This document shows, piece by piece, positions 1-64,000 of a DNA stretch of 64,000 nucleotides. How positions within the stretch are numbered: position 1 is the first letter of the stretch; each line of letters opens with the position of its first letter. Source of the DNA: Nannocystis bainbridge (lineage in GTDB: Bacteria > Myxococcota_A > Polyangia > Nannocystales > Nannocystaceae); NCBI RefSeq assembly GCF_028368995.1, contig NZ_JAQNDL010000002.1:224001-288000 (forward strand), written 5' to 3'. The translations under genes and the position numbers were made by a program. Below the pieces are notes generated by a model. It made no database searches and was not told the origin of the DNA. It saw nothing but the letters and a program-made list of their open reading frames with translations.

Positions 1-622
1 CGAACAGGTTGAGCCGGGCGGGACGGCCGAGCATGTCGTCGAGGGTGGCGAGGGCGCGGCGGATCTGCGGCGGGGCGACGTATGGTTTGTTCAGGTCGCC
101 GGTGGCGTGGAGGGCGGCGAGGAAGCCGAACACGACCAACTCGCGGTCGCCCGAGTGGGTGAGGGCCCGCTGCAAGAAGTCGGGCAGGGAGGCCTTGAGG
201 CGGTCGCGGAGGGCGTCGCCGGGGTCGTCGGCGACGGCCAGGGCGCCCTCGGCCCGCACGCCGAGCCAGCGCTGGAAGCGGGCCAGGCCGAGGCGCGGCA
301 CGGGGATGTCCTCGGAGCCAGGTCCCGAGGCCGCGAAGGCGTGGGCGGCGAGGGTGGTCTGGCTCGGCGCACGCAAGAAATCGGCGATGAAGTCGGCGCG
401 CAGCTCGCGGACCACGGGACGCGACTGCACGAGGGTCTCGCTGCCCTGCACGCCGCCGACGCTCCAGGCCCGCACGAGCGCCGGGTCGACCGGAGGCCCG
501 TCGTCGGCGATGAAGCCGTGGCCCTCGCAGCAGCGCGACAGCACTCCGGCCAACCAACTCGCAGGCACCCCACGACCGTCCGGATTGCCGTGCACAAGCG
601 CAAACAGGGCTACGTTATCCAC
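1..622 (-). CDS. Partial CDS (3' end outside window); class II glutamine amidotransferase-like protein, probably degenerate
   Basis: Manual translation from GTG at 622 gives MDNVALFALVHGNPDG...LKASLPDFLQRALTHSGDRELVVFGFLAALH..., open to the window edge with GC3-biased codons. The LPDFL...D.E..F..FL.LH segment resembles myxobacterial GATase-II-like proteins. Confidence 0.45.
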   Translation of the reverse strand, partial: MDNVALFALVHGNPDGRGVPASWLAGVLSRCCEGHGFIADDGPPVDPALVRAWSVGGVQGSETLVQSRPVVRELRADFIADFLRAPSQTTLAAHAFAASGPGSEDIPVPRLGLARFQRWLGVRAEGALAVADDPGDALRDRLKASLPDFLQRALTHSGDRELVVFGFLAALHATGDLNKPYVAPPQIRRALATLDDMLGRPARLNLF

Positions 623-1034
623 GTTCCGATCATAGCGAGGGGGGGGCGCAGGGACCAGTGCGACGGCGACGGGTCCGCGTCACAGCGGGGCCACGCGCAC
701 ACCGCCCCGCGCGGCGATGCATCGGCGCAGAGTCCGAACGCGGCGGAGGGGCGATCACGAGGGCTTTGCAGAGGTCGCCGTGGGACTCTCGCAGCGTCGG
801 CTCGGTCGCTGCCGGGGTGACGCACGCCAAGTGCGAGATCGCCTGTCGAGGACGGGAAAAACACCCTGGGAGGCCGCGAGAATCGACGGGGGCAGGCGTA
901 TACAGGCACGAATTCGCCTGTTGGGACCGTTGGCGACGATTGCGCCGAAAACTCGCGTGGAGGTAGGTATCGGTGTGAAAATGCTTGCCCGGGGGGTTGC
1001 CGCCGAACGCGGCTTGATCTCAGAATGTGCGCGC

Positions 1035-1721
1035 ATGCGAGTTCCCACGGGCCGCCTCCGGATCGTCAGCACCCAACCCACCGAGGGCGCCGAGGTGCAT
1101 GAGGGACCGCCGTCGCCGGGCCGTTACATCCGGGAGGCGCGACAGCGCCGGGGGATAAGCGTCGAGCAGCTCGCGCTCGAGACCAAGATCCCTCGCCCCA
1201 GCCTCGAGGCGCTCGAGGACGATCGGTTCAGCGCGTTGCCCGGGCCAGTGTTCGTCCGCGGGTTCTTCCGCTGCTGCGCGCGCTCGCTGAGCCTCGACTC
1301 CGACACCGTCGCCGGGTTGCTCCACGACCACCTGCACGCCCAGAAGGCGGGCGCGCAGCGAGGGACGCGGCGCCCCGTGGCCCACTCGGCCAATCATCGA
1401 GCGTCGGCGCCGGTCCAGGCGATCGGCGGCCCGCGCAGGCCGGCTCGCGCCGAGGGTGCGAAGTCGAAGCCGGCCACGGAGTCCGCCCCGCGTCCGGCGG
1501 CGCTGGCAGCGGCCCCCGTGGCTGCCGCAGAGTCGGGCCCGAACGTGGTGTTCGAGGCGGTCCATCGCTTCGGCGTCCAGTCGCTCGACATGCTGCGCGC
1601 GCTCAACCGGATCCCGCAGAGCCGCACGCTGATGTGGATCGCGGTGTGCCTGGTGATCGCCGTGATCGCGGTGACGGCCTTTGCGCTGTCCGGCGGACAG
1701 GTGACCCCGCCGCACTCCTGA
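1035..1721 (+). CDS. RodZ-like HTH (HTH_25) protein with C-terminal TM helix
   Basis: GRYIREARQRRGISVEQLALETKIPRPSLEALEDDRFSALPGPVFVRGFFRCCARSLSLD matches the RodZ N-terminal HTH; hydrophobic C-terminal helix LMWIAVCLVIAVIAVTAFAL. Start uncertain (981 or 1035). Confidence 0.8.
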   Translation: MRVPTGRLRIVSTQPTEGAEVHEGPPSPGRYIREARQRRGISVEQLALETKIPRPSLEALEDDRFSALPGPVFVRGFFRCCARSLSLDSDTVAGLLHDHLHAQKAGAQRGTRRPVAHSANHRASAPVQAIGGPRRPARAEGAKSKPATESAPRPAALAAAPVAAAESGPNVVFEAVHRFGVQSLDMLRALNRIPQSRTLMWIAVCLVIAVIAVTAFALSGGQVTPPHS

Positions 1722-1892
1722 TGCCTCGAGTCGTCGCGCCCCCTCCTTACTTAAGGAAGAGGCAGTGACGCTCGACGCTGCGGTCGCGTGAACTCCGGCG
1801 TAAGGCGGTCAAATCGTGGCGAAGACCCGTGACACGCGGTTTGGGCACGGATTGGCGCCTGCTCGTGGACGGTTGCGTATAGTGGCCCCCGC

Positions 1893-3251
1893 ATGACGCC
1901 GGCGCTCAACCAAAACGATCTGGCGCGGCTGGTCCATGCGGGCGATCCGCGGCGGGTCGCGCGGGCGCTCGCGCGGCTGGACGCCGTACAGATCGCGGCG
2001 TACCTCGACAACTTCGAGCCGCACGAGCAGGACCTGGTGTTCCAGGCGCTGCCCGCGGAGCGGCGGCCGCAGGTGCTGGCGGCGATGCGCTACGAGGTGG
2101 CGGCGGAGCTGATCGGCAGGCGGGCGCCCGAAGAGGCGGCCGGGATGCTCGGCGACATCCAGGAAGATGACGCGGCCGACATCCTGGGCCGCGTCGACGA
2201 GGGCAAGCTGCGCGAGATCCTGGCGCACTACGGCGACGAGGACGCGCATGCGCTCGAGGAGCTGCTGGCGTACGGCGAGCGCACCGCGGGCGGCATCATG
2301 TCGCCCGAGGTCTTCTCGATCCACCACGACGTGACGATCGCGGAGGCGACCCGGATGGTGCAGACGGCGGACGACCTGCCGCAGCACGTCCACTACCTCT
2401 ATGTCGTCGACGAGCACGACCGCCTGGTCGGGGTGATCGGGCTGCGTCAGCTGGTGCGCAGCAAGCCGGACATGCCGATTCACGCGGTGATGACGACCGA
2501 GCTGGTGTCCGTGACGGCCGAGACAGATCAGGAGCAGGTCGCCGAGCTGGTGAGCCGCTACGACCTGGTCGGCATCCCGGTGGTCGACGACCAGCGGCGG
2601 CTGCTCGGCGTGATCACGATCGACGACATCCTCGACGTCGTCCGCGAAGAGGCGACCGAGGACATCCTGAAGATGGCGGGCGCGGGCCAGATGATGGTCG
2701 AGACCCGCACCTTCTCGGCCAGCTTCCGCGCCCGCATGCCCTGGCTCCTGGCGGCGGCGGCGGGCGGGCTGCTGGTGGCGGCGTCGCTGCAGGGCTTCGA
2801 GGGGGCGCTGCAGTCGGTGCCGGCGCTGGCGCTGTTCATGCCGGTGGTCGCCGGGATGGGCGGCAACGTCGGCACGCAGAGCTCGACGATCGTCGTTCGC
2901 GGCCTGGCGGTCGGCTACGTCGAGACCAATCGGCTCGGCCGGCTGGTGCTCCGCGAGGTGGGGCTCGGCGCGACGCTCGGCGCGCTCTACGGCACCGGGA
3001 TCGCGGTCGCGGCGCCGTTCGTCGGCGCGACCAGCAGCGATCCGGTCCACCTCGGCGCGGTCATCACCCTGGGGATGATGGGCAGCATGATGATCGCGGC
3101 GGCCGTGGGCACCAGCGTGCCCCTGCTCATGAACCGGCTCAACATCGACCCGGCGGTGGCGACGGGGCCGTTCGTGACGACCTCGGTCGACATCCTGGGC
3201 CTGCTCTTCTACTTCTGGCTGGCGACGGTGCTGCTCGGAATCTCCGGCTGA
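1893..3251 (+). CDS. mgtE: Magnesium transporter MgtE
   Basis: MgtE N-domain, TAGGIM, two CBS domains, GMGGNVGTQSSTIVVRGLA, DPAVATGPFVTTSVDILG. Confidence 0.97.
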   Translation: MTPALNQNDLARLVHAGDPRRVARALARLDAVQIAAYLDNFEPHEQDLVFQALPAERRPQVLAAMRYEVAAELIGRRAPEEAAGMLGDIQEDDAADILGRVDEGKLREILAHYGDEDAHALEELLAYGERTAGGIMSPEVFSIHHDVTIAEATRMVQTADDLPQHVHYLYVVDEHDRLVGVIGLRQLVRSKPDMPIHAVMTTELVSVTAETDQEQVAELVSRYDLVGIPVVDDQRRLLGVITIDDILDVVREEATEDILKMAGAGQMMVETRTFSASFRARMPWLLAAAAGGLLVAASLQGFEGALQSVPALALFMPVVAGMGGNVGTQSSTIVVRGLAVGYVETNRLGRLVLREVGLGATLGALYGTGIAVAAPFVGATSSDPVHLGAVITLGMMGSMMIAAAVGTSVPLLMNRLNIDPAVATGPFVTTSVDILGLLFYFWLATVLLGISG

Positions 3252-3278
3252 CCGCGGCGGTTGTCCCCGAACTCGCGC

Positions 3279-4046
3279 ATGCAGTCGCAACCAACGCCCG
3301 CGGTCATCCTCCGCACGCGCCCGCTCGGCGAGGCGGACCTGATCGCGATCGTGCTGACGCCGGAGCAAGGCAAGCTCGAGACGGCGGCGGCGCGGGCCCG
3401 CAACTCGAAGAAGCGGTTCGCCGGCGGGCTGTCGCCGGGGATGCGCGGGGTGGCGGCGATCGCTCGCGGGCGCGGGGCGCTGCTGCGGCTGGAGAGCTTC
3501 GACGCGACCGCCGCGCACGCGCCGGTCGGCGCCGACCTGACGCGCTTCGCCTATGTGGCCTACCTCTGCGAGCTGACCGACGAGCTGGTGCTGGCGCGCC
3601 ACCCTGACCCGGAGCTGTTCGCGGCCCTGTGTCTGGCGCTCGAGCAGATCATCGCCGGGGCGCCGCAGGCGCTGCATCTGCGGCAGTACGAGCTGGCGCT
3701 GCTGCGCTGCCTGGGGCTGTCGCCGGCGCTGACGCGCTGCTGCGTGTGCGGGGTCGAGGTCGAGGTCGAGGGCGACGGCAGCGCGGCGTTCGACGGGCCG
3801 CGCGGCGGGGTGCTGTGCCTGGAGCACGAGCGCGGGGCGCCGCGGCTGCCGACCGCTGCGCTGGCGGCGATCCACCACCTCGAGTCGGGCGGCGATCCGG
3901 CGGCGCTGGCCTCGGCCCCGCCGGCGCTGCGCCGGGCGGTGCGTGACGCGATCCAGTCGATCGTCCGCTCACACCTGCGGCGCCCGCTGCACGCGCAGGC
4001 CTTCTTCGCGGCGCTGCCGCGCGACGCCGGCGCGGAGGGGGTGTAG
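3279..4046 (+). CDS. recO: DNA repair protein RecO
   Basis: AVILRTRPLGEADLIAIVLTPEQGKL..ARARNSKKRF; Zn-finger CCVCG...GGVLC. Confidence 0.93.
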   Translation: MQSQPTPAVILRTRPLGEADLIAIVLTPEQGKLETAAARARNSKKRFAGGLSPGMRGVAAIARGRGALLRLESFDATAAHAPVGADLTRFAYVAYLCELTDELVLARHPDPELFAALCLALEQIIAGAPQALHLRQYELALLRCLGLSPALTRCCVCGVEVEVEGDGSAAFDGPRGGVLCLEHERGAPRLPTAALAAIHHLESGGDPAALASAPPALRRAVRDAIQSIVRSHLRRPLHAQAFFAALPRDAGAEGV

Positions 4047-4076
4047 GTGCCGCGCGGCTGTGTTAGGGTCCCGCCG

Positions 4077-6044
4077 ATGTCGCGCCCCAAGTCTGCGTTC
4101 GCGTGTGCGCTGGCCGTGCTCGCCGCGTTGGGCGCTTGTGAGCGGCGCAATCAGGGCATCTCGGCCGCCGAGGCCGGGATCTACTTCCCGGCGGCGCTGA
4201 CGCTCGACCCGCGCGTCGCCGACGGCGACCCGGCGCGGTGGTTGTTCGTCGCCAACGCCAACAGCAACCTGGCCTACAACGCCGGCTCGCTGGTCGCCGT
4301 CGATCTCGATCGGTTCTTCCACGCGTGGATGAACTGCCCGAGCCTCTGCCTCTACAAGGTCGACGACGGCACCTGCAGCGCCGCCGCCAAGACCGACCCG
4401 TGCGGGATCCGTGAGACCGTGCAGGACATCGGCGAAGACGTCGACGCCGACACGCCGTGTCGCCACGCCGCGTTCCGTCCGCAGGTGATCGAGTGCGAGG
4501 ACACGCAGGTGATCGCCCGCGTCGACGTCGACGGCGACGGCGAGTCCGACAAGCCGCTGTCGGTGCGCATGGGCAGCTTCATCACCGCGCTGGCGGGGTG
4601 GAGCCGCAGCGCCAAGGAGGCGCTGCTGCTGGCGACGGTGAAGGCCGACCCGAGCATCACCTGGGTCGAGCTCACCGGCGGCATCGCAAAGCCCTTCGAT
4701 CCCGAGCGACCGCTGGCGCCGACCGACCTCTCGTTCGAGTGCGGGCAGGGCACGACCGACCTGTTCGACTCGGGACGCTGCGCCCGCTCCGGCGACGACT
4801 CGCACGCGCTGCGCTTCCCGTTCGACGACGGCGACAACCGCCGCATCGGCCCGGAGCCGTCGAACATCCTGGTGTCGAAGCTGCGCAACTGGGCGTTCGT
4901 GACGTTCGCGACCACGCCCGAGGTGGTGCTGATCGACCTCGCGTACCCGGTCGGCGGGCAGCTGCCGGCCAACCCCGACGACACCACCGGCGAGCCCGAC
5001 ACGACCACCGGCACGTCGACGACCACGAGCACCTCGACGACCAGCGACACGACCGACACGTCGAGCACGACCGACGCCTCGAGCACGACGGACACCTCGA
5101 GCACGACCGACGCCACGAGCGCGGGCGACACCTCGACGACCACCGGCGCGCCGCCCGAGCCCGAGCCGGTGCCGCCGGGGACCAAGCCGCTCATCGTCGA
5201 CGCGCGCTCGGTGTTCCTCATCGGCGAGTCGTTCGGCGGCGGCGGGTGGGGGATGGCCGAAAGGCCATGTGTGCCCGGCAGCTCGCAGGTGCCCAACGTG
5301 ACGAAGGTGCCGGTCACCGCTGACGGCGAGCCGACCGACTGCGGGCGCTCGCTGATCTACAGCAGCTTCCGCACCGGCCTGTTCTTCGCCCGCCTGACCC
5401 CGGACGAGGCGCTGCCGACCGCCAACCAGGTGTGCATCGGCGCGCCGCGGCTCGACGCCGAGGGCAACCCGATCGACCAGGAGGGCCAGCCGATCGACGC
5501 GCCCGAGCCGGTGCAAGCGGGCGAGCCGGGGGCGCTGCTGTGCACGCCGCAGATCTTCTCGGCGGGGTTCACGTCGGCGGTCGGCTTCACGGTGCCGCAG
5601 GGCTCGGGGCAGATGGGCGACATCGCCTTCTCGCGCGACGGCCGGCGCCTGTTCGCGGTCCAGAGCAGCCCCGGCGCGCTGCTGTTCGTCGACACCAGCG
5701 TCGACGAGCGCGGCGAGACCCGCGACGAGTCGGCCGGCCTCGTCGAGCTGTGCAGCGGCCCGAGCCGCATGGCGCTGTTCGAGGACGGCGCCAACGAGTA
5801 CGCGGCGGTGTCGTGCCCGACGCCCAGCGAGGTGTTCATCATCGATCTGTCCGGCTTCCGCGTGGTCGCCAACGTGGCCACCGGCGCCGGCCCGCACCCG
5901 ATCGTGGTCGACCAGGCGCGCCAGCTGCTCTACGTCGGCAACACCCTCGACGCCACCGTCAGCGTCATCGACATCGCCCGCGACCGCCCGACGCGATTCG
6001 CCGAGATCGCTCGCGTCGGCCTGCAAACGCCCTACAAGCGCTAG
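4077..6044 (+). CDS. Lipoprotein with YVTN/beta-propeller region and internal Thr/Ser/Asp-rich linker
   Basis: Lipobox ALGAC; LFVANANS, DIAFSRDGRRLFAV, VATGAGPHPIVVD, LYVGNTLDATVSVID propeller motifs. Confidence 0.8.
   Translation: MSRPKSAFACALAVLAALGACERRNQGISAAEAGIYFPAALTLDPRVADGDPARWLFVANANSNLAYNAGSLVAVDLDRFFHAWMNCPSLCLYKVDDGTCSAAAKTDPCGIRETVQDIGEDVDADTPCRHAAFRPQVIECEDTQVIARVDVDGDGESDKPLSVRMGSFITALAGWSRSAKEALLLATVKADPSITWVELTGGIAKPFDPERPLAPTDLSFECGQGTTDLFDSGRCARSGDDSHALRFPFDDGDNRRIGPEPSNILVSKLRNWAFVTFATTPEVVLIDLAYPVGGQLPANPDDTTGEPDTTTGTSTTTSTSTTSDTTDTSSTTDASSTTDTSSTTDATSAGDTSTTTGAPPEPEPVPPGTKPLIVDARSVFLIGESFGGGGWGMAERPCVPGSSQVPNVTKVPVTADGEPTDCGRSLIYSSFRTGLFFARLTPDEALPTANQVCIGAPRLDAEGNPIDQEGQPIDAPEPVQAGEPGALLCTPQIFSAGFTSAVGFTVPQGSGQMGDIAFSRDGRRLFAVQSSPGALLFVDTSVDERGETRDESAGLVELCSGPSRMALFEDGANEYAAVSCPTPSEVFIIDLSGFRVVANVATGAGPHPIVVDQARQLLYVGNTLDATVSVIDIARDRPTRFAEIARVGLQTPYKR
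4981..5145 (+). repeat. Low-complexity Thr-rich coding repeat (~18-bp units, TTD[T/A]SS)
   Basis: Repeated cgagcacgaccgac-like units encoding TTDTSS-TTDASS-TTDTSS. Confidence 0.7.
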
Positions 6045-6048
6045 CCCG

Positions 6049-9000
6049 ATGACCCGCCGCCCCGCAACCACGCGTGTGAACCTCTCGGCCCTCGCCGCGC
6101 TCGTCGTGCTCACCGCGGGCGCGACCAGCTGCGGCAACCGCCAGAACCAGGTCGTCCCCAACCGCGTGCTCGACCGCCCGCTCGACATGGCGCTCGCGTG
6201 CGTGCGCAACGAGAACGGGGTGCTCACGCCGCAGTCGCTCGACCTGTGCTCCGACGCGGTGTCCGAGTCGGTGTGCGGCGACCTGCGGTTGGTCGGCTTC
6301 GTCGCCAACTCCGAGCGCAACGACATCGCGATGTTCAGCCGCTGCGCCGGCTCGGTCATCGACATGAACATCGGCGCGCCGGGGCCCCAGCTCATCAGCG
6401 CCGGCGAGGTGCCGTCGAGCATGACGGTGACGACCGGCCTGCAGGCGGGCTGCTTCGCCGTCTCGGGCAACCTCGGCAGCTGCGACCTGAGCGTGCTCGA
6501 CGTCACCGGCCTGGCCTCGTACGCCTTCGAAGAGCCGCCCGAGGAGGACCCGGCGGCCTACGTGTCGACGGTGGCGCCGCGCCGCGCCGACGGCACGCCG
6601 CTCGGCGCCCGCCCCGGGCAGGTGCTGGCGGTGCCGCCCGAACTGAGCAACACCGGCGAGCCGATGCAGGGCTGCGACCCGGCCAACCCGGGCAGCGTGT
6701 ACGTCACGTTCCCGTCGTGCCAGCTGATCGCCGAGGTCGACTTGCGGACCCAGCGGATCCTGCAGAGCCGTCAGTTCGTGCGCGACCCCAAGAACGACGC
6801 GATCACGGTGGTCGACACCGGCGCCGATCCGTCGTGCCCGATCGACTGCGCCGAGCAGTTCGAGGACCCCGACTACGCCGACGCGCTGGCCAGCGCGCCG
6901 ACCGGCGACCCCGACGGCATGTACCCGCTGGCGATGGCGCTCGTGACCCCGCCGGTCGATCCGACCGCCTGCGTCGACCTCGCCGACCTCGCCATCGAGG
7001 ACGTCTCGCTGTACGTCGGCGGGCTCGGGTCCGACAACGTCTACGAGCTCCGCTTCGACAACAAGACCTGGACCGACGATCCGCTCGAGTTCGAGTTGAC
7101 GGCGGCGCAGGGCATCTCGGCGATCCGGCCGACGCCGCCGATGCTGATGGCGAGCGGCAACAACCTCGAGCCGGAGCCGTATCAGTTCCTCTACGTGATC
7201 GCGGGCGACGGCTCGACCCGCGTGGTGCGGCGCGACTTCAGCCCCAACCGCACGGAGCTCGGCAGCGAGTGCGACACGCAGGTCGACCCGACGGTGGTGA
7301 CGGCCGCCGCGTGTCACCCGGCCGAGTTCCCCGGCGAAAATCCGCCGGACCGGCGGCCGTTCGCGCGCGGGCCGGGCATCCGCGGGCCCAACGGCTCGCT
7401 CATCACCGACTGGACGTTCCAGAAGTGGTACCGCTCGTCCGAGGTCGAGGCCGCCGGCGGCAGCTTCGATCGCTGCCCGTCGAGCAGCGCCGACACGGCC
7501 GAGGCGACCGCCGAGGGCCGCGAAATCTCGTCGCCGTTCACCGGCCCGGGCGTGGTCGGCGTGGCCTCGACCAGCTTCGGTCGCCTCGTCTTCGGCGTGT
7601 TCGATCAGTTCCAGGACGATCGCCGGATCGCCACCGCGTACGACTACCTCGGGATCATGGACGCCCAGATCCCGCCGCACTCGCTGTGGCCCAACGTCGA
7701 CCCGACGCAGCCGACGACCACGATCGAGTCGCTGCCGCGGATGGACGACAAGGCGCCCGAGCGCCTGCTGCCGAACGGCATCTCCGATCCGACGGTGACG
7801 CGCGTGCTGTCGCCGAGCCTGCGCCGGATCGATCGCGCCTACGAGACGCGCGTGAGCTGCGACGACGACAACGACTGCAACGACAGCCGCTGCTTGAAGA
7901 GCCCTGGCGAGGTCACGGGCTACTGCGAGCAGCTCGGTCCGGCCCTGTCGCCGCCGGTGTCCGAGCGCGAGCAGGATCGCCTGGCCAAGAGCGACGCGGA
8001 CGACGACGTGATGGCGTCCGGCCTCTACGAGAACGACGTCGTCCGGGCCGTGGTGCGCGACTACTCGGCGTGGGTGACCGGGACGTGGAACCTCTTCTGG
8101 GAGGGCGAGATCCCGGGCACCACCAGCTCGAGCGGGCAGCTGCTGTGCGAGGAGCCCGGCTGGGCCGGCGGCACCTGCCTCAGCACCACCGCCGGTGACA
8201 CCCGCCTGGTCGACAAGACCGCGCAGTTCTGCGAGCGCGGCGTGCTCGGCGGCGACAAGCTGTTCATCCTCGGCTGCAACCAGGACCCCGAGTGCGGCGC
8301 CGGTCAGTACTGCTTGCTCGATCCGCAGGCGCCGGCGGGCTCGCCGGGCCTGTGCGTGTCGGAGGTCTCGTACGGCACTTCGCGCGAGGAGCTGCTGCAG
8401 ATGTGTCGCCCGTTCCTGCGCGACGACTGCGGCTCGGCGCGGCGCGAGTGGGCGATCACGCGGGCGTTCCAGCAGGAGCTGTGGCTGCAGGTGCTCGACC
8501 GTCCGCTCGACTCGTTCGTGATGATGCGCGGCGAGGGCACCTCCGCTTCGACGCCGGTCACCGAGGTGGAGCGCGAGGGCCTGTGCCGCGGCGACTACGT
8601 GGTCGGTCACGTCGTCGACGACGAGGCGACCTGCGCGCGCGCGTCTGACGAGCCGAACTGCGGCGCCGACGGGGCGCTGCCGTGCTGCTCGCCCGACTAC
8701 GAGTTCATCGGCGATCCCGGGTTCGTCGAGTGCGAGGGCCGCCTGTCCTGCGCCCCGGCGCAGCCCGACAACGGTTGCAGCACCCACGCCGACTGCGCGG
8801 CGCTGTCGTCCGAGTTCCCGCTGTGCCTCGACGGCCTGTGCAAGCGCCAGTGCGGGGATGACGAGGACTGCTCGCTGACGCCGTTGCCCGGGCCCGAGTG
8901 CTTCCGCGAGCTCATTCGCTACCAGGTGCTCGCGCGCAACAGCTTCATCGTGCGCGGGCCGTACGACTTCCTGCCGCAGAAGGTGAAGGCCGATCCGGAC

Positions 9001-9633
9001 TCGGGGGAGTGCTACGAAGATCCCGAGGTCTCGAACCTTCTCACCAGCCGGATCCGCCTCGGCGAGGACGAGCAGGACTCGCGGCAGAACTCGCTGTGGC
9101 CGATCCCCAGCTGCCCGGCCGGGAGCAATCGGCCCGACGGGGCGGCGCCGAACCCCTGCTTCATCGACGTGTCGCGCCCGGCGACGCTGAGCAGCCAGGA
9201 CACCGCTCGCGCGCTGTACCACTTCTTCATGTACGGCCCGCCCGAGGACGGTCAGCGCCCGGTGCCGGCGATCCGCTACAGCAACCCGATGATGAGCTTC
9301 GTGCTCGACCTGACGAGCCTGCTCGATCTGGCGGCGCCGATCCCGGGCACCGACGACGCGCTGTGGCCGGCCGAGTTCGCCGAGTTCAAGCGATCGCGGA
9401 TCCCGGGTCGCGCCCGCGAAGCGTTCGGGACCAAGGCGGGTTATGCGCCTTATGACGCAAATGTGGTCACGGCCAGCGTGACGCTGACGGGGCCGACGCG
9501 GGTCGTAAACGCGCCCGAGCTCTCGACCGTGTTCGTGGTCGACAGCGCTGGCGGCACGACGCGCGGGCAGGTCGTGCGCGTGACCCTCGCCGGCGGTCAG
9601 GTCCAGCCCGACGTCCGGTTCCTGGTCCGCTAG
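6049..9633 (+). CDS. Large Cys-rich lipoprotein of unknown function (1194 aa)
   Basis: Lipobox ATSC; strong GC3 frame; many short disulfide-type modules (CDDDNDCNDSRC, CNQDPECGAGQYC, CSTHADC); starts 5 bp after upstream stop. Confidence 0.85.
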   Translation: MTRRPATTRVNLSALAALVVLTAGATSCGNRQNQVVPNRVLDRPLDMALACVRNENGVLTPQSLDLCSDAVSESVCGDLRLVGFVANSERNDIAMFSRCAGSVIDMNIGAPGPQLISAGEVPSSMTVTTGLQAGCFAVSGNLGSCDLSVLDVTGLASYAFEEPPEEDPAAYVSTVAPRRADGTPLGARPGQVLAVPPELSNTGEPMQGCDPANPGSVYVTFPSCQLIAEVDLRTQRILQSRQFVRDPKNDAITVVDTGADPSCPIDCAEQFEDPDYADALASAPTGDPDGMYPLAMALVTPPVDPTACVDLADLAIEDVSLYVGGLGSDNVYELRFDNKTWTDDPLEFELTAAQGISAIRPTPPMLMASGNNLEPEPYQFLYVIAGDGSTRVVRRDFSPNRTELGSECDTQVDPTVVTAAACHPAEFPGENPPDRRPFARGPGIRGPNGSLITDWTFQKWYRSSEVEAAGGSFDRCPSSSADTAEATAEGREISSPFTGPGVVGVASTSFGRLVFGVFDQFQDDRRIATAYDYLGIMDAQIPPHSLWPNVDPTQPTTTIESLPRMDDKAPERLLPNGISDPTVTRVLSPSLRRIDRAYETRVSCDDDNDCNDSRCLKSPGEVTGYCEQLGPALSPPVSEREQDRLAKSDADDDVMASGLYENDVVRAVVRDYSAWVTGTWNLFWEGEIPGTTSSSGQLLCEEPGWAGGTCLSTTAGDTRLVDKTAQFCERGVLGGDKLFILGCNQDPECGAGQYCLLDPQAPAGSPGLCVSEVSYGTSREELLQMCRPFLRDDCGSARREWAITRAFQQELWLQVLDRPLDSFVMMRGEGTSASTPVTEVEREGLCRGDYVVGHVVDDEATCARASDEPNCGADGALPCCSPDYEFIGDPGFVECEGRLSCAPAQPDNGCSTHADCAALSSEFPLCLDGLCKRQCGDDEDCSLTPLPGPECFRELIRYQVLARNSFIVRGPYDFLPQKVKADPDSGECYEDPEVSNLLTSRIRLGEDEQDSRQNSLWPIPSCPAGSNRPDGAAPNPCFIDVSRPATLSSQDTARALYHFFMYGPPEDGQRPVPAIRYSNPMMSFVLDLTSLLDLAAPIPGTDDALWPAEFAEFKRSRIPGRAREAFGTKAGYAPYDANVVTASVTLTGPTRVVNAPELSTVFVVDSAGGTTRGQVVRVTLAGGQVQPDVRFLVR

Positions 9634-9756
9634 GAACGCCGACCCCGGCGGGTCCTGCGAGCGTGAGGGGGCGGGACTGCCGCCGCCCGCGCAGCGGGGC
9701 CTGGGGGCGTGGAGCAGCGCGGTGAGGCTTGGGGGCGCCCCGGCACTTGCGTTACC

Positions 9757-10536
9757 ATGGGCGCCGCGGTGCCGCAGTTCAAGATCAAGTTCGGGGGGCG
9801 CACCTTGTCCCTCCCCACTGGGTCCCACCTGGTCGGGCGCATGAGCGACTGCTTCTTCACGCTCGACGACGACCTGACCTCGCGCTACCACGCGCGCCTG
9901 CACGTGTCCGCCTCGGACCTGCAGGTCGAGGACCTCGACAGCAGCAACGGCACGTTCCTCAACGGCCAACGCCTGCCGGGTCGCGTGAAGACGCAGCTGG
10001 TCCACGGCGACAACCTGAAGATCGGCCGCGAGGTCATCGCCATCCTCAGCGACGGCAGCCAGGCGCCCGTCGACGATCCGATGGACAGCCTGCGCAAGAC
10101 CATCGGCCCGCACGAAGAGACCCAGTTCCCGTCGCTCATCAGCCAGCTGGTCCAGAAGAGCCTCAACATGGGCAAGATCAAGGAGGCGGAGCGCTACGCG
10201 CTCGCGCTGACCAATCAGCTCATGGGCTCGAGCGTGCCGGTCGATCACCCCACGGCCAGGTCGTGCGTGGTGTGCCTGATCGCCCTGGCCCAAAAGTCAT
10301 CCTCGGGCGTGTGGCTCGACCGCGTGTTCCGCCTGCACGCCGTGCACGGGTGGCTGATGCCCGACGAGATCATCGAGCAGCTCCGCGGCGCGCTCGACCG
10401 CATCACGCGGATCCCCGGCACCGGCCTCGAGGACTACGAGCGCACGCTGCGAGAGATGGCCCGCGACGGCGTCGACGTGCCGCGCGGGTTGATGTCGACG
10501 ATCGCCGAGTTCAGCGACGCCTTCGGCGGGCCCTGA
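9757..10536 (+). CDS. FHA domain protein
   Basis: VGRMSDC, SRYHARL, EDLDSSNGTFLNG, LVHGDNLKIG FHA motifs. Confidence 0.92.
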   Translation: MGAAVPQFKIKFGGRTLSLPTGSHLVGRMSDCFFTLDDDLTSRYHARLHVSASDLQVEDLDSSNGTFLNGQRLPGRVKTQLVHGDNLKIGREVIAILSDGSQAPVDDPMDSLRKTIGPHEETQFPSLISQLVQKSLNMGKIKEAERYALALTNQLMGSSVPVDHPTARSCVVCLIALAQKSSSGVWLDRVFRLHAVHGWLMPDEIIEQLRGALDRITRIPGTGLEDYERTLREMARDGVDVPRGLMSTIAEFSDAFGGP

Positions 10537-10556
10537 GCTTCTTCAGCGGGTGAGCG

Positions 10557-10588
10557 GCGTAAGCCGTCGCAAGCGACGCGACGCTTAC
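10557..10588. terminator. Hairpin downstream of FHA gene (possible terminator)
   Basis: CGTAAGC-CGTCGC-AA-GCGACG-...-GCTTACG stem-loop; no U-tract. Confidence 0.4.
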
Positions 10589-10661
10589 GGTGCGCGTCGT
10601 CCTGCAAGATTGTGCGCGTGCATGGAGCACGCGCCGACGTGCTTGAGAGCGACATCCCCAC

Positions 10662-11238
10662 GCGTGCATCGTCCGCTTCCGATGCGGCGTGTGCTCGCAT
10701 CGAGGATGCGTCGTTATGCTCGGTGATTGAGAAGCAGCGATCAGGGCGTCGTTCTCCTCCGATGCGGCGGGCGCTCGCATCGAGGATGCGTCGTCATGCT
10801 CGGTGATTGAGAAGGAACGACGACCTTGTCGCGTGCGTCGTCCGCTTCCGATGCTGCGGGCGCTCGCATCGAGGATGCGTCGTCATGCTCGGTGATCGAG
10901 AAGGAGCGACCACGGCGTCGTCCTCCTTCGATGCGGCGGGCGCTCGCATCGAGGATGCGTCGTCATCCTCCGCCTCTGATGCGGCGGGCGCTCGCATCGA
11001 GGATGCGTCGTCATCCTCCGCCTCCGATGCGGCGGGCGCTCGCATCGAAGATGCGTCGTCATGCTCGGTGATTGAGAAGGAGCGATCACGGCGTCGTCCT
11101 CCTCCGATGCGGCGGGCGCTCGCATCGAGGATGCGTCGTCATGCTCGGTGAGTGAGAAGGAGCGACGATGTCGTCGCGTGCGTCGTCCGCTTCCGATGCT
11201 GCGGGCGCTCGCATCGAGGATGCGTCGGCATGCTCGGT
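10662..11238. repeat. Intergenic array of 8 REP-like palindromic units (BIME-like)
   Basis: Core CGATGCGGCGGGCGCTCGCATCG-AGGATGCGTCGTCAT at about 10680, 10760, 10849, 10929, 10977, 11025, 11105, 11194; spacings 80, 89, 80, 48, 48, 80, 89. Confidence 0.9.
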
Positions 11239-11284
11239 AGGTGAGAGCAGCTCACCATGCGCATGAAGCTCGTCGGATGACGAC

Positions 11285-11334
11285 AGCACCGATCCGGAGC
11301 GAGCAGGTGCAGCTCGCTCGTCAGGATCGGTGCT
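11285..11334. terminator. Long hairpin just past the 3' end of the minus-strand TPR gene
   Basis: AGCACCGATCC..GAGCGAGC / GCTCGCTC..GGATCGGTGCT inverted repeat between convergent genes. Confidence 0.55.
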
Positions 11335-11366
11335 CACGGCGGCGCGGCCCGTGACGGGCGCGGCGC

Positions 11367-12869
11367 TCAGGAGTGCATGCGCTTCTTCTTGCGCCGGCGC
11401 CGACGCGGGGCCGTGGCCTCGTCCTCTTCGACCGCGGGCGGCGGCGGCGGCAGCGGTTCGTCGTCGGCGAAGTCGACGTCGGCGGCGAGCGGGGGCAGGC
11501 CGAGGCGGTCGCGGCGGGCGTCGCTGAGCTGGAAGAAGTTGGCCAGTTCCTCGAGCACGGCGAAGCGCAGCTCGTGGTCGAACTGCTCGGCCGAGCGGGC
11601 CAGGCGGACCAGGTTGCGGCGGTAGATCGCGAGGCCGGTCAGCTCGGGCGGCTCGTCGTCGGAGCCGCCGCGGGTGGCCAGACTGAGCGCGCTGATCCGC
11701 GGGTCGACGCCCTCGAGCACCAGCTCGAGCGACGGTACCTCGTGGACCAGCAGCACCAGCGCGGCGCGGCGCTGGCCGAGCTCGCGCAGGGTCTCGTCGG
11801 GGCAGTTGCTGAGGATCTGCACCACCTTGCGGTGCAGCTGCGCCGGGCTCGGCAGCCACTTCGGCGGCGCGTGGTTTTGGTCGAGCCGGTACACGCGCAG
11901 GGCCGCGTGGCAGGCCGCGCGGGCGTCACCGCGGGCGTACTCGGCCTCGCTCAGCAGGTGCCAGGCGTCGCCGTTGTTGGGGAACCGCTCGGCCGCGGCG
12001 CGCAGGGCCGGCAGGGCCGACTCGGGTACGCCGAGGTCGAGCCACAGCCGGCACATGCGCAGGATGAACTGCAGCACGCGCTGGACCTGGGCGCCGCGCT
12101 CCTCTTCGTCGAGCGGCTCGCCGTCCTCGTCCTCGTCGAGCTCGGCCACCGCGGCTTCGGCGGCCTCGGCGGCCTCGGCGGCCTCGGCGGCCTCCTCGGC
12201 GTCGACGGCTTCACCGTCGCCGCCGGCCTTCGCCTCGCTGTCCTCGCGCACGATCACCGGACGCCGGCGGCGACGCTTGACCGAGCCGTCGAGCTCGAGG
12301 TCGGACGCCTGCGTCGAGGATGAACTCAAGGACATGTCCTCTTCGCCAGCCTCGATGTCGCCGGCCTCGAGCGACGCGTTCAGGATCGCGGAGAACAGCG
12401 GGTGCTCGCGCAGCGCGTCGAGGCGGGCGCGGGCCTCCTCGTCGCGGCCGAGCGAGACCAGGCACTCGGCGCCGAGCAGCTCGAGGTCGAGGGCGTCGAT
12501 GGCGCTGACCGACTCGACGCCGAGGCCGTCGTCGCAGAACTGCAGGGCGCGCGCGGAGTCGCCGAGGTCGAACAGGGCGATCTGGGCGGCAGCGGCGTAG
12601 GGCTCGAAGTAGTCGGGGTCGAGCTCGATCGCCTGGTCGTACCAGCGCAGGCTCTCGACCGGGTCGCCCTCGGCGAGTGCGATCGCGCCGAGCAGCACCG
12701 CGGCGTCGGGCGCGTCGGGGCGGATCCGCTGGGCCTGCAGCGCCGACTGGCGCGCGGCCTCGTAGTCGGCGCGATCGAGCAGAGACCAGCCACGGTCGAG
12801 ATGGGCCGCGTAACGGCTGGTCTCGCCGAAGCCGGAGTCGTCGAGGTCTTCCCCGTCGCCGATCGACAT
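11367..12869 (-). CDS. TPR protein with C-terminal zincin-like (Zincin_1/DUF1025-type) domain
   Basis: N-terminal TPRs; C-terminal ...VHEVPSLELV..GVDPRI...LAIYRRNLVRLARSAEQFDHELRFAVLEELANFF typical of myxobacterial TPR-zincin proteins. ATG at 12869. Confidence 0.75.
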   Translation of the reverse strand: MSIGDGEDLDDSGFGETSRYAAHLDRGWSLLDRADYEAARQSALQAQRIRPDAPDAAVLLGAIALAEGDPVESLRWYDQAIELDPDYFEPYAAAAQIALFDLGDSARALQFCDDGLGVESVSAIDALDLELLGAECLVSLGRDEEARARLDALREHPLFSAILNASLEAGDIEAGEEDMSLSSSSTQASDLELDGSVKRRRRRPVIVREDSEAKAGGDGEAVDAEEAAEAAEAAEAAEAAVAELDEDEDGEPLDEEERGAQVQRVLQFILRMCRLWLDLGVPESALPALRAAAERFPNNGDAWHLLSEAEYARGDARAACHAALRVYRLDQNHAPPKWLPSPAQLHRKVVQILSNCPDETLRELGQRRAALVLLVHEVPSLELVLEGVDPRISALSLATRGGSDDEPPELTGLAIYRRNLVRLARSAEQFDHELRFAVLEELANFFQLSDARRDRLGLPPLAADVDFADDEPLPPPPPAVEEDEATAPRRRRRKKKRMHS

Positions 12870-12990
12870 GCCCGCTCCGTATAGCACGCCGTGCCATGGT
12901 TCGGACGGGGCGCGCGCGCGGCCGAGGTCGCCGCGGACGCATGGCCGATTGCTTGGGCCCGTCGACGCGGCCGGCGTATGCTCGCGGGCC

Positions 12991-14817
12991 ATGAGCCGAT
13001 TGCCCGCACGTTCGCGACCGGGTGCGCCGGGCCCGAGGGTCCTCAAGCCGCGCGGAGGCTCGCTCGGGCGAGCGCTCCTTCACACCGCCGTGATGGTCGC
13101 CGTGCTCGGCGCCTGTCGTGGATCGCAGGCGGTCGGTCCGGCGGGGCAGGCGACGCGCAGCGTCGATCCCGGCCAGGTCGATCCGGCGTTTCAGGGCGAA
13201 TGGGACGCCGTGCAGGCCGCCCACGAGAAGGACCCGAGCGGGGCCGCGGTCGTCGAAGCGGCCGATCGTCTGCTCGCCCGCGACCCGCCGCTCAACCTGC
13301 GGCTGGCCGCACAACAGTTGAAGGCCGACGCGAACCTCGAGCGCGGAGACTACGCGGCGGCGCTGACCTCGGCGCGCGCGGGTCTCGAGGACGTGGCGAA
13401 GGTCCGTGCGAAGGGGACCGATCTCGCTCCGCCCGAGCGCGAGCTGGCCGAGGACCTCGGTCGCACCCGCGCGCTCGCCGAAGCCGAGGTCGGGGATCCA
13501 CAAGCGGCCCTGCAGGCCATCGCCGCGGCGACCCGCGGCGACCGCGGTCCAGATCTCCTCGCCGCGACCGCGCGAGCGCGCGAGCGCCTCGGCGACCGGG
13601 CAGGCGCGGCGCTGGCCTACGCGCAGTGGCGCGAGGTCGTGCCCGACGGCAGCGCCGCGGCCGCGCTCGCCGAGGCTCGCATGCGCGAGCAGTGGCGCGG
13701 CCTCGACGCGAGCGCGCTCGAGGAGGCGGCGCGCACGGCCGCCGGGACCGCGGCCGCGCAGTGCCTGCTGGTGCGCGCCGGTCGAAGCGCGCCGGCGGGC
13801 GCTCCGGCGTGGGTCGGCGGCTGTCAGGCGGCGAGCGCCGGCGGGCCGCCGCGGATCGGGCTGCTGCTGCCGCGCTCGGGCAAGTTCGCCGGGCTGGCCG
13901 ACGTGCAGCTGGCGGCCGCGACCGCGGCGGTGCGGGTATTGGCCGGGCCGGCCGGACGCGGCCTGCAGGTCGCTTGGGAGGATGCCGGCTCGAGCCCGGC
14001 CGAGGCCAAGCAGGCCGCCGCGGCGCTGCTCGCCTCGGGCGCCTCGGTGCTGGTCGGCCCGGTCGGCCCCGGCAACGTCGAGGCCGCCGCCGAGGTCGCC
14101 GCCGCCAGCGGCGGCCGGGCCCGGCTGGTGGTCCCGGGGGAGGGCGCAGGTCAGGTCGTCGGGGTCGCACCGACGATCGAGGCCCGCGCCGCCGCGCTCG
14201 CCCAGGCCGTGGGCCGCGCGAACCGCACGACTGCGGTGATCCTCGCGCCCGACAACGCGTACGGCAAACGCGCCGTGGCGGCTTTCGAGAAATCACTTCC
14301 GAAGATGGGGGTGAAGTCTCTGAAAACAATCTACTATCCGGCCAACACGACAAGCTTCAGCAAGATCCTCGACCCGGTCCGCTCGAGCCTGAAGACGGCG
14401 GCGGTGCTGATCCCCGACCAACTCGGGCGGGTCGAGCTGGTGGTCCGGCAGATGGTCCGCGACGGCGTGGTCGTCGAGCGCGCCAAGCAGCCCGGGGTGC
14501 CGGTGCTGACGACCGCGGAGGGCTGCTCGCCCGAGGCGATCGGGGCCGGGCACGAGGTGCTGGAGGGCGTCCTGGTGGCGCCCGCGGGCTGGGAGACGCC
14601 CGAGGCGGCCGGCTTCACCGAGGCGTACACGGCGATGGAGGGCTCGGGGCCGCCGGACCAGGCGTGGCTGGTCTACCGCGCGGTCGCCCAGGCATGGGCC
14701 GGCGGCGACGCGGCGCCCCCTCCCGCGGCGGCCGTGCTCAGGGTAGAAAGCGGTCGCTTTGTCGCGACCGAATCGGCCGTCTCGCTCACTCCCGCGGAGC
14801 GCCCCCAGGGCCGCTGA
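12991..14817 (+). CDS. LpoA-like lipoprotein (helical N-terminus + periplasmic-binding-protein type 1 domain)
   Basis: Lipobox VLGAC; RIGLLLPRSGKFAGLA, VLVGPVG, AVILAPDNAYGKR motifs. Confidence 0.75.
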   Translation: MSRLPARSRPGAPGPRVLKPRGGSLGRALLHTAVMVAVLGACRGSQAVGPAGQATRSVDPGQVDPAFQGEWDAVQAAHEKDPSGAAVVEAADRLLARDPPLNLRLAAQQLKADANLERGDYAAALTSARAGLEDVAKVRAKGTDLAPPERELAEDLGRTRALAEAEVGDPQAALQAIAAATRGDRGPDLLAATARARERLGDRAGAALAYAQWREVVPDGSAAAALAEARMREQWRGLDASALEEAARTAAGTAAAQCLLVRAGRSAPAGAPAWVGGCQAASAGGPPRIGLLLPRSGKFAGLADVQLAAATAAVRVLAGPAGRGLQVAWEDAGSSPAEAKQAAAALLASGASVLVGPVGPGNVEAAAEVAAASGGRARLVVPGEGAGQVVGVAPTIEARAAALAQAVGRANRTTAVILAPDNAYGKRAVAAFEKSLPKMGVKSLKTIYYPANTTSFSKILDPVRSSLKTAAVLIPDQLGRVELVVRQMVRDGVVVERAKQPGVPVLTTAEGCSPEAIGAGHEVLEGVLVAPAGWETPEAAGFTEAYTAMEGSGPPDQAWLVYRAVAQAWAGGDAAPPPAAAVLRVESGRFVATESAVSLTPAERPQGR

Positions 14818-15901
14818 CGCGCCGTCCGGCCCGGGCCGGCGCGGTCCTCATGGCGCACCGGCAGAGGCCGGTCGGGGCTCTCGCGCCCGACCCGAAGCCC
14901 AGCCGGAGCGCGGGCACGGAGCCCAAGGCTCGCCGGAGCGTGGCCGTGGGGCCCAGGGCTCGCCAGAGCGTGGCCGTGGGGCCCAGGGCTCGCCGGAGCG
15001 TGGCCGCGGGCCGCAGCCCGGGTCGCGCGACGGCCAGCACGGGCGGCCAGATCCGCGCGGGCGTGACGGTCAGCGCGGCCGTTCGGAGGGCCCGGAGCGG
15101 GGCCCTGGAGCGCGTGCGGGCGACAGGCCCTCGCTCGGGCGCGACGACTACCTCGTGCCCGGCGAGCGGGCCGTCGTCGAGCTGCTGCGCGGCGCCCCGG
15201 CGCGGGTCAGGCGGATCCTCGTGCTGCCCGGGCACGAGCTCGAGCTGCGGCGTCACGCGCCGTCCGGCGTCACGATCGATGTCTGTACACTGGACGCGAT
15301 CGCCGCGGTGATCTCGCCCGAGCTGGCGCGGGGGGTCGTGGCGATCGCCCGTCCGCCGCGCGCCTGGGACCTTGAAGAGCTGCTCGAACTCAAGCCACCC
15401 AAAGGTGCCAAACAACTGTTGATTGCGCTCGATGGAGTGCAAGATCCACACAACCTCGGGGCGATCGTGCGGAGCGCTGAATTCTTCGGCGCGACTGGGG
15501 TGTTCTGGGCCCGTGACCGGTCGGTGGCGGTGACGCCGACGGTGGTGCGGGCGTCGGCGGGGGCGACCGAGAGGTTGCCGCTGGGGCAGGTGACGAACCT
15601 GGCGCGCGCGCTGGCGCGGGCCAAGGAGCTCGGCTTCTGGGTGGTCGGCACGGTTGCCGAGGCCGGCGCGGACCTGCGCCGACTGGCCGCGGACGGCATG
15701 CCGGACGCGCTGGTGCTGGTGCTCGGCAGCGAGGGGTCAGGGCTGCGCCGGTTGACGCGTGACTCCTGTGATTTTCTCGCGACCATTCCGGGCGCGGGCG
15801 GAGTCGCGTCGCTCAACGTCTCGGCGGCGGCTGCCGTCGCGCTCGCGACCCTCTGTACGCCGGCGCCGGTCGAGGTCCCGATCGAGCGGGACGGCGGGTG
15901 A
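14759..15901 (+). CDS. rlmB: 23S rRNA (Gm2251) 2'-O-methyltransferase, TrmH/SpoU family
   Basis: ALDGVQDPHNLGAIVRSAEFFG, LVLGSEGSGLRRL, SLNVSAAAAVAL SPOUT motifs; TTG start uncertain; disordered N-terminus. Confidence 0.85.
   Translation: MSRPNRPSRSLPRSAPRAADAPSGPGRRGPHGAPAEAGRGSRARPEAQPERGHGAQGSPERGRGAQGSPERGRGAQGSPERGRGPQPGSRDGQHGRPDPRGRDGQRGRSEGPERGPGARAGDRPSLGRDDYLVPGERAVVELLRGAPARVRRILVLPGHELELRRHAPSGVTIDVCTLDAIAAVISPELARGVVAIARPPRAWDLEELLELKPPKGAKQLLIALDGVQDPHNLGAIVRSAEFFGATGVFWARDRSVAVTPTVVRASAGATERLPLGQVTNLARALARAKELGFWVVGTVAEAGADLRRLAADGMPDALVLVLGSEGSGLRRLTRDSCDFLATIPGAGGVASLNVSAAAAVALATLCTPAPVEVPIERDGG
14902..15010 (+). repeat. 30-bp tandem repeat (~3.6 copies) in rlmB 5' region
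   Basis: gcc(g/a)gagcg at 14902, 14932, 14962, 14992; encodes PERGRGAQGS repeats. Confidence 0.85.
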
Positions 15902-16047
15902 ATCCGGGGGAGTCCGAGTCGCCCCGCGATTTCGCGGCCGGCTGCTTTAGGACCTAGCGAAGCAGGCAAATCTTCGCCACCCTATGGCAGCCTTCGCATG
16001 CCGCTCGCACGGCAGACGCCCCGCGGCGTCGCCCCTTGAGGCTTTCT

Positions 16048-19000
16048 ATGTCCGAACTCCGCTCCGTCCTGTTTCAGTTCCTGACCCAACCGTCTGACCC
16101 GGCACGGCGCAGTGAACTCGCCGCCTCGTTGGCTTCGGTCGACCTGGCGACGGCGCGCGCCGAGGCCAAGCAGGACCCCGGCTCCGGGGACGCCGCCGCG
16201 AAGGTCGTCGGCCGCATGATCCTCGACGGCGCCAGCAACGAAGAGGTCGTCGAGGTCGCCAAGCTGGCGGCGCAGAAAGCTCCGCGCGAGGGCGCCGGCA
16301 ACGACGTGGCCCTGCTCGCGGGCGTGGTGGTGTGGCGGCTGTCGAACCAGGCGACCCAGGCCGAGCCTTACTTCCGCCGGGTCCGCCGCAACGAGCCCGC
16401 CAATCCCCAGATCCTCGCCTTTTATCGCGAGATGTTCTCCGCCGACGCGGACGCGAGCCAGCTCATGCAGGTGCTGGTGCAGGCGCGCCGCTCGCTGAAG
16501 AAGGAAGACACCGACCAGCGCTTCGCGCTCGCCCACGAGATGGCGGACCTCGCCGAGAAGAAGCTCGGCAGCATCGACCGCGCGATCGAGGTCTGGCGCT
16601 CGGTGCTGCGCGAGGACGGCTACGACCCGCGGGCCGCCAAGGCGCTCGAGCGGCTGTACCGCGAGGGGCAGAAGTGGACGGCGCTGGTCGAGCTGTTGAA
16701 GGAAGAGTTCGACCGCGTCCAGGACCGGCCCGAAAACCGTGACGAGCGGATCGGACGTCTGCTCGAGATCGCGGAGCTGTACCGCGACCAGCTGCGCCTC
16801 GACGCCATGGCGCTGTCGATGCTGCAGCGGATCCTCGAGATCAACCCGCGCCACGCCGCCACCATCAAGGCGCTGGCCGACACCTACGGCGCGTCGGGCC
16901 GGTGGAACGACCTGCTCACCGTCTACGGCCGCCTGCTGGACGCCGCGCGCGCCGAGAAGGATGTCCCGCGCCAGATCGACATGCTGCGCCGGGTCTCGAG
17001 CATCTGGGTCGACCAGCTCGACAACACCAGCAAGGGTATGGAGCCGCTCCACGAGGCGCTGCGGCTCGGGCCCGACGACCGTGAGACCCGCGACGCGCTG
17101 GCCCGCATCCACGAGCTGCGCAAGGACTGGCGCGCCCTCATCGACCTGCGCAGGGACGAGCTGGCGGGCGCCAGCGGCGAGCGGGCCTGCGAGCTGCGCA
17201 TCGCCCTCGCGCGCATCGCCGAGGACAAGCTGAACGACCGCGCAGAGGCGATCGCGGGCTGGCGCGAGGTGCTGGCGCAGCACGGCGAGGTCGAGGAGGC
17301 CTTCGTCGCGCTCATCGACCTCTACGAGCGCGAGGGCCGGTGGTCCGAGGCGACCGACATCCTCCGCCGCCAGATCGACGCCGCCGCCGCGCCGGTGCGC
17401 AAGGTCGAGCTGCTGGGCCGCCTGGCCCACTTGCAGGCCGATCGGCTCGGCCAGCCCGAGGCCGCGATCGAGACCTGGGCCGCGGTGGCGCGGCTCGATC
17501 CGAGCCACCACGAGGCCAGCGAGGCGCTGCGCGCGGCCTACGTCGCCGCCGGCCGCTGGGACGACCTGGTCGCCCTCTACGACGCGCAGGGTCGCCTCGG
17601 TGACGTGCTCGACGTGCTCTACGCCGCGGCCGAGCAGCTTACCGACGAGGACCCGAGGATCGCGCTGTACCAGCGGATCGCCGGCCTCGCGCAGGGCCGC
17701 CTCGGCGCGGCCGAGCGCGGGCTGGAGGCGCTCGAGCGGGTGCTGGCGCTGCGCCCGGGCGACCTGGCGGTGGCCCGCGAGCTGCTGCCGATCTACCGCG
17801 AGCAGGGCAGCTGGCACCGCATGCTGGCGACCTACGAGGTGCTGCTGGCCGGCGTGAGCGACGACGACGACCGCCTCGAGCTGCTCGCGGTGATGCGCGA
17901 CATCGCCCTGCAGAAGCTGAGCGACCCCAAGCTGGCGCTGCAGTGGGCGGCGCGGGCCTACGAGCTGCGGCCGACCGACGGGGTGCTGCGCGCCGGGCTC
18001 GAGGCCGCGGCCGGGCGGGCCGATGGTTGGTCCGAGCTGAGCGCGATCTACGAGCGCCGGATCGCCGCGGCCGACTGTGACAACGGCGAGCGGCTCGAGC
18101 TGCTCGACAAGCTGGCGACGATCGCCCGCGAGCGGCTCGGCGAGCCGCTCGAGGCGCAGCGGTTCTTCCGCCAGATCCTCGACCTCGACCCGGCCAACAA
18201 GGTCGCCCACGCGGCGCTCGAGGAGATCTACACCGCGACGTCGCGCTGGGCCGACCTCGCCGGCGTGTTCCTCATCCGGCTGTCGGTGACCCGCGAGAAC
18301 AACGTGCGCCTGCCGCTGCTGCGCCGCGTCGGCGCGCTGCAGGAGCACAAGGTCGGCGACCTCGACGCCGCGATCGAGACCTACCGCGAGATCGTCGGCA
18401 TCGCCGCCGGCGACGGCGAGGCCCTCGACGCGCTGACCCGGCTGTACCGCGCGCGCGGCCGCTGGGCCGAGCTGGCCGAGGTGCTGCAGCGGCGGCTCGA
18501 CTCCGGCGAGTTCCGCGGCGAGCAAATCCCGGTGCTGTTCGAGCTGTCGCAGCTGCACGCGACCCGCCTGCTCGACTCGCAAAAGGCGATCGCCGGCTTC
18601 CTGCAGATCCTCGCCGTCGAGCCCGATCACCTGCCGACGATCGACGCGCTCGAGGTGCTGCGCCGCGCCGACCCGTCGAGCGCGCTCGCCATCATGCGCG
18701 GGCTGCTGCCGTACTACCGCAGCATCCACGACCACGGCCGCGAGGCCGAGGCGATGGAGGTCATCACCATGGCCGAGCCCGACGCCGCCACGCGGGCGAG
18801 CGGCCTCTCGAGCCTGGCCGCACTGTACAGCCAGATGGAGGGCCGTCGCGCCGACGCGCTGCGGGTCCGTCGCGAGCTGTTCGTGATGAACCCCGAGGAC
18901 GCGGAGCTGCGCGGCGAGGTCGAGCGGACCGGCCGCGAGCTGCAGCGCATGGACCTGGTCGCCGGCGCGTATGGGCAGATCCTGCAGAACATGCGCCGGG

Positions 19001-22000
19001 CCGAGGAGGCCGCCGAGGCCGAGGGCCGCGCGGTGACGAAGGAGCAGCAGGCGCTCTACAAGGACCTGCTGCAGTCCCGGGCCGTCGCGCTGCGCGACGA
19101 CCTGCAGCAGTTCGACGACGCCGAGGTCGCGTTCGCCGAGCTGCTCGACCGCGACGAGGCGCACGAGGCCGCCTACCACGCGCTCGACGAGCTGCTGAAC
19201 CGCCGCGACGCCCACGGCGAGCTGCTCAAGCTGTACCGCCGCCGCGCCGACATCATCATCGACGCCGGCGAGCAGAAGCGCCTGCTCGAGCGGATCATCG
19301 CCATCGCCCGCGACGTGCTGAACGACCGCGAGGTAGCGACCCGCACCGCCGAGGAGCTGCTCGACCTCGTGCCGGAGGACCTCGGCGCCGTCGCCACGCT
19401 GGCCGGCATGTACGAGTTCAGCGAGCGCCAGGACGATCACTACGCGCTCGAGGAGCTGCTCGGCCGCTGGGCCGAGCGCGTCGACAGCGACGCCGAGCGC
19501 CACGATCTGGCCAGCCGGCGCGCCGGGCTGCGCATGGACAAGCTGGGCGACGCCTACGGCGCCGTCGAGCTGCTGCAAGGAGTGATCGCGGCCGACCCGG
19601 GCCACGAGCACGCGCGCCGGCTGCTCGAGCGCCTGCTCGACAACCCCGACGTCCAGCTGCAGGTCGCCAACCTGCTCGAGCCGATCTACGACGCGCTCAA
19701 GGATCACGGCGCGCAGGTCAGGGTGCTGCGCGTGCGCCGGGCCCAGGCCGAGAAGCTCGGCTCGACCGACGCCGCGACCGCCCTCCTCCTCGAGATCGCC
19801 CGCATCGAAGAGAACGAGCTCGGCGACTCCGAGGCCGCGTTCGCGGCGGTGCGCGAGGCGTACCTGCTCGACCCGCGCCGCGCCGACGCGCGCACCGAGC
19901 TGCAGCGCCTCGGCGTCGAGCTCGAGAAGCAGCGCGAGCTCGTCGAGGTGTGGCAGCAGGCGCTGGCCAAGCTGCCCGACAACAACTCGAAGATCGAGCT
20001 GCTGTCGCGCATCGCGGTGGTGCTCGACGCCCACCTCGACGACCGCGACGGCGCGCGCTCGGCCTACGCCGAGCTGCTGGCGCTCGAGCCGGCCGACGTC
20101 GACCTGGCCAAGCGGGCGACGCTGGCGCTGACGCGGCTGCACCGCGCGGCGGGCGACGCCAAGGCGCTGGTCGAGGGCCTGCGCGGGCTGCTGCGCTACA
20201 TCGACAAGGACGCCGAGCAGGTCCGGATCCTGCTCGAGATCGCGGAGCTGCACGCCGACAAGCTCGAGGACCCGAAGGGCGCCGCGGCGACCTACGTCGA
20301 GGTCCTCGACATCGACCCGGGCAACTTCCAGGCGCTCGACGCCCTCGAGCGGATCTACGTCGATGGCGGCGAGTGGGAGTCGCTGTGTCGCGTGCTGCGT
20401 CAGCGCGTGATGAGCACCGACGACCCGTTCGAGCAGGCCCGCCTGTGGCGCAAGGTCGGCGAGATCCAGCGCGACCACCTGAGCGATCCGCACCAGGCGA
20501 TCGAGGCGTTCCAGTGGATTGTCGACCTCGCCGTCGCGCCCAAGGAGACGCAGGCCGCGCTCGACGCGATCGTCCGCCTCAACCTCGAGCTCGAGCGCTG
20601 GCCCGACGCGGAGGAGGGGCTGCGCCGTCTGATCGCCCTCGCCACCGACGACGAGCGCAAGGCCGAGCTGCTCGGCCGCGCCGCCGAGGTCGTCGGCGAA
20701 AAGCTCGGCCGCTACGCCGACGCCACCGACCTGCTCGAAGAGGTGCTGCGCCTCGACCCGCGCGACCAGCGGGCCCGCGCCACCCTGACCGAGTACCTCG
20801 CGCGCGACGAGATCCGCGACCGCGTGATCGCGGTGCTGTATCCGCTCTACGAGTCGGAGCAGAACTGGCGCGCGCTGCTCGACCTCGAGGAGCGGCAGGC
20901 CCGGCACCAGCCGGCCGGGCGTCATCGCATGCTCGCGCTCTTGCAGGTCGCGCGCACCCACGAGGAGCGGCTGTCCGATCCGGGCCGCTCGTTCGAGGTG
21001 CTGATCGACGCGCTGGCCGAGGCCGGCGAGCAGGAGGAGATCGTCGAGGTCCTCGACCGCATCGATCGCCTCGGCAACGAGCTCGGCCGCCACGAGGCGG
21101 TCCACGACGCTTACCTGCAGCACGTCGACAACGTCAGCAGCTCGGCGGTGGCCCACCGCATGCTCGCGTCGATCGGCAACATCGCCCGCGTGCTCGGCCG
21201 CAACGCCTCGGCCCGCCGGGCCTTCGAGCGCCTGTTCGAGGCCAGCCCCGTCGACATCGCCGCCGCCGAGGCGCTCGAGCAGGTGCTGGTCGAGGAGAAC
21301 GACTACGCGGCGCTGGCCGAGCTGCTGGTCCGTCGGGCCCAGCGCAGCGACAGCGACCTGGTGCGCGACGCCTTCTTGATCCGCGCCGCGGAGCTGCACC
21401 GCACGAAGCTCGACCGCCTCGAGGACGCGATCGACCTGTACCAAAAGACATCCGCGACCGCGCAGCGCGGCGACGAGGTGCAGGCGGTGCTCGGGCCGCT
21501 GTACGAGCGGACCGAGCGCTGGGCCGATCTGACCGAGTTCCTGCGCCGGCGGCTCGAGGGCCTGTCGGGGCGCGAGCTGGTCGAGACCCACCTGCGCCTG
21601 GCCCAGCTCTACCGCGAGCAGCTCGGCGACCTGAGCGAGGGCCTGCGGCAGTTCGCCGAGGCGCTCAAGGCCGACCCCGACTACGTCGTCGGCACCGAGC
21701 AGCTCGCGCGCTACCTGGCCGACGAGGACCTGCGCCCGCAGGTCATCGCTCAGCTCGAGCCGGTCTTCACCGCCGTCGGCGACTGGCCGCGCCTGATCCA
21801 CATCCAGGAGCTACGCCTGCTCGAGGCCGGCGACGACCCCCACGCCCGCATCCCGATCCTCCTGAAGATCGCCCGGATCTACGAGGACCAGATGGAGACG
21901 CCCGAGGGCGCCTTCACCACCGCCGGCCGCGCGTTCGCCGAGGCGCCGACCGACGGCAGCGTGCGCGAGCTGCTGGCCCGCCTGGCCCACGTGCTGAACC

Positions 22001-25000
22001 GGGTCGAGGAGCTCGCCAACCTCTACACCAAGTACGTCGAGGACAACGCGAGCGACGAGGGCGACGAGACGCTGGCGATCGTGCGCGAGGCGGCCGAGCT
22101 GTGGTCGGTCGCGCTCGGTCAGCCGCGCCGCGCGGTGCCGCTGTACCAGCGGCTCATCGAGGCCCGCCCCGACGATCGCACGGTGTTCCCGGCGCTCGAG
22201 GTGGCGTTGACGCAGGCCGAGATGTACGCCGAGCTGGCGGCGGCTTACTGGCACGAGGCCGACACCTCGCTCGACGAGGAGCGTCAGCTCGAGGTGCTGC
22301 AGCGCCTGGCCGAGCTGTCGCTCGGGATCCTCGACGACCCCGATCAGGCGATCCGCGCCTACCGCCGCGTGCTCGAAGCCCAGCCCGATCACGAGGCGGC
22401 GCGCTCGCGGCTCGAGCGGGTCTACGCCCAGCGCGAGCGCTGGGACGACCTCATCGAGCTGTTGCGCGAGCGGCTGGTCCGCACCGAGTCGCCGGGCGAG
22501 CGCGAGGTGGTGCTGCTCAACGTCGCCGACCTGCAGGAGCAGCAGCTCGGCAGCGTCGACGCGGCGCTCGACACCGTCGAATTGCTGCTCAGCGAGCAGC
22601 CGGGCAACGCCGGCGCGGTCGGCTCGCTCGAGCGCATGGCCGAGGGCCACGAGGGCCAGCGGGTGCGCATCTTCGGGGTGCTGCGGCCGATCTACGAGCT
22701 CACCGGCAACACCATGCGCCTCATCGCGGTCGACGAGTGGCAGCTGACGCAGACGGAGGATCCGGCGCAGCGCCACCAGATCTACCGCGAGATCGCGGCC
22801 TACTACGGCGGCCTCGATCAGGGCCAGGCGTACGCGTTCCGCACGCTGGCGCGCGCGCTGGCCGAGCCGGGTCCGGCGGGGGCGATCGAGTCGCTCGACG
22901 CCGAAATCCAGCAGATCGCCCGCGCCCACGGCTGGCTCGACGAGCTGCGCCAGGCGCTGCTGATGGCCGCCGAGTCGGCGACGCTGCAGTCCGACGCCGA
23001 CCGCCGGGTCGCGCTCGAGCTGCAGGCCGCGCAGATCGCCATCGACATCGGCGACTTCGACGGCGCCGCCCGTACTTTGCGACATGCCCTCGAGGTCATG
23101 CCCGATCAGCCAGAAGTGCTCGCGCTCCTCGACGAGGCGCTGGCGGGCCTGGCCGACTTCGAGGGCCTGCGCGGGGTGCTCGAGCGGCGGGTCGCCGTCG
23201 CCGAGGACGACGAGGATCGCATCGGCCTGCTGCGCCGCCTGGCGCGCCTGGTCGAGGAGGGCCTCGGCCAGCCCGAGACGGCCGAGGCCGTGTGGCAGCG
23301 GATCCTCGACATCGAGCCGGGCAGCACCGACGCGATGAACCGCCTGCGCCGGCTGTACGCGGCCCGCGGCGCCTACGACCTGCTGATAGCGATCATCGGC
23401 CAGCAGATCGACTCGGCCGACGATCCGGCGACCCGCACGGCGCTGCGCAAGGAGCTGGCGCGGATCCACCGCGAGGCCCGGTCCGACCGCGACAGCGAGA
23501 TCGAGACGCTGCGCGCGCTGCTGCTCGACGCGCCCGAGGACGACGAGGCGCTGGCGATGCTGGCCCAGGGCCTGCTCGCGCAGGACCGTCACCGCGAGGC
23601 GGGCGACGTCATCATCGAGCGCGCCGCGATCGCGCCGAGCCGCGAGCGCCGGGTCGTCCTGCTGCTCGAGGTGGCGCGGCTGCACATCGGCCCGCTCGGC
23701 GACGCCGTCGGGGCGATGGCTCACTACGAGTCGGTGTTCCAGGTGACGCCGGGGCACCCCGAGGCGATCGGCGACCTGATGCGGCTGGTCCGCGACAAGG
23801 CCAGCTCCGACGCCGCGGCGGCGCTGATCATCCCGCAGCTCGAGCAGAGCGGGCGCTGGGCCGACCTCGCCGAGGTCTACAAGGCCCGCTCCGAGCTGAC
23901 CGACGATCCGTCCGAGGCCGCCGAGGCGCTGCGCCAACTGGCGAGGATCCGCTACGAGCGGCTCAACGACCCGCGAGGCAGCCTCGAGGCGTCGAACCTG
24001 CTGCTCGACCGGGTCGCCGCCGACGAGATGCGGCCGGTCCTCGAGTACACGGCGCGCCTGTCTGTCCTTTTGGACAGGGCCGAGGAGCACGTCGAGTCGC
24101 TGGCGCGACGGGCCGCGGTCGAGTCGCTCGACCCGGCGGCGCGCCTGCTGGTCGCCCAGGCCGCGGCCGGGGTGGCCGAGGAGATCCTCGGCGACCGCGC
24201 CCGCGCGCTCGGGCTGCTGGCGGCGATGCTCGACGCGGGGATCGCCGACGAGGCGACCGCGCGGCACATCGAGCGCCTGGCCCGCGCCGGCGGTGAGAAG
24301 CGCCTGCTGGCCCGGGCCCTGCGCGAGTCGGCCAAGCTGGCCCTCGGCCAGTCCGGCCGCGCCGACATCCTGGTGCGGCTCGGCGACGCCGAGTTCGACA
24401 CCGGCGAGCTGACCGGCGCGACCGAGGCCTACCGCGACGCGCTCGACGAGCGACCCGGCTTCGCCGGCGCCGTGGCCGGGCTCGAGCGAGTGCTCGACCG
24501 GCTGCAGAAGACCGGCGGCGAGGTCGGTCAAGGGCTCATCGAGCCGCTCGAGAACTCGTACCACCTGGCCGGCAACCGGCCGGGCCTGGCCAAGCTGGCG
24601 CGGCTGCGCCTGCAGAGCGCGACCGGGGCCGACCGCGCCGCCGCGCTCGAGAACCTCGGCCGCCTGGTCGACGAGGGCGGCGGTTCGCCGGACGAGGCGC
24701 TCGAGGCGTGGGGCAACCTGCTGCAGATCGACGGGGCGCACCCGCTGGCGATCGAGCGGGTGGTCGCGCTGTCCGCCAACAAGCAGCTGCTGATCAAGGC
24801 GGTCCAGTTCATGGCCGGGGCGATCGACGCTGCCCGCGAGGAGCAGCGCTCGTGCAGCCAGCTGTGCATCGAGACCACCAAGATCCTGCTGCGTGACCTG
24901 CGGCAGTACACCGCGGCCCTGCGCGCCCTGGCGCCGGTGCTGGCCGAGAACCCCGACAACCTCGAGGCGCTCGAGCTGCAGATCATGGCCTCGCGCGCGG

Positions 25001-26739
25001 CCGGCGATCTGCCGATCCTCCACGACTCGCTGGTCCGCTACGCGACGCTGGCGAGCAACCCCGACCTGTCGATCCCGCTGCTGCAGGAGGCCGCCAACGT
25101 CGCCGAGGCTCAGGCCGACCCGATCACGGCGATCATCGACCTGCGGGCGCTGCTCGACTTCGATCAGAGCCACGAGCAGGCGTGGGCGCGGCTGCTGCAA
25201 CTTCTCGAGGCGACCCAGGATCAGCCTGGTCTCATCGCCGCGCTCGATCAGCGGATCAGCATCACCGCCGACGAGAACGAGCGCCGCGGCCTCCGGCTCA
25301 AGCTGGCGCACCTGCAGGTCGAGGTCGGCAAGGTCGACGACGCCGTCACGATCTACAACGACATGCTCGGGGCCAGGCCCGACGACCTGCAGGCGATGCA
25401 GGAGCTCGAGAACCTGCAGCGCCGGCTCGGCAACTGGCGCGAGGTCCGGGACGTGCTCGAGCGCAAGCTCGACCTGCTGCAGGCGGGCCAGCGCGTGCCG
25501 GTGCTCGAGGAGATGGCGGTGCTGTCGGAGGAGAAGCTCGGCGACGTCGACGAGGCGATCGAGCGCCACCAGCGGCTGCTGCTCGAGGCGCCGCGGCACA
25601 CGCCGAGCCTGGTCGCGCTGTGGCGGCTGTACGAGGGCGCCGAGAAGTGGGAGGACCTGTCCCACCTGCTCGAGCAGTTCCTCGCGGTCCTGCGCGAGGT
25701 CGGCGGCGTCGATCAGCGGCGCGAGGTCGGCCTGCGGCTGGCCGAGCTTTACTCGGAGCGCCTCGGCGAGGCCGAGAAGGCGCGCGCCCTGCTCGAGGAG
25801 CTGCTGCAGACCGACCCCAACTCGGTGCCGGCGCTGATGGCCCTGGCCGCGGTCGAGGAGCAGCAGGGCAACGAAGAGGCGATGCAGGAGCTGCTGCAGC
25901 GCGCCGCCGGCCTCCAGCCGCAAGGCACGGTCGGCGCCGATCTGCAGCTGCGCCTGGCGCGGCTGGCCGGCACGCCGGAGAAGACGCGCGAGCACCTCGA
26001 GATGGCGCTCCACCTGCACCCGGCCAACGTCGAGGCGGCCCGCACCCTGCTCGAGCTCAGCCGCAAGGAGGGCTACTGGGAGCAGGTCGCGTACCTGCTG
26101 GCGCTGCTCGCCAGCCTCGCGGAGGGCGACGAGCAGCGCAAGCTGATCATCGAGCGCGTCGACCTCCTGGTCGAGAAGGTCGGCGACGTCGAGGAGGCCC
26201 TGCGCGCGCTGGCGCCGGTCTACGAGGTCGTCCAGGACGACATCGAGATCAACCGCCGGATCGCCGACGCGCTGTTCGTCAGCGGCCGCTTCGAGGACGC
26301 GAGCGGCATGTACGCGTGGCTGGTGCAGGTCGCGTCGGCGCAGCCGAAGAAGACCAAGCTGCTCGCGCACTACCAGACGCGCATGGCCCGGATCGCCCTG
26401 GCCAGCGAGACGCCGGACATGAAGGCCGCCCTCGACAAGCTCAAGGACGCCTACAAGATCGACACCACCAACGCCGAGACGATGGTGCTGCTCACCGACG
26501 TCTACGCCCACCAGAACGCGTGGGACGACTCGCTCAAGCTGGCCCGCGCGATGCTGCTGCAGAACGTCGACCAGTCGGGCATGGTCCGCCGCGGCGACAT
26601 CTACCTCCGCCTCGCCAACGCGCACCTGGGGCTGAAGGAGACGTCGAAGGCGCTGTCGATGCTGCGCCGCGGCCTCGAGGAGGACCCGGAGCACCCGGAT
26701 CTCGGCAACAAGATCCGGGAGATCCAGGCCGCCTCCTGA
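16048..26739 (+). CDS. Giant TPR protein (~3560 aa), AgmK/GltI-like
   Basis: 10.7-kb GC3-biased ORF of repeated units such as ALERLY...W..L..L and A..Y..IL..DP. Size and repeat style resemble the Myxococcus gliding protein AgmK/GltI; orthology not proven. Confidence 0.85.
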   Translation: MSELRSVLFQFLTQPSDPARRSELAASLASVDLATARAEAKQDPGSGDAAAKVVGRMILDGASNEEVVEVAKLAAQKAPREGAGNDVALLAGVVVWRLSNQATQAEPYFRRVRRNEPANPQILAFYREMFSADADASQLMQVLVQARRSLKKEDTDQRFALAHEMADLAEKKLGSIDRAIEVWRSVLREDGYDPRAAKALERLYREGQKWTALVELLKEEFDRVQDRPENRDERIGRLLEIAELYRDQLRLDAMALSMLQRILEINPRHAATIKALADTYGASGRWNDLLTVYGRLLDAARAEKDVPRQIDMLRRVSSIWVDQLDNTSKGMEPLHEALRLGPDDRETRDALARIHELRKDWRALIDLRRDELAGASGERACELRIALARIAEDKLNDRAEAIAGWREVLAQHGEVEEAFVALIDLYEREGRWSEATDILRRQIDAAAAPVRKVELLGRLAHLQADRLGQPEAAIETWAAVARLDPSHHEASEALRAAYVAAGRWDDLVALYDAQGRLGDVLDVLYAAAEQLTDEDPRIALYQRIAGLAQGRLGAAERGLEALERVLALRPGDLAVARELLPIYREQGSWHRMLATYEVLLAGVSDDDDRLELLAVMRDIALQKLSDPKLALQWAARAYELRPTDGVLRAGLEAAAGRADGWSELSAIYERRIAAADCDNGERLELLDKLATIARERLGEPLEAQRFFRQILDLDPANKVAHAALEEIYTATSRWADLAGVFLIRLSVTRENNVRLPLLRRVGALQEHKVGDLDAAIETYREIVGIAAGDGEALDALTRLYRARGRWAELAEVLQRRLDSGEFRGEQIPVLFELSQLHATRLLDSQKAIAGFLQILAVEPDHLPTIDALEVLRRADPSSALAIMRGLLPYYRSIHDHGREAEAMEVITMAEPDAATRASGLSSLAALYSQMEGRRADALRVRRELFVMNPEDAELRGEVERTGRELQRMDLVAGAYGQILQNMRRAEEAAEAEGRAVTKEQQALYKDLLQSRAVALRDDLQQFDDAEVAFAELLDRDEAHEAAYHALDELLNRRDAHGELLKLYRRRADIIIDAGEQKRLLERIIAIARDVLNDREVATRTAEELLDLVPEDLGAVATLAGMYEFSERQDDHYALEELLGRWAERVDSDAERHDLASRRAGLRMDKLGDAYGAVELLQGVIAADPGHEHARRLLERLLDNPDVQLQVANLLEPIYDALKDHGAQVRVLRVRRAQAEKLGSTDAATALLLEIARIEENELGDSEAAFAAVREAYLLDPRRADARTELQRLGVELEKQRELVEVWQQALAKLPDNNSKIELLSRIAVVLDAHLDDRDGARSAYAELLALEPADVDLAKRATLALTRLHRAAGDAKALVEGLRGLLRYIDKDAEQVRILLEIAELHADKLEDPKGAAATYVEVLDIDPGNFQALDALERIYVDGGEWESLCRVLRQRVMSTDDPFEQARLWRKVGEIQRDHLSDPHQAIEAFQWIVDLAVAPKETQAALDAIVRLNLELERWPDAEEGLRRLIALATDDERKAELLGRAAEVVGEKLGRYADATDLLEEVLRLDPRDQRARATLTEYLARDEIRDRVIAVLYPLYESEQNWRALLDLEERQARHQPAGRHRMLALLQVARTHEERLSDPGRSFEVLIDALAEAGEQEEIVEVLDRIDRLGNELGRHEAVHDAYLQHVDNVSSSAVAHRMLASIGNIARVLGRNASARRAFERLFEASPVDIAAAEALEQVLVEENDYAALAELLVRRAQRSDSDLVRDAFLIRAAELHRTKLDRLEDAIDLYQKTSATAQRGDEVQAVLGPLYERTERWADLTEFLRRRLEGLSGRELVETHLRLAQLYREQLGDLSEGLRQFAEALKADPDYVVGTEQLARYLADEDLRPQVIAQLEPVFTAVGDWPRLIHIQELRLLEAGDDPHARIPILLKIARIYEDQMETPEGAFTTAGRAFAEAPTDGSVRELLARLAHVLNRVEELANLYTKYVEDNASDEGDETLAIVREAAELWSVALGQPRRAVPLYQRLIEARPDDRTVFPALEVALTQAEMYAELAAAYWHEADTSLDEERQLEVLQRLAELSLGILDDPDQAIRAYRRVLEAQPDHEAARSRLERVYAQRERWDDLIELLRERLVRTESPGEREVVLLNVADLQEQQLGSVDAALDTVELLLSEQPGNAGAVGSLERMAEGHEGQRVRIFGVLRPIYELTGNTMRLIAVDEWQLTQTEDPAQRHQIYREIAAYYGGLDQGQAYAFRTLARALAEPGPAGAIESLDAEIQQIARAHGWLDELRQALLMAAESATLQSDADRRVALELQAAQIAIDIGDFDGAARTLRHALEVMPDQPEVLALLDEALAGLADFEGLRGVLERRVAVAEDDEDRIGLLRRLARLVEEGLGQPETAEAVWQRILDIEPGSTDAMNRLRRLYAARGAYDLLIAIIGQQIDSADDPATRTALRKELARIHREARSDRDSEIETLRALLLDAPEDDEALAMLAQGLLAQDRHREAGDVIIERAAIAPSRERRVVLLLEVARLHIGPLGDAVGAMAHYESVFQVTPGHPEAIGDLMRLVRDKASSDAAAALIIPQLEQSGRWADLAEVYKARSELTDDPSEAAEALRQLARIRYERLNDPRGSLEASNLLLDRVAADEMRPVLEYTARLSVLLDRAEEHVESLARRAAVESLDPAARLLVAQAAAGVAEEILGDRARALGLLAAMLDAGIADEATARHIERLARAGGEKRLLARALRESAKLALGQSGRADILVRLGDAEFDTGELTGATEAYRDALDERPGFAGAVAGLERVLDRLQKTGGEVGQGLIEPLENSYHLAGNRPGLAKLARLRLQSATGADRAAALENLGRLVDEGGGSPDEALEAWGNLLQIDGAHPLAIERVVALSANKQLLIKAVQFMAGAIDAAREEQRSCSQLCIETTKILLRDLRQYTAALRALAPVLAENPDNLEALELQIMASRAAGDLPILHDSLVRYATLASNPDLSIPLLQEAANVAEAQADPITAIIDLRALLDFDQSHEQAWARLLQLLEATQDQPGLIAALDQRISITADENERRGLRLKLAHLQVEVGKVDDAVTIYNDMLGARPDDLQAMQELENLQRRLGNWREVRDVLERKLDLLQAGQRVPVLEEMAVLSEEKLGDVDEAIERHQRLLLEAPRHTPSLVALWRLYEGAEKWEDLSHLLEQFLAVLREVGGVDQRREVGLRLAELYSERLGEAEKARALLEELLQTDPNSVPALMALAAVEEQQGNEEAMQELLQRAAGLQPQGTVGADLQLRLARLAGTPEKTREHLEMALHLHPANVEAARTLLELSRKEGYWEQVAYLLALLASLAEGDEQRKLIIERVDLLVEKVGDVEEALRALAPVYEVVQDDIEINRRIADALFVSGRFEDASGMYAWLVQVASAQPKKTKLLAHYQTRMARIALASETPDMKAALDKLKDAYKIDTTNAETMVLLTDVYAHQNAWDDSLKLARAMLLQNVDQSGMVRRGDIYLRLANAHLGLKETSKALSMLRRGLEEDPEHPDLGNKIREIQAAS

Positions 26740-26746
26740 GCCGCGC

Positions 26747-26783
26747 CGGGCGACGGGCTGCTCGCCCGTCGCCCGTGTCTTTT
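26747..26783 (+). terminator. Intrinsic terminator after giant TPR gene
   Basis: CGGGCGACGGGC-tgctc-GCCCGTCGCCCG 12-bp stem followed by TGTCTTTT. Confidence 0.75.
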
Positions 26784-26845
26784 CGGACAGGTCTCCAAGC
26801 ACAGGTTCGAGAGGACAGGAACCAAGGGACATGCCCGTAAGGATC
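26776..26845. repeat. 14-bp-phased GGACATGTCC-like array
   Basis: GGACA-like half-sites at 26785, 26799, 26813, 26827, 26841; the ycaO ATG lies inside one unit. Confidence 0.8.
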
Positions 26846-28057
26846 GGCGACCACGACCTCGCCGCGCCCAAGGGCCACACGGCCGGGACGCACCGCACGC
26901 GCAGCCCGGCCGCGACGCTGGCGGCGTTCGGCCCGCTGATGCCGCGGCTCGGGATCACCCGGCTCGCCGACGTCACCGGGCTCGACGTCGTCGGCGTGCC
27001 GGTGGTCCAGGCGGTGCGCCCCAACGCGCGCTCGGTCAGCGTGTCACAGGGCAAGGGGGCCGACCGCGACGCCGCGGCCGCGTCGGCGCTGATGGAGGCG
27101 ATCGAGGGCTGGCACGGCGAGCGGGTGGCGGCGCCGCTGCGGTGGGAGCGAGCGGCGGCGCTGCGGCGCGAGGGCGAGGCGGTCGTCGACCTGCACGGGC
27201 TGCCGCGCCGCGAGGGCGCCGAGGTGCGCGAAGACCTGCCGCTGCTGTGGTGCCTCGGCTGGGACCTGCTGGCGCAGCGGCCGACGTGGGTGCCGCACGC
27301 GTGCGTGAGCGTCGATTTCGTGCGCGACCCACGCGAGCCGCTGCCGCCGTTCATCGAGAGCACCAGCGGCCTGGCGTCCGGCAATCACCTGCTCGAGGCG
27401 GTGGTGCACGCGCTGTGTGAGCTGATCGAGCGCGACGCGACGGCCCTGGCGCCGCTCGAGATCGACGACGCGCGCCGCGTCGACCTCGAGGTGGTGACCG
27501 ACCCGAGCTGCCGCGAGGTGCTGGCGCGCCTGGCGGCGGCGGAGCTGGTGGTCGGCGCCGTCGAGGTCACCTCCGACCTCGGCGTGCCGAGCTACGCCTG
27601 CCGGATCGTCGACCGCCCCGGGGCGCCGCGCTGGGCCGCGCGCGGGGCCTGCGGCGGCTACGGGGCCCACCTCGATCCGGCGGTCGCGCTGCTGCGCGCG
27701 CTGACCGAGGCGGTCCAGAGCCGGCTGACGCTGATCGCCGGCAGCCGTGACGACCTGTCCCTCAAGACATACGAGGCGTTCACCGATCCGCAGGCCAGCG
27801 CCGACGAGGCCGCGGCGCTGACCCGGGCGCGTCCGCGGCGTGCGCTCGGCCCGAGCCTGGCGACCGACAGCTTCGACGGCGACCTCGAGCTGCTGCTCGC
27901 CCGCGTGCGCGCGGCGGGCTGCCCGGCGGCGGTGGTGGTCGATCTGACGCGGGCCGAGATCGGGGTGCCGGTGGCGCGGGTGGTGGTACCAGGCCTCGAG
28001 GGCAGGTTCGCGGGCATGGCCCCGGGGTCGCGAGCGCTGGCGCGAGCGGGCCGCTGA
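26831..28057 (+). CDS. ycaO: YcaO-family protein, TfuA-associated (thioamide-forming) type
   Basis: GITRLADVTGLD, SVSQGKG, MEAIE, SGLASGNHLLEAVVHALCELIERDA, ALTEAVQSRLTLIAGSRDD, VVVPGLE; no C-terminal PxPxP. Confidence 0.93.
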   Translation: MPVRIGDHDLAAPKGHTAGTHRTRSPAATLAAFGPLMPRLGITRLADVTGLDVVGVPVVQAVRPNARSVSVSQGKGADRDAAAASALMEAIEGWHGERVAAPLRWERAAALRREGEAVVDLHGLPRREGAEVREDLPLLWCLGWDLLAQRPTWVPHACVSVDFVRDPREPLPPFIESTSGLASGNHLLEAVVHALCELIERDATALAPLEIDDARRVDLEVVTDPSCREVLARLAAAELVVGAVEVTSDLGVPSYACRIVDRPGAPRWAARGACGGYGAHLDPAVALLRALTEAVQSRLTLIAGSRDDLSLKTYEAFTDPQASADEAAALTRARPRRALGPSLATDSFDGDLELLLARVRAAGCPAAVVVDLTRAEIGVPVARVVVPGLEGRFAGMAPGSRALARAGR

Positions 28058-28237
28058 GAGCATGTCCGAAAGGACATGTCTTTTAAAATTGCGGTGGGCG
28101 CGAGCATGTGTCTCGAGGGACATGTTCGAAGGCGGGGTCGGGCATGTCTCGAGGGATATGTTCGAAGAGACATGTGATTCGGGCGACTGGCGGTCGCAAT
28201 CAGGTGTCCATCGGGACATGGTTGAAAGGACAGATAA
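28058..28237. repeat. Cluster of 14-bp-phased GGACATGTCC-like arrays
   Basis: Units at 28058/28072; 28104/28118; 28140/28154/28168; 28200/28214/28228. Confidence 0.85.
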
Positions 28238-28415
28238 CAGGACGACGGAGCTGGCCGCTCGGGTGCAGGACAAACCGCGAGCGCCGGGCGATCGCGGGGC
28301 CGGAGCGACGGGAGGCCGGTCGCGCGAGCCCCGATCGCCGGGGCCGCTGCGGACGCGACTCTGGCGGGGCGCTTCGGCGCGTGCGCGGCGGCGGCGGAGC
28401 GGGTACCTTGTCGGC

Positions 28416-29048
28416 GTGACTTCGATCCGCAGCGACGAGCAGCTGCTGACGGCCTGGCGCGCGGGCGAGCGGCGGGCCGGGGAGCAGCTGTTCGAGCGCT
28501 ACTACGAGCCGGTGGCGCGCTTCTTCTTCAACAAGACGGAGGCGGGGCCGGAGCTGATCCAGCAGACCTTCCTGGCTTGCGTCGAGGCGGTGCCGCGGTT
28601 CCGCGGCGAGGGCAGCTTCCGCAGCTTCCTGTTCGCCATCGCCTACCGCCAGCTGTGCCGTCACTACCGCGATCGCAAGGGGGACAGGATCGACCTCGAG
28701 GAGGTCTCGGTCGCGGCGATGGACCCGTCGCCGAGCCAGGTCCTGGTCGAGGGCGAGGAGCTCAAGCTGCTGCTCGCCGGGTTGCGACGGATCCCCGTCG
28801 ACTGCCAGGTCGTGCTCGAGCTGCTCTACTGGGAGCAGCTCACCACCGTCGAGATGGCGGCGGCGCTCGAGATCCCCGAGGGCACGGTGAAGTCGCGGCT
28901 GCGACGCGGGCGCGCGCTGCTGCGCGAGGCGATCGAGACGCTGGCCAGGACCCCCGATCTTGCGACGAGCACGCTGATGGGGATCGATACCTGGGCGGGG
29001 GCGCTGCGGGCCCAGGCGGGCCTGCCGGCGGACCCGCGCGAGGAGTGA
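28416..29048 (+). CDS. ECF sigma-70 factor
   Basis: SDEQLLTAWRAG..AGEQLFERYY, FRGEGSFRSFLFAIA (region 2); LELLYWEQLTTVEMAAALEIPEGTVKSRLRRGR (region 4). GTG start at 28416. Confidence 0.93.
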   Translation: MTSIRSDEQLLTAWRAGERRAGEQLFERYYEPVARFFFNKTEAGPELIQQTFLACVEAVPRFRGEGSFRSFLFAIAYRQLCRHYRDRKGDRIDLEEVSVAAMDPSPSQVLVEGEELKLLLAGLRRIPVDCQVVLELLYWEQLTTVEMAAALEIPEGTVKSRLRRGRALLREAIETLARTPDLATSTLMGIDTWAGALRAQAGLPADPREE

Positions 29049-29161
29049 CGGTTGCGGGTTCGGGGGCCGGCGGAGCGGTGCGCGTGCGGGCCCGGTCGCG
29101 CGCAGCCGGGCCGCGATGCGCCATGCGAGCCGACCTCGGCGAGGCGGAACACGTGCGGGCC

Positions 29162-29260
29162 TTCGGGCGCGGGCAGCGATGATTTTCGTGATCCGAAATC
29201 GAAAGTCTGGCACGCGGGCGTTCGGGTGCGGGGCGCGACGATTTTGGTGATCCGGAACCG
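29162..29260 (+). promoter_or_regulatory. Imperfect ~40-bp direct repeat upstream of kinase, putative tandem promoter/operator
   Basis: ttcgggcgcgggcagcgatgattttcgtgatccgaaatcg (29162) and ttcgggtgcggggcgcgacgattttggtgatccggaaccg (29221). Confidence 0.5.
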
Positions 29261-29296
29261 GCGGGTTGGAACCACTGCGGACAGGAGCGCCCCCGC

Positions 29297-32200
29297 ATGT
29301 CCGAAGCCAAGGTCCAGGAGTCCGTCATGAAGCTCGTCGATGTCGACGAGACCCACCCCGATCGACTCGAGGCCGAGGCCTCGCTCGACGGCGACACGCT
29401 GGAGACGCCGGGGCTGCGCCCGGAGGTGCTCGGCGACGCGGCCCAGCGGCGGACCAAGGCGATGATCCGCGCGTCGCTGTTCGCGGGCGCGGGCGAGGCG
29501 CCGACGATCGGGCAGTACCAGGTGCTGAGGCGCCTCGGCGAGGGCGGGATGGGGGTCGTGTACGCGGCCTACGACGACGCGCTGCAGCGCAAGGTGGCGC
29601 TCAAGCTGCTGCGCGGGGCGGCGCTGCGACTGCCGCAAGGTCGGGCGCGCACGCTGCGAGAGGCGCGGGCGCTGGCCCGGCTGTCGCACCCCAACGTGGT
29701 CCACGTGTATCAGGTCGGCGAGGTCGACGACGAGGTGTTCGTGGCGATGGAGTTCCTCACCGGACCGACGCTGCGCGAGTGGTTGGCGGCCGCGCCTCGC
29801 TCGTGGCGCGAGGTCCTGGCGGTGTTCCGCCAGGCCGGCGAGGGGCTGGCGGCGGCGCACCGCCAGGGCGTGGTGCACCGCGACTTCAAGCCGGCCAACG
29901 TGATCCTCGGCGACGACGGGCGCGTGCGGGTGGTCGACTTCGGCCTGGCGCATTTCGGCGGCGAGGGTGAGGCGCTGCCGGCGTTGCCCGCGGCGGGCGA
30001 GCCGACCGACGTGCTGCTGACGCAGACGGGCGCGGTGCTGGGGACGCCGGCGTACATGGCGGCCGAGCAGTTCGCGGGCGGACGCGGCGATCCGAAGACG
30101 GATCAGTTCAGCTTCTGCGCGGCGCTGTTCGAGGCGCTGTACGGGCAGCGGCCGTTCGCCGGCGCCGACGTGCGCGCGCTGGCGCAGGCGGTGGCGGAGG
30201 GTCGACCGCGGCCGCCGAAGTCCGGTCAGGAGGCGCCCGCGTGGCTGCACCGCGTGGTGGTGCGCGGACTGCAGGCCGATCCGGCCGCGCGCTGGCCGTC
30301 GATGGAGGCGCTGCTGGCCGCGCTACAGACGACCGACACGAAGGTGCGAGACCGGCGAACCTTCGCGGCGATCGCCTCGGGGTTCGGTTTGTTGATGGGC
30401 GTCGGTTACATGTCGGCGAGCCCCGAGGCGCAGCCGGAGGCGGTGGCGCAGGATGACGACGTGGCGGCGGCGCGGGCCGAGGTGACGCGGGCGCAGGACG
30501 CGAAGCGGCTGACGGAGGCGCGCGCCGCGTTGACGCGCGACCCGGTGGCGACGATCCGCGCGCTCGCGGAGCTCGGCGGCGACGAGCCTGCGACGTGGCA
30601 CGAGGCGCGTTTTCTGGCCGCGGCCGCGACGGCGCGCGGGCTGCCGGCGCAGGTGCTGCGGGCCGAGCGACCGCTGGCCGAGGCGCTGCCGCTCGCGGGC
30701 GGGGGGGTGATCGGGCGCGACGAGCTCGGCGCGGTGTGGCGCTGGGACATGTCCGCGGGGACAGGTGAGCAGGTGCTCGATCCGGGCGTGGCCAGGTCGC
30801 TGCTGGTGGCCGACCGCGCGCCGGTGTGGGCCGCCGTCGGGGAGGCTTCGGTGCAGGTGTTCGGCGACGGCGTGGCGCAGACGATCGATCTGCGTGGTGA
30901 GCCGGTCAGCCACGACCACTGGAAGCTGACCACCGACGGGCGCACGCTGGTGGCCCACGCGTGGCTGGACGGGCGCGGCATGGCCAGCCCGATCACGGTG
31001 CGGCTGTGGGACCTGTCGCGCCCGGGCGCGCCGCCGCAGGCGTTCCCGCTGCCACCCGGGCAGTGGCCGGCGATCTCCGCCGACGCGACCGTGATCGCCG
31101 TGGCCGACGGCGGAGCGATGCGGGTGATCCGGCCGCGCGACGGCAGTGAGGCGCGGCTGGCGTATGCCGGTCGGCCGTTCGAGATCTCGCGCGACGGGTG
31201 GTTCGCGCTGGCGCACCCGCACGGCGACGACGACGGCAAGCTCGACGTCGTCGACCTGGCGACGGGCACGGCGCGCCGGGTCGAGGCGGACTGGGGCACG
31301 ATGGTCGGCGACGGCGAGGCCGCGTTCATGCGCCCGGAGTACGGGCATCACGTGCTTTGGCGCGAGTCGCTGGCGACCGGGGCGGTCACGTGGCGGATGC
31401 AAGTGCCGTCGAGCCGCCGCGGCTTCGGGGCGCACATCCTCGTCGACCCGACCGGCGAGCGCTTCGCGCTGGCGCTCGGTGACGAGTGGGCGGTGGGCGA
31501 CCTGCGGACGGGCGGGCTGCGCTCGTTCTTGACTGTCCCGAAGGACAGGTTGCCGCGGTGGGGTCACGAAGGTGCGCTCCTGGTGGTGCACCGCCAGGAG
31601 GTGCGGGTGCACCGGCCGGCGGCGGCGGCGGTGACGCTCGAAAAGCGCGGACCCGGCTGCGCGCTGGCGCCGGGGGCTCGCTGGGCCGCGACGACGCCGT
31701 GGGATCGAGCTCGCGGCGAGTTCACCCGGACCGAGCTGGCGACGGGCACGACGGTGAATTTCCGCTGCTCCGATCCGCCGCCGGCGGCCGACGACATGGA
31801 CGCGATGTACGGGTTGTTGGGGTTCGTCGACGACGCGGGCCAGGTCGCGGTGATCGGCGAGGAGGGCTGGAACTGCTGGTGGGACGAGCAGCACGGCGCG
31901 CGCCTCGGGCCGCAGCGGCTGCTGGGCTTCGTCTTCGGGCTGCCGCGCGGGGTGGCGCAGGTGCAGAACGCCGAGATCGCCATCTGGAGCGGGCCGGGCG
32001 AGCGGGCGCAGCACTTCACGGCGGCGGGCAAGGTGTTCGAGCTCGAGGCGAGCCCGTCCGGAGAGCGGGTGGCGGTGCGCAGCGCGCTGGGTGTCGAGCT
32101 GCTGGCCATCGCTAGCGGCGAGGTGACGCCGGTGGTGAAGGAGGCGAGCCCGCTGGAGCCCGCCGCGCTGAACGCCGGGGCGCTGGCGTGGAGCCCCGAC

Positions 32201-32713
32201 AGCGCTCAGCTGGCGGTGCTGAAGCCGGTCGACGGCGCGCTCGAGCTGACGCGCTGGGACGTGACCGGGCCGCCGCGAGCGGTCGCGCGACATGTCCTGA
32301 AGGACAGCCCCGGGCGGCCGCGCAACCGGGTCGCGTTCACGCCGTCGGGCGCGTCGCTGGTGCTGACCGACCGCCACGAGTCGCTGATGCAGGTCGCCGC
32401 CGACGGCGCGACGCGGCGGATCGCCACGCCGGAGCTGGCGAAGTTCGCCATGCGCAGCGAGACCGGGGCGCTCGGGCTCGATTTCCGCGGCGGACCGTCG
32501 ATGATCGACTTCGCGGCGGGCGAGGGGTCGCCGCTGACGCCGAACACGGAGCTCGGCGCCTCGACGAACCCGCCCATCGTCCGCGCCGCCGACGGGACGG
32601 TGTGGGCCTGCGACGCGCTCGGACCGGGCACCCTGCTGCGCTCGGCGCCGTATGCCGGCGAGACGCCGCAGGCGGTGCGCGAGCGGATCGCGGAGCTCGC
32701 GGCGGCGCTGTGA
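29297..32713 (+). CDS. Hanks-type Ser/Thr kinase with TM helix and C-terminal beta-propeller (WD40-like) region
   Basis: LGEGGMGVVY, VALK, HRDFKPANV, DFG, GTPAYMAAE; hydrophobic segment FAAIASGFGLLMGVGYM; AWSPDS and FTPSG propeller motifs. Confidence 0.93.
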   Translation: MSEAKVQESVMKLVDVDETHPDRLEAEASLDGDTLETPGLRPEVLGDAAQRRTKAMIRASLFAGAGEAPTIGQYQVLRRLGEGGMGVVYAAYDDALQRKVALKLLRGAALRLPQGRARTLREARALARLSHPNVVHVYQVGEVDDEVFVAMEFLTGPTLREWLAAAPRSWREVLAVFRQAGEGLAAAHRQGVVHRDFKPANVILGDDGRVRVVDFGLAHFGGEGEALPALPAAGEPTDVLLTQTGAVLGTPAYMAAEQFAGGRGDPKTDQFSFCAALFEALYGQRPFAGADVRALAQAVAEGRPRPPKSGQEAPAWLHRVVVRGLQADPAARWPSMEALLAALQTTDTKVRDRRTFAAIASGFGLLMGVGYMSASPEAQPEAVAQDDDVAAARAEVTRAQDAKRLTEARAALTRDPVATIRALAELGGDEPATWHEARFLAAAATARGLPAQVLRAERPLAEALPLAGGGVIGRDELGAVWRWDMSAGTGEQVLDPGVARSLLVADRAPVWAAVGEASVQVFGDGVAQTIDLRGEPVSHDHWKLTTDGRTLVAHAWLDGRGMASPITVRLWDLSRPGAPPQAFPLPPGQWPAISADATVIAVADGGAMRVIRPRDGSEARLAYAGRPFEISRDGWFALAHPHGDDDGKLDVVDLATGTARRVEADWGTMVGDGEAAFMRPEYGHHVLWRESLATGAVTWRMQVPSSRRGFGAHILVDPTGERFALALGDEWAVGDLRTGGLRSFLTVPKDRLPRWGHEGALLVVHRQEVRVHRPAAAAVTLEKRGPGCALAPGARWAATTPWDRARGEFTRTELATGTTVNFRCSDPPPAADDMDAMYGLLGFVDDAGQVAVIGEEGWNCWWDEQHGARLGPQRLLGFVFGLPRGVAQVQNAEIAIWSGPGERAQHFTAAGKVFELEASPSGERVAVRSALGVELLAIASGEVTPVVKEASPLEPAALNAGALAWSPDSAQLAVLKPVDGALELTRWDVTGPPRAVARHVLKDSPGRPRNRVAFTPSGASLVLTDRHESLMQVAADGATRRIATPELAKFAMRSETGALGLDFRGGPSMIDFAAGEGSPLTPNTELGASTNPPIVRAADGTVWACDALGPGTLLRSAPYAGETPQAVRERIAELAAAL

Positions 32714-32881
32714 GTAGCGACCGCGGCGCGCTCGCACGGGCGGCTCGTCCGCCTCCGAGGGGCCGCGGCTTCGCAGCCGGGCGGGCGGTCGCGGCGGTTT
32801 TGCGGTAGCCTGCGCAGGTGCGAGACAGCCAGCCCGTTCCGGCCGCGGAGGCGTCGTGCGCGGAGGCGCGGAGGCTCGAAG

Positions 32882-32958
32882 GGACATGTCTTGAGGGACA
32901 TGTTATTTCCATGCGCGAATGGACATGTCGATGCGGACATGTCCGAAAGACCATGGAT
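32882..32958. repeat. 14-bp-phased GGACATGTCC-like array
   Basis: Units at 32882/32896 and 32907/32921/32935/32949. Confidence 0.85.
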
Positions 32959-32978
32959 GGTACCGCCGGGAGGGCGGC

Positions 32979-34286
32979 ATGAGCGGACTTGTCGTGTTCC
33001 TCGGGCCGACGCTGACGAGCGGCGAGGCGTCGCTGCACACGACGGCCAACCTCTTGCCGCCGGCGCGGCTCGGCGATGTCTATGACGCGGTGACGCGGCA
33101 GGGCGCGCGGGCGATCGGGCTGGTCGACGGGCTTTTCAACTCGGTGCCGGCGGTGTGGCACAAGGAGCTCCTGTTCGCGCTGTCGCGCGGGGTGCGGGTG
33201 TTCGGTGCCGCGAGCATGGGGGCGCTGCGGGCGGCCGAGCTGCACCCGTTCGGCATGGAGGGCGTCGGCGCGGTGTTCGAGGCGTTCGCGCGCGGCGAGC
33301 TGACCGACGACGACGAGGTCGCCGTGGCCCACGGCGCGGCGGAGTCGGGCTTCCGGCCGCTGTCGGAGGCGCTGGTCAACCTGCGCCACGGGCTCGACAT
33401 GGCCGAAAAGGCAGGCTCGATCTCGGCGGCGACGGCGGGCCGGCTGCTCGCGCACGCCAAGGCCACCTTCTACGCCGACCGCTCGTGGCCGGCGCTGTTT
33501 CGGGCGGCGCCGGGGCTCGGCGTCGACGAGGACGAGCTGGTCGGGCTGCGGGCGCTGATCGGCCGGGTCCGGCCCAACCGCAAGCGCGACGACGCGATCG
33601 CGCTGCTGCGGGCGATGACCGAGGCGGGCGGCGAGGCGATGCCGCCGCACGTGGCGAAATTCGAGTTCGAGGCGACCAGCTTCTGGGAGGCGATGATCGC
33701 CACGACGGCGCGCAGCGAGGCGAGCGCGCCGCGCGACGAGGCGCTGGCGCTGCACGGATTGCTGTCGCCGGGCGGCGAGGAGCGCGGGCGCGGGGCGCTG
33801 CTGCTGGCGCTGGCGCTGCAGGAGGCGGAGCGCCGCGGGATCGAGGTCGACGGCGCGGGGATGAGCGCGGCCGCCGAGCGGATCCGCCGGGCCCTGGGGC
33901 TGCGGGACAAGCTGGCCATGGGGACATGGCTCAAAGAACAGGGGCTCGATCTGGCGGGGTCGCAGGCGCTGCTGCGGGCCGAGGCGATCGTCGACGCGCT
34001 CGGGCGCGAGCAGGCGCTGGCGGTGCGCAGCCTGGTGATCCTCGAGCTGCAGCGACGCGGCGAGCTCGGGCGCGCGCGCGAGCAGCTGGCGGCGACGGGC
34101 GAGGTCGGCTGGTCAGAGTCGGGGCTGCCCCGCGAGGCGCTGCTGCAGTGGTACGAGCGCGAGGTCCGCTGGCTCGGCGCCGACCTGCCGGCGGCGCTGC
34201 GCTCGCTGGGGCTGACGACGCTCGACCAACTGCTGACGGCGGTGGCACGGGTCAAGGCGACATTGGCCGGGTCGCGCGCGCCCTGA
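32979..34286 (+). CDS. tfuA: TfuA-like protein with C-terminal helical extension
   Basis: VVFLGPTL, IGLVDGLFNSVPAVWHKELLFAL, GAASMGALRAAEL, DDDEVAV, PLSEALVNLR, KRDDAIALL. Confidence 0.93.
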   Translation: MSGLVVFLGPTLTSGEASLHTTANLLPPARLGDVYDAVTRQGARAIGLVDGLFNSVPAVWHKELLFALSRGVRVFGAASMGALRAAELHPFGMEGVGAVFEAFARGELTDDDEVAVAHGAAESGFRPLSEALVNLRHGLDMAEKAGSISAATAGRLLAHAKATFYADRSWPALFRAAPGLGVDEDELVGLRALIGRVRPNRKRDDAIALLRAMTEAGGEAMPPHVAKFEFEATSFWEAMIATTARSEASAPRDEALALHGLLSPGGEERGRGALLLALALQEAERRGIEVDGAGMSAAAERIRRALGLRDKLAMGTWLKEQGLDLAGSQALLRAEAIVDALGREQALAVRSLVILELQRRGELGRAREQLAATGEVGWSESGLPREALLQWYEREVRWLGADLPAALRSLGLTTLDQLLTAVARVKATLAGSRAP

Positions 34287-34376
34287 GCGGCGCGGACGGA
34301 GCGCGTGACGGCGGTCGCCGCGAGGCGCGGTCGGACTGCGCGAACTCTCAGTCGCGCCGACGCGGTGCGTGAAGGT

Positions 34377-34640
34377 GCAGCGAGGGCGAGGGCAGGCGCA
34401 GTCGTCCGCGTCTCGGCGGTCGCGCGGGTCTTCGGCCACGCTGAGGCGGCGCAGCGAGGGCGAGGGCAGGCGCAGTCGTCCGCGTCTCGGCGGTCGCGCG
34501 GGTCTTCGGCCACGCTGAGGCGGCGCAGCGAGGGCGAGGGCAGGCGCAGTCGTCCGCGTCTCGGCGGTCGCGCGGGTCTTCGGCCACGCTGAGGCGGCGC
34601 AGCGAGGGCGAGGGCAGGCGCAGTCGTCCGCGTCTCGGCG
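34377..34640. repeat. Perfect 74-bp tandem repeat, ~3.6 copies
   Basis: gcagcgagggcgagggcaggcgcagtcgtccgcgtctcggcggtcgcgcgggtcttcggccacgctgaggcggc starting at 34377, 34451, 34525, 34599 (last partial). Confidence 0.95.
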
Positions 34641-34699
34641 GGCACCGGGCGGCGGATGCAGAGGCGGCGGAGCGGGGGCTCACGGGTTATCGTCGGCGT

Positions 34700-36901
34700 G
34701 TGCGGCAACCGTCTCGTGGTCTTCGCTTCCTCGTCTTCGCGCTGGCGACTTCCTCCGCCGACATCGCCGCCGCGGCCGGACCTCCGCTGCACGAGCCGTT
34801 CCGCGTCATGACCTACAACGTCCGCAAGATCACCGACGAGGATCCCGGCGACTATGCCTGGAGCGAGCGCAGCCCCGGCGTGATGGCGCTGATCGAGGGC
34901 AACGGCCCGGACGTGTTCGGCGTGCAGGAGGCGAGCGATCCGGTGATTCAGGGCGACCTGGTGGCTGCCTTCGATGCCACTCACGATCGCTTTCATCCGC
35001 CCAACGGCAGCCCCAAGATCATCTTCTTTCGCCGCGGTCGCTTCGAGCGGCTGATCGATCCGCCCGAGGACGGGCAGGGCAACATCGGCATCCCGAACCC
35101 GTACGCCGAGGATCACGCGTGTCACCCGAACGCCAGCGGGAGGACGGCCGCGTGGGTCAAGCTGCGCGATCTGGTTTCGGGCCGCGGGTATCTGATCGTC
35201 AACGCCCACGTGGCTCACGGGGCAGGTTGCTGGCTGGCGCGTAATGCCGCCGCCGAGGCGCTCCACGCCCTCGTGGCGGCGCAGGGGCAGGGGCTGACCG
35301 TCGTCCTCATCGGCGACCTCAACTCCGATCCGCAGCGCCAGGGCGCGGGCGACGACGACGACATCGTGCCGCTGCTCGAGGCGCCGCAGGCCGGCTACGC
35401 GCTCGCTCGGTCGGCGCGCTACTCGGGCACGACCTCCGAGGACACCGCGACCTTCAACAGCTCGTGGAAGGCGCCGAGCAGCTCGTACACGCGGCTCGAC
35501 TACGTCTTCACCAGCGTCGAGGACGCGACCGCGTATCACCCGAGCATCGATCGCAGCGAGTACGGTGGCATCTCGCCGTCGGACCATTTCGCGGTGCTGG
35601 CGACGATCCGCACGGCGCCGTTCGCCCCGGCGCCGCGGAGCGACGATCGCGGCGACGGCGAGGGCGCGCGGCTTTATTTCGCGGACGTGAACGGCGACGG
35701 GGCGGCGGACAAGATCGGGTGGGATCCGGCGCAGGGAGGGGTGCGCGTGCACCTCAACGACGGCGCGGCCAACTTCGGCGCGGCGATCGCCGGCGCGAGC
35801 GCGACCGCCGAAACGACCCTGTCGTTCGCCGATGTCGACGGTGACGGCTGCGCCGATCGCATCGACTGGAGCCCGGCGGTCGAGGCCGGGCGCACGCGGA
35901 TCGCCCGCTCGCAGTGCGATGGGACGTTCGCGGCGGCGGCGACTTCCAACGACGGCAGCGCGCAGGCGGGGACGCGGCTGACGTTCGCGCGGCTCGACGC
36001 CGACGCGTGCGCCGACCGGATCGCCTGGGATCCGGGCGGTGACGGGCAGACGCGCGCGGCGCTGTCGCGCTGCGACGGGCAGTTCGCCGACGAGGTTCTC
36101 GGCGACGACGCCGGCATCAGTCAGAACCCCGACGCGCAGCTGGGCTTCGCCGACCTGACGGGCGACTGGCTGGCCGACAAGATCGTGTGGGACCCGGAGG
36201 CGAACGAGGGCCGCACGCGCGTGTTCGCCGGCGACGGCGACGGGACTTTCACGTTCCACAGCGAGCACGCGGCCGGGACCAGCGGCGTGGCGGCGTCGCG
36301 GTTCTTCTACGGCGACGTCGACGGCGACGGCCACGCCGACAAGCTGTTCTGGCGCGCCTCGTTCCGCGAGGGGCGCCCGCAGCTCTACTACGGGCATGCG
36401 GACGGGTTCGATCCGCACCCGACGATGGTCAACGCCGGGCCGAGCGAGTCCTCGGCCAACCGGTTCTTGCTCGCCGATGTCGACGGCAGCGGCTCGGTCG
36501 ATCTGATCGCGTGGGACCCGTCCGTGGACGGGGCGACGCGGGCCTACCTGGCGCTGGTCCACGCGCCTGAGAGCGAGCAGCCCGAGCCGACGACCGGCGG
36601 CGAGGAGGGGACGACCTCGACGTCGGGCGAGGAGAGCGGGACTTCGACGACGAGCTCGGGCGAGGCGCCGACGAGCTCGGGCGAGGAGACGACGGGCGGC
36701 GGCGCGGGCGAGGCGAGCTCGGGGCCGGCGAGCGCGAGCGACGGCGGGACGCCGGCTGATGGGGCCGAAGAGGGTTGCGGGTGCGTCGGCGATCCTCGCG
36801 GCGACGGTCGAGGCGCGCTGGTGATGCTGGTGGCGGCGCTCGGGCTGCGGCGGCGCCGGAGGACGCAGCGTTCCGGCGGCGCCTCGGCGTCGGGCCGATA
36901 A
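34700..36901 (+). CDS. Secreted endonuclease/exonuclease/phosphatase + FG-GAP/VCBS repeats + MYXO-CTERM anchor
   Basis: VMTYNVR, DVFGVQE, GDLNS, RLDYVF, PSDHFAV (EEP); repeated ADVNGDG.AD; GCGC...ALVMLVAALGLRRRRR. Confidence 0.9.
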   Translation: MRQPSRGLRFLVFALATSSADIAAAAGPPLHEPFRVMTYNVRKITDEDPGDYAWSERSPGVMALIEGNGPDVFGVQEASDPVIQGDLVAAFDATHDRFHPPNGSPKIIFFRRGRFERLIDPPEDGQGNIGIPNPYAEDHACHPNASGRTAAWVKLRDLVSGRGYLIVNAHVAHGAGCWLARNAAAEALHALVAAQGQGLTVVLIGDLNSDPQRQGAGDDDDIVPLLEAPQAGYALARSARYSGTTSEDTATFNSSWKAPSSSYTRLDYVFTSVEDATAYHPSIDRSEYGGISPSDHFAVLATIRTAPFAPAPRSDDRGDGEGARLYFADVNGDGAADKIGWDPAQGGVRVHLNDGAANFGAAIAGASATAETTLSFADVDGDGCADRIDWSPAVEAGRTRIARSQCDGTFAAAATSNDGSAQAGTRLTFARLDADACADRIAWDPGGDGQTRAALSRCDGQFADEVLGDDAGISQNPDAQLGFADLTGDWLADKIVWDPEANEGRTRVFAGDGDGTFTFHSEHAAGTSGVAASRFFYGDVDGDGHADKLFWRASFREGRPQLYYGHADGFDPHPTMVNAGPSESSANRFLLADVDGSGSVDLIAWDPSVDGATRAYLALVHAPESEQPEPTTGGEEGTTSTSGEESGTSTTSSGEAPTSSGEETTGGGAGEASSGPASASDGGTPADGAEEGCGCVGDPRGDGRGALVMLVAALGLRRRRRTQRSGGASASGR

Positions 36902-37051
36902 GGCGCAGCTCGCAGGCAGCCCGGCCGCGGCGACAAGTCGCGGCGGAGTTCGGGCCGTCCGGGCGGCACGCCGGGCCGGCAGACGACCCACCGTCGCAGC
37001 GGGACGACGACCGTTGCTGCCGCGAGCGCGTCCGGGTCGCGGCGGTCGCAT

Positions 37052-37159
37052 CGACATGACGTATGGGACATGCCCCCAAGGACATGGCCTCGAGGACATG
37101 CCCTCGAGGACGTGTCCTCGGAGTCATGTCCGGAAGGACATGGCCGAACGGGCACCTAC
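37052..37159. repeat. 14-bp-phased GGACATGTCC-like array, 7-8 consecutive units
   Basis: Units at 37052, 37066, 37080, 37094, 37108, 37122, 37136, 37150. Confidence 0.92.
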
Positions 37160-37170
37160 GAGTGGCCGCT

Positions 37171-40100
37171 TTACTTGGCCGGCTGGCCGGCCAGCCACCC
37201 GCGGATCTCGTCCTGCTCGCGCTTGTAGGCTGGGCCGAGGGTCGTCAGGGTCATCAGGCCTTGCTGGGCCAGGTTGCGGTCCTCGAGCGAGAGGCTGGCG
37301 GTCTCGGTGGTGCGGGCGCGGGCCAGGCCGAAGCGGGCCTGGGCCAGCTCCAGAGTGTTCTCGTCGCCGGTCGCGGTGAAGATGGCGATCGCGCGCTCGT
37401 AGTGGCCGCGGGCGCCGGCGGGGTCGTTGCGGGCGAGGGCCAGGTCGCCGAGGCGGAGGCGGATCAGCGCCGCCTCGGGGCCGTCGATCATCGGCCCGCG
37501 CTCGCGCAGGGTCTGGGCCTGCTGCAGCATGTTCGCGGCCTCGTCGAGGCGGCCGGCGAGCCGATGGACCTCGGCGATCCGGCGCAGCGACTCGGCCAGC
37601 TGCGGGGCGCCGGGGGGCAGGCGGGCCTTGCGGATCTCGAGGCCACGGAGGTACTGGCCGAGGGCCGCTTCGATGTCGCCGGCGCGCAGCAGCATGTCGC
37701 CCTCGCGGTCGTCGACCTCGGCGGTGCGCGGCTCGTCGGGGCCGAAGTTGCGCTCGGCGATCGTGCGCGCGCGCTGAAAATGAGCGGCGGCGGCGGTGAG
37801 GTCGTCGCGGCAAGTCGCGGCCTTGCCGAGGCCGAGCACCGGCACGAAGGCGGCGCCGTCGACCGAGGTCTCGTCGGCGCCGATCACCTGCAGGGCGCGG
37901 CGGTAGCTGGCGTCGGCCTCCTTGCAGCGGCGCTGGTCGACGGCCAGGTCGCCGATGGCGGTCAGCACCCAGCGCAGGTCGGCGGCGTCGGGCCCGAGCA
38001 GCTCGCTCTGCAGCGCCAGCGCGCGCTGGAAGTAGCTCTCGGCCTCGGCGAAGCGGTGCAGCGCGGTGAGGCCGATGCCGAGGTTGATCGCCAGCAGGGC
38101 GATGTGCGGGTGCTTGGGCCCGAGGCTGGTCTCGGCCGCGGCGAAGGCGGCGCGCAGGCGCTCGACGCCGCCGAGGCTGTCGTCGCTGCTGAGCAGGGCC
38201 AGCCCGAGGTTGCCGAGCGCGTAGACGACCTGCGGGTGCTCCTCGCCGAGCACGGCCCGGCGCGCGTCGATCGAGGCGACGAAGTACTCGCCGGCGGCCT
38301 GCATCTCGGCCAGCACCGCGTGGGCGATGCCGAGGTTGTTGAGGTGGTCGCCGCGCAGCTCGCGACCCTCGCGGGTCGAGCCGACGCGCGCGACCAGGCC
38401 GTCGATCAGCGGCGCGTCGGCCAGCACCTCGTGGCTCTGCTGCAGGCGCCCGGCGCGGACGAAATCGCGGCGGGTGGCGATGGTCGCGGCGACGACGTCG
38501 TGGCCGCACGCGAGCGCGGTCTGCAGGGCGCTGGTGAGCTCGCGCAAGGCGTCGGAGTGGCGGCCGGCCTCGCTGAGCAGGCTGCCGTGGCGCAGGCCGA
38601 TCTCGGCGACCAGCGGCGGGTAGTCGAGCCCGCCGAGCTCGAGGCCCTCGACGAGCTTGAGGCCCTCGGTGATCTGGCCGGCGAGCTCGTGCGCCTGAGC
38701 CTCGGCCAGGATCCCGCGCACGGCGGCGACGCGGGCGGCGCTGTTGGGATCGTCGGGCGGCGGGACGGCGGAGGTGAGGGCCCGGGTGTCGTCGCAGGCG
38801 GCCAGCGGGGGCAGGTTGGCGGCCGCGGCACCGGCGTTGCCGACCACCTCGGCGTCGGCGCGCTGGAGGATCGCCACGAACGCGGCCAGGCTCTTGTGCC
38901 GCTGGTCGAGGCACGCGGTGCGCAGGTCGAACAGGTGCGTCGAGGCGCGGCCCTGTTGATGGGCCTGACAGGCGTCGACCCGCATGCCGACGAGCTCGCC
39001 GGCGTAGGCGTCGAGGCGGACTTTGACGCGGGTCCAGGTGTCCTCGGCGAACGGCACGCCGGTGCGCCGCAGGCCCTCGCGCGCGGCCGCGGCGGCGACC
39101 GAGTCCCACACACCGACGAGCTCGTTGCCGGCGCCCTCGCAGGTGTCGCCGAACGACTGCATCGAGGCGGCGGTGATGCCGGCGGCGGCCATGACCCCGG
39201 CGAGCCCGGCGGTCATGAACCACGGGGCGCGGCGGCGCTCGAGGGTCCGCTCGAGGGCCGCCAGCAGGGCGGGCATCGAGGGGAAGCGACGGGCCGGATC
39301 GACGGCGAGGCCGCGGGTGATGATCTGCAGCAGGGCCGCGGGGACGTGGTGGCCGGGCGGCGGGTCCCGGATCGCGCCGCGGGTGACGGCGTCGGTGAGC
39401 GCGAGCAGGCTGGTGCAGTCGAACGGCGGCGCGTCGTAGAGCGCCTCGTAGAGGCTGACGCAGAAGCTGAACTGGTCGCTCTTCTCGGTCGCCGGCTGAC
39501 CCATGTGCTGCTCGGGGGCCATGTACATCGGCGTGCCGACGACCACGCCGGTGTGCGTGAGCTGGTGGTCGAGCGAGCTCGTCAGGGTGCTGCGCAGCAC
39601 CGGCGCGTCCTCGGCCAGCGGCTCGCGGTCGACAGCGCGGGCGAGGCCGAAGTCGAGCACCTTGGCCACGCCGTCTTCGCCGACGATCACGTTGGCCGGC
39701 TTGAAGTCGCGGTGGACCAGGCCGGCGGCGTGGGCGGTTGCGAGGCCGCGGCCGGCCTGCAGCAGGGTCTCGACGCGGGCGCGCCACGGGCGGGCGACCT
39801 TGAGCCACTGGGCGAGGTTCTGCCCGCGCACGAACTCCATGGCGATGAACACCTCGCCGTCGTGATCGCCGACCTCATGGACGGTGACGATGTTGGGGTG
39901 CGAGACGCGGGCCATCGCCTGGGCCTCGCGCAGCATGCGTTCGCGGGCCAGCGGCTCGCGGCGGGCGGTGTCGTTGCGCAGGACCTTGACGGCGACCTTG
40001 CGGTCGAGCTGGTCGTCGTAGGCGGCATAGACGATGCCCATCGCCCCCTCGCCCAGGCGCTCGAGGATGGTGAAGCGGCCGATGTGGGCCAGCAGCGAGG

Positions 40101-40302
40101 GATGGGTGGTGGCGACCGCAGGGGCGGCCGCAGGGGCGGGTGCGGTCGAGGGCGGCGGCTCGCGGGTCAGCGCCTCGTCCATCCGCAGGGTCGCCGCGAA
40201 CGGTCCTCTCCCGGACGGAGCGAGAGATGGGGAAGCGGCGGCGGCCACCTCGGTGACTTGAGCGGTAGGCGTCGTTTTGTCCAGCGCGGTCGGCTTCGCC
40301 AT
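37171..40302 (-). CDS. Ser/Thr kinase with TM helix and C-terminal TPR domain
   Basis: LGEGAMGIVY, VAVK, HRDFKPANV, DFG, GTPMYMAPE; kinesin-light-chain-like TPRs (LGEEHPQV, LGPKHPHIA). Confidence 0.94.
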   Translation of the reverse strand: MAKPTALDKTTPTAQVTEVAAAASPSLAPSGRGPFAATLRMDEALTREPPPSTAPAPAAAPAVATTHPSLLAHIGRFTILERLGEGAMGIVYAAYDDQLDRKVAVKVLRNDTARREPLARERMLREAQAMARVSHPNIVTVHEVGDHDGEVFIAMEFVRGQNLAQWLKVARPWRARVETLLQAGRGLATAHAAGLVHRDFKPANVIVGEDGVAKVLDFGLARAVDREPLAEDAPVLRSTLTSSLDHQLTHTGVVVGTPMYMAPEQHMGQPATEKSDQFSFCVSLYEALYDAPPFDCTSLLALTDAVTRGAIRDPPPGHHVPAALLQIITRGLAVDPARRFPSMPALLAALERTLERRRAPWFMTAGLAGVMAAAGITAASMQSFGDTCEGAGNELVGVWDSVAAAAAREGLRRTGVPFAEDTWTRVKVRLDAYAGELVGMRVDACQAHQQGRASTHLFDLRTACLDQRHKSLAAFVAILQRADAEVVGNAGAAAANLPPLAACDDTRALTSAVPPPDDPNSAARVAAVRGILAEAQAHELAGQITEGLKLVEGLELGGLDYPPLVAEIGLRHGSLLSEAGRHSDALRELTSALQTALACGHDVVAATIATRRDFVRAGRLQQSHEVLADAPLIDGLVARVGSTREGRELRGDHLNNLGIAHAVLAEMQAAGEYFVASIDARRAVLGEEHPQVVYALGNLGLALLSSDDSLGGVERLRAAFAAAETSLGPKHPHIALLAINLGIGLTALHRFAEAESYFQRALALQSELLGPDAADLRWVLTAIGDLAVDQRRCKEADASYRRALQVIGADETSVDGAAFVPVLGLGKAATCRDDLTAAAAHFQRARTIAERNFGPDEPRTAEVDDREGDMLLRAGDIEAALGQYLRGLEIRKARLPPGAPQLAESLRRIAEVHRLAGRLDEAANMLQQAQTLRERGPMIDGPEAALIRLRLGDLALARNDPAGARGHYERAIAIFTATGDENTLELAQARFGLARARTTETASLSLEDRNLAQQGLMTLTTLGPAYKREQDEIRGWLAGQPAK

Positions 40303-40360
40303 GAGCGGCAGGCACCCACGGGGGCGCCTCTGGAGAATAGAAGAGGCGAGCTCGAACCGC

Positions 40361-40532
40361 GAATATTTACTTGTGATTTACAGTGTATTTAGGCGGGCGA
40401 ATTTGCGCTGGTTATTTTCTAACAAATCAATGTGGACTTTCAGGAGCTAAATAGAAAATAGTCTCAAACATAATCTAACTATTCATACTTTAATAATGAA
40501 AAAATGTTTGATTGTTTAGTTTGAAAAAATGT
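40361..40532. promoter_or_regulatory. AT-rich divergent regulatory region
   Basis: About 28% GC by hand count (48/170); direct repeat TGAAAAAATGT at 40497 and 40522; inverted repeat TCAAACAT (40464) / ATGTTTGA (40504). Confidence 0.7.
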
Positions 40533-40613
40533 GGAGCTGGGACCCAGATTTTCGCTGGACGGGCTTCGGGGACGCCACATGCACAAGCCAGAACCCGAGC
40601 TGGAGAACCCCCG

Positions 40614-41618
40614 ATGAACGTCCGCAACCTTGTTCTTTTCACGATCCTGGGCATGGGCATGGGCGCTGGCTGTGATGATGTCGGCGCGGTGGATGCCGCG
40701 GACGCGGACCTCGGCGCTGTCCTCCCGCGGCCCGGGAGCGGGGCCTCGGGCGGCGTGTGGCTGAACACGAGCACCATCGGGACCACGGCGTTCTCGGAGC
40801 TCGACCTGTCGGGCCAGGTGCACGCCGGCGCGCAGTTCACCGGCGCCCAGCTGCTCCGGCCGGGCAACGTGTGGCTCGACATCACCAACGGGTCGGTGAA
40901 GGACGGGACGCTCGAGGCGAAGGTCGGGAGCAAGGTCTACAAGGGCGCCGACCTGATCGGGTCGCGCTGGCAGTTGACGCTGTTCAACGCGGACACCGAC
41001 GGCGACGGCGACCACGACGCCGACGACGAGGCGGCGGTGCCGGTCGAGATCTGGATCACCGCGGTCCAGCAGATCTCGACGAAGGAGGCGCGCTACGTGT
41101 TCGAGACCTACGACGCCGACGACAACGTCGTGCCGGTCTGTAGCCCGGACGCGTCGGGCGCGACGACGATGGTGCCGATCAAGGACCTCGCGGTCGACGA
41201 GGTCACTGGCAAGATGACCAAGCGCAGCAACACGCTGTACCTGGCGTGTACCTCGGGCGCGATCGGCAAGGCGGTGACCTGGGGTTACCGGCCGTGGGAG
41301 CGCACGCTCGAGGAGTTCGAGGTCGCCACCCGCATGATCCGCGCCGACTACTGCTTCACCGGCCACTCGTTCACGCAGACCGGGACCAGCATGCAGGTGA
41401 AGGACCGCTACAACATCAACACCTTCCTCCACACGGGCGATCCGAACGAGGCGGTGTGGGGCCGCACCGGCGTCCGCTGCATCAATACGCCCCGCAGCTC
41501 GACCTACTCGGCGCCGCAGGTGCAGTGCAACGGCCAGACGCTGCCGGCCTGCCCGAGCGACGTCAGCCTGACGACCTACTCGGACGCGCTGTTCTGGACC
41601 AAGGTCGACGCCGGCTGA
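40614..41618 (+). CDS. ADYC-domain lipoprotein
   Basis: Lipobox GAGC; LACTSGAIGKAVTWGYRPW, TRMIRADYCFTGHSFT, EAVWGRTGVRCINTPR. Confidence 0.88.
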   Translation: MNVRNLVLFTILGMGMGAGCDDVGAVDAADADLGAVLPRPGSGASGGVWLNTSTIGTTAFSELDLSGQVHAGAQFTGAQLLRPGNVWLDITNGSVKDGTLEAKVGSKVYKGADLIGSRWQLTLFNADTDGDGDHDADDEAAVPVEIWITAVQQISTKEARYVFETYDADDNVVPVCSPDASGATTMVPIKDLAVDEVTGKMTKRSNTLYLACTSGAIGKAVTWGYRPWERTLEEFEVATRMIRADYCFTGHSFTQTGTSMQVKDRYNINTFLHTGDPNEAVWGRTGVRCINTPRSSTYSAPQVQCNGQTLPACPSDVSLTTYSDALFWTKVDAG

Positions 41619-41634
41619 GCGAGCCCCGCGACCA

Positions 41635-41821
41635 GAGCAGCCCGCGCTTCCCCGAGGATGCGCGGGCTTCGTGCGTCCGGGCGCGAGCGCGGCGACGAGA
41701 GCAGCCCGCGCCTCCGAGAGGATGCGCGGGCTTCGTGCGTGCGGGCGCGAGCGCGGCAACAACAGCAGCCCGCGCTTCCACGAGGATGCGCGGGCTTCGT
41801 GCGTGCGTGCGGGCGCGAGCG
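41635..41821. repeat. 64-bp tandem repeat x3, each with a REP-like hairpin
   Basis: gcagcccgcg at 41637, 41701, 41765; stem AGCCCGCGC...GCGCGGGCT; lies between convergent genes. Confidence 0.9.
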
Positions 41822-41846
41822 TGGGGGCTCGCCGTGGAGCGGCCGC

Positions 41847-42305
41847 TCAGCCGCCGGCGAGCACGCGGGTGGCGACTTGCTTGAGCAGGTCGGAGTCGAC
41901 CTGGTCCTTGTGCGTCTTCATCACCGCGCCGACCAGCTTACCGACCTGCTTGGGATCGGTGATGTTGTTGGCGGTCGCGGCCTCGCGGACGAGCGCCTCG
42001 GTGGCGGCCTCGTCGAGCCGGCTCGGCATGAACTGCTCGCAGAAGCCGAGCTCGAACTGGGCCTCGGAGAGCAGCTGCTGGCCGCGGTCGCCCAGCTTCT
42101 CGTACTCGCCGATCGTCTTCTTGAGCTGCTTGGCGTACGACTTGATGGTGTCGAGCCACAGCGCGTCGTTGTCCTCGGCGCCGGAGCCCGACTTGAGCTC
42201 GAGCAGGGCCTTGCTCTTGAGCATGCCGATGACGTTCTTGGTCGCCTCGTCGCGGGCGAGGCGGGCCTCGCGGAGCTTGGCTTCGATCTGGTCTTTGACG
42301 GACAT
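41847..42305 (-). CDS. GatB/YqeY domain protein
   Basis: MSVKDQIEAKLREARLARD..IGMLKS...FMPSRLDE...KQVGKLVGAVMK...VD. Confidence 0.9.
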   Translation of the reverse strand: MSVKDQIEAKLREARLARDEATKNVIGMLKSKALLELKSGSGAEDNDALWLDTIKSYAKQLKKTIGEYEKLGDRGQQLLSEAQFELGFCEQFMPSRLDEAATEALVREAATANNITDPKQVGKLVGAVMKTHKDQVDSDLLKQVATRVLAGG

Positions 42306-42344
42306 GAGGCCGCGGAAGATAACAAACAATTGCCGCGGGGCGCC

Positions 42345-43130
42345 TCAGCCGCCGCGAAAGCGGGGCGAACGACGCTCGCGCGCGGCGGCCCGGCCCTCGC
42401 GGAAGTCCTCGCTGGTGTAAGCGACGCGGCGGGCCTGCTCGTGCGCGGCCAGCTCTTCGCCCGTCGGACCGCCGCGGTCGAGCGCGCGCAGCAGCTCGCG
42501 GTGGGCCCTCAGGCTGTGCGGCGCGCCCTGACGCAGCCGCGCGGCGAACTCCTCGCCGGCGCGGGCGAGCGCGTCGGCCGGGTGCAGCGAGGCGAGGGCG
42601 CCGGCCCGATGCGCCTCCTCGGCGCCGATCGGCTCGGCCGCGAGCAGCATCCGCCGCGCGAGCGCCGGGCCGAACACGCGCCGCAGCAGGACCACGCCGG
42701 CCGCGTGGTAGACGACGCCGAGGCGCGCGGCCGGGACGGTGAAGCGCACGCCGTGGGCAGCGAGGCGCAGGTCGCAGGCGGCGATCAGCTCGACGCCGGC
42801 GCCGAACACCTCGCCGTGCACGACGGCGATCAAGAGCGCGTCGCAGGTCTGGAGCGCGGCGGAGGCGGTGATCAGCGGGGCGTCGGGGGCGCTGGCGGCC
42901 GGGGCGTCGAGCTGTCCTTCGGGCAAGGCGTCGAGGTCGTAGCCGGCGCAGAAGCACGGGCCCGGGGTGGCGTCGAGCAGCACGACCTCGCCGCGCAGGG
43001 CCCGGGCGCGCGCCTCGAGGGTGGCGAGCATCGCCGGGGTGAGGGCGTTGCGCTTGCGCGGGTGGCTGATCGTCCAGCGCAGCAGGCCCGGCGCGAGCTC
43101 GGCCTCGAGGACGCGCGCCTCGTCACTCAT
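42345..43130 (-). CDS. Enoyl-CoA hydratase/isomerase family protein
   Basis: PRKRNAL, FCAGYDL, IAVVHGEVFGAGVELIAACDLR, SEDFREG...RSPRFRG. Confidence 0.92.
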   Translation of the reverse strand: MSDEARVLEAELAPGLLRWTISHPRKRNALTPAMLATLEARARALRGEVVLLDATPGPCFCAGYDLDALPEGQLDAPAASAPDAPLITASAALQTCDALLIAVVHGEVFGAGVELIAACDLRLAAHGVRFTVPAARLGVVYHAAGVVLLRRVFGPALARRMLLAAEPIGAEEAHRAGALASLHPADALARAGEEFAARLRQGAPHSLRAHRELLRALDRGGPTGEELAAHEQARRVAYTSEDFREGRAAARERRSPRFRGG

Positions 43131-43158
43131 GGGCGGGCTCCGGAGCGGCGGGTCGAAG

Positions 43159-43350
43159 GTTCATGGCGGAAAAGACATGTGCGTGAGGACATGTTCGATG
43201 GACCATGGCGGTTCATGCATGTCCGGAGAGGCATGTCCGAAGGGGCATGGCTGACAGGACACGCGAGAGCGACGGGTCGGAGCGACACCCGGGCGCGCAT
43301 GGCCCGGAGGACATGCGTGCACGGTCGGCGCGGGCCTGGCCCGAGGGACA
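43159..43350. repeat. 14-bp-phased GGACATGTCC-like array, 8 consecutive units plus 2 pairs
   Basis: Units at 43159, 43173, 43187, 43201, 43215, 43229, 43243, 43257; further pairs at 43295/43309 and ~43331/43345. Confidence 0.9.
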
Positions 43351-43368
43351 GCCATGCGCCGGCGCGGC

Positions 43369-43827
43369 TCACGGCGCCGGCGGGGTCGCGGGGGCGGGCG
43401 GGCTGGACGCGGCCGGGGCGTGGAGCGTGAGGCCCTTGCCGGGGGCGTCGCCGGACTTGGGCGGGAGCTCGGGCTTGACCGTGCCGGCCTCGACGTCGCG
43501 GCGGAGCTGCTCGAGCTGCTGCGCCTGCGGGCTGTCGGGGTTCTGCAGGATCTTCCGGCGCAGCGCGTGGGCCCGCGCGCGGTGCTGCTCGGGCGTGAAG
43601 TTCTTGGTGTCCGCTTCGATCAGCGCGATCTCTTCGGGCGTGAGCGGCGGCTCCTTGGCGATCGTCAGCTTCTCGGCCGGCGCAGGGGCGGCCTCGGGCG
43701 TCGGCGCCGGGCTCGGCGTGGGGGCCTTGGCGGCCTCGGCGGGGGCGCTCTTGGCGACCTCGGTGGGCGCAGGGGCCGTGGGACCGCAGGCGGCGAGGAT
43801 GAGCGCGGCGATGAGCGGGCGTCGCAT
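43369..43827 (-). CDS. Small Pro/Ala-rich lipoprotein
   Basis: MRRPLIAALILAAC lipobox; GC3-biased frame. Confidence 0.75.
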   Translation of the reverse strand: MRRPLIAALILAACGPTAPAPTEVAKSAPAEAAKAPTPSPAPTPEAAPAPAEKLTIAKEPPLTPEEIALIEADTKNFTPEQHRARAHALRRKILQNPDSPQAQQLEQLRRDVEAGTVKPELPPKSGDAPGKGLTLHAPAASSPPAPATPPAP

Positions 43828-44135
43828 GGGGCGCAGCATACCAGGCCGCCGGGGCCCCGCAGCGGCCTGTGACGCAAGTCCGAGCGGGCCGGGGCGGCGG
43901 GGTCCGGGGCGGGCACGGGCGGGGACGCGGGCGGCGATCGGGCGGCAGGGCCGGACCGGGGCCGGGCCCGCGGCGGGATGCGACGGCGGCGCGAGGACGC
44001 GAGGCCAGCCGCCCGGCGGCGGCCTGGAGGTAAGATGTCCCAAGGGACAGGTGCGCACGGCCGCGGACGCTCGACGAAGAATCGCGGATGCGGTGAAATA
44101 TCCTCAGGCGTGGCGGCGTTCGTCGCGCGGACAGC

Positions 44136-45101
44136 ATGCGCATCGACCTGCGGAACCTCGGCAAGACCTACGACGGCGACCGCTGGGCGATCCGCGGCCT
44201 CGACCTCACGGTCCCCAGCGGATCGATCTGCGGCCTCATCGGCCCCAACGGCGCCGGCAAGTCGACCACCTTGCGCATGCTGGCCACGGTGATGCGGCCG
44301 ACCGAGGGCGAGATCCGGTTCGACGGCCGGGCCCCGGAGATCGACGACGCCGACCTGCGGCGGGCGATCGGCTTCCTCGGCGACGGCAACCCGCTCTACA
44401 AGCACATGAGCCCGGCCGAGTACCTGCGCTTCTTCGGCGAGTGCTTCCGCATCCCCGACAAGGAGCTGGGCGCCGCGGTCGAGGACATGCTGGTGACCTT
44501 CGACCTGGTCGACAAGCGCGACGCGCCGGCCGGCTCGCTGTCGAAGGGCATGCGCCAGCGGCTGCTGATCGCCCGCTGCCTGCTGCACCGGCCGCGGCTC
44601 CTGATCCTCGACGAGCCGGCCGACGGCCTCGACCCGCGCGGGCGCAGCGACCTGCGGGCGATCCTGCAACGCACGCGCGAGCGCGGGACGACGGTGCTGA
44701 TCTCGTCGCACATCCTGCGCGAGCTCGACGACCTTTGCGATCAACTGGCGATCCTGCAGCAGGGCAAGCTGGTGGTCGCGGGCGACGTCGGCGACATCAT
44801 CGAGCGCTACGAGGTGCGCCGGTTCGTCTACGAGCTGCGCATCCTGCCGCCGACGCGCGAGGGCGGGCCCGGCAGCGAGCGCGCGCGCGAGCTGTTGATC
44901 GAGCACCGCGGCCTGGTCGAGGCCAGCGGGTTCGAGGACGGCTGCGAGACCCTCACCGCCCAGATCCCCGGCGGCGAGGACCGCATGGCCGACGCCCTGG
45001 CCGCGCTGGTGGCCGCGGGCGTCCGCGTCGTCACCTGCAGCCGCGTGCGCAGCCGCCTCGAAGACGTTTACAACCGCCTGTCCGAAGACCGCGTCAACTA
45101 G
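44136..45101 (+). CDS. ABC transporter ATP-binding protein (ABC-2/DrrA type)
   Basis: GPNGAGKST, LSKGMRQR, LILDEP, ISSH. Confidence 0.95.
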   Translation: MRIDLRNLGKTYDGDRWAIRGLDLTVPSGSICGLIGPNGAGKSTTLRMLATVMRPTEGEIRFDGRAPEIDDADLRRAIGFLGDGNPLYKHMSPAEYLRFFGECFRIPDKELGAAVEDMLVTFDLVDKRDAPAGSLSKGMRQRLLIARCLLHRPRLLILDEPADGLDPRGRSDLRAILQRTRERGTTVLISSHILRELDDLCDQLAILQQGKLVVAGDVGDIIERYEVRRFVYELRILPPTREGGPGSERARELLIEHRGLVEASGFEDGCETLTAQIPGGEDRMADALAALVAAGVRVVTCSRVRSRLEDVYNRLSEDRVN

Positions 45102-45114
45102 CCAGGAGCCCGCC

Positions 45115-46959
45115 ATGTCTCGCCCCCTCTCGATCCGCTCCGCCGCCCGGCCGTTCGTCGCCCGGGCCCTCCGCGGCCCTCGCGGCCGCCGCCTGTTCGG
45201 GCTGTCCGTGCTGCTCGCCGCGCTGTCGGCGGTGCTCGGTACCTGGCTGACTCTCGGGACAGGTGAGTTCGAGCGCGAGCTGCGGGTCGCGCTCGAGCTC
45301 GAGCAGTCCCGCTACCGCCAGGAGGAGGCCGGCTTCATGCTGATCGCCGACTCGGCGGAGGAGGCGGCGCAGCTGCGGCGCGAGGTCGCCAAGCGGTTCG
45401 CCGGCGGCGAGACGGGCTACGACGAGGTCGCCTTCCGCGTCAACAACGCGCTCGACGCCGCCGAGACCCGGCTCGTGCGGGCGGCCCACGGCGACGCGCC
45501 GCGGACCCACCGCAAGCTGCAGCAGGAGGCCCGCCTGGCCTACGAGGCCTGGTCGAAGTACCCGCTCCTGACCACCGGCCTCCACGGCCTCCCGGACTAC
45601 AACTGGTACGACGCCGACGAGGTGGCGATCCTGCAGGTGGTGGTCGATCGCGGGATGTCGCCGCGCATCGAGGAGTATGCCTCGCCGCTGCCGCCGTCCG
45701 ACGCGCTGAAGCTGACGGGCGTGCTGGCCGGCGGGGCGCTGCTGCTGCTGCTGCTGCTGGCCGCGCCGGTGCTGGCGGGCACGCAGATGGCCCAGGAGAC
45801 CCACGAGAACACGCTGCAGCCGCTGGCCGGCAGCGCGCTGCGGGCCCATGAGCTGGCGATCGGGCTGACCGCGGGGCCGCTGGCGGTGGTCGGCGTGCTG
45901 GCGGCGCCGCAGCTGCTGCTCATGCTCGCGGCGGCGGCGGCGGTCGGTCACCTCGGCGCGGCGCTGGCGTTCGTCGCGGTGGTGCTCGCGGGCGGGGCGT
46001 TCCTCGTCATGCTCGGGCAGCTCGCCGGGCTCGCGCTCGGCAAGGTCCGCTCGCCCGGGCTGGTCGGCGGCGGGCTGGCGGCGATCCTCGGCGTGCTCGG
46101 CGGGGTCGGGGTGGCGCTGGCGGCCGAGCTGTCTGAAAGGACAGCCGGTACGCTGGCCCTGCTGCCGCAGGCGGCGGCCAGCCACTCGCTGGCGCAGGCG
46201 TTCGGGCTCGGCGAGGCCTCGCGGGGCTTCGGCGCGTCGCTCGACACCACCGCGCCGGTGGTGATCGGCGCCGCGGGCATGCTGACGTTTGCGTTCCTCG
46301 GCCTGCGGGCCCTGGCGCGCCGGGTCGGCAACACCTCGCTGGTGTCGCTGCGCCGCGGCGAGGCGCTGGTCGGCGCGATCGTGGCGATGGTGCTGGTGAC
46401 GACCGCCAACCCGCCGCACCCGTGGCGCGCGGAGGAGTTCTACCTGCTCAACCTCGGCCTGCTGACGATCCCGCTGGCGATCCTGCTGATGATGCGGGCC
46501 CCGACCGGCGACGTGCCGCCGGCGCTGCGGCGCACGCCGGTGGCGGCGCTGGTCGGCGAGTTCGTCGGCTGGGCGGGCCTCTACCTGCTGCTGGCCGGGA
46601 TGCTGCTGACGGAGGGGTCGATGTGGCTGCTGTGGAACCCGGTCGCGCTGCTCTACGCCGGCTGGTTCCTCGGGGTCGCCGCGCTGCTGGCCCTGCGCGT
46701 GGCCGTCGCGCCGATGACGTTCGCGTCGCGGGCGTGGGCCGGGGTGTGCGCGGCGATGCTGGCGGTCGCGTTCGGCCACATGATCATGTGGGCCCGCCCC
46801 GGCGAGGAGCTGCTGTGGCGCGACGCCCACGTGTTCGGGTTCACCGCGCTCAGCCCGCTGCTCGGCCTGGTCCAGGCGCTGCTGACCGTCGCCGTGCCGT
46901 GGACGCTGCTGCGCGCGCTCCGGCGCCCGGCCTCGGTCGCGCCGGCGGCCGGCGAATAG
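45115..46959 (+). CDS. Multi-pass membrane protein, probable ABC permease
   Basis: More than 10 hydrophobic segments; AQETHENTLQPL resembles the ABC-2 permease E..GT...L motif; 13 bp after the ATPase. Confidence 0.75.
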   Translation: MSRPLSIRSAARPFVARALRGPRGRRLFGLSVLLAALSAVLGTWLTLGTGEFERELRVALELEQSRYRQEEAGFMLIADSAEEAAQLRREVAKRFAGGETGYDEVAFRVNNALDAAETRLVRAAHGDAPRTHRKLQQEARLAYEAWSKYPLLTTGLHGLPDYNWYDADEVAILQVVVDRGMSPRIEEYASPLPPSDALKLTGVLAGGALLLLLLLAAPVLAGTQMAQETHENTLQPLAGSALRAHELAIGLTAGPLAVVGVLAAPQLLLMLAAAAAVGHLGAALAFVAVVLAGGAFLVMLGQLAGLALGKVRSPGLVGGGLAAILGVLGGVGVALAAELSERTAGTLALLPQAAASHSLAQAFGLGEASRGFGASLDTTAPVVIGAAGMLTFAFLGLRALARRVGNTSLVSLRRGEALVGAIVAMVLVTTANPPHPWRAEEFYLLNLGLLTIPLAILLMMRAPTGDVPPALRRTPVAALVGEFVGWAGLYLLLAGMLLTEGSMWLLWNPVALLYAGWFLGVAALLALRVAVAPMTFASRAWAGVCAAMLAVAFGHMIMWARPGEELLWRDAHVFGFTALSPLLGLVQALLTVAVPWTLLRALRRPASVAPAAGE

Positions 46960-46980
46960 GCGAAGCAGGCGAGTCATAAT

Positions 46981-47012
46981 AATGGCCCGAAGGACATGTC
47001 CTTCGGGCCATT
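46981..47012. repeat. Perfect 32-bp palindrome centred on GGACATGTCC (possible bidirectional terminator)
   Basis: AATGGCCCGAAGGACATGTCCTTCGGGCCATT with AT-rich flanks, between convergent genes. Confidence 0.85.
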
Positions 47013-47045
47013 GTTTATTGTGGCGCCGCGATCGGCGGCGGCGGC

Positions 47046-47981
47046 TCAGCGGCCGGCGCCGTGGAAGGTGGTGCGCAGCGCGCCGACGCGGCCCTCGTCG
47101 TTGAGGTCGATCGGCGGGACGGTGTCGTAGGCCTCGTAGAAGGTGTGGGCGCGCAGGTCCTCGGGGATCTCGAGGGCGCGGCGGATCTTGCGGTTGTCGG
47201 GCACGAAGCCGCGGTGGAGCAGGCGCTCGATGGTGGCGCCGATGGTGCCCTGGAGGCCGCAGATCAGGATGCCGACGCGGTCGGGGCGGAAGCCGCCGCG
47301 GCCGAGGCCGAGGCTGTCCTCGAGGACAGACAGACGGTCGGCCAGAAAGAAGTCCTCGGCCCGGCCGACGTGGCCGCTCCAACTGGTCTCCTGCTGCGGC
47401 CGGCTGACCGTCGGCAAGTAGCGCAGGCCGTTGCGCCGGGCCAGCTCCTCGAGCTCGTCGCGGTAGCCGAGGTCCTTGCTGTAGCTGGCGCCGTGGATGA
47501 TGGCCCAGTCGTCCAGCCGCACCGCCGGGTCCTGGTTGACCTTGCTGCGCACCATCGACAAAAACGGCGCCAGGCCGGTGCCGGCGGCCACGCAGACCTT
47601 GACGCGGGCGTCGTGGCCCATGGTGTCCTCGACCGTGAACTTGCCGACCGGGTGCGAACGCAGGAACATGCGGTCGCCGGCGCGGGCCTTCCACAGCAGG
47701 TGCGTCAGCGGGTTGTCCGACTCCGGCTTGTCGACGAAGCGGATGTAGAACTCGACGAGGTCGCGCCGCTCGGGCGCCGAGGCGATCGACATCGGGCGCC
47801 GGACGCCGCCGAGCTCGGGCTTCTCGGTGTTGTTGAGACCGATCGTGAGGTACTGCCCGGGCACGAACCACGAACCCTCACCGGGCAGCGCTTCGTCGGG
47901 ACGGATCCGGAACACCGCGAGGGCGGGGGTGAGGTCCTCGCGCTCGGCGAGGGTGGCGTTGTACGCGAGCTCTTTGGCCAT
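47046..47981 (-). CDS. fpr: Ferredoxin/flavodoxin--NADP+ reductase
   Basis: FVPGQY, RRPMSIAS, AAGTGLAPFLSM, DLGY, YLPTVSR, ICG motifs. Confidence 0.85.
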   Translation of the reverse strand: MAKELAYNATLAEREDLTPALAVFRIRPDEALPGEGSWFVPGQYLTIGLNNTEKPELGGVRRPMSIASAPERRDLVEFYIRFVDKPESDNPLTHLLWKARAGDRMFLRSHPVGKFTVEDTMGHDARVKVCVAAGTGLAPFLSMVRSKVNQDPAVRLDDWAIIHGASYSKDLGYRDELEELARRNGLRYLPTVSRPQQETSWSGHVGRAEDFFLADRLSVLEDSLGLGRGGFRPDRVGILICGLQGTIGATIERLLHRGFVPDNRKIRRALEIPEDLRAHTFYEAYDTVPPIDLNDEGRVGALRTTFHGAGR

Positions 47982-48094
47982 GGTGTGACTTTACCCGGGC
48001 AGTGTGCGGCGGAACAAGCGCCGGGCGTCGGCCGGGAATTCGGCGCCCCGGCCCGCCAGACGGGGAGTTCCGGATTATACGGCAAGGGGCGGGA

Positions 48095-49537
48095 TCAGTC
48101 CGCCTTGAAGGCCCGCACCCAGACGTTGCCGTCCTCGCCGAGCACGTTCACTTGGCCGGACAGGACCAGGAAGTCGGGGCCCCAGGCGGCGTCCCGACCC
48201 TCGTCGTAGAGGTCGATGTCGTCGTTGTTGTAGATGTGCGTCCATTGCCGCGTGCCGTCGCCGGCGTAGAGGGCGCCGAAGACGTCGTTGAACTGCTTCG
48301 GGGCGACGTGGAAGCCGGAGGCGAAGATGCGCTCGTCCGGGCCGACGGCCACGCCGTTGCCGGTGCCGTACAAGAATTCGTGGTCGTAGATGTCGGTCCA
48401 TTGCTCGGCCAGGTCGGGGCCGACGCGCCGCAGGCCGAAGTCGTAGCCGGTGACGCCCTCGGGCCGCCGGCGACCGATGAGGGCGATGTCGCCGGCGGCG
48501 CCGATGGCCTCGGCGTCGTACCAGGCGCCCCCGGGATGATCCTCGACCTCGGCGCTGACGATGGCGCCGCCGTCGTCGACGACCACGAGCAGGGGCCGGG
48601 TCTGGTAATCCTCATCCTGAACGAGCCCCGCGACGAGCACGCCGCCCTCCGTCTTGACGATGGCGTTGCCGCTCGCGTACGCGAAGTCCGCCTGCGTCCC
48701 CGCTTTCCAGTCGGCCTCGCCGGTGGCGAGGTCGTGGCGGCGCACGACCAACTGCGCCGACTTGTCGCTCAGGCTCTCGGCGCCGGTGGAGTAGAGCTTG
48801 CCGCCTTCGAGCAGGAGGCCGGAGATCGTACCGCCCAGCATGTCGGCGGGCGGCTCGATGAACGTCCAGCCCTCGTTGCCGTCGGGGTCGAACGAGCGCA
48901 CCACCGGGGCGTTCACGTCCTTCATCACTTGTTCGGTGCCGGCGGCGTAGATGGTGCCGTCGTCGCCGAGCGCCACGGAGCTGAAGAAGTTCGGCAGCCC
49001 GTTGGCGTCGGGGTAGGTCTTCTTCCACAGCTCGGTGCCGTCGGGGTCGAGGGCGATGAGCAGCATGTCGCTGTCGTTCGGCGCGACGCCCTCGATGCCG
49101 GCGAGGATGATCTTGCCGGTGGGGTCGATGGCGATGGCGTTGATGGTGTCGAACTCGCCGGCCGCGCCGCTGTGGGTGTAGGTCCACAGCACGGCGGCGG
49201 TCTTCTGGCAGCTCTTGTCGCAGCCGTCGTCGGGCTCGTCGTTGCCGTCGTCGCAGACCTCGCTGTCGGCGACGACGCCGTCGCCGCAGACGGCGGGGGC
49301 AGGTTCGGTGGTCGAAGTCGTCGGCTCGCCGGTGGTCGGCGCGACGGTGGTCGGCTCGCCGGTGGTGGTGGTGATTTCCGGATCGGTCGTGCCCGAAGTG
49401 GTCGTCGAGGTCGGATCGCTGTCCGTGCCGGATTGACTGGTGGTTGTGCCGTCCGAGGGGCAGCCGATCAGGAGCCAGGGTCCAAGAGACAGGGCTGTGA
49501 GCCGCGCTGCGCGGCCCGGGAGATATGCGTTGGCCAT
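48095..49537 (-). CDS. Lipoprotein with Thr-rich linker, myxobacterial Cys-rich repeat and beta-propeller domain
   Basis: LLIGC lipobox; CGDGVVADSEVCDDGNDEPDDGCDKSC; repeated ..D.DG.E.W blades. Confidence 0.85.
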   Translation of the reverse strand: MANAYLPGRAARLTALSLGPWLLIGCPSDGTTTSQSGTDSDPTSTTTSGTTDPEITTTTGEPTTVAPTTGEPTTSTTEPAPAVCGDGVVADSEVCDDGNDEPDDGCDKSCQKTAAVLWTYTHSGAAGEFDTINAIAIDPTGKIILAGIEGVAPNDSDMLLIALDPDGTELWKKTYPDANGLPNFFSSVALGDDGTIYAAGTEQVMKDVNAPVVRSFDPDGNEGWTFIEPPADMLGGTISGLLLEGGKLYSTGAESLSDKSAQLVVRRHDLATGEADWKAGTQADFAYASGNAIVKTEGGVLVAGLVQDEDYQTRPLLVVVDDGGAIVSAEVEDHPGGAWYDAEAIGAAGDIALIGRRRPEGVTGYDFGLRRVGPDLAEQWTDIYDHEFLYGTGNGVAVGPDERIFASGFHVAPKQFNDVFGALYAGDGTRQWTHIYNNDDIDLYDEGRDAAWGPDFLVLSGQVNVLGEDGNVWVRAFKAD

Positions 49538-49729
49538 GACTTCATGATCGCACGCCGCAGGGCCTCGGTCAGCAATCGCCGCGTTTGTCGCTTTCCGTCG
49601 CAGTTTGGCGGCACGTCGAAAAATAGTTGGTGGTGCACCGGCCAAATTCCGGTGCTCGCGTCCGCACGCCCGGGGGCGGTCCGCCACAAAGGTTTGACAG
49701 GTGTGCCGCGTTTGGAGGACGCTTCCCGC

Positions 49730-52018
49730 ATGCGACGCGCCTCGCTGTTTGCGCTCTCGGGGATCTTTGTGGGCCTGCCCCTCCGCGCCGCCGCGGCAGA
49801 GCCGCCTCCGCTCCCCGCGGACGCGACGACGCCTCCTGCCAGCGAGACGCCGCCCGCCGATGCCCCGCCGGCGCTGCCGGCCGGCGATCCAGGCGCGGCG
49901 CCTCCGCCCGCGGGGACGGCCGGGGGCGAGGCGAGTGGGGCTGTCTCCGGGGACATGTCCGGAAGTATCAATACGAGCGAGGCGCCGGCGCCCGGGCCCG
50001 AGGCGGAGGTGCCGGCCCCGACGCCGCCGAAGTCGGTCAGCGACAAGCAGCCGGGCATGGTCCAGGGGCGCCGCGAACCGGCGGTCAACAGCCTACGCGG
50101 CGGCCTCGGCCTCTATCACACCACGCTGGCCGACGTCGGCGGCCGGCACACGGTCCGCGTCCGCCTGCACACCGATTTCTTCCGCAAGGAAGGCTTCATC
50201 TACGACAGCAGCGAGCACGGGCCCGACGAGCAGGGCCGGGTGCGCGGCACGGTCAACATCGGCTACAGCCCGTTCAAGTGGGGCGAGGTGTTCCTGGCGG
50301 TGCACAGCCAGGCGTCGCGCAACGCTCGCGCGCAGCCGGGCCGGCAGGACCAGGTCAATCAGTTCGCGCTCGGCGACCTCGATTTCGGCATCAAGGGCGC
50401 GCACCGGTTCGTCAAGGGCGGCGCGATCGGCCTCGGCGGTCAGATGGGCATCGGCCTGCTGTCGGGCACGAGCCGGCTGCTCACCGACAAGGTCAACTTC
50501 AACATCGATTTCCTGTTCACCCTCGATGTCCGCTACCTGACGCAGAAGCAGGTGCCGGTGCGGTTCTCGACCAACATCGGGTGGTTGCTCGACAACTCGA
50601 GCAAGCTGATCGATTTCGGCAAGTTCACCGACCCGACCAGCCGCGAGGTGTCGCGCTTCGCCCTCGGCGTGGCGCCGAGCCGCGTGCGCATGCGCTACGG
50701 CCTCGACTTCCCGGTCCGCCTCGGCAAAGAGGGCAAGTTCGGCCTCGACCCGATCGTCGAGCTCGCGTGGGACGTCGCCACCGCGGAGATGGCGGTGTTC
50801 AAGCAGGAGGGCGCGTCGCCGTCGCCGCTGCCGCGCTCGAGCCTGTGGGGCACCGTCGGCCTGCGCGCCAACGTGATCGCCGGGCTGCACCTCGACGCGG
50901 CGGTCGACATCGGCATGGTGTCGCCCAACTTCGAGTACGGGCCGCCGGTGGCGCCGTGGCAGGTGATCCTCGGCCTCGGCTGGTCGATCGACCCCAACCC
51001 GGTGGTCAAGGAGGTGCCGGCGGCGAGCACCAACGAGCCGCTGCCGCCGCCGGCGGTGGTCGAGGGCCGCGTGGTCGGCCAGGTGCTCGACAACACCGGG
51101 GCGCCGGTCGCGGGGGCCAAGGTGCGATTCCCGGGCGCGGCCAGCAACGCGATCCTGACCGACGACGGCGGCAACTTCACCAGCTACCGGTTCCCCGAGG
51201 GCCAGGTGGCGATCCAGGTCGAGCTGGCCAACAAGGCCACGAAGGACGCGACCGCCGACATCAAGGCCGGCGAGGACACGCAGATCACGATCACGATGGA
51301 CGTCGCCAACACGCCGCCGGTCGGGATCCTCGACGGGGCGTTCACCGACGAGGCAGGCGCGCCGGTGCTGGTGACGCTGTCGGTCTCGGGCAACGGGGTC
51401 GACGAGCCGTTCACGAGCACCGAGGGCGGCCTCATCCGCCTCGAGCTGCCGGCGGGTGATTACTTCGCGATCGCCCGCGCGCCGGGCTTCGAGGAGAAGT
51501 CGCTGCGCTTCACCGTGCAGCCGGGCGAGCAGTTCACGGCGGTCAAGGAGCAGCTGCGCCGGGCGGTGCCGGTCGACACGCCGCTCGTCAGCGGCAAGGG
51601 CAAGAAGCTGCGGCTCAAGAAGGCGATCAAGTACACGTCGGCCAACGGGGTCGACGACAAGAGCGCGCCGCTGGTCGAGCAGCTGGCGGCGTTCCTCAAC
51701 GCGCACCCCGAGTACGAGGAGATCGAGATCGGGGTCCACACCGACGACCGCGGCAACCCGAAGCAGCGCAGCAGCGAGCGCGCCGACGCGGTCCGCAGCG
51801 CGCTGCTGGCCAAGGGCGTGAGCCCCGATCGCGTGACCGCCAACGGCTTCGGCGACAACAGCCCGATCGCGGTGAACCTGACCGCCGCCGGGCGGGCCAA
51901 GAACAACCGCACGTCGATCAAGGTGACCCGCTACAAGGGCGGGGTAGCGGCGTCGACCCCGGCCCCGGCCCCGAAGGCGAAGAAGAAGGCCGAGGAGCCG
52001 GCCGCGCCGCCTCCGTGA
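49730..52018 (+). CDS. OmpA-family outer-membrane protein (beta-barrel-like N-terminus, Ig-like/carboxypeptidase-regulatory-like domains, OmpA C-terminal domain)
   Basis: Signal peptide; GQVLDNTGAPVAGAKV; IEIGVHTDDRG..SSERADAVRSAL..GFGDNSPIA..GRAKNNR. Confidence 0.85.
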   Translation: MRRASLFALSGIFVGLPLRAAAAEPPPLPADATTPPASETPPADAPPALPAGDPGAAPPPAGTAGGEASGAVSGDMSGSINTSEAPAPGPEAEVPAPTPPKSVSDKQPGMVQGRREPAVNSLRGGLGLYHTTLADVGGRHTVRVRLHTDFFRKEGFIYDSSEHGPDEQGRVRGTVNIGYSPFKWGEVFLAVHSQASRNARAQPGRQDQVNQFALGDLDFGIKGAHRFVKGGAIGLGGQMGIGLLSGTSRLLTDKVNFNIDFLFTLDVRYLTQKQVPVRFSTNIGWLLDNSSKLIDFGKFTDPTSREVSRFALGVAPSRVRMRYGLDFPVRLGKEGKFGLDPIVELAWDVATAEMAVFKQEGASPSPLPRSSLWGTVGLRANVIAGLHLDAAVDIGMVSPNFEYGPPVAPWQVILGLGWSIDPNPVVKEVPAASTNEPLPPPAVVEGRVVGQVLDNTGAPVAGAKVRFPGAASNAILTDDGGNFTSYRFPEGQVAIQVELANKATKDATADIKAGEDTQITITMDVANTPPVGILDGAFTDEAGAPVLVTLSVSGNGVDEPFTSTEGGLIRLELPAGDYFAIARAPGFEEKSLRFTVQPGEQFTAVKEQLRRAVPVDTPLVSGKGKKLRLKKAIKYTSANGVDDKSAPLVEQLAAFLNAHPEYEEIEIGVHTDDRGNPKQRSSERADAVRSALLAKGVSPDRVTANGFGDNSPIAVNLTAAGRAKNNRTSIKVTRYKGGVAASTPAPAPKAKKKAEEPAAPPP

Positions 52019-52061
52019 GCGACACGCGCGCGGCTCGTGACCGACGAGCCGCGGGCGCGGC

Positions 52062-52634
52062 TCACGAGCAGGCGCAGGTGCACTCGGGCGGCGGATCGTC
52101 GCCGGCGCACAGCGGCCAGCCGGCCGGGGTGCCGCACAGGCCCTCGCTGGGGCCGGCCATGATCAGCTCGACGGCGCCGTCACAGCCGCGGCGGCCGAAC
52201 ACGCCGAGGCCGATCTGGTCGCACGAGGTCGGGACCGGGCACTTGGGCTCGCCAGGCACGAACACGCAGGTGCGGAACAGTTGGGTGACGTCGCAGGTGC
52301 CGGGGTAGACGGGGACGACGTCCATCCAGCGGCACTCGCCGCCGCCGTGGGCGACGCCGTCGCAGGCGGGGGCGGAGGTCAGGGCGGCGCAGAAGGCTTC
52401 CCCTTCGGACATGTCTCGAGGGACCTGTCCGGAAGTGCCGGTCGGGTCGTCGCCGGTCGTGTCGGTGGCGCCGCCCGTGCCGGTGGTGCCGCCGGTGGTG
52501 CCGTCGCACTCGGGTGGGTCGCCGAACTCGGTCGGCGAGGTGTCGGAGACGACGACGAGCCCGCCCGTGTTGGCGCCGGTGGGCTCCTTGCAGGCGCACA
52601 GGGCGAGGCCGAGGACGAGCGCGGCGCGGGTCAT
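52062..52634 (-). CDS. Cys-rich lipoprotein, hypothetical
   Basis: MTRAALVLGLALCAC lipobox; Thr/Gly linker; Cys-rich C-terminus. Confidence 0.75.
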   Translation of the reverse strand: MTRAALVLGLALCACKEPTGANTGGLVVVSDTSPTEFGDPPECDGTTGGTTGTGGATDTTGDDPTGTSGQVPRDMSEGEAFCAALTSAPACDGVAHGGGECRWMDVVPVYPGTCDVTQLFRTCVFVPGEPKCPVPTSCDQIGLGVFGRRGCDGAVELIMAGPSEGLCGTPAGWPLCAGDDPPPECTCACS

Positions 52635-53061
52635 CGCTCCGAAGGTGTAGACAAGCCCGCGCCCGCGCGGCAAGCGACGAGGCGAGCGCTTGCGCACGCG
52701 CAGACGCCGGGGCCGCGCGCCGAACACGATGCAAAGCGACGACGAACGCGAGCGACGGGGGCGGCCGCGGCGACACGGCGAGGGGAGCGGGCCGCGGGGC
52801 GACAGGCTTCACGGCGGGCAGCCCTGGGCGATCCGCTGGCCGACGCGTCGCGCGGGTCGGGAGGCAGCGGCTTGCGCAGCCCGCTGCCGCCGGGGTCATA
52901 TGGCGTTCAGCTTGCTCCACTGCTGGCTGCCCGCGAGGTCGGCCGGGCGCGACCCGCAGCACCGGGACAGCTCGAGCGTCCGTGGGCGCCTCGGAGAGGA
53001 TGAGTCACGAGGCCCCGGAGGGGGTGACAGCCGGCGACGCGGTCAGCATCGCGACATGTCT

Positions 53062-53592
53062 CTAAGGACATGTCTGGGGCGGGGCCGGCTGGGCGAGGCC
53101 GAGGCGGCGCAGGCCGGCGCACACGAGCACGAGCACGAGCACGGCGGCCTCGACGAGGGCGAGGTCGCGTGGGTCGCGGATCAGGCCGAGGGCGACGATG
53201 AGGGTGGTGGCGCCGGCCGGGGCGTGCTCGGCGTCGAGCAGGACGGTGAGGCCGCCGGTGGCGGCGAGGGCGAAGGTGACGGCGCCGAGGTGGGCGAGAT
53301 CGAGGCGCGTGAGCACGGCCGGGACGTCGGTGACGCCGAACAGGTGCAGCGCCGCGGCGCCGCTGAGGACGGCGACGCCGTGCGCGACGAGCACGCGGCG
53401 CGGATGGTTGGCGGGCGCGGTGGGGGCGACGAAGGCGAGGAAGGCGGTCGGGCCGAGCGAGGGGAACACCCACGGCAAGGCTGTCCAAAAGGCCATGCCC
53501 GAACAGACAGCGATGGCGAGGCCGGCGCCGAGGCTCACGCGCGCGGCGCGGGCGAGGCGCGAGGAGAGCGAGGCGAGCACGAGGGCGAGCAT
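53062..53592 (-). CDS. HPP family membrane protein
   Basis: FPSLGPTAFL, ANHPRRVLVAH, AEHAPAGATTLIVALG. Confidence 0.88.
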   Translation of the reverse strand: MLALVLASLSSRLARAARVSLGAGLAIAVCSGMAFWTALPWVFPSLGPTAFLAFVAPTAPANHPRRVLVAHGVAVLSGAAALHLFGVTDVPAVLTRLDLAHLGAVTFALAATGGLTVLLDAEHAPAGATTLIVALGLIRDPRDLALVEAAVLVLVLVCAGLRRLGLAQPAPPQTCP

Positions 53593-53683
53593 GGCCCGCG
53601 GCCGCCGACAGGGGAAGCGGGGCGGGCCGGGTCCGGCGGGGTCGCCTGCGGCGGGCTCGCCAGCGGGCGATGCGGCGTGGGCG

Positions 53684-54493
53684 TCAAGGACAGGCCGCTT
53701 CGTCGGTCTCGTCGACGCAGTCGACGTGGCCGTCGCAGACCCAGTTCGCCGGGACCTCGAGGCCGTCGTCGCACGCGAAGTAGCAGAGGGCCGTGGCCTC
53801 GTCGGACGCGTCATCGCAGTCGGGCGTGCCGTCGCAGCGGTCGAACGCGGGGATCTGCTGGCCGTCTTCGCACACGAACACGCAGGTCGCCTCGGCCTCG
53901 TCGGACATGTCCTTGCAGTCAGGTTGGCCGTCGCACACGTACTGGGCCGAGATCGTGCCGCCGCCGCTGCACGCGAACGCGGGGCCGCCGTTGCACTGGA
54001 TCGTGAGGGCGCCGACGCTGGCCTTGGCGGCCTTGTCACAGGCGGCGACGGCGTCGGCGTACTGGCCGTTGCAGGTGAAGTAGGCGTCCTCCTGGGCGCA
54101 GCCGAGCGGCTCGAGGCAGCCCTGATAGCCGACGGCTGCGTCGGCGAGGCAGGCGACGTAGGGCGCGTGCAGTGGGTCGGCCTCGAGGTCGCAGACGCAC
54201 GAGGTGTTGGCGGTGGCGACGAGGTCGGCGACGCAGCCGCCGACGTCAGGGTAGGCGCCCGCCTCGACCTCGCACGGACAGCGCAGGTCGGCGGCCGCCT
54301 GGGTGGCGATGGCCTGCTTCTCGCACGCGGGGATCGTCACCGGGGTGGTGGTGGCGGCGGTGGTGGTCGCGTCGGACGCGTCGGTGTCGGTGGTGGTCGC
54401 TTCGGTGGCCGAGGCCGTGGCGCCCGTGCTCGCCTGTTCGTTGGGACAGGCGCACAGCAGGAGCGCGCCCGCGAGCCGCGTTCGAGGCTTCAT
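53684..54493 (-). CDS. Lipoprotein with three LDL-receptor class A-like repeats
   Basis: LLLCAC lipobox; FACSGGGTISAQYVCDGQPDCKDMSDE, FVCEDGQQIPAFDRCDGTPDCDDASDE, FACDDGLEVPANWVCDGHVDCVDETDE. Confidence 0.88.
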   Translation of the reverse strand: MKPRTRLAGALLLCACPNEQASTGATASATEATTTDTDASDATTTAATTTPVTIPACEKQAIATQAAADLRCPCEVEAGAYPDVGGCVADLVATANTSCVCDLEADPLHAPYVACLADAAVGYQGCLEPLGCAQEDAYFTCNGQYADAVAACDKAAKASVGALTIQCNGGPAFACSGGGTISAQYVCDGQPDCKDMSDEAEATCVFVCEDGQQIPAFDRCDGTPDCDDASDEATALCYFACDDGLEVPANWVCDGHVDCVDETDEAACP

Positions 54494-54653
54494 GCCTCGA
54501 AAGTTAGCGCCGGCGCGTGGGGGTCGAGCCGGACCTGACGGCGGACGTGGCGGGCGACACCGGCGCGCTGTGCTGCCGGTCGTGGCGGGCGAAGCGTCGG
54601 CCGCGAGTGGTCGCCGGATCGGTCTCCGCCGGTCGCGCCGGGCGCGAGGGCGC

Positions 54654-54779
54654 GCTTATGTCCCGAGAGACAGGTTCCGGTGCTGCGCGCGAGGTCAAGC
54701 GCCTGTCCCGATGGACATGTGACGGAGCGCGCGCCGGCGCTGTGAGCGAGGTTGAGCGCCTGTCCCGAGGGACAGGTGA
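54654..54779. repeat. Three TGTCC-N4-(G/A)GACA sites; last two form a 57-bp tandem duplication
   Basis: TGTCC-CGAG-AGACA (54659), TGTCC-CGAT-GGACA (54704), TGTCC-CGAG-GGACA (54761). Confidence 0.8.
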
Positions 54780-54786
54780 GGTGGGC

Positions 54787-55518
54787 TCAGGGCGTGGCCG
54801 CGGTCGTGCAGGTCAGGGTGCGGTCGCGCAGGTCGACGGTGGAGACCACCGTGGCCTGGCCGCGGACCACGTCGACCACCACGCCGTCGTACTGGTTGGT
54901 GCACTGGGGCTGGCTGCGCTTGCTGATGACGCGGTAGCCGCCGTCGATGGTGCGCACGCTGTCGTCGCCGCACAGCGGCTGGACGCCGAGCAGGGCGGCG
55001 AGCAGGCGGGCCTCGCCGGGGGTGTCGATGGCGCCGAGCAGCGTGAGCAACTGCGACCGGGTGGCGACCGGGCGCACGTTGGCGCCGGACTGCAGCACGA
55101 GGTAGCGGGCCACCTGCGGGTCGGAGCCGGGGAACAGCGAGGTGCTGGCGACGGTGCTGGCGAGCAGGCGGGCGCAGGCGGGCACGTCGGCGACGGTCTG
55201 ACAGGCGAGGCCGACGCTGGCGAGGGTCTGCGACTGCTGGAAGCGGACGCCGGTGTCGGTCTGCTTCAGCACGGTCTCGCGCAGCAGGGCGTGCTCGAAG
55301 CGCACGTTGGTGTGGGTCGGCTCGAGGCCGGCGAGGAGCTGCTCGTGGCTGCAGATCGGGGCGCTGTAGGCGGGGCTGCCGGGCGGGAGCGCGGGATCGT
55401 CCGAGACGGGCGCGGGGTCGCTCGTGGCCGGCGCGCGGGGCGGAGAGCGGTCGCACGCGAACGCGGACCCGGCGGCGACGGCGACGGTGAGGACGGCGCG
55501 GAGACGAACGGCTGGCAC
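54787..55518 (-). CDS. Hypothetical lipoprotein
   Basis: GTG start, VLTVAVAAGSAFAC lipobox-like segment; LLTLLGAIDTPGEARL motif; GC3-biased frame. Confidence 0.7.
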   Translation of the reverse strand: MPAVRLRAVLTVAVAAGSAFACDRSPPRAPATSDPAPVSDDPALPPGSPAYSAPICSHEQLLAGLEPTHTNVRFEHALLRETVLKQTDTGVRFQQSQTLASVGLACQTVADVPACARLLASTVASTSLFPGSDPQVARYLVLQSGANVRPVATRSQLLTLLGAIDTPGEARLLAALLGVQPLCGDDSVRTIDGGYRVISKRSQPQCTNQYDGVVVDVVRGQATVVSTVDLRDRTLTCTTAATP

Positions 55519-55893
55519 GGGGCCGAGGATACTACGCGGGCCGAACAGTGCGGAAGAAGCGGCCCGATCGGGCTTCACCCGCACGGACCTCCGCCCGCAC
55601 GAGGTCGGGTCGACGCAGCGAAGATGGCCGCGGCACCGCTCAAAACGCCGCTCGGAGGCCGATCGCGCGGTTCGCCTCGCGCGGCCGTCCGCGGCGTCGA
55701 TGGGCTCGCGGACGACCATGCGGAGGTCAGGCCGGGAGGCGTGCCTGGCGAAAAGACCACGTCAGGCCGGCGATCGAGGCGGGGCGCGAGGGCTGGCCCT
55801 TGGGTCAGGGTCGGTCGGCGTTACCGCGCCTGCGGGCAGGTCGAGTTGACGCGCTCGCGTGGGTCGCGCGCGCGGGCTCGTCGCTCGCGGCGC

Positions 55894-57351
55894 TCAGGGG
55901 CGCGGCGGGGCCGGCAAGATCCACGGGCGAGGGCCCAGGCCGTCGACCTCGCGCGCGAGGTCGACGTCGGGGTCGACGAGGCGCGCGGCGGGGCGGCCGT
56001 TGTAGGTGACGAACACGTCGGCGCGGACCTCGGCGCCGGGGTTCTCGGCCGCGATGTGGTGCGCGTACTCGAGGACCATGTCGGGCTGGAAGGCCATCTG
56101 CTTGGCCTGCTGGGCGGTCAGGGTCGGCTCCGGATCGACGAGGCGCTGGCGGCCGCTGACGGGGTCGCGCACGCGGTAGACGACGCTGCCGACCTTCTCG
56201 ACCAGCATGACCTGCCAGGCGAAGCGATAGCCCTCCTCGGTCCAGGCGGTGTCGCCGGGGTAGGCGAAGCGGCGCAGCGGCAGGGTGAGCTGCACGGCGA
56301 AGTGGAGCGCGAGCAGGCCGAGCAGCAGCGGCCGGGCCGGGAACGAGCTGGCGGATAGGACAGGTGCCATGGGGCATGTCCTCGGGGACAGGCGACACCA
56401 CAGCCGCCGCGGCCAGTCGGGCGGGAAGAACACCAGGGCGGCGGCGGCCATGAGCCACGGGAACATGCCGATCGCGGGGAACAGGGCGCCGGTGAGGCCG
56501 TGGAACACGAGCACGCCGGCGTAGGCGAACGGGCGCGTGCGCGGGTGCAGCAGCAGGAACGGGACCGAGAGGTCGAAGGCGGCGCCGCCCCAGCTCATGA
56601 GGTGGGCGGCCTCGGGCCGGCGCAAGAGCCCGCCGATCAGCGGGAAGTCGGCGCGCGCGGCCAGCCACAGCCGCAGCGGCTGGGCGTGCAGCAGCCAGTC
56701 GGGGCGCAGCTTGGCCAGCCCGGCGAAGAAGTAGACCAGCCCGACCTGCAGCCGCAGCGCCCACAACGCCCAGGCCGGGGCGACGGCGACGCGACGGCCG
56801 AGCGGGAGCACGATCATCAGCAGGGCGACGACGCTGACGAAGTAGTAGTGGTTGAGGTAGGTCGCCTTGTCGAGCAGTTCGACGTAGGTGAAGAGGACGA
56901 AGAACAGGGCGATCGCGGGCCGGTAGCACACGCCCGCGGCGACGAGCAGCGACAGCGCGCCGAGGGCGACGAACACGGCGATCATGCCGGCCTCGGGCAG
57001 CGGTGCGAGCCAGCCGAAGCCCCAGTAGTGGAAGTGGAAGGTCGGGTCGACGTACAGCTGGTGGATCCACCCGCGCGCGGCGAAGCGGACCGTGCCGGCG
57101 AACATCAGCAGGCCAAAGGCGATCCGGAACGCGTGGAGGCCGGCGGCGTCGACCGGGGCGAGCAGGGCGCGCAGGAGGCGGCTGAGGGCGCCATGGCCAT
57201 CATCTGCCCGAATCGACATGTCTATTGGGACACGTTCTACCGGCGCGTCCTGCTCGTCATCTGTCCGAAGCGACATGTCGCAGGGGACATGTTCATCGTG
57301 CGGCCGGCCGACCGCGGGCGGGCTGCGGTCCGGGGGGGCGCGGTCGGGCAT
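55894..57351 (-). CDS. HTTM-domain protein (vitamin K-dependent gamma-carboxylase-like)
   Basis: AFRIAFG, FHFHYWGFGW, ELLDKATYLNHYY, VYFFAGLAKLRPDW, IGMFPW, WTEEGYRFAWQVMLVEK, QPDM. Confidence 0.92.
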   Translation of the reverse strand: MPDRAPPDRSPPAVGRPHDEHVPCDMSLRTDDEQDAPVERVPIDMSIRADDGHGALSRLLRALLAPVDAAGLHAFRIAFGLLMFAGTVRFAARGWIHQLYVDPTFHFHYWGFGWLAPLPEAGMIAVFVALGALSLLVAAGVCYRPAIALFFVLFTYVELLDKATYLNHYYFVSVVALLMIVLPLGRRVAVAPAWALWALRLQVGLVYFFAGLAKLRPDWLLHAQPLRLWLAARADFPLIGGLLRRPEAAHLMSWGGAAFDLSVPFLLLHPRTRPFAYAGVLVFHGLTGALFPAIGMFPWLMAAAALVFFPPDWPRRLWCRLSPRTCPMAPVLSASSFPARPLLLGLLALHFAVQLTLPLRRFAYPGDTAWTEEGYRFAWQVMLVEKVGSVVYRVRDPVSGRQRLVDPEPTLTAQQAKQMAFQPDMVLEYAHHIAAENPGAEVRADVFVTYNGRPAARLVDPDVDLAREVDGLGPRPWILPAPPRP

Positions 57352-57361
57352 TTCGCTCGGG

Positions 57362-58474
57362 TCAGTCGCCGTCGTTGTCGCTGAGGGCGAGGGTGACGCC
57401 GAGGGTGCTGGCGACGTCGAGCTTGAGCAGGCGACGGAACGTGTCGAGCTCGTCGCGGGCCAGCTGGACGGCGGTGCGGTCGGCGACGAGCGCCTCCGTC
57501 AGGGGCTCGGGGACGGCGACGAGGACCTCGACGGTGCGGGCGTACTGGGCCCGCACGCGCTCGTCGAGGGCCGGATCGAGGGCGGCGACGAGGACCGAGA
57601 TGCCGGCCGCGGGCGCGTCCAGATCGGCGCCGTGGTAGACGGCCCACACGCCGGCGAGGTTGGCCTGCAGGTCGGCGCGGGTGCGGCCGGAGAAGCGCGA
57701 CTCCATCAGGCTCGGGTCCTCGGCGGCGCCGGAGAGGTTGCCGAGCGGGTTGTCGAGCTTGCCCTTGACCATGGTGAGGCAGGCGTCGATCGACTTGTTG
57801 ATGACCTCGTCGACGCCGGCCTTGAGCGAGGGGTAGGCGGCGCTGCCGGTGCCGGCGGTGGCGAGGGCATCGGCGTACTCGCTGGCCCAGGCGGTGGCGA
57901 GGGCGTCGGTGCGGGCCTCGATGTCGACGGCGAGGGCCCGGGCGTAGCCGCAGCGGCGCGCGCCGTCCTCGCTCTGGAAGGCGGTCAGGGCGGCGCCCGG
58001 GTCCTCGCCCCACAGCAGGTACTCGAGCGCGGGCATGCCCTTGGCGCTGACGCCGAGGCCGCCGAGGTAGCCGGCGTCGGCGGCCGCGGGGGCGCCGGCG
58101 ACCGCGGTCTCGACGGTGTCGACGCGCACGGGCCAGAAGTCGAGGGCGTTGAGCTCGGGCGGCAGCGGGCCGAAGCCGAACGGGAGCACGCGCGACCAGG
58201 CGTCGCGCTCCTCCGACCAGGCGGCCTGGGCGGCCGCGAGGGTGGTGGCGTCGGGGCCGGCGCACAGCGGCTCAAGGGCGGCGACCAGCGCCCCGGCCCG
58301 CTCGTGCAGGGTCGCGAAGGCGGGGGCCGCGACGTCGTGGCCGATGTGGGCCAGCACGGCCGGGCGAGCGTCGTCGCCGCTGCCGCCGCCGCAGGCGAGG
58401 CCGGCGAGCATGCCGGCACCTGCTCCGAAGAGCATGGCCGAGAGGACAGGGCGAGAGAGACCGGCGCGGATCAT
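57362..58474 (-). CDS. Imelysin-family lipoprotein
   Basis: LDFWP, KGMPALEYLLWG, KLDNPLG, ESRFSG, C-terminal LALSDNDGD. Confidence 0.92.
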   Translation of the reverse strand: MIRAGLSRPVLSAMLFGAGAGMLAGLACGGGSGDDARPAVLAHIGHDVAAPAFATLHERAGALVAALEPLCAGPDATTLAAAQAAWSEERDAWSRVLPFGFGPLPPELNALDFWPVRVDTVETAVAGAPAAADAGYLGGLGVSAKGMPALEYLLWGEDPGAALTAFQSEDGARRCGYARALAVDIEARTDALATAWASEYADALATAGTGSAAYPSLKAGVDEVINKSIDACLTMVKGKLDNPLGNLSGAAEDPSLMESRFSGRTRADLQANLAGVWAVYHGADLDAPAAGISVLVAALDPALDERVRAQYARTVEVLVAVPEPLTEALVADRTAVQLARDELDTFRRLLKLDVASTLGVTLALSDNDGD

Positions 58475-58546
58475 CGGGACCTCGAGGGACGGGGGAGCGT
58501 GCCGGCACCTGCCCCGAAGAGCATGGCCGAGAGGACAGGGCGAGAG
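58411..58546. repeat. 47-bp direct duplication (1 mismatch) at the imelysin 5' end
   Basis: tgccggcacctgc(t/c)ccgaagagcatggccgagaggacagggcgagag at 58411 and 58500. Confidence 0.9.
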
Positions 58547-58599
58547 CGGCCAGACGGCGAGCGCGCCGGCGGGGCGCCGACGACAGCGCGGGTGCTTTG

Positions 58600-58665
58600 A
58601 GGCATGTCCTCGCGGACATGTCCTTTCGCGCCGGGCCTCGGGGACATGTGCGAAGGGGCAGGCGG
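58600..58665. repeat. 14-bp-phased GGACATGTCC-like array
   Basis: Units at 58600, 58614, 58628 (degenerate), 58642, 58656. Confidence 0.8.
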
Positions 58666-58679
58666 GGCGCCCGCGGCGG

Positions 58680-60056
58680 TCACAGCGACTCCAGGAAGGC
58701 GATCAGGTCGGCGCGCTCGTCGGCGGAGAAGCTCCGCACGGCCTCGCGCGCGGGCTCGGCCTCGCCGCCGTGCCACAGCACCGCCTCCATCAGCGAGCGG
58801 GCGCGGCCGTCGTGGAGGAAGCTGGTGTGGCGGTTGACCGTCTCGACCAGGCCGATGCCCCACAGCGGCGGGGTCCGCCACTCGTTGCCGTCGGCCAGGT
58901 AGTCGCGGCGGCCGTCGCCGAGCCCGTCGCCCATGTCGTGCAGCAGGAGGTCGGTGTACGGCCAGATCGTCTGGCCCCGGACCTCGTCGATGGCGGCGTC
59001 GGCGGCGGTGATGTGGCGCGGGACGTGGCAGTCGACGCAGCCGGCCGCCGCGAACAGCCCCTTGCCGCGCAGGACCTCGGGCGCGTCGGCGCCGCGGCGA
59101 GCGGGGACGGCGAGGGTCGCGGTGTAGAAGACGACGTCTTCGAGCAGGTCGGCCGTGACCTCGGGCTGGCCGCCGTGCGGGGCCGCGGCGCACTCGGGCT
59201 GGCCTTCGGGACAGTTCTCGAGCGGGAACATCTCGGTCGTCAGGCCCATGTCGCCGAGGAAGGCGCCGGCCGTCTGCTGGGCGATGGTCGACTGGTTGGC
59301 CTTCCAGCCGAACCGGCCGAGCACGGCGGCGTCGGCGGCCAGGTCCCACACGTAGTTGGCGCGGCCGGAGATGCCGTCGCCGTCGGCGTCGCGTGGGTCC
59401 TCGCGGGCGACGATGTCGGCCTCGGGGATGGCCTCGAGCAGGCCCATGCCGATCATCACCGGGGCGACGCGCGGCGAGATGAAAAGGTCGGCCGGCAGCG
59501 GGCCGTAGGCCGGGTCCTCGAGGGTGTAGGTCGGGACGCGCAGGCTGTACGCCTCGCCGTCGGCGAAGGCGCCCGGGCGCTCGACCCACGTGACCTTCGG
59601 GACAGCTTCGGGCGCGACCCCGTCGATGGCGTTCGGCTGCAGCTGGTCGCCGTAGCCGGGCACATCGCGCGGGCCGCCGTGCAGGCCCTCGCCGGGGATC
59701 GAGAGGCGCAGCAGCATGCTGGTGAACGGCTCGTCGGCCTCGGGCGGGCGGCCGCGGCCGTCCTTGAAGTGGCAGGCCGAGCACGAGCGGGCGTTGAAGG
59801 TCGGGCCGAGGCCGTCGCGCCCGGTGGTCGAGGCCGGGGCGATGACCCAGTTCTTGTTGAAGAACGAGTTGCCGACCACGAACCGCTGGCGCCGCTCGAA
59901 GGTCATGTTGCGGGCGCTGTACGAGAACGCGTTGGGGCTCTCGTCGCGGATGGTGGTGTCGCCGCCGGCCAGCTCCTCGCCCGGCTCGAGCGCCGGGGCG
60001 AGGTCTTCACAGGATGCCCCGAAGAACAGGGCCAAAAAGACAGGCAGGCGGCGCAC
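58680..60056 (-). CDS. Di-heme oxidoreductase family (DHOR) c-type cytochrome lipoprotein
   Basis: DGLGPTFNARSCSACH and GCVDCH (two CXXCH), GRFGWKA, PYTDLLLHDMG, WRTPPLWG, LHDGRAR. GTG start at 60056. Confidence 0.93.
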   Translation of the reverse strand: MRRLPVFLALFFGASCEDLAPALEPGEELAGGDTTIRDESPNAFSYSARNMTFERRQRFVVGNSFFNKNWVIAPASTTGRDGLGPTFNARSCSACHFKDGRGRPPEADEPFTSMLLRLSIPGEGLHGGPRDVPGYGDQLQPNAIDGVAPEAVPKVTWVERPGAFADGEAYSLRVPTYTLEDPAYGPLPADLFISPRVAPVMIGMGLLEAIPEADIVAREDPRDADGDGISGRANYVWDLAADAAVLGRFGWKANQSTIAQQTAGAFLGDMGLTTEMFPLENCPEGQPECAAAPHGGQPEVTADLLEDVVFYTATLAVPARRGADAPEVLRGKGLFAAAGCVDCHVPRHITAADAAIDEVRGQTIWPYTDLLLHDMGDGLGDGRRDYLADGNEWRTPPLWGIGLVETVNRHTSFLHDGRARSLMEAVLWHGGEAEPAREAVRSFSADERADLIAFLESL

Positions 60057-60064
60057 GACCCAGT

Positions 60065-61228
60065 CTACTCCAAGTTGAGCTCGATCTCGAGCACACCCGC
60101 GACCTGGACCAGCGCCTCGGTCGCCTCCTTGAGGCTGTCGATCGCGGCCTTGACCGCGGCGCGCTCCGGGCTGCCGTCGGCGGCCTGGATGGCGTTGTCG
60201 AACGGGGCCGGGATGGCCTTGACGGCGGCGACCGCGGCCTGGAGCTTGGCGGTGGCGTTGGCGTCGACGTCGGCGTCGAGGCGGGCGACCAGGCTCGAGA
60301 GACCGGCGCCCGCCTGCCCGTCGATGCGGCCGTGGTACACGTCGTCGATGCCCTGGATGTTGGCCAGGATGTCCTTGTGGGTGTTGTCGCTGAAGCAGGA
60401 GTGCTCGTCCTCCTGCTCGCGGGTGTCGTAGGCGACGGTCATGCGCTCGCCGGCGAGCTCGGCGCCGCTGAGGCTGGCCATGCCGAGCAGGACCTTGCCG
60501 ATCGCTTCCTTGGGGTCCTGGGCGACGAACTCGGCGCGGTAGTTGGCCTGTCCTTCGGACCAGGCGTCGGCGACGCGCGCCAGATCGTCGAGCAGCAGCT
60601 CGCTCGTCAAGGTGAGGTAGTCGCGGCGGCGCTCCTGGTTGGCGGCGGTGCCCTCGGGCGCGTCGACGAAGTCGGTCCACGGGCGCGCGCCCGGGCCGTC
60701 GGCGCTCAGGTCCTGGCCCCACAGCAGGAACTCGATCGCGTGCCAGCCGGTCGAGATGCTGTCCTCGCCCTCGGCGCCGTTGCGCTCGATCAGCACGTCG
60801 CGGGTGATGTCGGGGTAGCCGGCGAGGTCGTTGATGATGCCGGCGTCGGCCTGGCCCTCGACGTAGTCGATGTACGCCTCGTCCATCGGCCAGGCGTTGA
60901 TGCGGCCCTCGAGCTCGTCCGGGGCGGCGTCGATCGGGCCGTTGTAGAAGCGGAACACCTCGGTGAGGCCGTACTGGTCGCGGGCGCCGAGCCAGGCGGT
61001 CTTGGTGGCCGCGAGCGTCTCGGCCGAGGGATCGCCGACGAACGCCTGCAGGGCGCTGTCCATCTGCTCGGCGCCGCGGCTCGACTTCTCGTAGGCGGCG
61101 GAGACCAGCTCGGCGTAGCGATCGACCACGTTCTGCGCTTCCTCGCGGAAGGACGCGTCGTCCCAGCCGGTGTCGGCGGTGGTGGTGCAGGCGGGGAGGA
61201 GACAGAGGGCGAGGAGCGAGCGGCGCAT
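60065..61228 (-). CDS. Imelysin/IrpA-like iron-regulated lipoprotein
   Basis: LLPAC lipobox; TEVFRFYNGPID, INAWPMDEAYIDY, TGWHAIEFLLWGQD, GERM, EDEHSCFSDNT. Confidence 0.93.
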   Translation of the reverse strand: MRRSLLALCLLPACTTTADTGWDDASFREEAQNVVDRYAELVSAAYEKSSRGAEQMDSALQAFVGDPSAETLAATKTAWLGARDQYGLTEVFRFYNGPIDAAPDELEGRINAWPMDEAYIDYVEGQADAGIINDLAGYPDITRDVLIERNGAEGEDSISTGWHAIEFLLWGQDLSADGPGARPWTDFVDAPEGTAANQERRRDYLTLTSELLLDDLARVADAWSEGQANYRAEFVAQDPKEAIGKVLLGMASLSGAELAGERMTVAYDTREQEDEHSCFSDNTHKDILANIQGIDDVYHGRIDGQAGAGLSSLVARLDADVDANATAKLQAAVAAVKAIPAPFDNAIQAADGSPERAAVKAAIDSLKEATEALVQVAGVLEIELNLE

Positions 61229-61290
61229 GCGGGGGCTTCCAGTCCGTGAGGCGCGCCAGCGCGAGGGGCGATGGCGATCGAAATTTGGGA

Positions 61291-61311
61291 TACTGAAAGT
61301 GGTTTTCAATG
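61291..61311. promoter_or_regulatory. Fur-box-like 7-1-7 palindrome
   Basis: TGAAAGT-G-GTTTTCA (61294-61308) in an AT-rich patch ~65 bp upstream of the imelysin operon; resembles TGATAAT-N-ATTATCA. Confidence 0.65.
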
Positions 61312-61366
61312 TCAACGCCCCGGGAGTGCCTGGACGCACGCCAGGGCCGCGGCTATGGTGCCGGCC

Positions 61367-62092
61367 ATGGCGGCGACCGCCGATACTTCACAGAACCGTA
61401 ACTATTACGACGCTTTCTCTGCCGGCTACGACGACGGCCGCGATCGCGGATACCACAAGCTCATCGACGACCAGGCGGCGGCGATCGTCAGCCGCTACGC
61501 CGCCGGGAAGGACGCGCTGGAGGTCGGCTGCGGCACGGGGCTCATCCTCCAGCGGGTGGCGTCGGTCGCCCGCTCGGCCAAGGGCGTCGACCTGTCGCCG
61601 GGCATGCTGGAGCACGCGCGCAGCCGCGGGCTCGACGTCCAGGAGGGCAGCGCGACCGACCTGCCGTTCGCCGACGCCAGCTTCGACGTGACCTACTCCT
61701 TCAAGGTGTTGGCGCACATCCCCGGCTGGGAGCGCTGCCTGCAGGAGATGGCGCGCGTGACCCGGCCCGGCGGGCACATGGTGTTCGACATCTACAACCG
61801 CAACTCGCTGCGGTACCTGATCAAGCGGCTGTGGGGCCCGCGCAAGACGTCGCACAGCTTCGACGAGGCGGCGATCTCGACCCGCTTCCTCAGCCCGGCC
61901 GAGGCCGCGGACGTGCTGCCCGCGGGCACCCGCGTGGTCGGCCGCGCCGGCATCCGCATCACGACGCCGCACCCGGTGGTCTGCCGCCTGCCCGTGATCG
62001 GCAGGGTCCACGACCGCGTCGAGTGGGCGCTGATGGAGAGCCCGCTGGCCGCGCTGGCCGGGTTCTACGTGTTTGTGGCGGAGAAGTTGTGA
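61367..62092 (+). CDS. Class I SAM-dependent methyltransferase
   Basis: LEVGCGTG, GVDLSPGML, LPFADASFD, EMARVTRPGG. Start 61355 or 61367. Confidence 0.93.
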   Translation: MAATADTSQNRNYYDAFSAGYDDGRDRGYHKLIDDQAAAIVSRYAAGKDALEVGCGTGLILQRVASVARSAKGVDLSPGMLEHARSRGLDVQEGSATDLPFADASFDVTYSFKVLAHIPGWERCLQEMARVTRPGGHMVFDIYNRNSLRYLIKRLWGPRKTSHSFDEAAISTRFLSPAEAADVLPAGTRVVGRAGIRITTPHPVVCRLPVIGRVHDRVEWALMESPLAALAGFYVFVAEKL

Positions 62093-63177
62093 GGGTCCTG
62101 GTCGTCACGACGACCTTCCCGCAATGGGCCGGCGATCCGCGCGGCCGCTTCATCCTGCGTCACTGGGAGGCGCGCGCGGCGGCCGGCGACACGGTCAGAT
62201 TTCTGGTGCCGCGGACGGCGTGGGTCCGCGGCGCGCTGCCGTCGCCGTGCGAGGTGGTCCGCTTCGCCTACGCGCCGACCGGCATGTCGTCGCTGACCGG
62301 CCAGTTCGGCATCCTCGAGAACATCCGCGATCGGCCGTGGCGGGCGCTGCTGGTGCTGCCGTTCGTGGCCGCGCTGCAGCGGGCGCTGCAGCGCGAGATC
62401 CGGGCGTTTCGCCCCGACAAGGTCGCGGCCCACATGCTGCTGCCGTGCGGCTGGCTGGCGGCCGAGGCGGCCCGCGCGGCCCGGGTGCCGTGCGAGCTGT
62501 ACGGCCACGGCACCGATGTCGACCTGCTGCTGCGCCTGCCCGGACCGCTGCGCGAGGCGGCCCTGACGGCGCTGGGGCAGGCCGAGAGCGTCGCCCTGCC
62601 GTCGGCCGAGAAGCTGGCCCGGGTGGCCGCGGCCTGGCCGGGTCCGCCGCCGCTGCGCATCGAGACGATGGTCGGCAGCGTGGCCGATGGGGCAGGTTCC
62701 AACGCACATGTCTATCAGGACATGTCCGAACGCGCAGGCGACGAGGTGCTGTTCCTCGGGCGCCTGATCAAGCAGAAGGGCGTCGACGATCTGCTGCGGG
62801 CGGCGGCGCTGATGCCCCGGCGGCCGCGCCTGGCGATCGCCGGCGACGGGCCGGAGCGGCGCCGACTGCAAGGCATGGCGGAAGGGCTGCGGCTCGACGC
62901 GCGCTTCCACGGGTTCGTCGAGGGCGCGGCCAAGGAGGCGCTGTACCGGCGAGCTGCGCTGCTGTGCGTGCCGTCGCGCGAGATCGGCGGGCTGTCCGAG
63001 GGGGCGCCGCTGGTGATCGCCGAGGCCAAGCGCTACGGGCTGCCGGTGGTGGCGACGGCCGTGGGCGGGATCCCCGAGCTGATGCGCGACCTGTATCCCG
63101 AGACCGCCCTGGTCCGGCCCGGAGCGCCGCAGGCGTTGGCGCAAGCGCTGGCGCAGGCGCTCGCACAGGGGGCCTGA
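62089..63177 (+). CDS. Glycosyltransferase family 4
   Basis: VRVLVVTTTFP, HGTDV, LFLGRLIKQKGVDDLL, EGAPLVIAEA, VVATAVGGIPE; GTGA overlap with the methyltransferase stop. Confidence 0.92.
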   Translation: MRVLVVTTTFPQWAGDPRGRFILRHWEARAAAGDTVRFLVPRTAWVRGALPSPCEVVRFAYAPTGMSSLTGQFGILENIRDRPWRALLVLPFVAALQRALQREIRAFRPDKVAAHMLLPCGWLAAEAARAARVPCELYGHGTDVDLLLRLPGPLREAALTALGQAESVALPSAEKLARVAAAWPGPPPLRIETMVGSVADGAGSNAHVYQDMSERAGDEVLFLGRLIKQKGVDDLLRAAALMPRRPRLAIAGDGPERRRLQGMAEGLRLDARFHGFVEGAAKEALYRRAALLCVPSREIGGLSEGAPLVIAEAKRYGLPVVATAVGGIPELMRDLYPETALVRPGAPQALAQALAQALAQGA

Positions 63178-63211
63178 GCGGCGTGGTGACGCGACGCGTG
63201 AGGGCGGCGCG

Positions 63212-64000
63212 GTGAAGTGGTTGCGGCGTGCGCTGGTGGGGTTGATCGCGCTGCTGCTGGTGACGCTGGCGATCGGCTGGGTGTACCTCGGCGACCTCGT
63301 GCTGGCGGTGGCGGCTCCGAGGGTCCCGTTCGACCGCGCGAACGTGCCGCCGGCGCCCGACTACGACCAGCCCGCGGCGTGGAGCGCCCGGCCCGAGACG
63401 GTCGACGCGGCCGACGCGGAGGTCGAGGGCGTGGCGATCGCGGCGGACCCGGAGGTCGACGTGTTCTACCTCCACCCGACGTCGTTCCTCGGCAATGCAT
63501 GGAACGCCGGCCTCGATGACGCGACCGTCAACGTGGCGACGGACCAGGGGGCGACGCGGATCCAGGCGAGCCTGTTTTCGGGCTGCTGCCGGGTGTTCGC
63601 GCCGCGCTACCGCCAGGCCAACATGACGGCCTTCACGACCGCGAGCGCCGACGGGGCGGCGGCGATCGGGCTGGCCGGCGACGACGCGATCGCGGCGTTC
63701 CGCCACTACCTCGAGCACGACAACCACGGGCGGCCGTTCATCCTGGCGGCGCACAGCCAGGGCTCGTTCGTCGGGCTCCGCCTGCTGCGCGAGGTGATCG
63801 CGCCCGGGCCGCTGCGGCAGCAGCTGGTGGCGGCGTACCTGCTCGGCGGACCTGTCACGGTCGAAGCGCTCGGTGACCTGCCGGTGTGCGAGTCGCCGGC
63901 GCAGACGGGCTGCGTGGTCGGCTTCAACGCGCGCAGCCTGGGCTACCGGCCAGGCATCGAGTTCGTGGAGAACCCGCCGCCGCCGGCAGGCGCGCCGCCG
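63212..64000 (+). CDS. DUF3089 alpha/beta-hydrolase-like protein (partial, runs off window)
   Basis: Manual translation: N-terminal TM, PDY...W, DVFYLHPTS, RVFAPRYRQA, NHGRPFILAAHSQGS. Confidence 0.88.
   Translation, partial: MKWLRRALVGLIALLLVTLAIGWVYLGDLVLAVAAPRVPFDRANVPPAPDYDQPAAWSARPETVDAADAEVEGVAIAADPEVDVFYLHPTSFLGNAWNAGLDDATVNVATDQGATRIQASLFSGCCRVFAPRYRQANMTAFTTASADGAAAIGLAGDDAIAAFRHYLEHDNHGRPFILAAHSQGSFVGLRLLREVIAPGPLRQQLVAAYLLGGPVTVEALGDLPVCESPAQTGCVVGFNARSLGYRPGIEFVENPPPPAGAPP

Follow-up and report, generated by a model that had tools for sequence, protein, structure and literature searches.

The analyzed stretch of 64,000 nucleotides (hereafter, the window) belongs to the 11-Mb genome, with 71.5% GC, of a soil myxobacterium of the genus Nannocystis; all gene positions given here are predictions of a crude codon-bias gene finder. 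The predicted genes include a single ORF encoding 3536 amino acids (16129–26739), followed by YcaO, Ser/Thr kinase and TfuA genes, and, further downstream, by genes for OmpA-like and LDL-receptor-repeat proteins and a GT4 glycosyltransferase. A short palindrome, GGACATGTCC, recurs across the window, singly or in arrays (Table 1). With at most one mismatch, it is found 27 times, against 1.62 expected (largest count 5 in 100 dinucleotide shuffles), and 21 pairs of CATG are exactly 14 bp apart, compared with a mean of 0.33 and a maximum of 2 in 200 block shuffles. The higher density after ~24 kb, pointed out in the initial annotation, is seen but reflects the gene layout, given that 16129–26739 is one ORF.

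Table 1 Loci in the window that carry the motif, with their counterparts in other species
Position	Motif	Context	Other species and remarks
12330–12339	isolated exact unit	within predicted gene 11367–12869	
26785–26840	four units phased at 14 bp; CAGG core in three	before YcaO gene, whose start codon (26831) is the ATG of the last unit; preceded by a GC-rich hairpin 3' of the stop of the 3536-aa ORF	spacer 131 bp in four other species, 117 bp (exactly 14 bp shorter) in G010
28058–28081	two units, hairpin with GAAA loop, then TTTTAAAA	directly after YcaO stop (28057)	
28100–28237	degenerate units whose register varies; three consecutive units in register, one spacing of 16 bp		56- to 95-bp higher-order repeats containing the dyad in the spacer
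30745–30768	exact unit and dyad	inside Ser/Thr kinase gene 29297–32713	dyad arms kept in 5/5 aligned species, spacer varies
32288–32311	dyad TGTCC-TGAA-GGACA	inside Ser/Thr kinase gene 29297–32713	dyad identical in 5/5 aligned species
32882–32958	two short sub-arrays in different registers	35–110 bp upstream of TfuA gene	arrays at the matching place in G007, G005, G010 and G001
37052–37145	seven-unit array	convergent spacer, 26 bp from stop of kinase gene 37171–40182	orthologous arrays (5–6 units) beside that stop in G010, G005 and G007; RNA fold z = -4.5 on one strand and -5.2 on the other
43159–43266	degenerate array of eight units	between two minus-strand genes	related repeat CCTGGTC-GAAG-GGACAG instead in the orthologous spacer
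46981–47012	perfect palindrome of 32 nt, a single unit at its tip	convergent spacer; T-rich or A-rich tails	palindrome kept in 6/6 species; probably a bidirectional terminator hairpin
49937–49965	exact unit and dyad TGTCT-CCGG-GGACA	predicted start of OmpA-like gene	conserved in six species; CCTG core in the other five
52407–52430	two units	inside predicted ORF 52062–52673 (no Pfam match)	conserved in six species
53052–53075	two units	overlap stop of gene 53062–53592	
53903–53912	isolated exact unit	inside LDL-receptor-repeat gene	conserved in six species
56358–56395	three in-phase units	inside HTTM/gamma-carboxylase-like gene	conserved in six species
57236–57294	units	spacer 57220–57361, downstream of gene 57362–58411	units in 6/6 species, numbers vary; ~62-bp higher-order repeat in G007
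58600–58651	four units, one degenerate	30–80 bp past stop of gene 58680–60056	array present in 5/6 species, deleted in G010
62690–62741	three to four units	GT4 glycosyltransferase gene 62089–63177, linker before the C-terminal domain	motif kept in six species, stretch diverges more than flanks; counterpart in G004 of similar length and motif-free

Several arrays were recovered as initially annotated, namely, the eight units at 43159–43266, with one to four mismatches each, and the array at 53052–53075. Others required revision: the eight units assigned to 37052–37159 are seven good ones and a degenerate eighth, and the five assigned to 26785–26845 are four. At 58600–58665, the array stands, with at most two mismatches per unit, apart from its degenerate member, and that at 62690–62741 consists of three units and a degenerate one. 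The single register proposed for each of 28058–28237 and 32882–32958 dissolves into several short sub-arrays, and 46981–47012 is a lone unit rather than an array.

The unit is a dyad with a fixed spacer

The repeat is built primarily from the spacer-centred dyad TGTCC-N4-GGACA rather than from GGACATGTCC plus a spacer, the form in which it was originally described. Genome-wide, the dyad is present in 1987 exact copies (maximum 83 and median 8.5 for controls of the same composition; 3 for the reversed pattern) and in about 6200 near-exact ones, whereas GGACATGTCC has 956 exact copies, ranking 56 among all 10-mers, with at most 139 copies for each of the other 29 palindromes of its composition. 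Among the half-site arrangements, the N4 dyad is the most common, followed by the abutting GGACA/TGTCC (956), over a background of 5–20. The extended consensus is RCMTGTCC-N4-GGACAKGY, and because head-to-tail dyads that abut share CATG, they yield the GGACATGTCC junction, the GGACATGTCC-N4 arrays and the strict 14-bp register.

Isolated exact dyads number 1145, of which 539 lie within predicted genes. Spacers of 3 and 5 bp occur in only 12 and 3 isolated copies, respectively, and every other length in at most 9, such that spacer length is fixed while spacer sequence is free; given that these dyads stand outside arrays, their N4 spacing is independent of array slippage. Within the unit, CATG is conserved at 90–96% and the outer bases at 60–80%, and the spacer is near random. 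In-gene copies are read as DMS (74), GHV (39) or TCP (10), the reading frames tolerated by codon usage. The motif appears to be undescribed, as the initial annotation had it: our literature search likewise found no description of the phased dyad in print.

Array phase and turnover

Matches to GGACATGTCC with at most two mismatches form 2655 pairs at a distance of 14 bp, 1235 at 28, 953 at 42 and 461 at 56, compared with 21 at 13 bp and 10 at 15 bp, so that the predicted 14-bp autocorrelation peak is present and the phased palindrome system, initially proposed to be chromosome-wide, is strongly non-random at that scale. Phased CATG triples tell the same: 1670 at period 14 and no more than 24 at any other period between 9 and 21. 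About 3100 separate loci carry the unit, and there are about 2100 arrays of 2–11 units; two-unit loci are the most common class (n = 1074), and even unit numbers above 2 are not preferred among the genome loci. Spacer pairs within an array are identical in 4–5% of the cases (1.2% by chance), so that recent duplication can account for only a minority of the units. Some arrays do stem from recent duplications of 14, 28 or 42 bp, and whole units are gained and lost across species, so that conservation of phase, which had been invoked against slippage, does not by itself carry that argument.

Arrays follow stop codons and avoid promoter-bearing spacers

Arrays are located mainly just past stop codons and between convergent genes, a connection missing from the initial annotation, and avoid promoter-bearing spacers. 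They start at a median of 17–21 bp past the stop codon and, in tandem spacers, 76% are closer to the upstream stop. At least one unit is present in 52% of the convergent, 20% of the tandem and 8% of the divergent spacers; the 400 arrays that have at least five units and a gene on either side divide into 259 convergent, 131 tandem and 10 divergent ones. Generic hairpins are found in 78 of the 634 convergent spacers with units (12%) and in 186 of the 577 without (32%). Arrays also occur inside about 190 predicted genes. Native codon bias is slightly higher in genes that are followed by arrays.

Along the genome, density is even: each of the five contigs carries ~19 arrays per 100 kb, and the value does not shift where the GC skew turns (C3:1.47 Mb and C1:4.43 Mb); thus, no ori/ter pattern is seen in the density plot that had been suggested.

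Covariation, strand symmetry and RNA folding

Whether pairing is considered within units, across spacers, between flanking spacers or outside the arms, compensatory changes are no more common than after shuffling of the partners, although in arrays this is weak evidence because all units can pair with one another. The arms degenerate independently of each other. When copies are oriented by the upstream gene, the two strands show no asymmetry (CGAA 47 vs TTCG 46; CTTC 45 vs GAAG 45), and the copies across the genome are not followed by a T-run. Folded as RNA, arrays give strong structures, with z from -2.0 to -6.5, and at least two sites, 28058–28081 and 46981–47012, look like classical hairpin-plus-T-run terminators. 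In the spacer 52019–52061, G000 has a plain GC hairpin, and four other species have the motif.

Distribution and change between species

The dyad is limited to three genera of Nannocystaceae, and long arrays are almost limited to Nannocystis. Near-complete Nannocystis genomes have 1550–2090 copies, genomes of genera g2 and g4 have 87–169 and 67–696, respectively, and those of the other 14 genera 0–20. The dyad is flanked by CA..TG in Nannocystis and by CC..GG in the sister-genus genome G013, where, by a crude count, 25 of the 35 sampled dyads are within predicted genes. As anticipated initially, the motif is conserved in relatives, at orthologous positions in up to six species: array positions are retained, CATG and phase persist in orthologous arrays even as the spacers diverge, and change is by whole units. 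The 3' spacers vary greatly in length among species, whereas divergent spacers do not. In the glycosyltransferase linker, the motif substitutes for a stretch of similar length and is not an insertion.

Candidate proteins and mobile elements were sought as well. In agreement with the initial annotation, the window contains no candidate cognate protein. Searches for Y1/RAYT and for PF05635 gave no matches, and of the three IS110 copies none is inserted in an array; no target-site duplications were found. ParB_N is single-copy in 68 of the 73 matched genomes, and an additional paralogue is not consistently present in the genera that carry the dyad; G010 and G009 alone score above 1. Viral contigs essentially lack the motif, with 1 stretch only.

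A putative dimeric DNA-binding protein at transcription-unit ends

In form, the element is an operator-like dyad of 14 bp, and it is specific to this clade. With a probability of roughly 0.45, we take the dyads to be sites of a putative dimeric protein that binds duplex DNA and marks the ends of transcription units. Judged from sequence, the anatomy of the motif fits recognition by such a dimer, as proposed initially, better than slippage or RNA folding, given the strict half-site spacing, the free spacer, the independent decay of the arms, the equivalence of the strands and the graded conservation from CATG outward. The few recent duplicates, the retention of CATG and phase in orthologous arrays with diverging spacers, and the persistence of the motif in six species amid diverging bases of the glycosyltransferase gene point in the same direction, and the excess of convergent over divergent long arrays favors a role at transcription-unit ends. 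Each monomer of the homodimer would read one arm, the centres of the two arms being separated by 9 bp; dimers would load edge to edge, as in the filament envisaged initially, each rotated about 120 degrees relative to the preceding one, and the 30–150 bp thus covered might act as a roadblock, insulator or topological barrier. Arrays would grow and shrink by whole-unit steps, and isolated in-gene sites would be weaker single binding sites. Against this reading, no PadR, extra ParB or candidate in the window was found; ordinary regulators bind in promoters, which the arrays avoid; arrays inside genes are awkward for a strong roadblock; and abutting sites share the 6-bp junction ACATGT, which may make side-by-side dimers sterically difficult.

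The placement of the arrays mirrors that of terminator hairpins, and an unlikely but substantial alternative is that they form REP/BIME-like hairpins in RNA or single-stranded DNA, serving as two-way terminators or shielding mRNA 3' ends from exonucleases. Transcribed neighbours would pair into a 10-bp stem with a 4-nt loop or into longer nested stems, and arrays would be born by slippage at palindromes. This accords with the strong folds, the two terminator-like sites, the prevalence of two-unit loci, the preference for stops and convergent spacers, the scarcity of generic hairpins where units are present and the replacement of the motif by a plain hairpin at 52019–52061; the same placement, folds and terminator-like sites weaken the dimeric-binder reading. 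However, compensatory changes are absent under any pairing scheme, neither a T-run nor strand asymmetry is apparent, there is no even-number preference beyond two units, and a loop of 4 is held at ~100 to 1, beyond what hairpin stability requires. A 5-bp stem is all that the isolated dyads, many of them inside genes, as also in G013, can form, and this is too weak to make an RNA hairpin.

Less probable still is a self-propagating genome signature without a role in host gene expression, spread by molecular drive (a DUS/USS-like uptake signal, biased repair or methylation of the kind suggested for HIP1, or an unrecognised nuclease or recombinase) and accumulating where it is least harmful, at gene 3' ends and, less so, in tolerant coding stretches. 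The clade-limited, graded copy number, the even density on every contig, the codon-tolerated frames, the substitution in the glycosyltransferase linker, the codon bias of genes followed by arrays and the variable 3' spacers are all compatible with drive, but a free spacer inside a palindromic dyad is the hallmark of dimeric binders and is not known from uptake signals, drive on single units leaves the strict phase unexplained, array positions are retained between species, and neither mobile-element enzymes, nor target-site duplications, nor more than the one viral stretch turned up. Two further readings are disfavoured by the present data. Macrodomain or cell-cycle sites in the strict matS/MatP, SBS/SlmA or NBS/Noc sense, marking a single region of the chromosome or kept out of it and acting in division timing or terminus folding, are very improbable: a palindromic 14-bp site could suit a dimer and is present chromosome-wide, genes included, but the sites number in the thousands rather than tens, are even across the skew turning points and linked to gene 3' ends, and ParB_N is mostly single-copy; the likeness to these systems drawn initially does not extend to their distribution. 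Neutral minisatellites, with a 14-bp unit spreading by replication slippage alone and then decaying, are the most improbable; they would account for the recent duplications and the variable unit numbers, but not for one unit shared by about 3100 loci, the position-specific decay, the rarity of identical neighbouring spacers, the scarcity of off-phase spacings where other spacers often change length, or the N4 of isolated dyads.

Comparison with known systems

REP/BIME (REPIN) elements, which go together with RAYT transposases in Enterobacteria and Pseudomonas, are likewise high-copy, clade-specific, hairpin-capable short palindromes clustered past stops and between convergent genes, and differ in copy number and arrangement among related species. 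REPs have a GTAG head and BIMEs have linker types, with alternating orientation and variable linkers, in contrast to the strictly phased head-to-tail clusters of Nannocystis, where no RAYT/Y1 gene was found, a unit spans just 14 bp, 4 of them free spacer, its stems show no covariation, and many copies are inside genes. DUS of Neisseria and USS of Pasteurellaceae resemble the dyad in being genus- or family-limited short motifs with ~1000+ copies, evenly spread in and between genes, enriched at terminator positions and with different flanks in related clades, but are asymmetric motifs rather than free-spacer dyads and form inverted pairs instead of 14-bp phased arrays. HIP1 of cyanobacteria (GCGATCGC) is also a clade-limited, highly iterated palindrome of coding and non-coding DNA, but a contiguous octamer that is not known to form phased arrays or to be tied to gene ends. 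The matS, SBS and NBS sites, 12–16 bp palindromes for a dimer, are chromosome-scattered and often in genes, but comprise tens of macrodomain-biased sites, compared with thousands of even, arrayed ones at gene ends here, with no extra ParB-like gene.

PadR-family operators have the form ATGT-N8-10-ACAT (PMC3506622), and cATGTcc-N4-ggACATg can be read as ATGT-N8-ACAT. No PadR-domain protein is detectable in the genome, where none of the 13 candidates scored, and the likeness to these operators is probably fortuitous.

As to how the arrays might work, they come closest to the tandem operators of dimeric repressors, such as MetJ (met-boxes), omega (heptads) and ParR (parC iterons), which serve a single promoter or centromere or a few of them, whereas the ~2100 Nannocystis arrays are at gene 3' ends and avoid promoter spacers. 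In these systems, short sites that are symmetric or repeated lie edge to edge with a fixed period, which lets neighbouring dimers touch.

A 14-bp dyad underlies the phased arrays

The 11.05 Mb genome of N. bainbridge (71.5% GC; its counts come from an assembly of 5 contigs that is 90.5% complete) contains 956 exact copies of the self-complementary 10-mer GGACATGTCC, which ranks 56 among all 10-mers despite its 40% A+T; each of the 29 further palindromes with this base composition has 0–139 copies. In the window, this unit appears 27 times with at most one mismatch against 1.62 expected, and CATG cores lie exactly 14 bp apart 21 times against 0.33 in shuffles, so that both the enrichment and the phase described in the initial annotation hold. 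The 14-bp autocorrelation peak that it anticipated is found genome-wide, with 2655, 1235, 953, 461 and 193 pairs at 14, 28, 42, 56 and 70 bp (at most two mismatches) and only 10–40 pairs at the adjoining distances. CATG triples in phase number 1670 for period 14 and at most 24 for each of the other periods between 9 and 21. Linking seeds at 14-bp intervals defined 3129 loci (7758 units and 96 kb in total), of which 2124 contain 2–11 units. Most of the arrays originally listed in the window were recovered as such, with the exception of two that are register mosaics and one that is a single unit within a 32-nt palindrome. No Rfam family reaches its gathering score in the window.

The unit profile (G.73 G.76 A.64 C.95 A.90 T.91 G.96 T.60 C.80 C.78) is followed by four bases that are near random and A+T-enriched. 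The spacing spectrum of the half-sites changes the view of the repeat itself: TGTCC and a downstream GGACA are separated by exactly 4 bases in 1987 places, direct abutment as GGACA|TGTCC accounts for the 956 copies of the 10-mer, half-site spacings outside the array geometry occur 0–20 times each, and 5-N4-5 controls of the same composition reach a maximum of 83 (median 8.5). The basic element is therefore not the 10-mer, as initially proposed, but the 14-bp dyad TGTCC-N4-GGACA, with the 10-mer arising at the junction of abutting dyads, and the period is 14 bp because the site itself is 14 bp long. More than half of the exact dyads (1145/1987) are isolated, that is, completed by a half-site on neither side, and among isolated pairs the spacer length is all but invariant (N4, 1145; N3, 12; N5, 3; others up to N10, at most 9 each). 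The extended arms read RCMTGTCC and GGACAKGY, and the extension shows no covariation, an upstream A being matched by T in 76% of cases and an upstream C by G in only 49%. Inverted arms, fixed spacing, free spacer sequence and independently varying arms are the general properties of a dimer operator, and the dyad shows all of them. The unit GGACATGTCC also fits the consensus of the eukaryotic p53 half-site, which we take to be a coincidence.

The arrays are concentrated at the 3' ends of genes

Gene positions, on which all placement figures are based, were obtained with a home-made codon-bias caller (8112 genes, 84% coding). Arrays of at least 5 units are intergenic in 377 of 440 cases. The flanking genes are convergent for 259, tandem for 131 and divergent for 10 of the 400 arrays that have a gene on each side; of the intergenic DNA, only 17% belongs to convergent spacers. 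For arrays of at least 3 units, the median distance from the stop codon is 17–21 bp, and in tandem spacers 76% of the arrays are closer to the upstream stop (median 19 bp, compared with 171 bp to the next start). Counting spacers of 30–600 bp with at least one unit, occupancy is 634/1211 for convergent, 650/3234 for tandem and 106/1267 for divergent spacers. Isolated dyads show the same order, at 0.74, 0.34, 0.12 and 0.058 per kb in convergent, tandem, divergent and coding DNA, respectively. An array follows the stop codon within 100 bp in 1389 of the 7102 genes that encode 150 aa or more, and native codon bias is slightly higher in genes with an array in this position. Perfect generic hairpins are rarer in unit-bearing convergent spacers (78/634) than in those without units (186/577), which argues that the motif partly replaces generic hairpins. 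Arrays lie upstream of 89 small genes; for the 102 tRNA genes, four arrays downstream and one upstream are too few to be informative.

The placement is not exclusively intergenic. Predicted genes contain 539 of the 1145 isolated exact dyads and, in their entirety, about 190 arrays of at least 3 units, which are translated as 14-residue repeats of the GHV, DMS or T(C/G)P type, mostly in linker-like stretches. Some of these arrays may be gene-call errors, although the one in the GT4 glycosyltransferase gene of the window is not, given that a Pfam domain flanks it.

On the chromosomal scale, the arrays are evenly distributed (19.2 per 100 kb) on all 5 contigs, without an effect of the GC-skew turning points, on what is an incomplete map. 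This distribution clashes with the macrodomain models raised by the initial annotation: the sites of matS/MatP, SBS/SlmA and NBS/Noc are confined to or excluded from macrodomains, unlike the arrays described here.

The dyad is a trait of three genera and the arrays chiefly of Nannocystis

A scan of prokaryotes (one genome per species, exact two-unit pattern) found 78 stretches, which with three exceptions are in records of Nannocystis, Nannocystaceae or unclassified Myxococcales; the exceptions, stray single matches, come from a Gammaproteobacteria MAG, Diplocloster agilis and a Terriglobales MAG. Among viral contigs, the exact pattern was found in one stretch, and 79 viral stretches matching a looser pattern of four CATG at 14 bp were rejected as unrelated low-GC repeats. 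Across the genomes of the order, the same loose pattern occurs 869 times in N. bainbridge, 409–527 times in five other near-complete Nannocystis genomes, 1–13 times in five fragmented Nannocystis MAGs, in which fragmentation underestimates repeats, and 22, 10, 2 and 1 times in four genomes of other genera; it is absent from all 58 other genomes of the order, and the reversed control is absent from every genome.

The dyad is more widespread, with 1550–2090 copies in near-complete Nannocystis genomes, 87–169 in all five genomes of genus g2 and 67–295 in genus g4, plus one genome of g4 (G061) with 696, against 0–20 in the other 14 genera and 0–10 for controls. Given these counts by genus, taken over related genomes that are not independent samples, the dyad is a trait of a three-genus clade, and the arrays are a later elaboration, chiefly in Nannocystis. 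In G013, from the sister genus, predicted genes harbor 25 of the 35 dyads sampled, a figure that is indicative only because the gene model was trained on N. bainbridge. In G061, 107 CATG triples that follow the GGACATGTCC consensus are spread over many contigs, and G067 (genus g15) has 17 triples; the sampled congeners of these two genomes have no or almost no arrays. The arrays in G061 and G067 reflect either a lineage-specific expansion, transfer of the driver of the repeat, or MAGs that have been placed in the wrong taxon.

A synteny comparison of a ~40 kb stretch in six species shows that divergent spacers are stable in length (for example, 336/335/335/334/337/302 bp) and that spacers at gene 3' ends are variable (for example, 83–436 and 87–515 bp). 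The repeat is conserved in relatives: arrays occupy the same orthologous gene ends, where the CATG cores and the phase are retained, the spacers between units have diverged and the number of units has changed, and intragenic units and dyads persist in every one of the 5–6 species aligned. One intergenic spacer has a length of 131 bp in four species; in G010 it measures 117 bp, exactly one unit having been lost. Identical spacer pairs within an array amount to 4–5% against 1.2% by chance, few enough to indicate that most units are not recent duplicates. In the glycosyltransferase linker, the motif is kept even though divergence is greater there than in the flanks; in the more distant G004, the corresponding stretch is similar in length and free of the motif.

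Pairing, strand and folding tests

Compensatory changes between the halves of a unit show no excess over shuffled partners, and those across the spacer from one unit to the next, between the two spacers on either side of a unit and beyond the arms of the dyad are likewise at the shuffled level. At two-unit loci, there is a weak, approximately twofold excess of double changes, but the counts are very small, and the average of pairable positions does not change (7.52 versus 7.47).

The 719 arrays in tandem spacers that could be oriented by the upstream gene show no strand asymmetry (CGAA 47 versus TTCG 46; CTTC 45 versus GAAG 45) and no enrichment of T-runs after the array beyond spacer-like composition. 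Isolated dyads similarly have a symmetric profile without a T-run, a T-run lying behind 15% of dyads and an A-run ahead of 11%. Arrays of the CAGG/CCTG variant are oriented unequally relative to transcription (28 versus 13), but these counts overlap and the difference is not robust. The RNA folding of arrays is strong on either strand (z from -2.0 to -6.5), which is the outcome expected of any row of palindromes, and the stem of an isolated dyad is only 5 bp long.

Candidate partners and mobile elements

None of the searches of window proteins, PadR or ParB yielded a binder candidate. In agreement with the initial annotation, which recognized no cognate protein in the window, the scan of 25 window proteins recovered an ECF sigma factor and kinases but no such candidate. 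The operator consensus of the PadR family is ATGT-N8-10-ACAT (PMC3506622), and the dyad, read as ATGT-N8-ACAT, fits it. PadR was nevertheless rejected as the binder, the PadR domain PF03551 having no match in the genome (13 candidates scored; 14/14 control genomes responded). ParB_N was matched in 68 of 73 genomes, nearly always in single copy; more than one copy is scored in G010 and G009 alone, and no extra copy is consistently present across the dyad-bearing genera, so that the second ParB-like protein of the Noc system was not found in these genera.

The RAYT/Y1 HUH transposase (PF01797) has no match in the 90.5% complete genome (3 candidates scored; control genomes responded), nor does the four-helix-bundle family PF05635. 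Target-site duplications around units or arrays are at chance level. An IS110-family element present in three copies was rejected as the source of the arrays, no copy being inserted in an array.

A possible protein-bound boundary element

The dyad looks like a site for a dimer on duplex DNA because its arm spacing is fixed and its spacer free, isolated copies included, because the arms decay independently and the site is symmetric with respect to transcription, because isolated stems are too short to matter as RNA, and because conservation is independent of reading frame. This anatomy, as read from sequence, is unlike that of RNA stems or slippage products; the placement of the arrays, in contrast, is that of terminators. 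Given this combination, we rank first a protein-bound boundary element, in which the dyad would be read by a putative dimeric duplex-DNA-binding protein, with a probability of roughly 45%. The alternative ranked second, which we consider rather unlikely, is a REP-like hairpin element. As in REP/BIME-RAYT systems, a high-copy extragenic palindrome is concentrated at gene 3' ends, the majority of long arrays (259/400) being convergent, but the cognate transposase of these systems was not found, and their stem-loop of 20–40 nt is kept by compensatory change, which is not in excess of shuffled partners here; furthermore, nearly half of the isolated exact dyads (539/1145) lie inside predicted genes. 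For intrinsic terminators, the signs of a stable hairpin are mixed, in that arrays fold strongly past stop codons and isolated dyads form stems of only 5 bp; the U-rich tract on the sense strand 3' of the hairpin was not found. Less probable still, and ranked third, is a signature propagated by some form of drive; with DUS/USS, the motif shares restriction to a clade, on the order of 1000 or more copies, an even spread and presence in both genes and spacers. The three readings partly overlap, in that a protein could recognize the hairpin form or sites seeded by drive could have been co-opted later.

The protein-bound boundary element can be worded more specifically, in a form that we regard as doubtful: Nannocystis DNA would encode the boundaries of transcription units via a putative dimeric protein that polymerizes on phased 14-bp dyads. 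Sequence-specific dimers would polymerize on the dyads past about one-fifth of the genes and in half of the convergent pairs, forming a helical protein sheath that would halt RNA polymerase, insulate it or hold supercoils in place.

Myxobacterial genomes are among the largest in bacteria, with about 8000 genes, and classical terminators are hard to find in DNA of 70% GC; to our knowledge, the insulation of myxobacterial genes from one another is poorly understood. In Nannocystis, a single short site code is present at half of the convergent gene junctions. If read by a protein, it would represent a new kind of chromosome-wide boundary system, in which a protein with its own site code would terminate or insulate transcription units throughout a bacterial genome, and would be a useful part for engineering gene clusters of myxobacteria, among which Nannocystis is valued as a source of natural products. 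Should it instead be an RNA or selfish element, it would be a new REP- or DUS-like family, none of which we found described in the phylum. In either case, the graded copy number, from about 100 dyads in sister genera to about 2000 plus arrays in Nannocystis, provides a natural series for studying the origins of repeats. The open full-text literature on Nannocystis, myxobacteria and Myxococcota yielded no description of the element, and in full texts mentioning bacteria GGACATGTCC was found, among the matches listed, only in primers and p53 papers.

Other features of the window

Features of the window and of its orthologues, and copies of the IS110-family element. Positions are those of the window except for the last row, which gives contigs (C) of the N. 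bainbridge assembly; G-numbers are other Nannocystaceae genomes.
Position	Feature	Observation
10661-11238	Tandem repeat, period 80/169 bp	~3.4-6.7 copies; unrelated to the 14-bp motif
16129-28057	3536-aa ORF, then YcaO cyclodehydratase gene
26745-26784	GC-rich hairpin GGGCGACGGGC...GCCCGTCGCCC	Directly past the stop of the 3536-aa ORF, just ahead of a four-unit array; kept in 6/6 species
28058-28415; 57220-57361	Species-specific higher-order repeats in orthologues (G007, G001, G005)	Range 56-95 bp (~56, 62, 95); one dyad or unit in each; downstream of the same genes
32810-32850	Short block GGCGGTTTTGCGGTAGCCTGCGC	Mid-spacer upstream of the TfuA gene; kept in five species
32994-34286	TfuA-like gene	5 kb beyond YcaO; ECF sigma factor and Ser/Thr kinase between
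34377-34641	Tandem repeat, period 74 bp	3.6 copies, 100% identity; spacer from the TfuA-like gene to the next gene
41619-41811	Tandem repeat, period 64 bp	3 copies, 89% identity; unrelated to the 14-bp motif
43131-43368	CCTGGTC-GAAG-GGACAG hairpins in orthologues (G007, G005, G010, G001)	Many, ~40-60 bp apart; replace the CATG array
53684-54493	Gene with LDL-receptor class A repeats
55894-57219	Vitamin-K-dependent gamma-carboxylase-like gene	HTTM and lumenal domain
C1:556343; C2:2315553; C3:876687	IS110-family element, ~1.4 kb	Three copies, 99.6-99.7% identical

The CCTGGTC-GAAG-GGACAG hairpin may represent a sister family of repeats that shares the half-site of the dyad. The region of the 3536-aa ORF and the YcaO and TfuA genes could be a thioamide/azoline-type peptide-modification locus. 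The GGCGGTTTTGCGGTAGCCTGCGC block may act as a promoter or as a small RNA element. Both the gamma-carboxylase-like (HTTM) and the LDL-receptor class A domains are unusual in bacteria.
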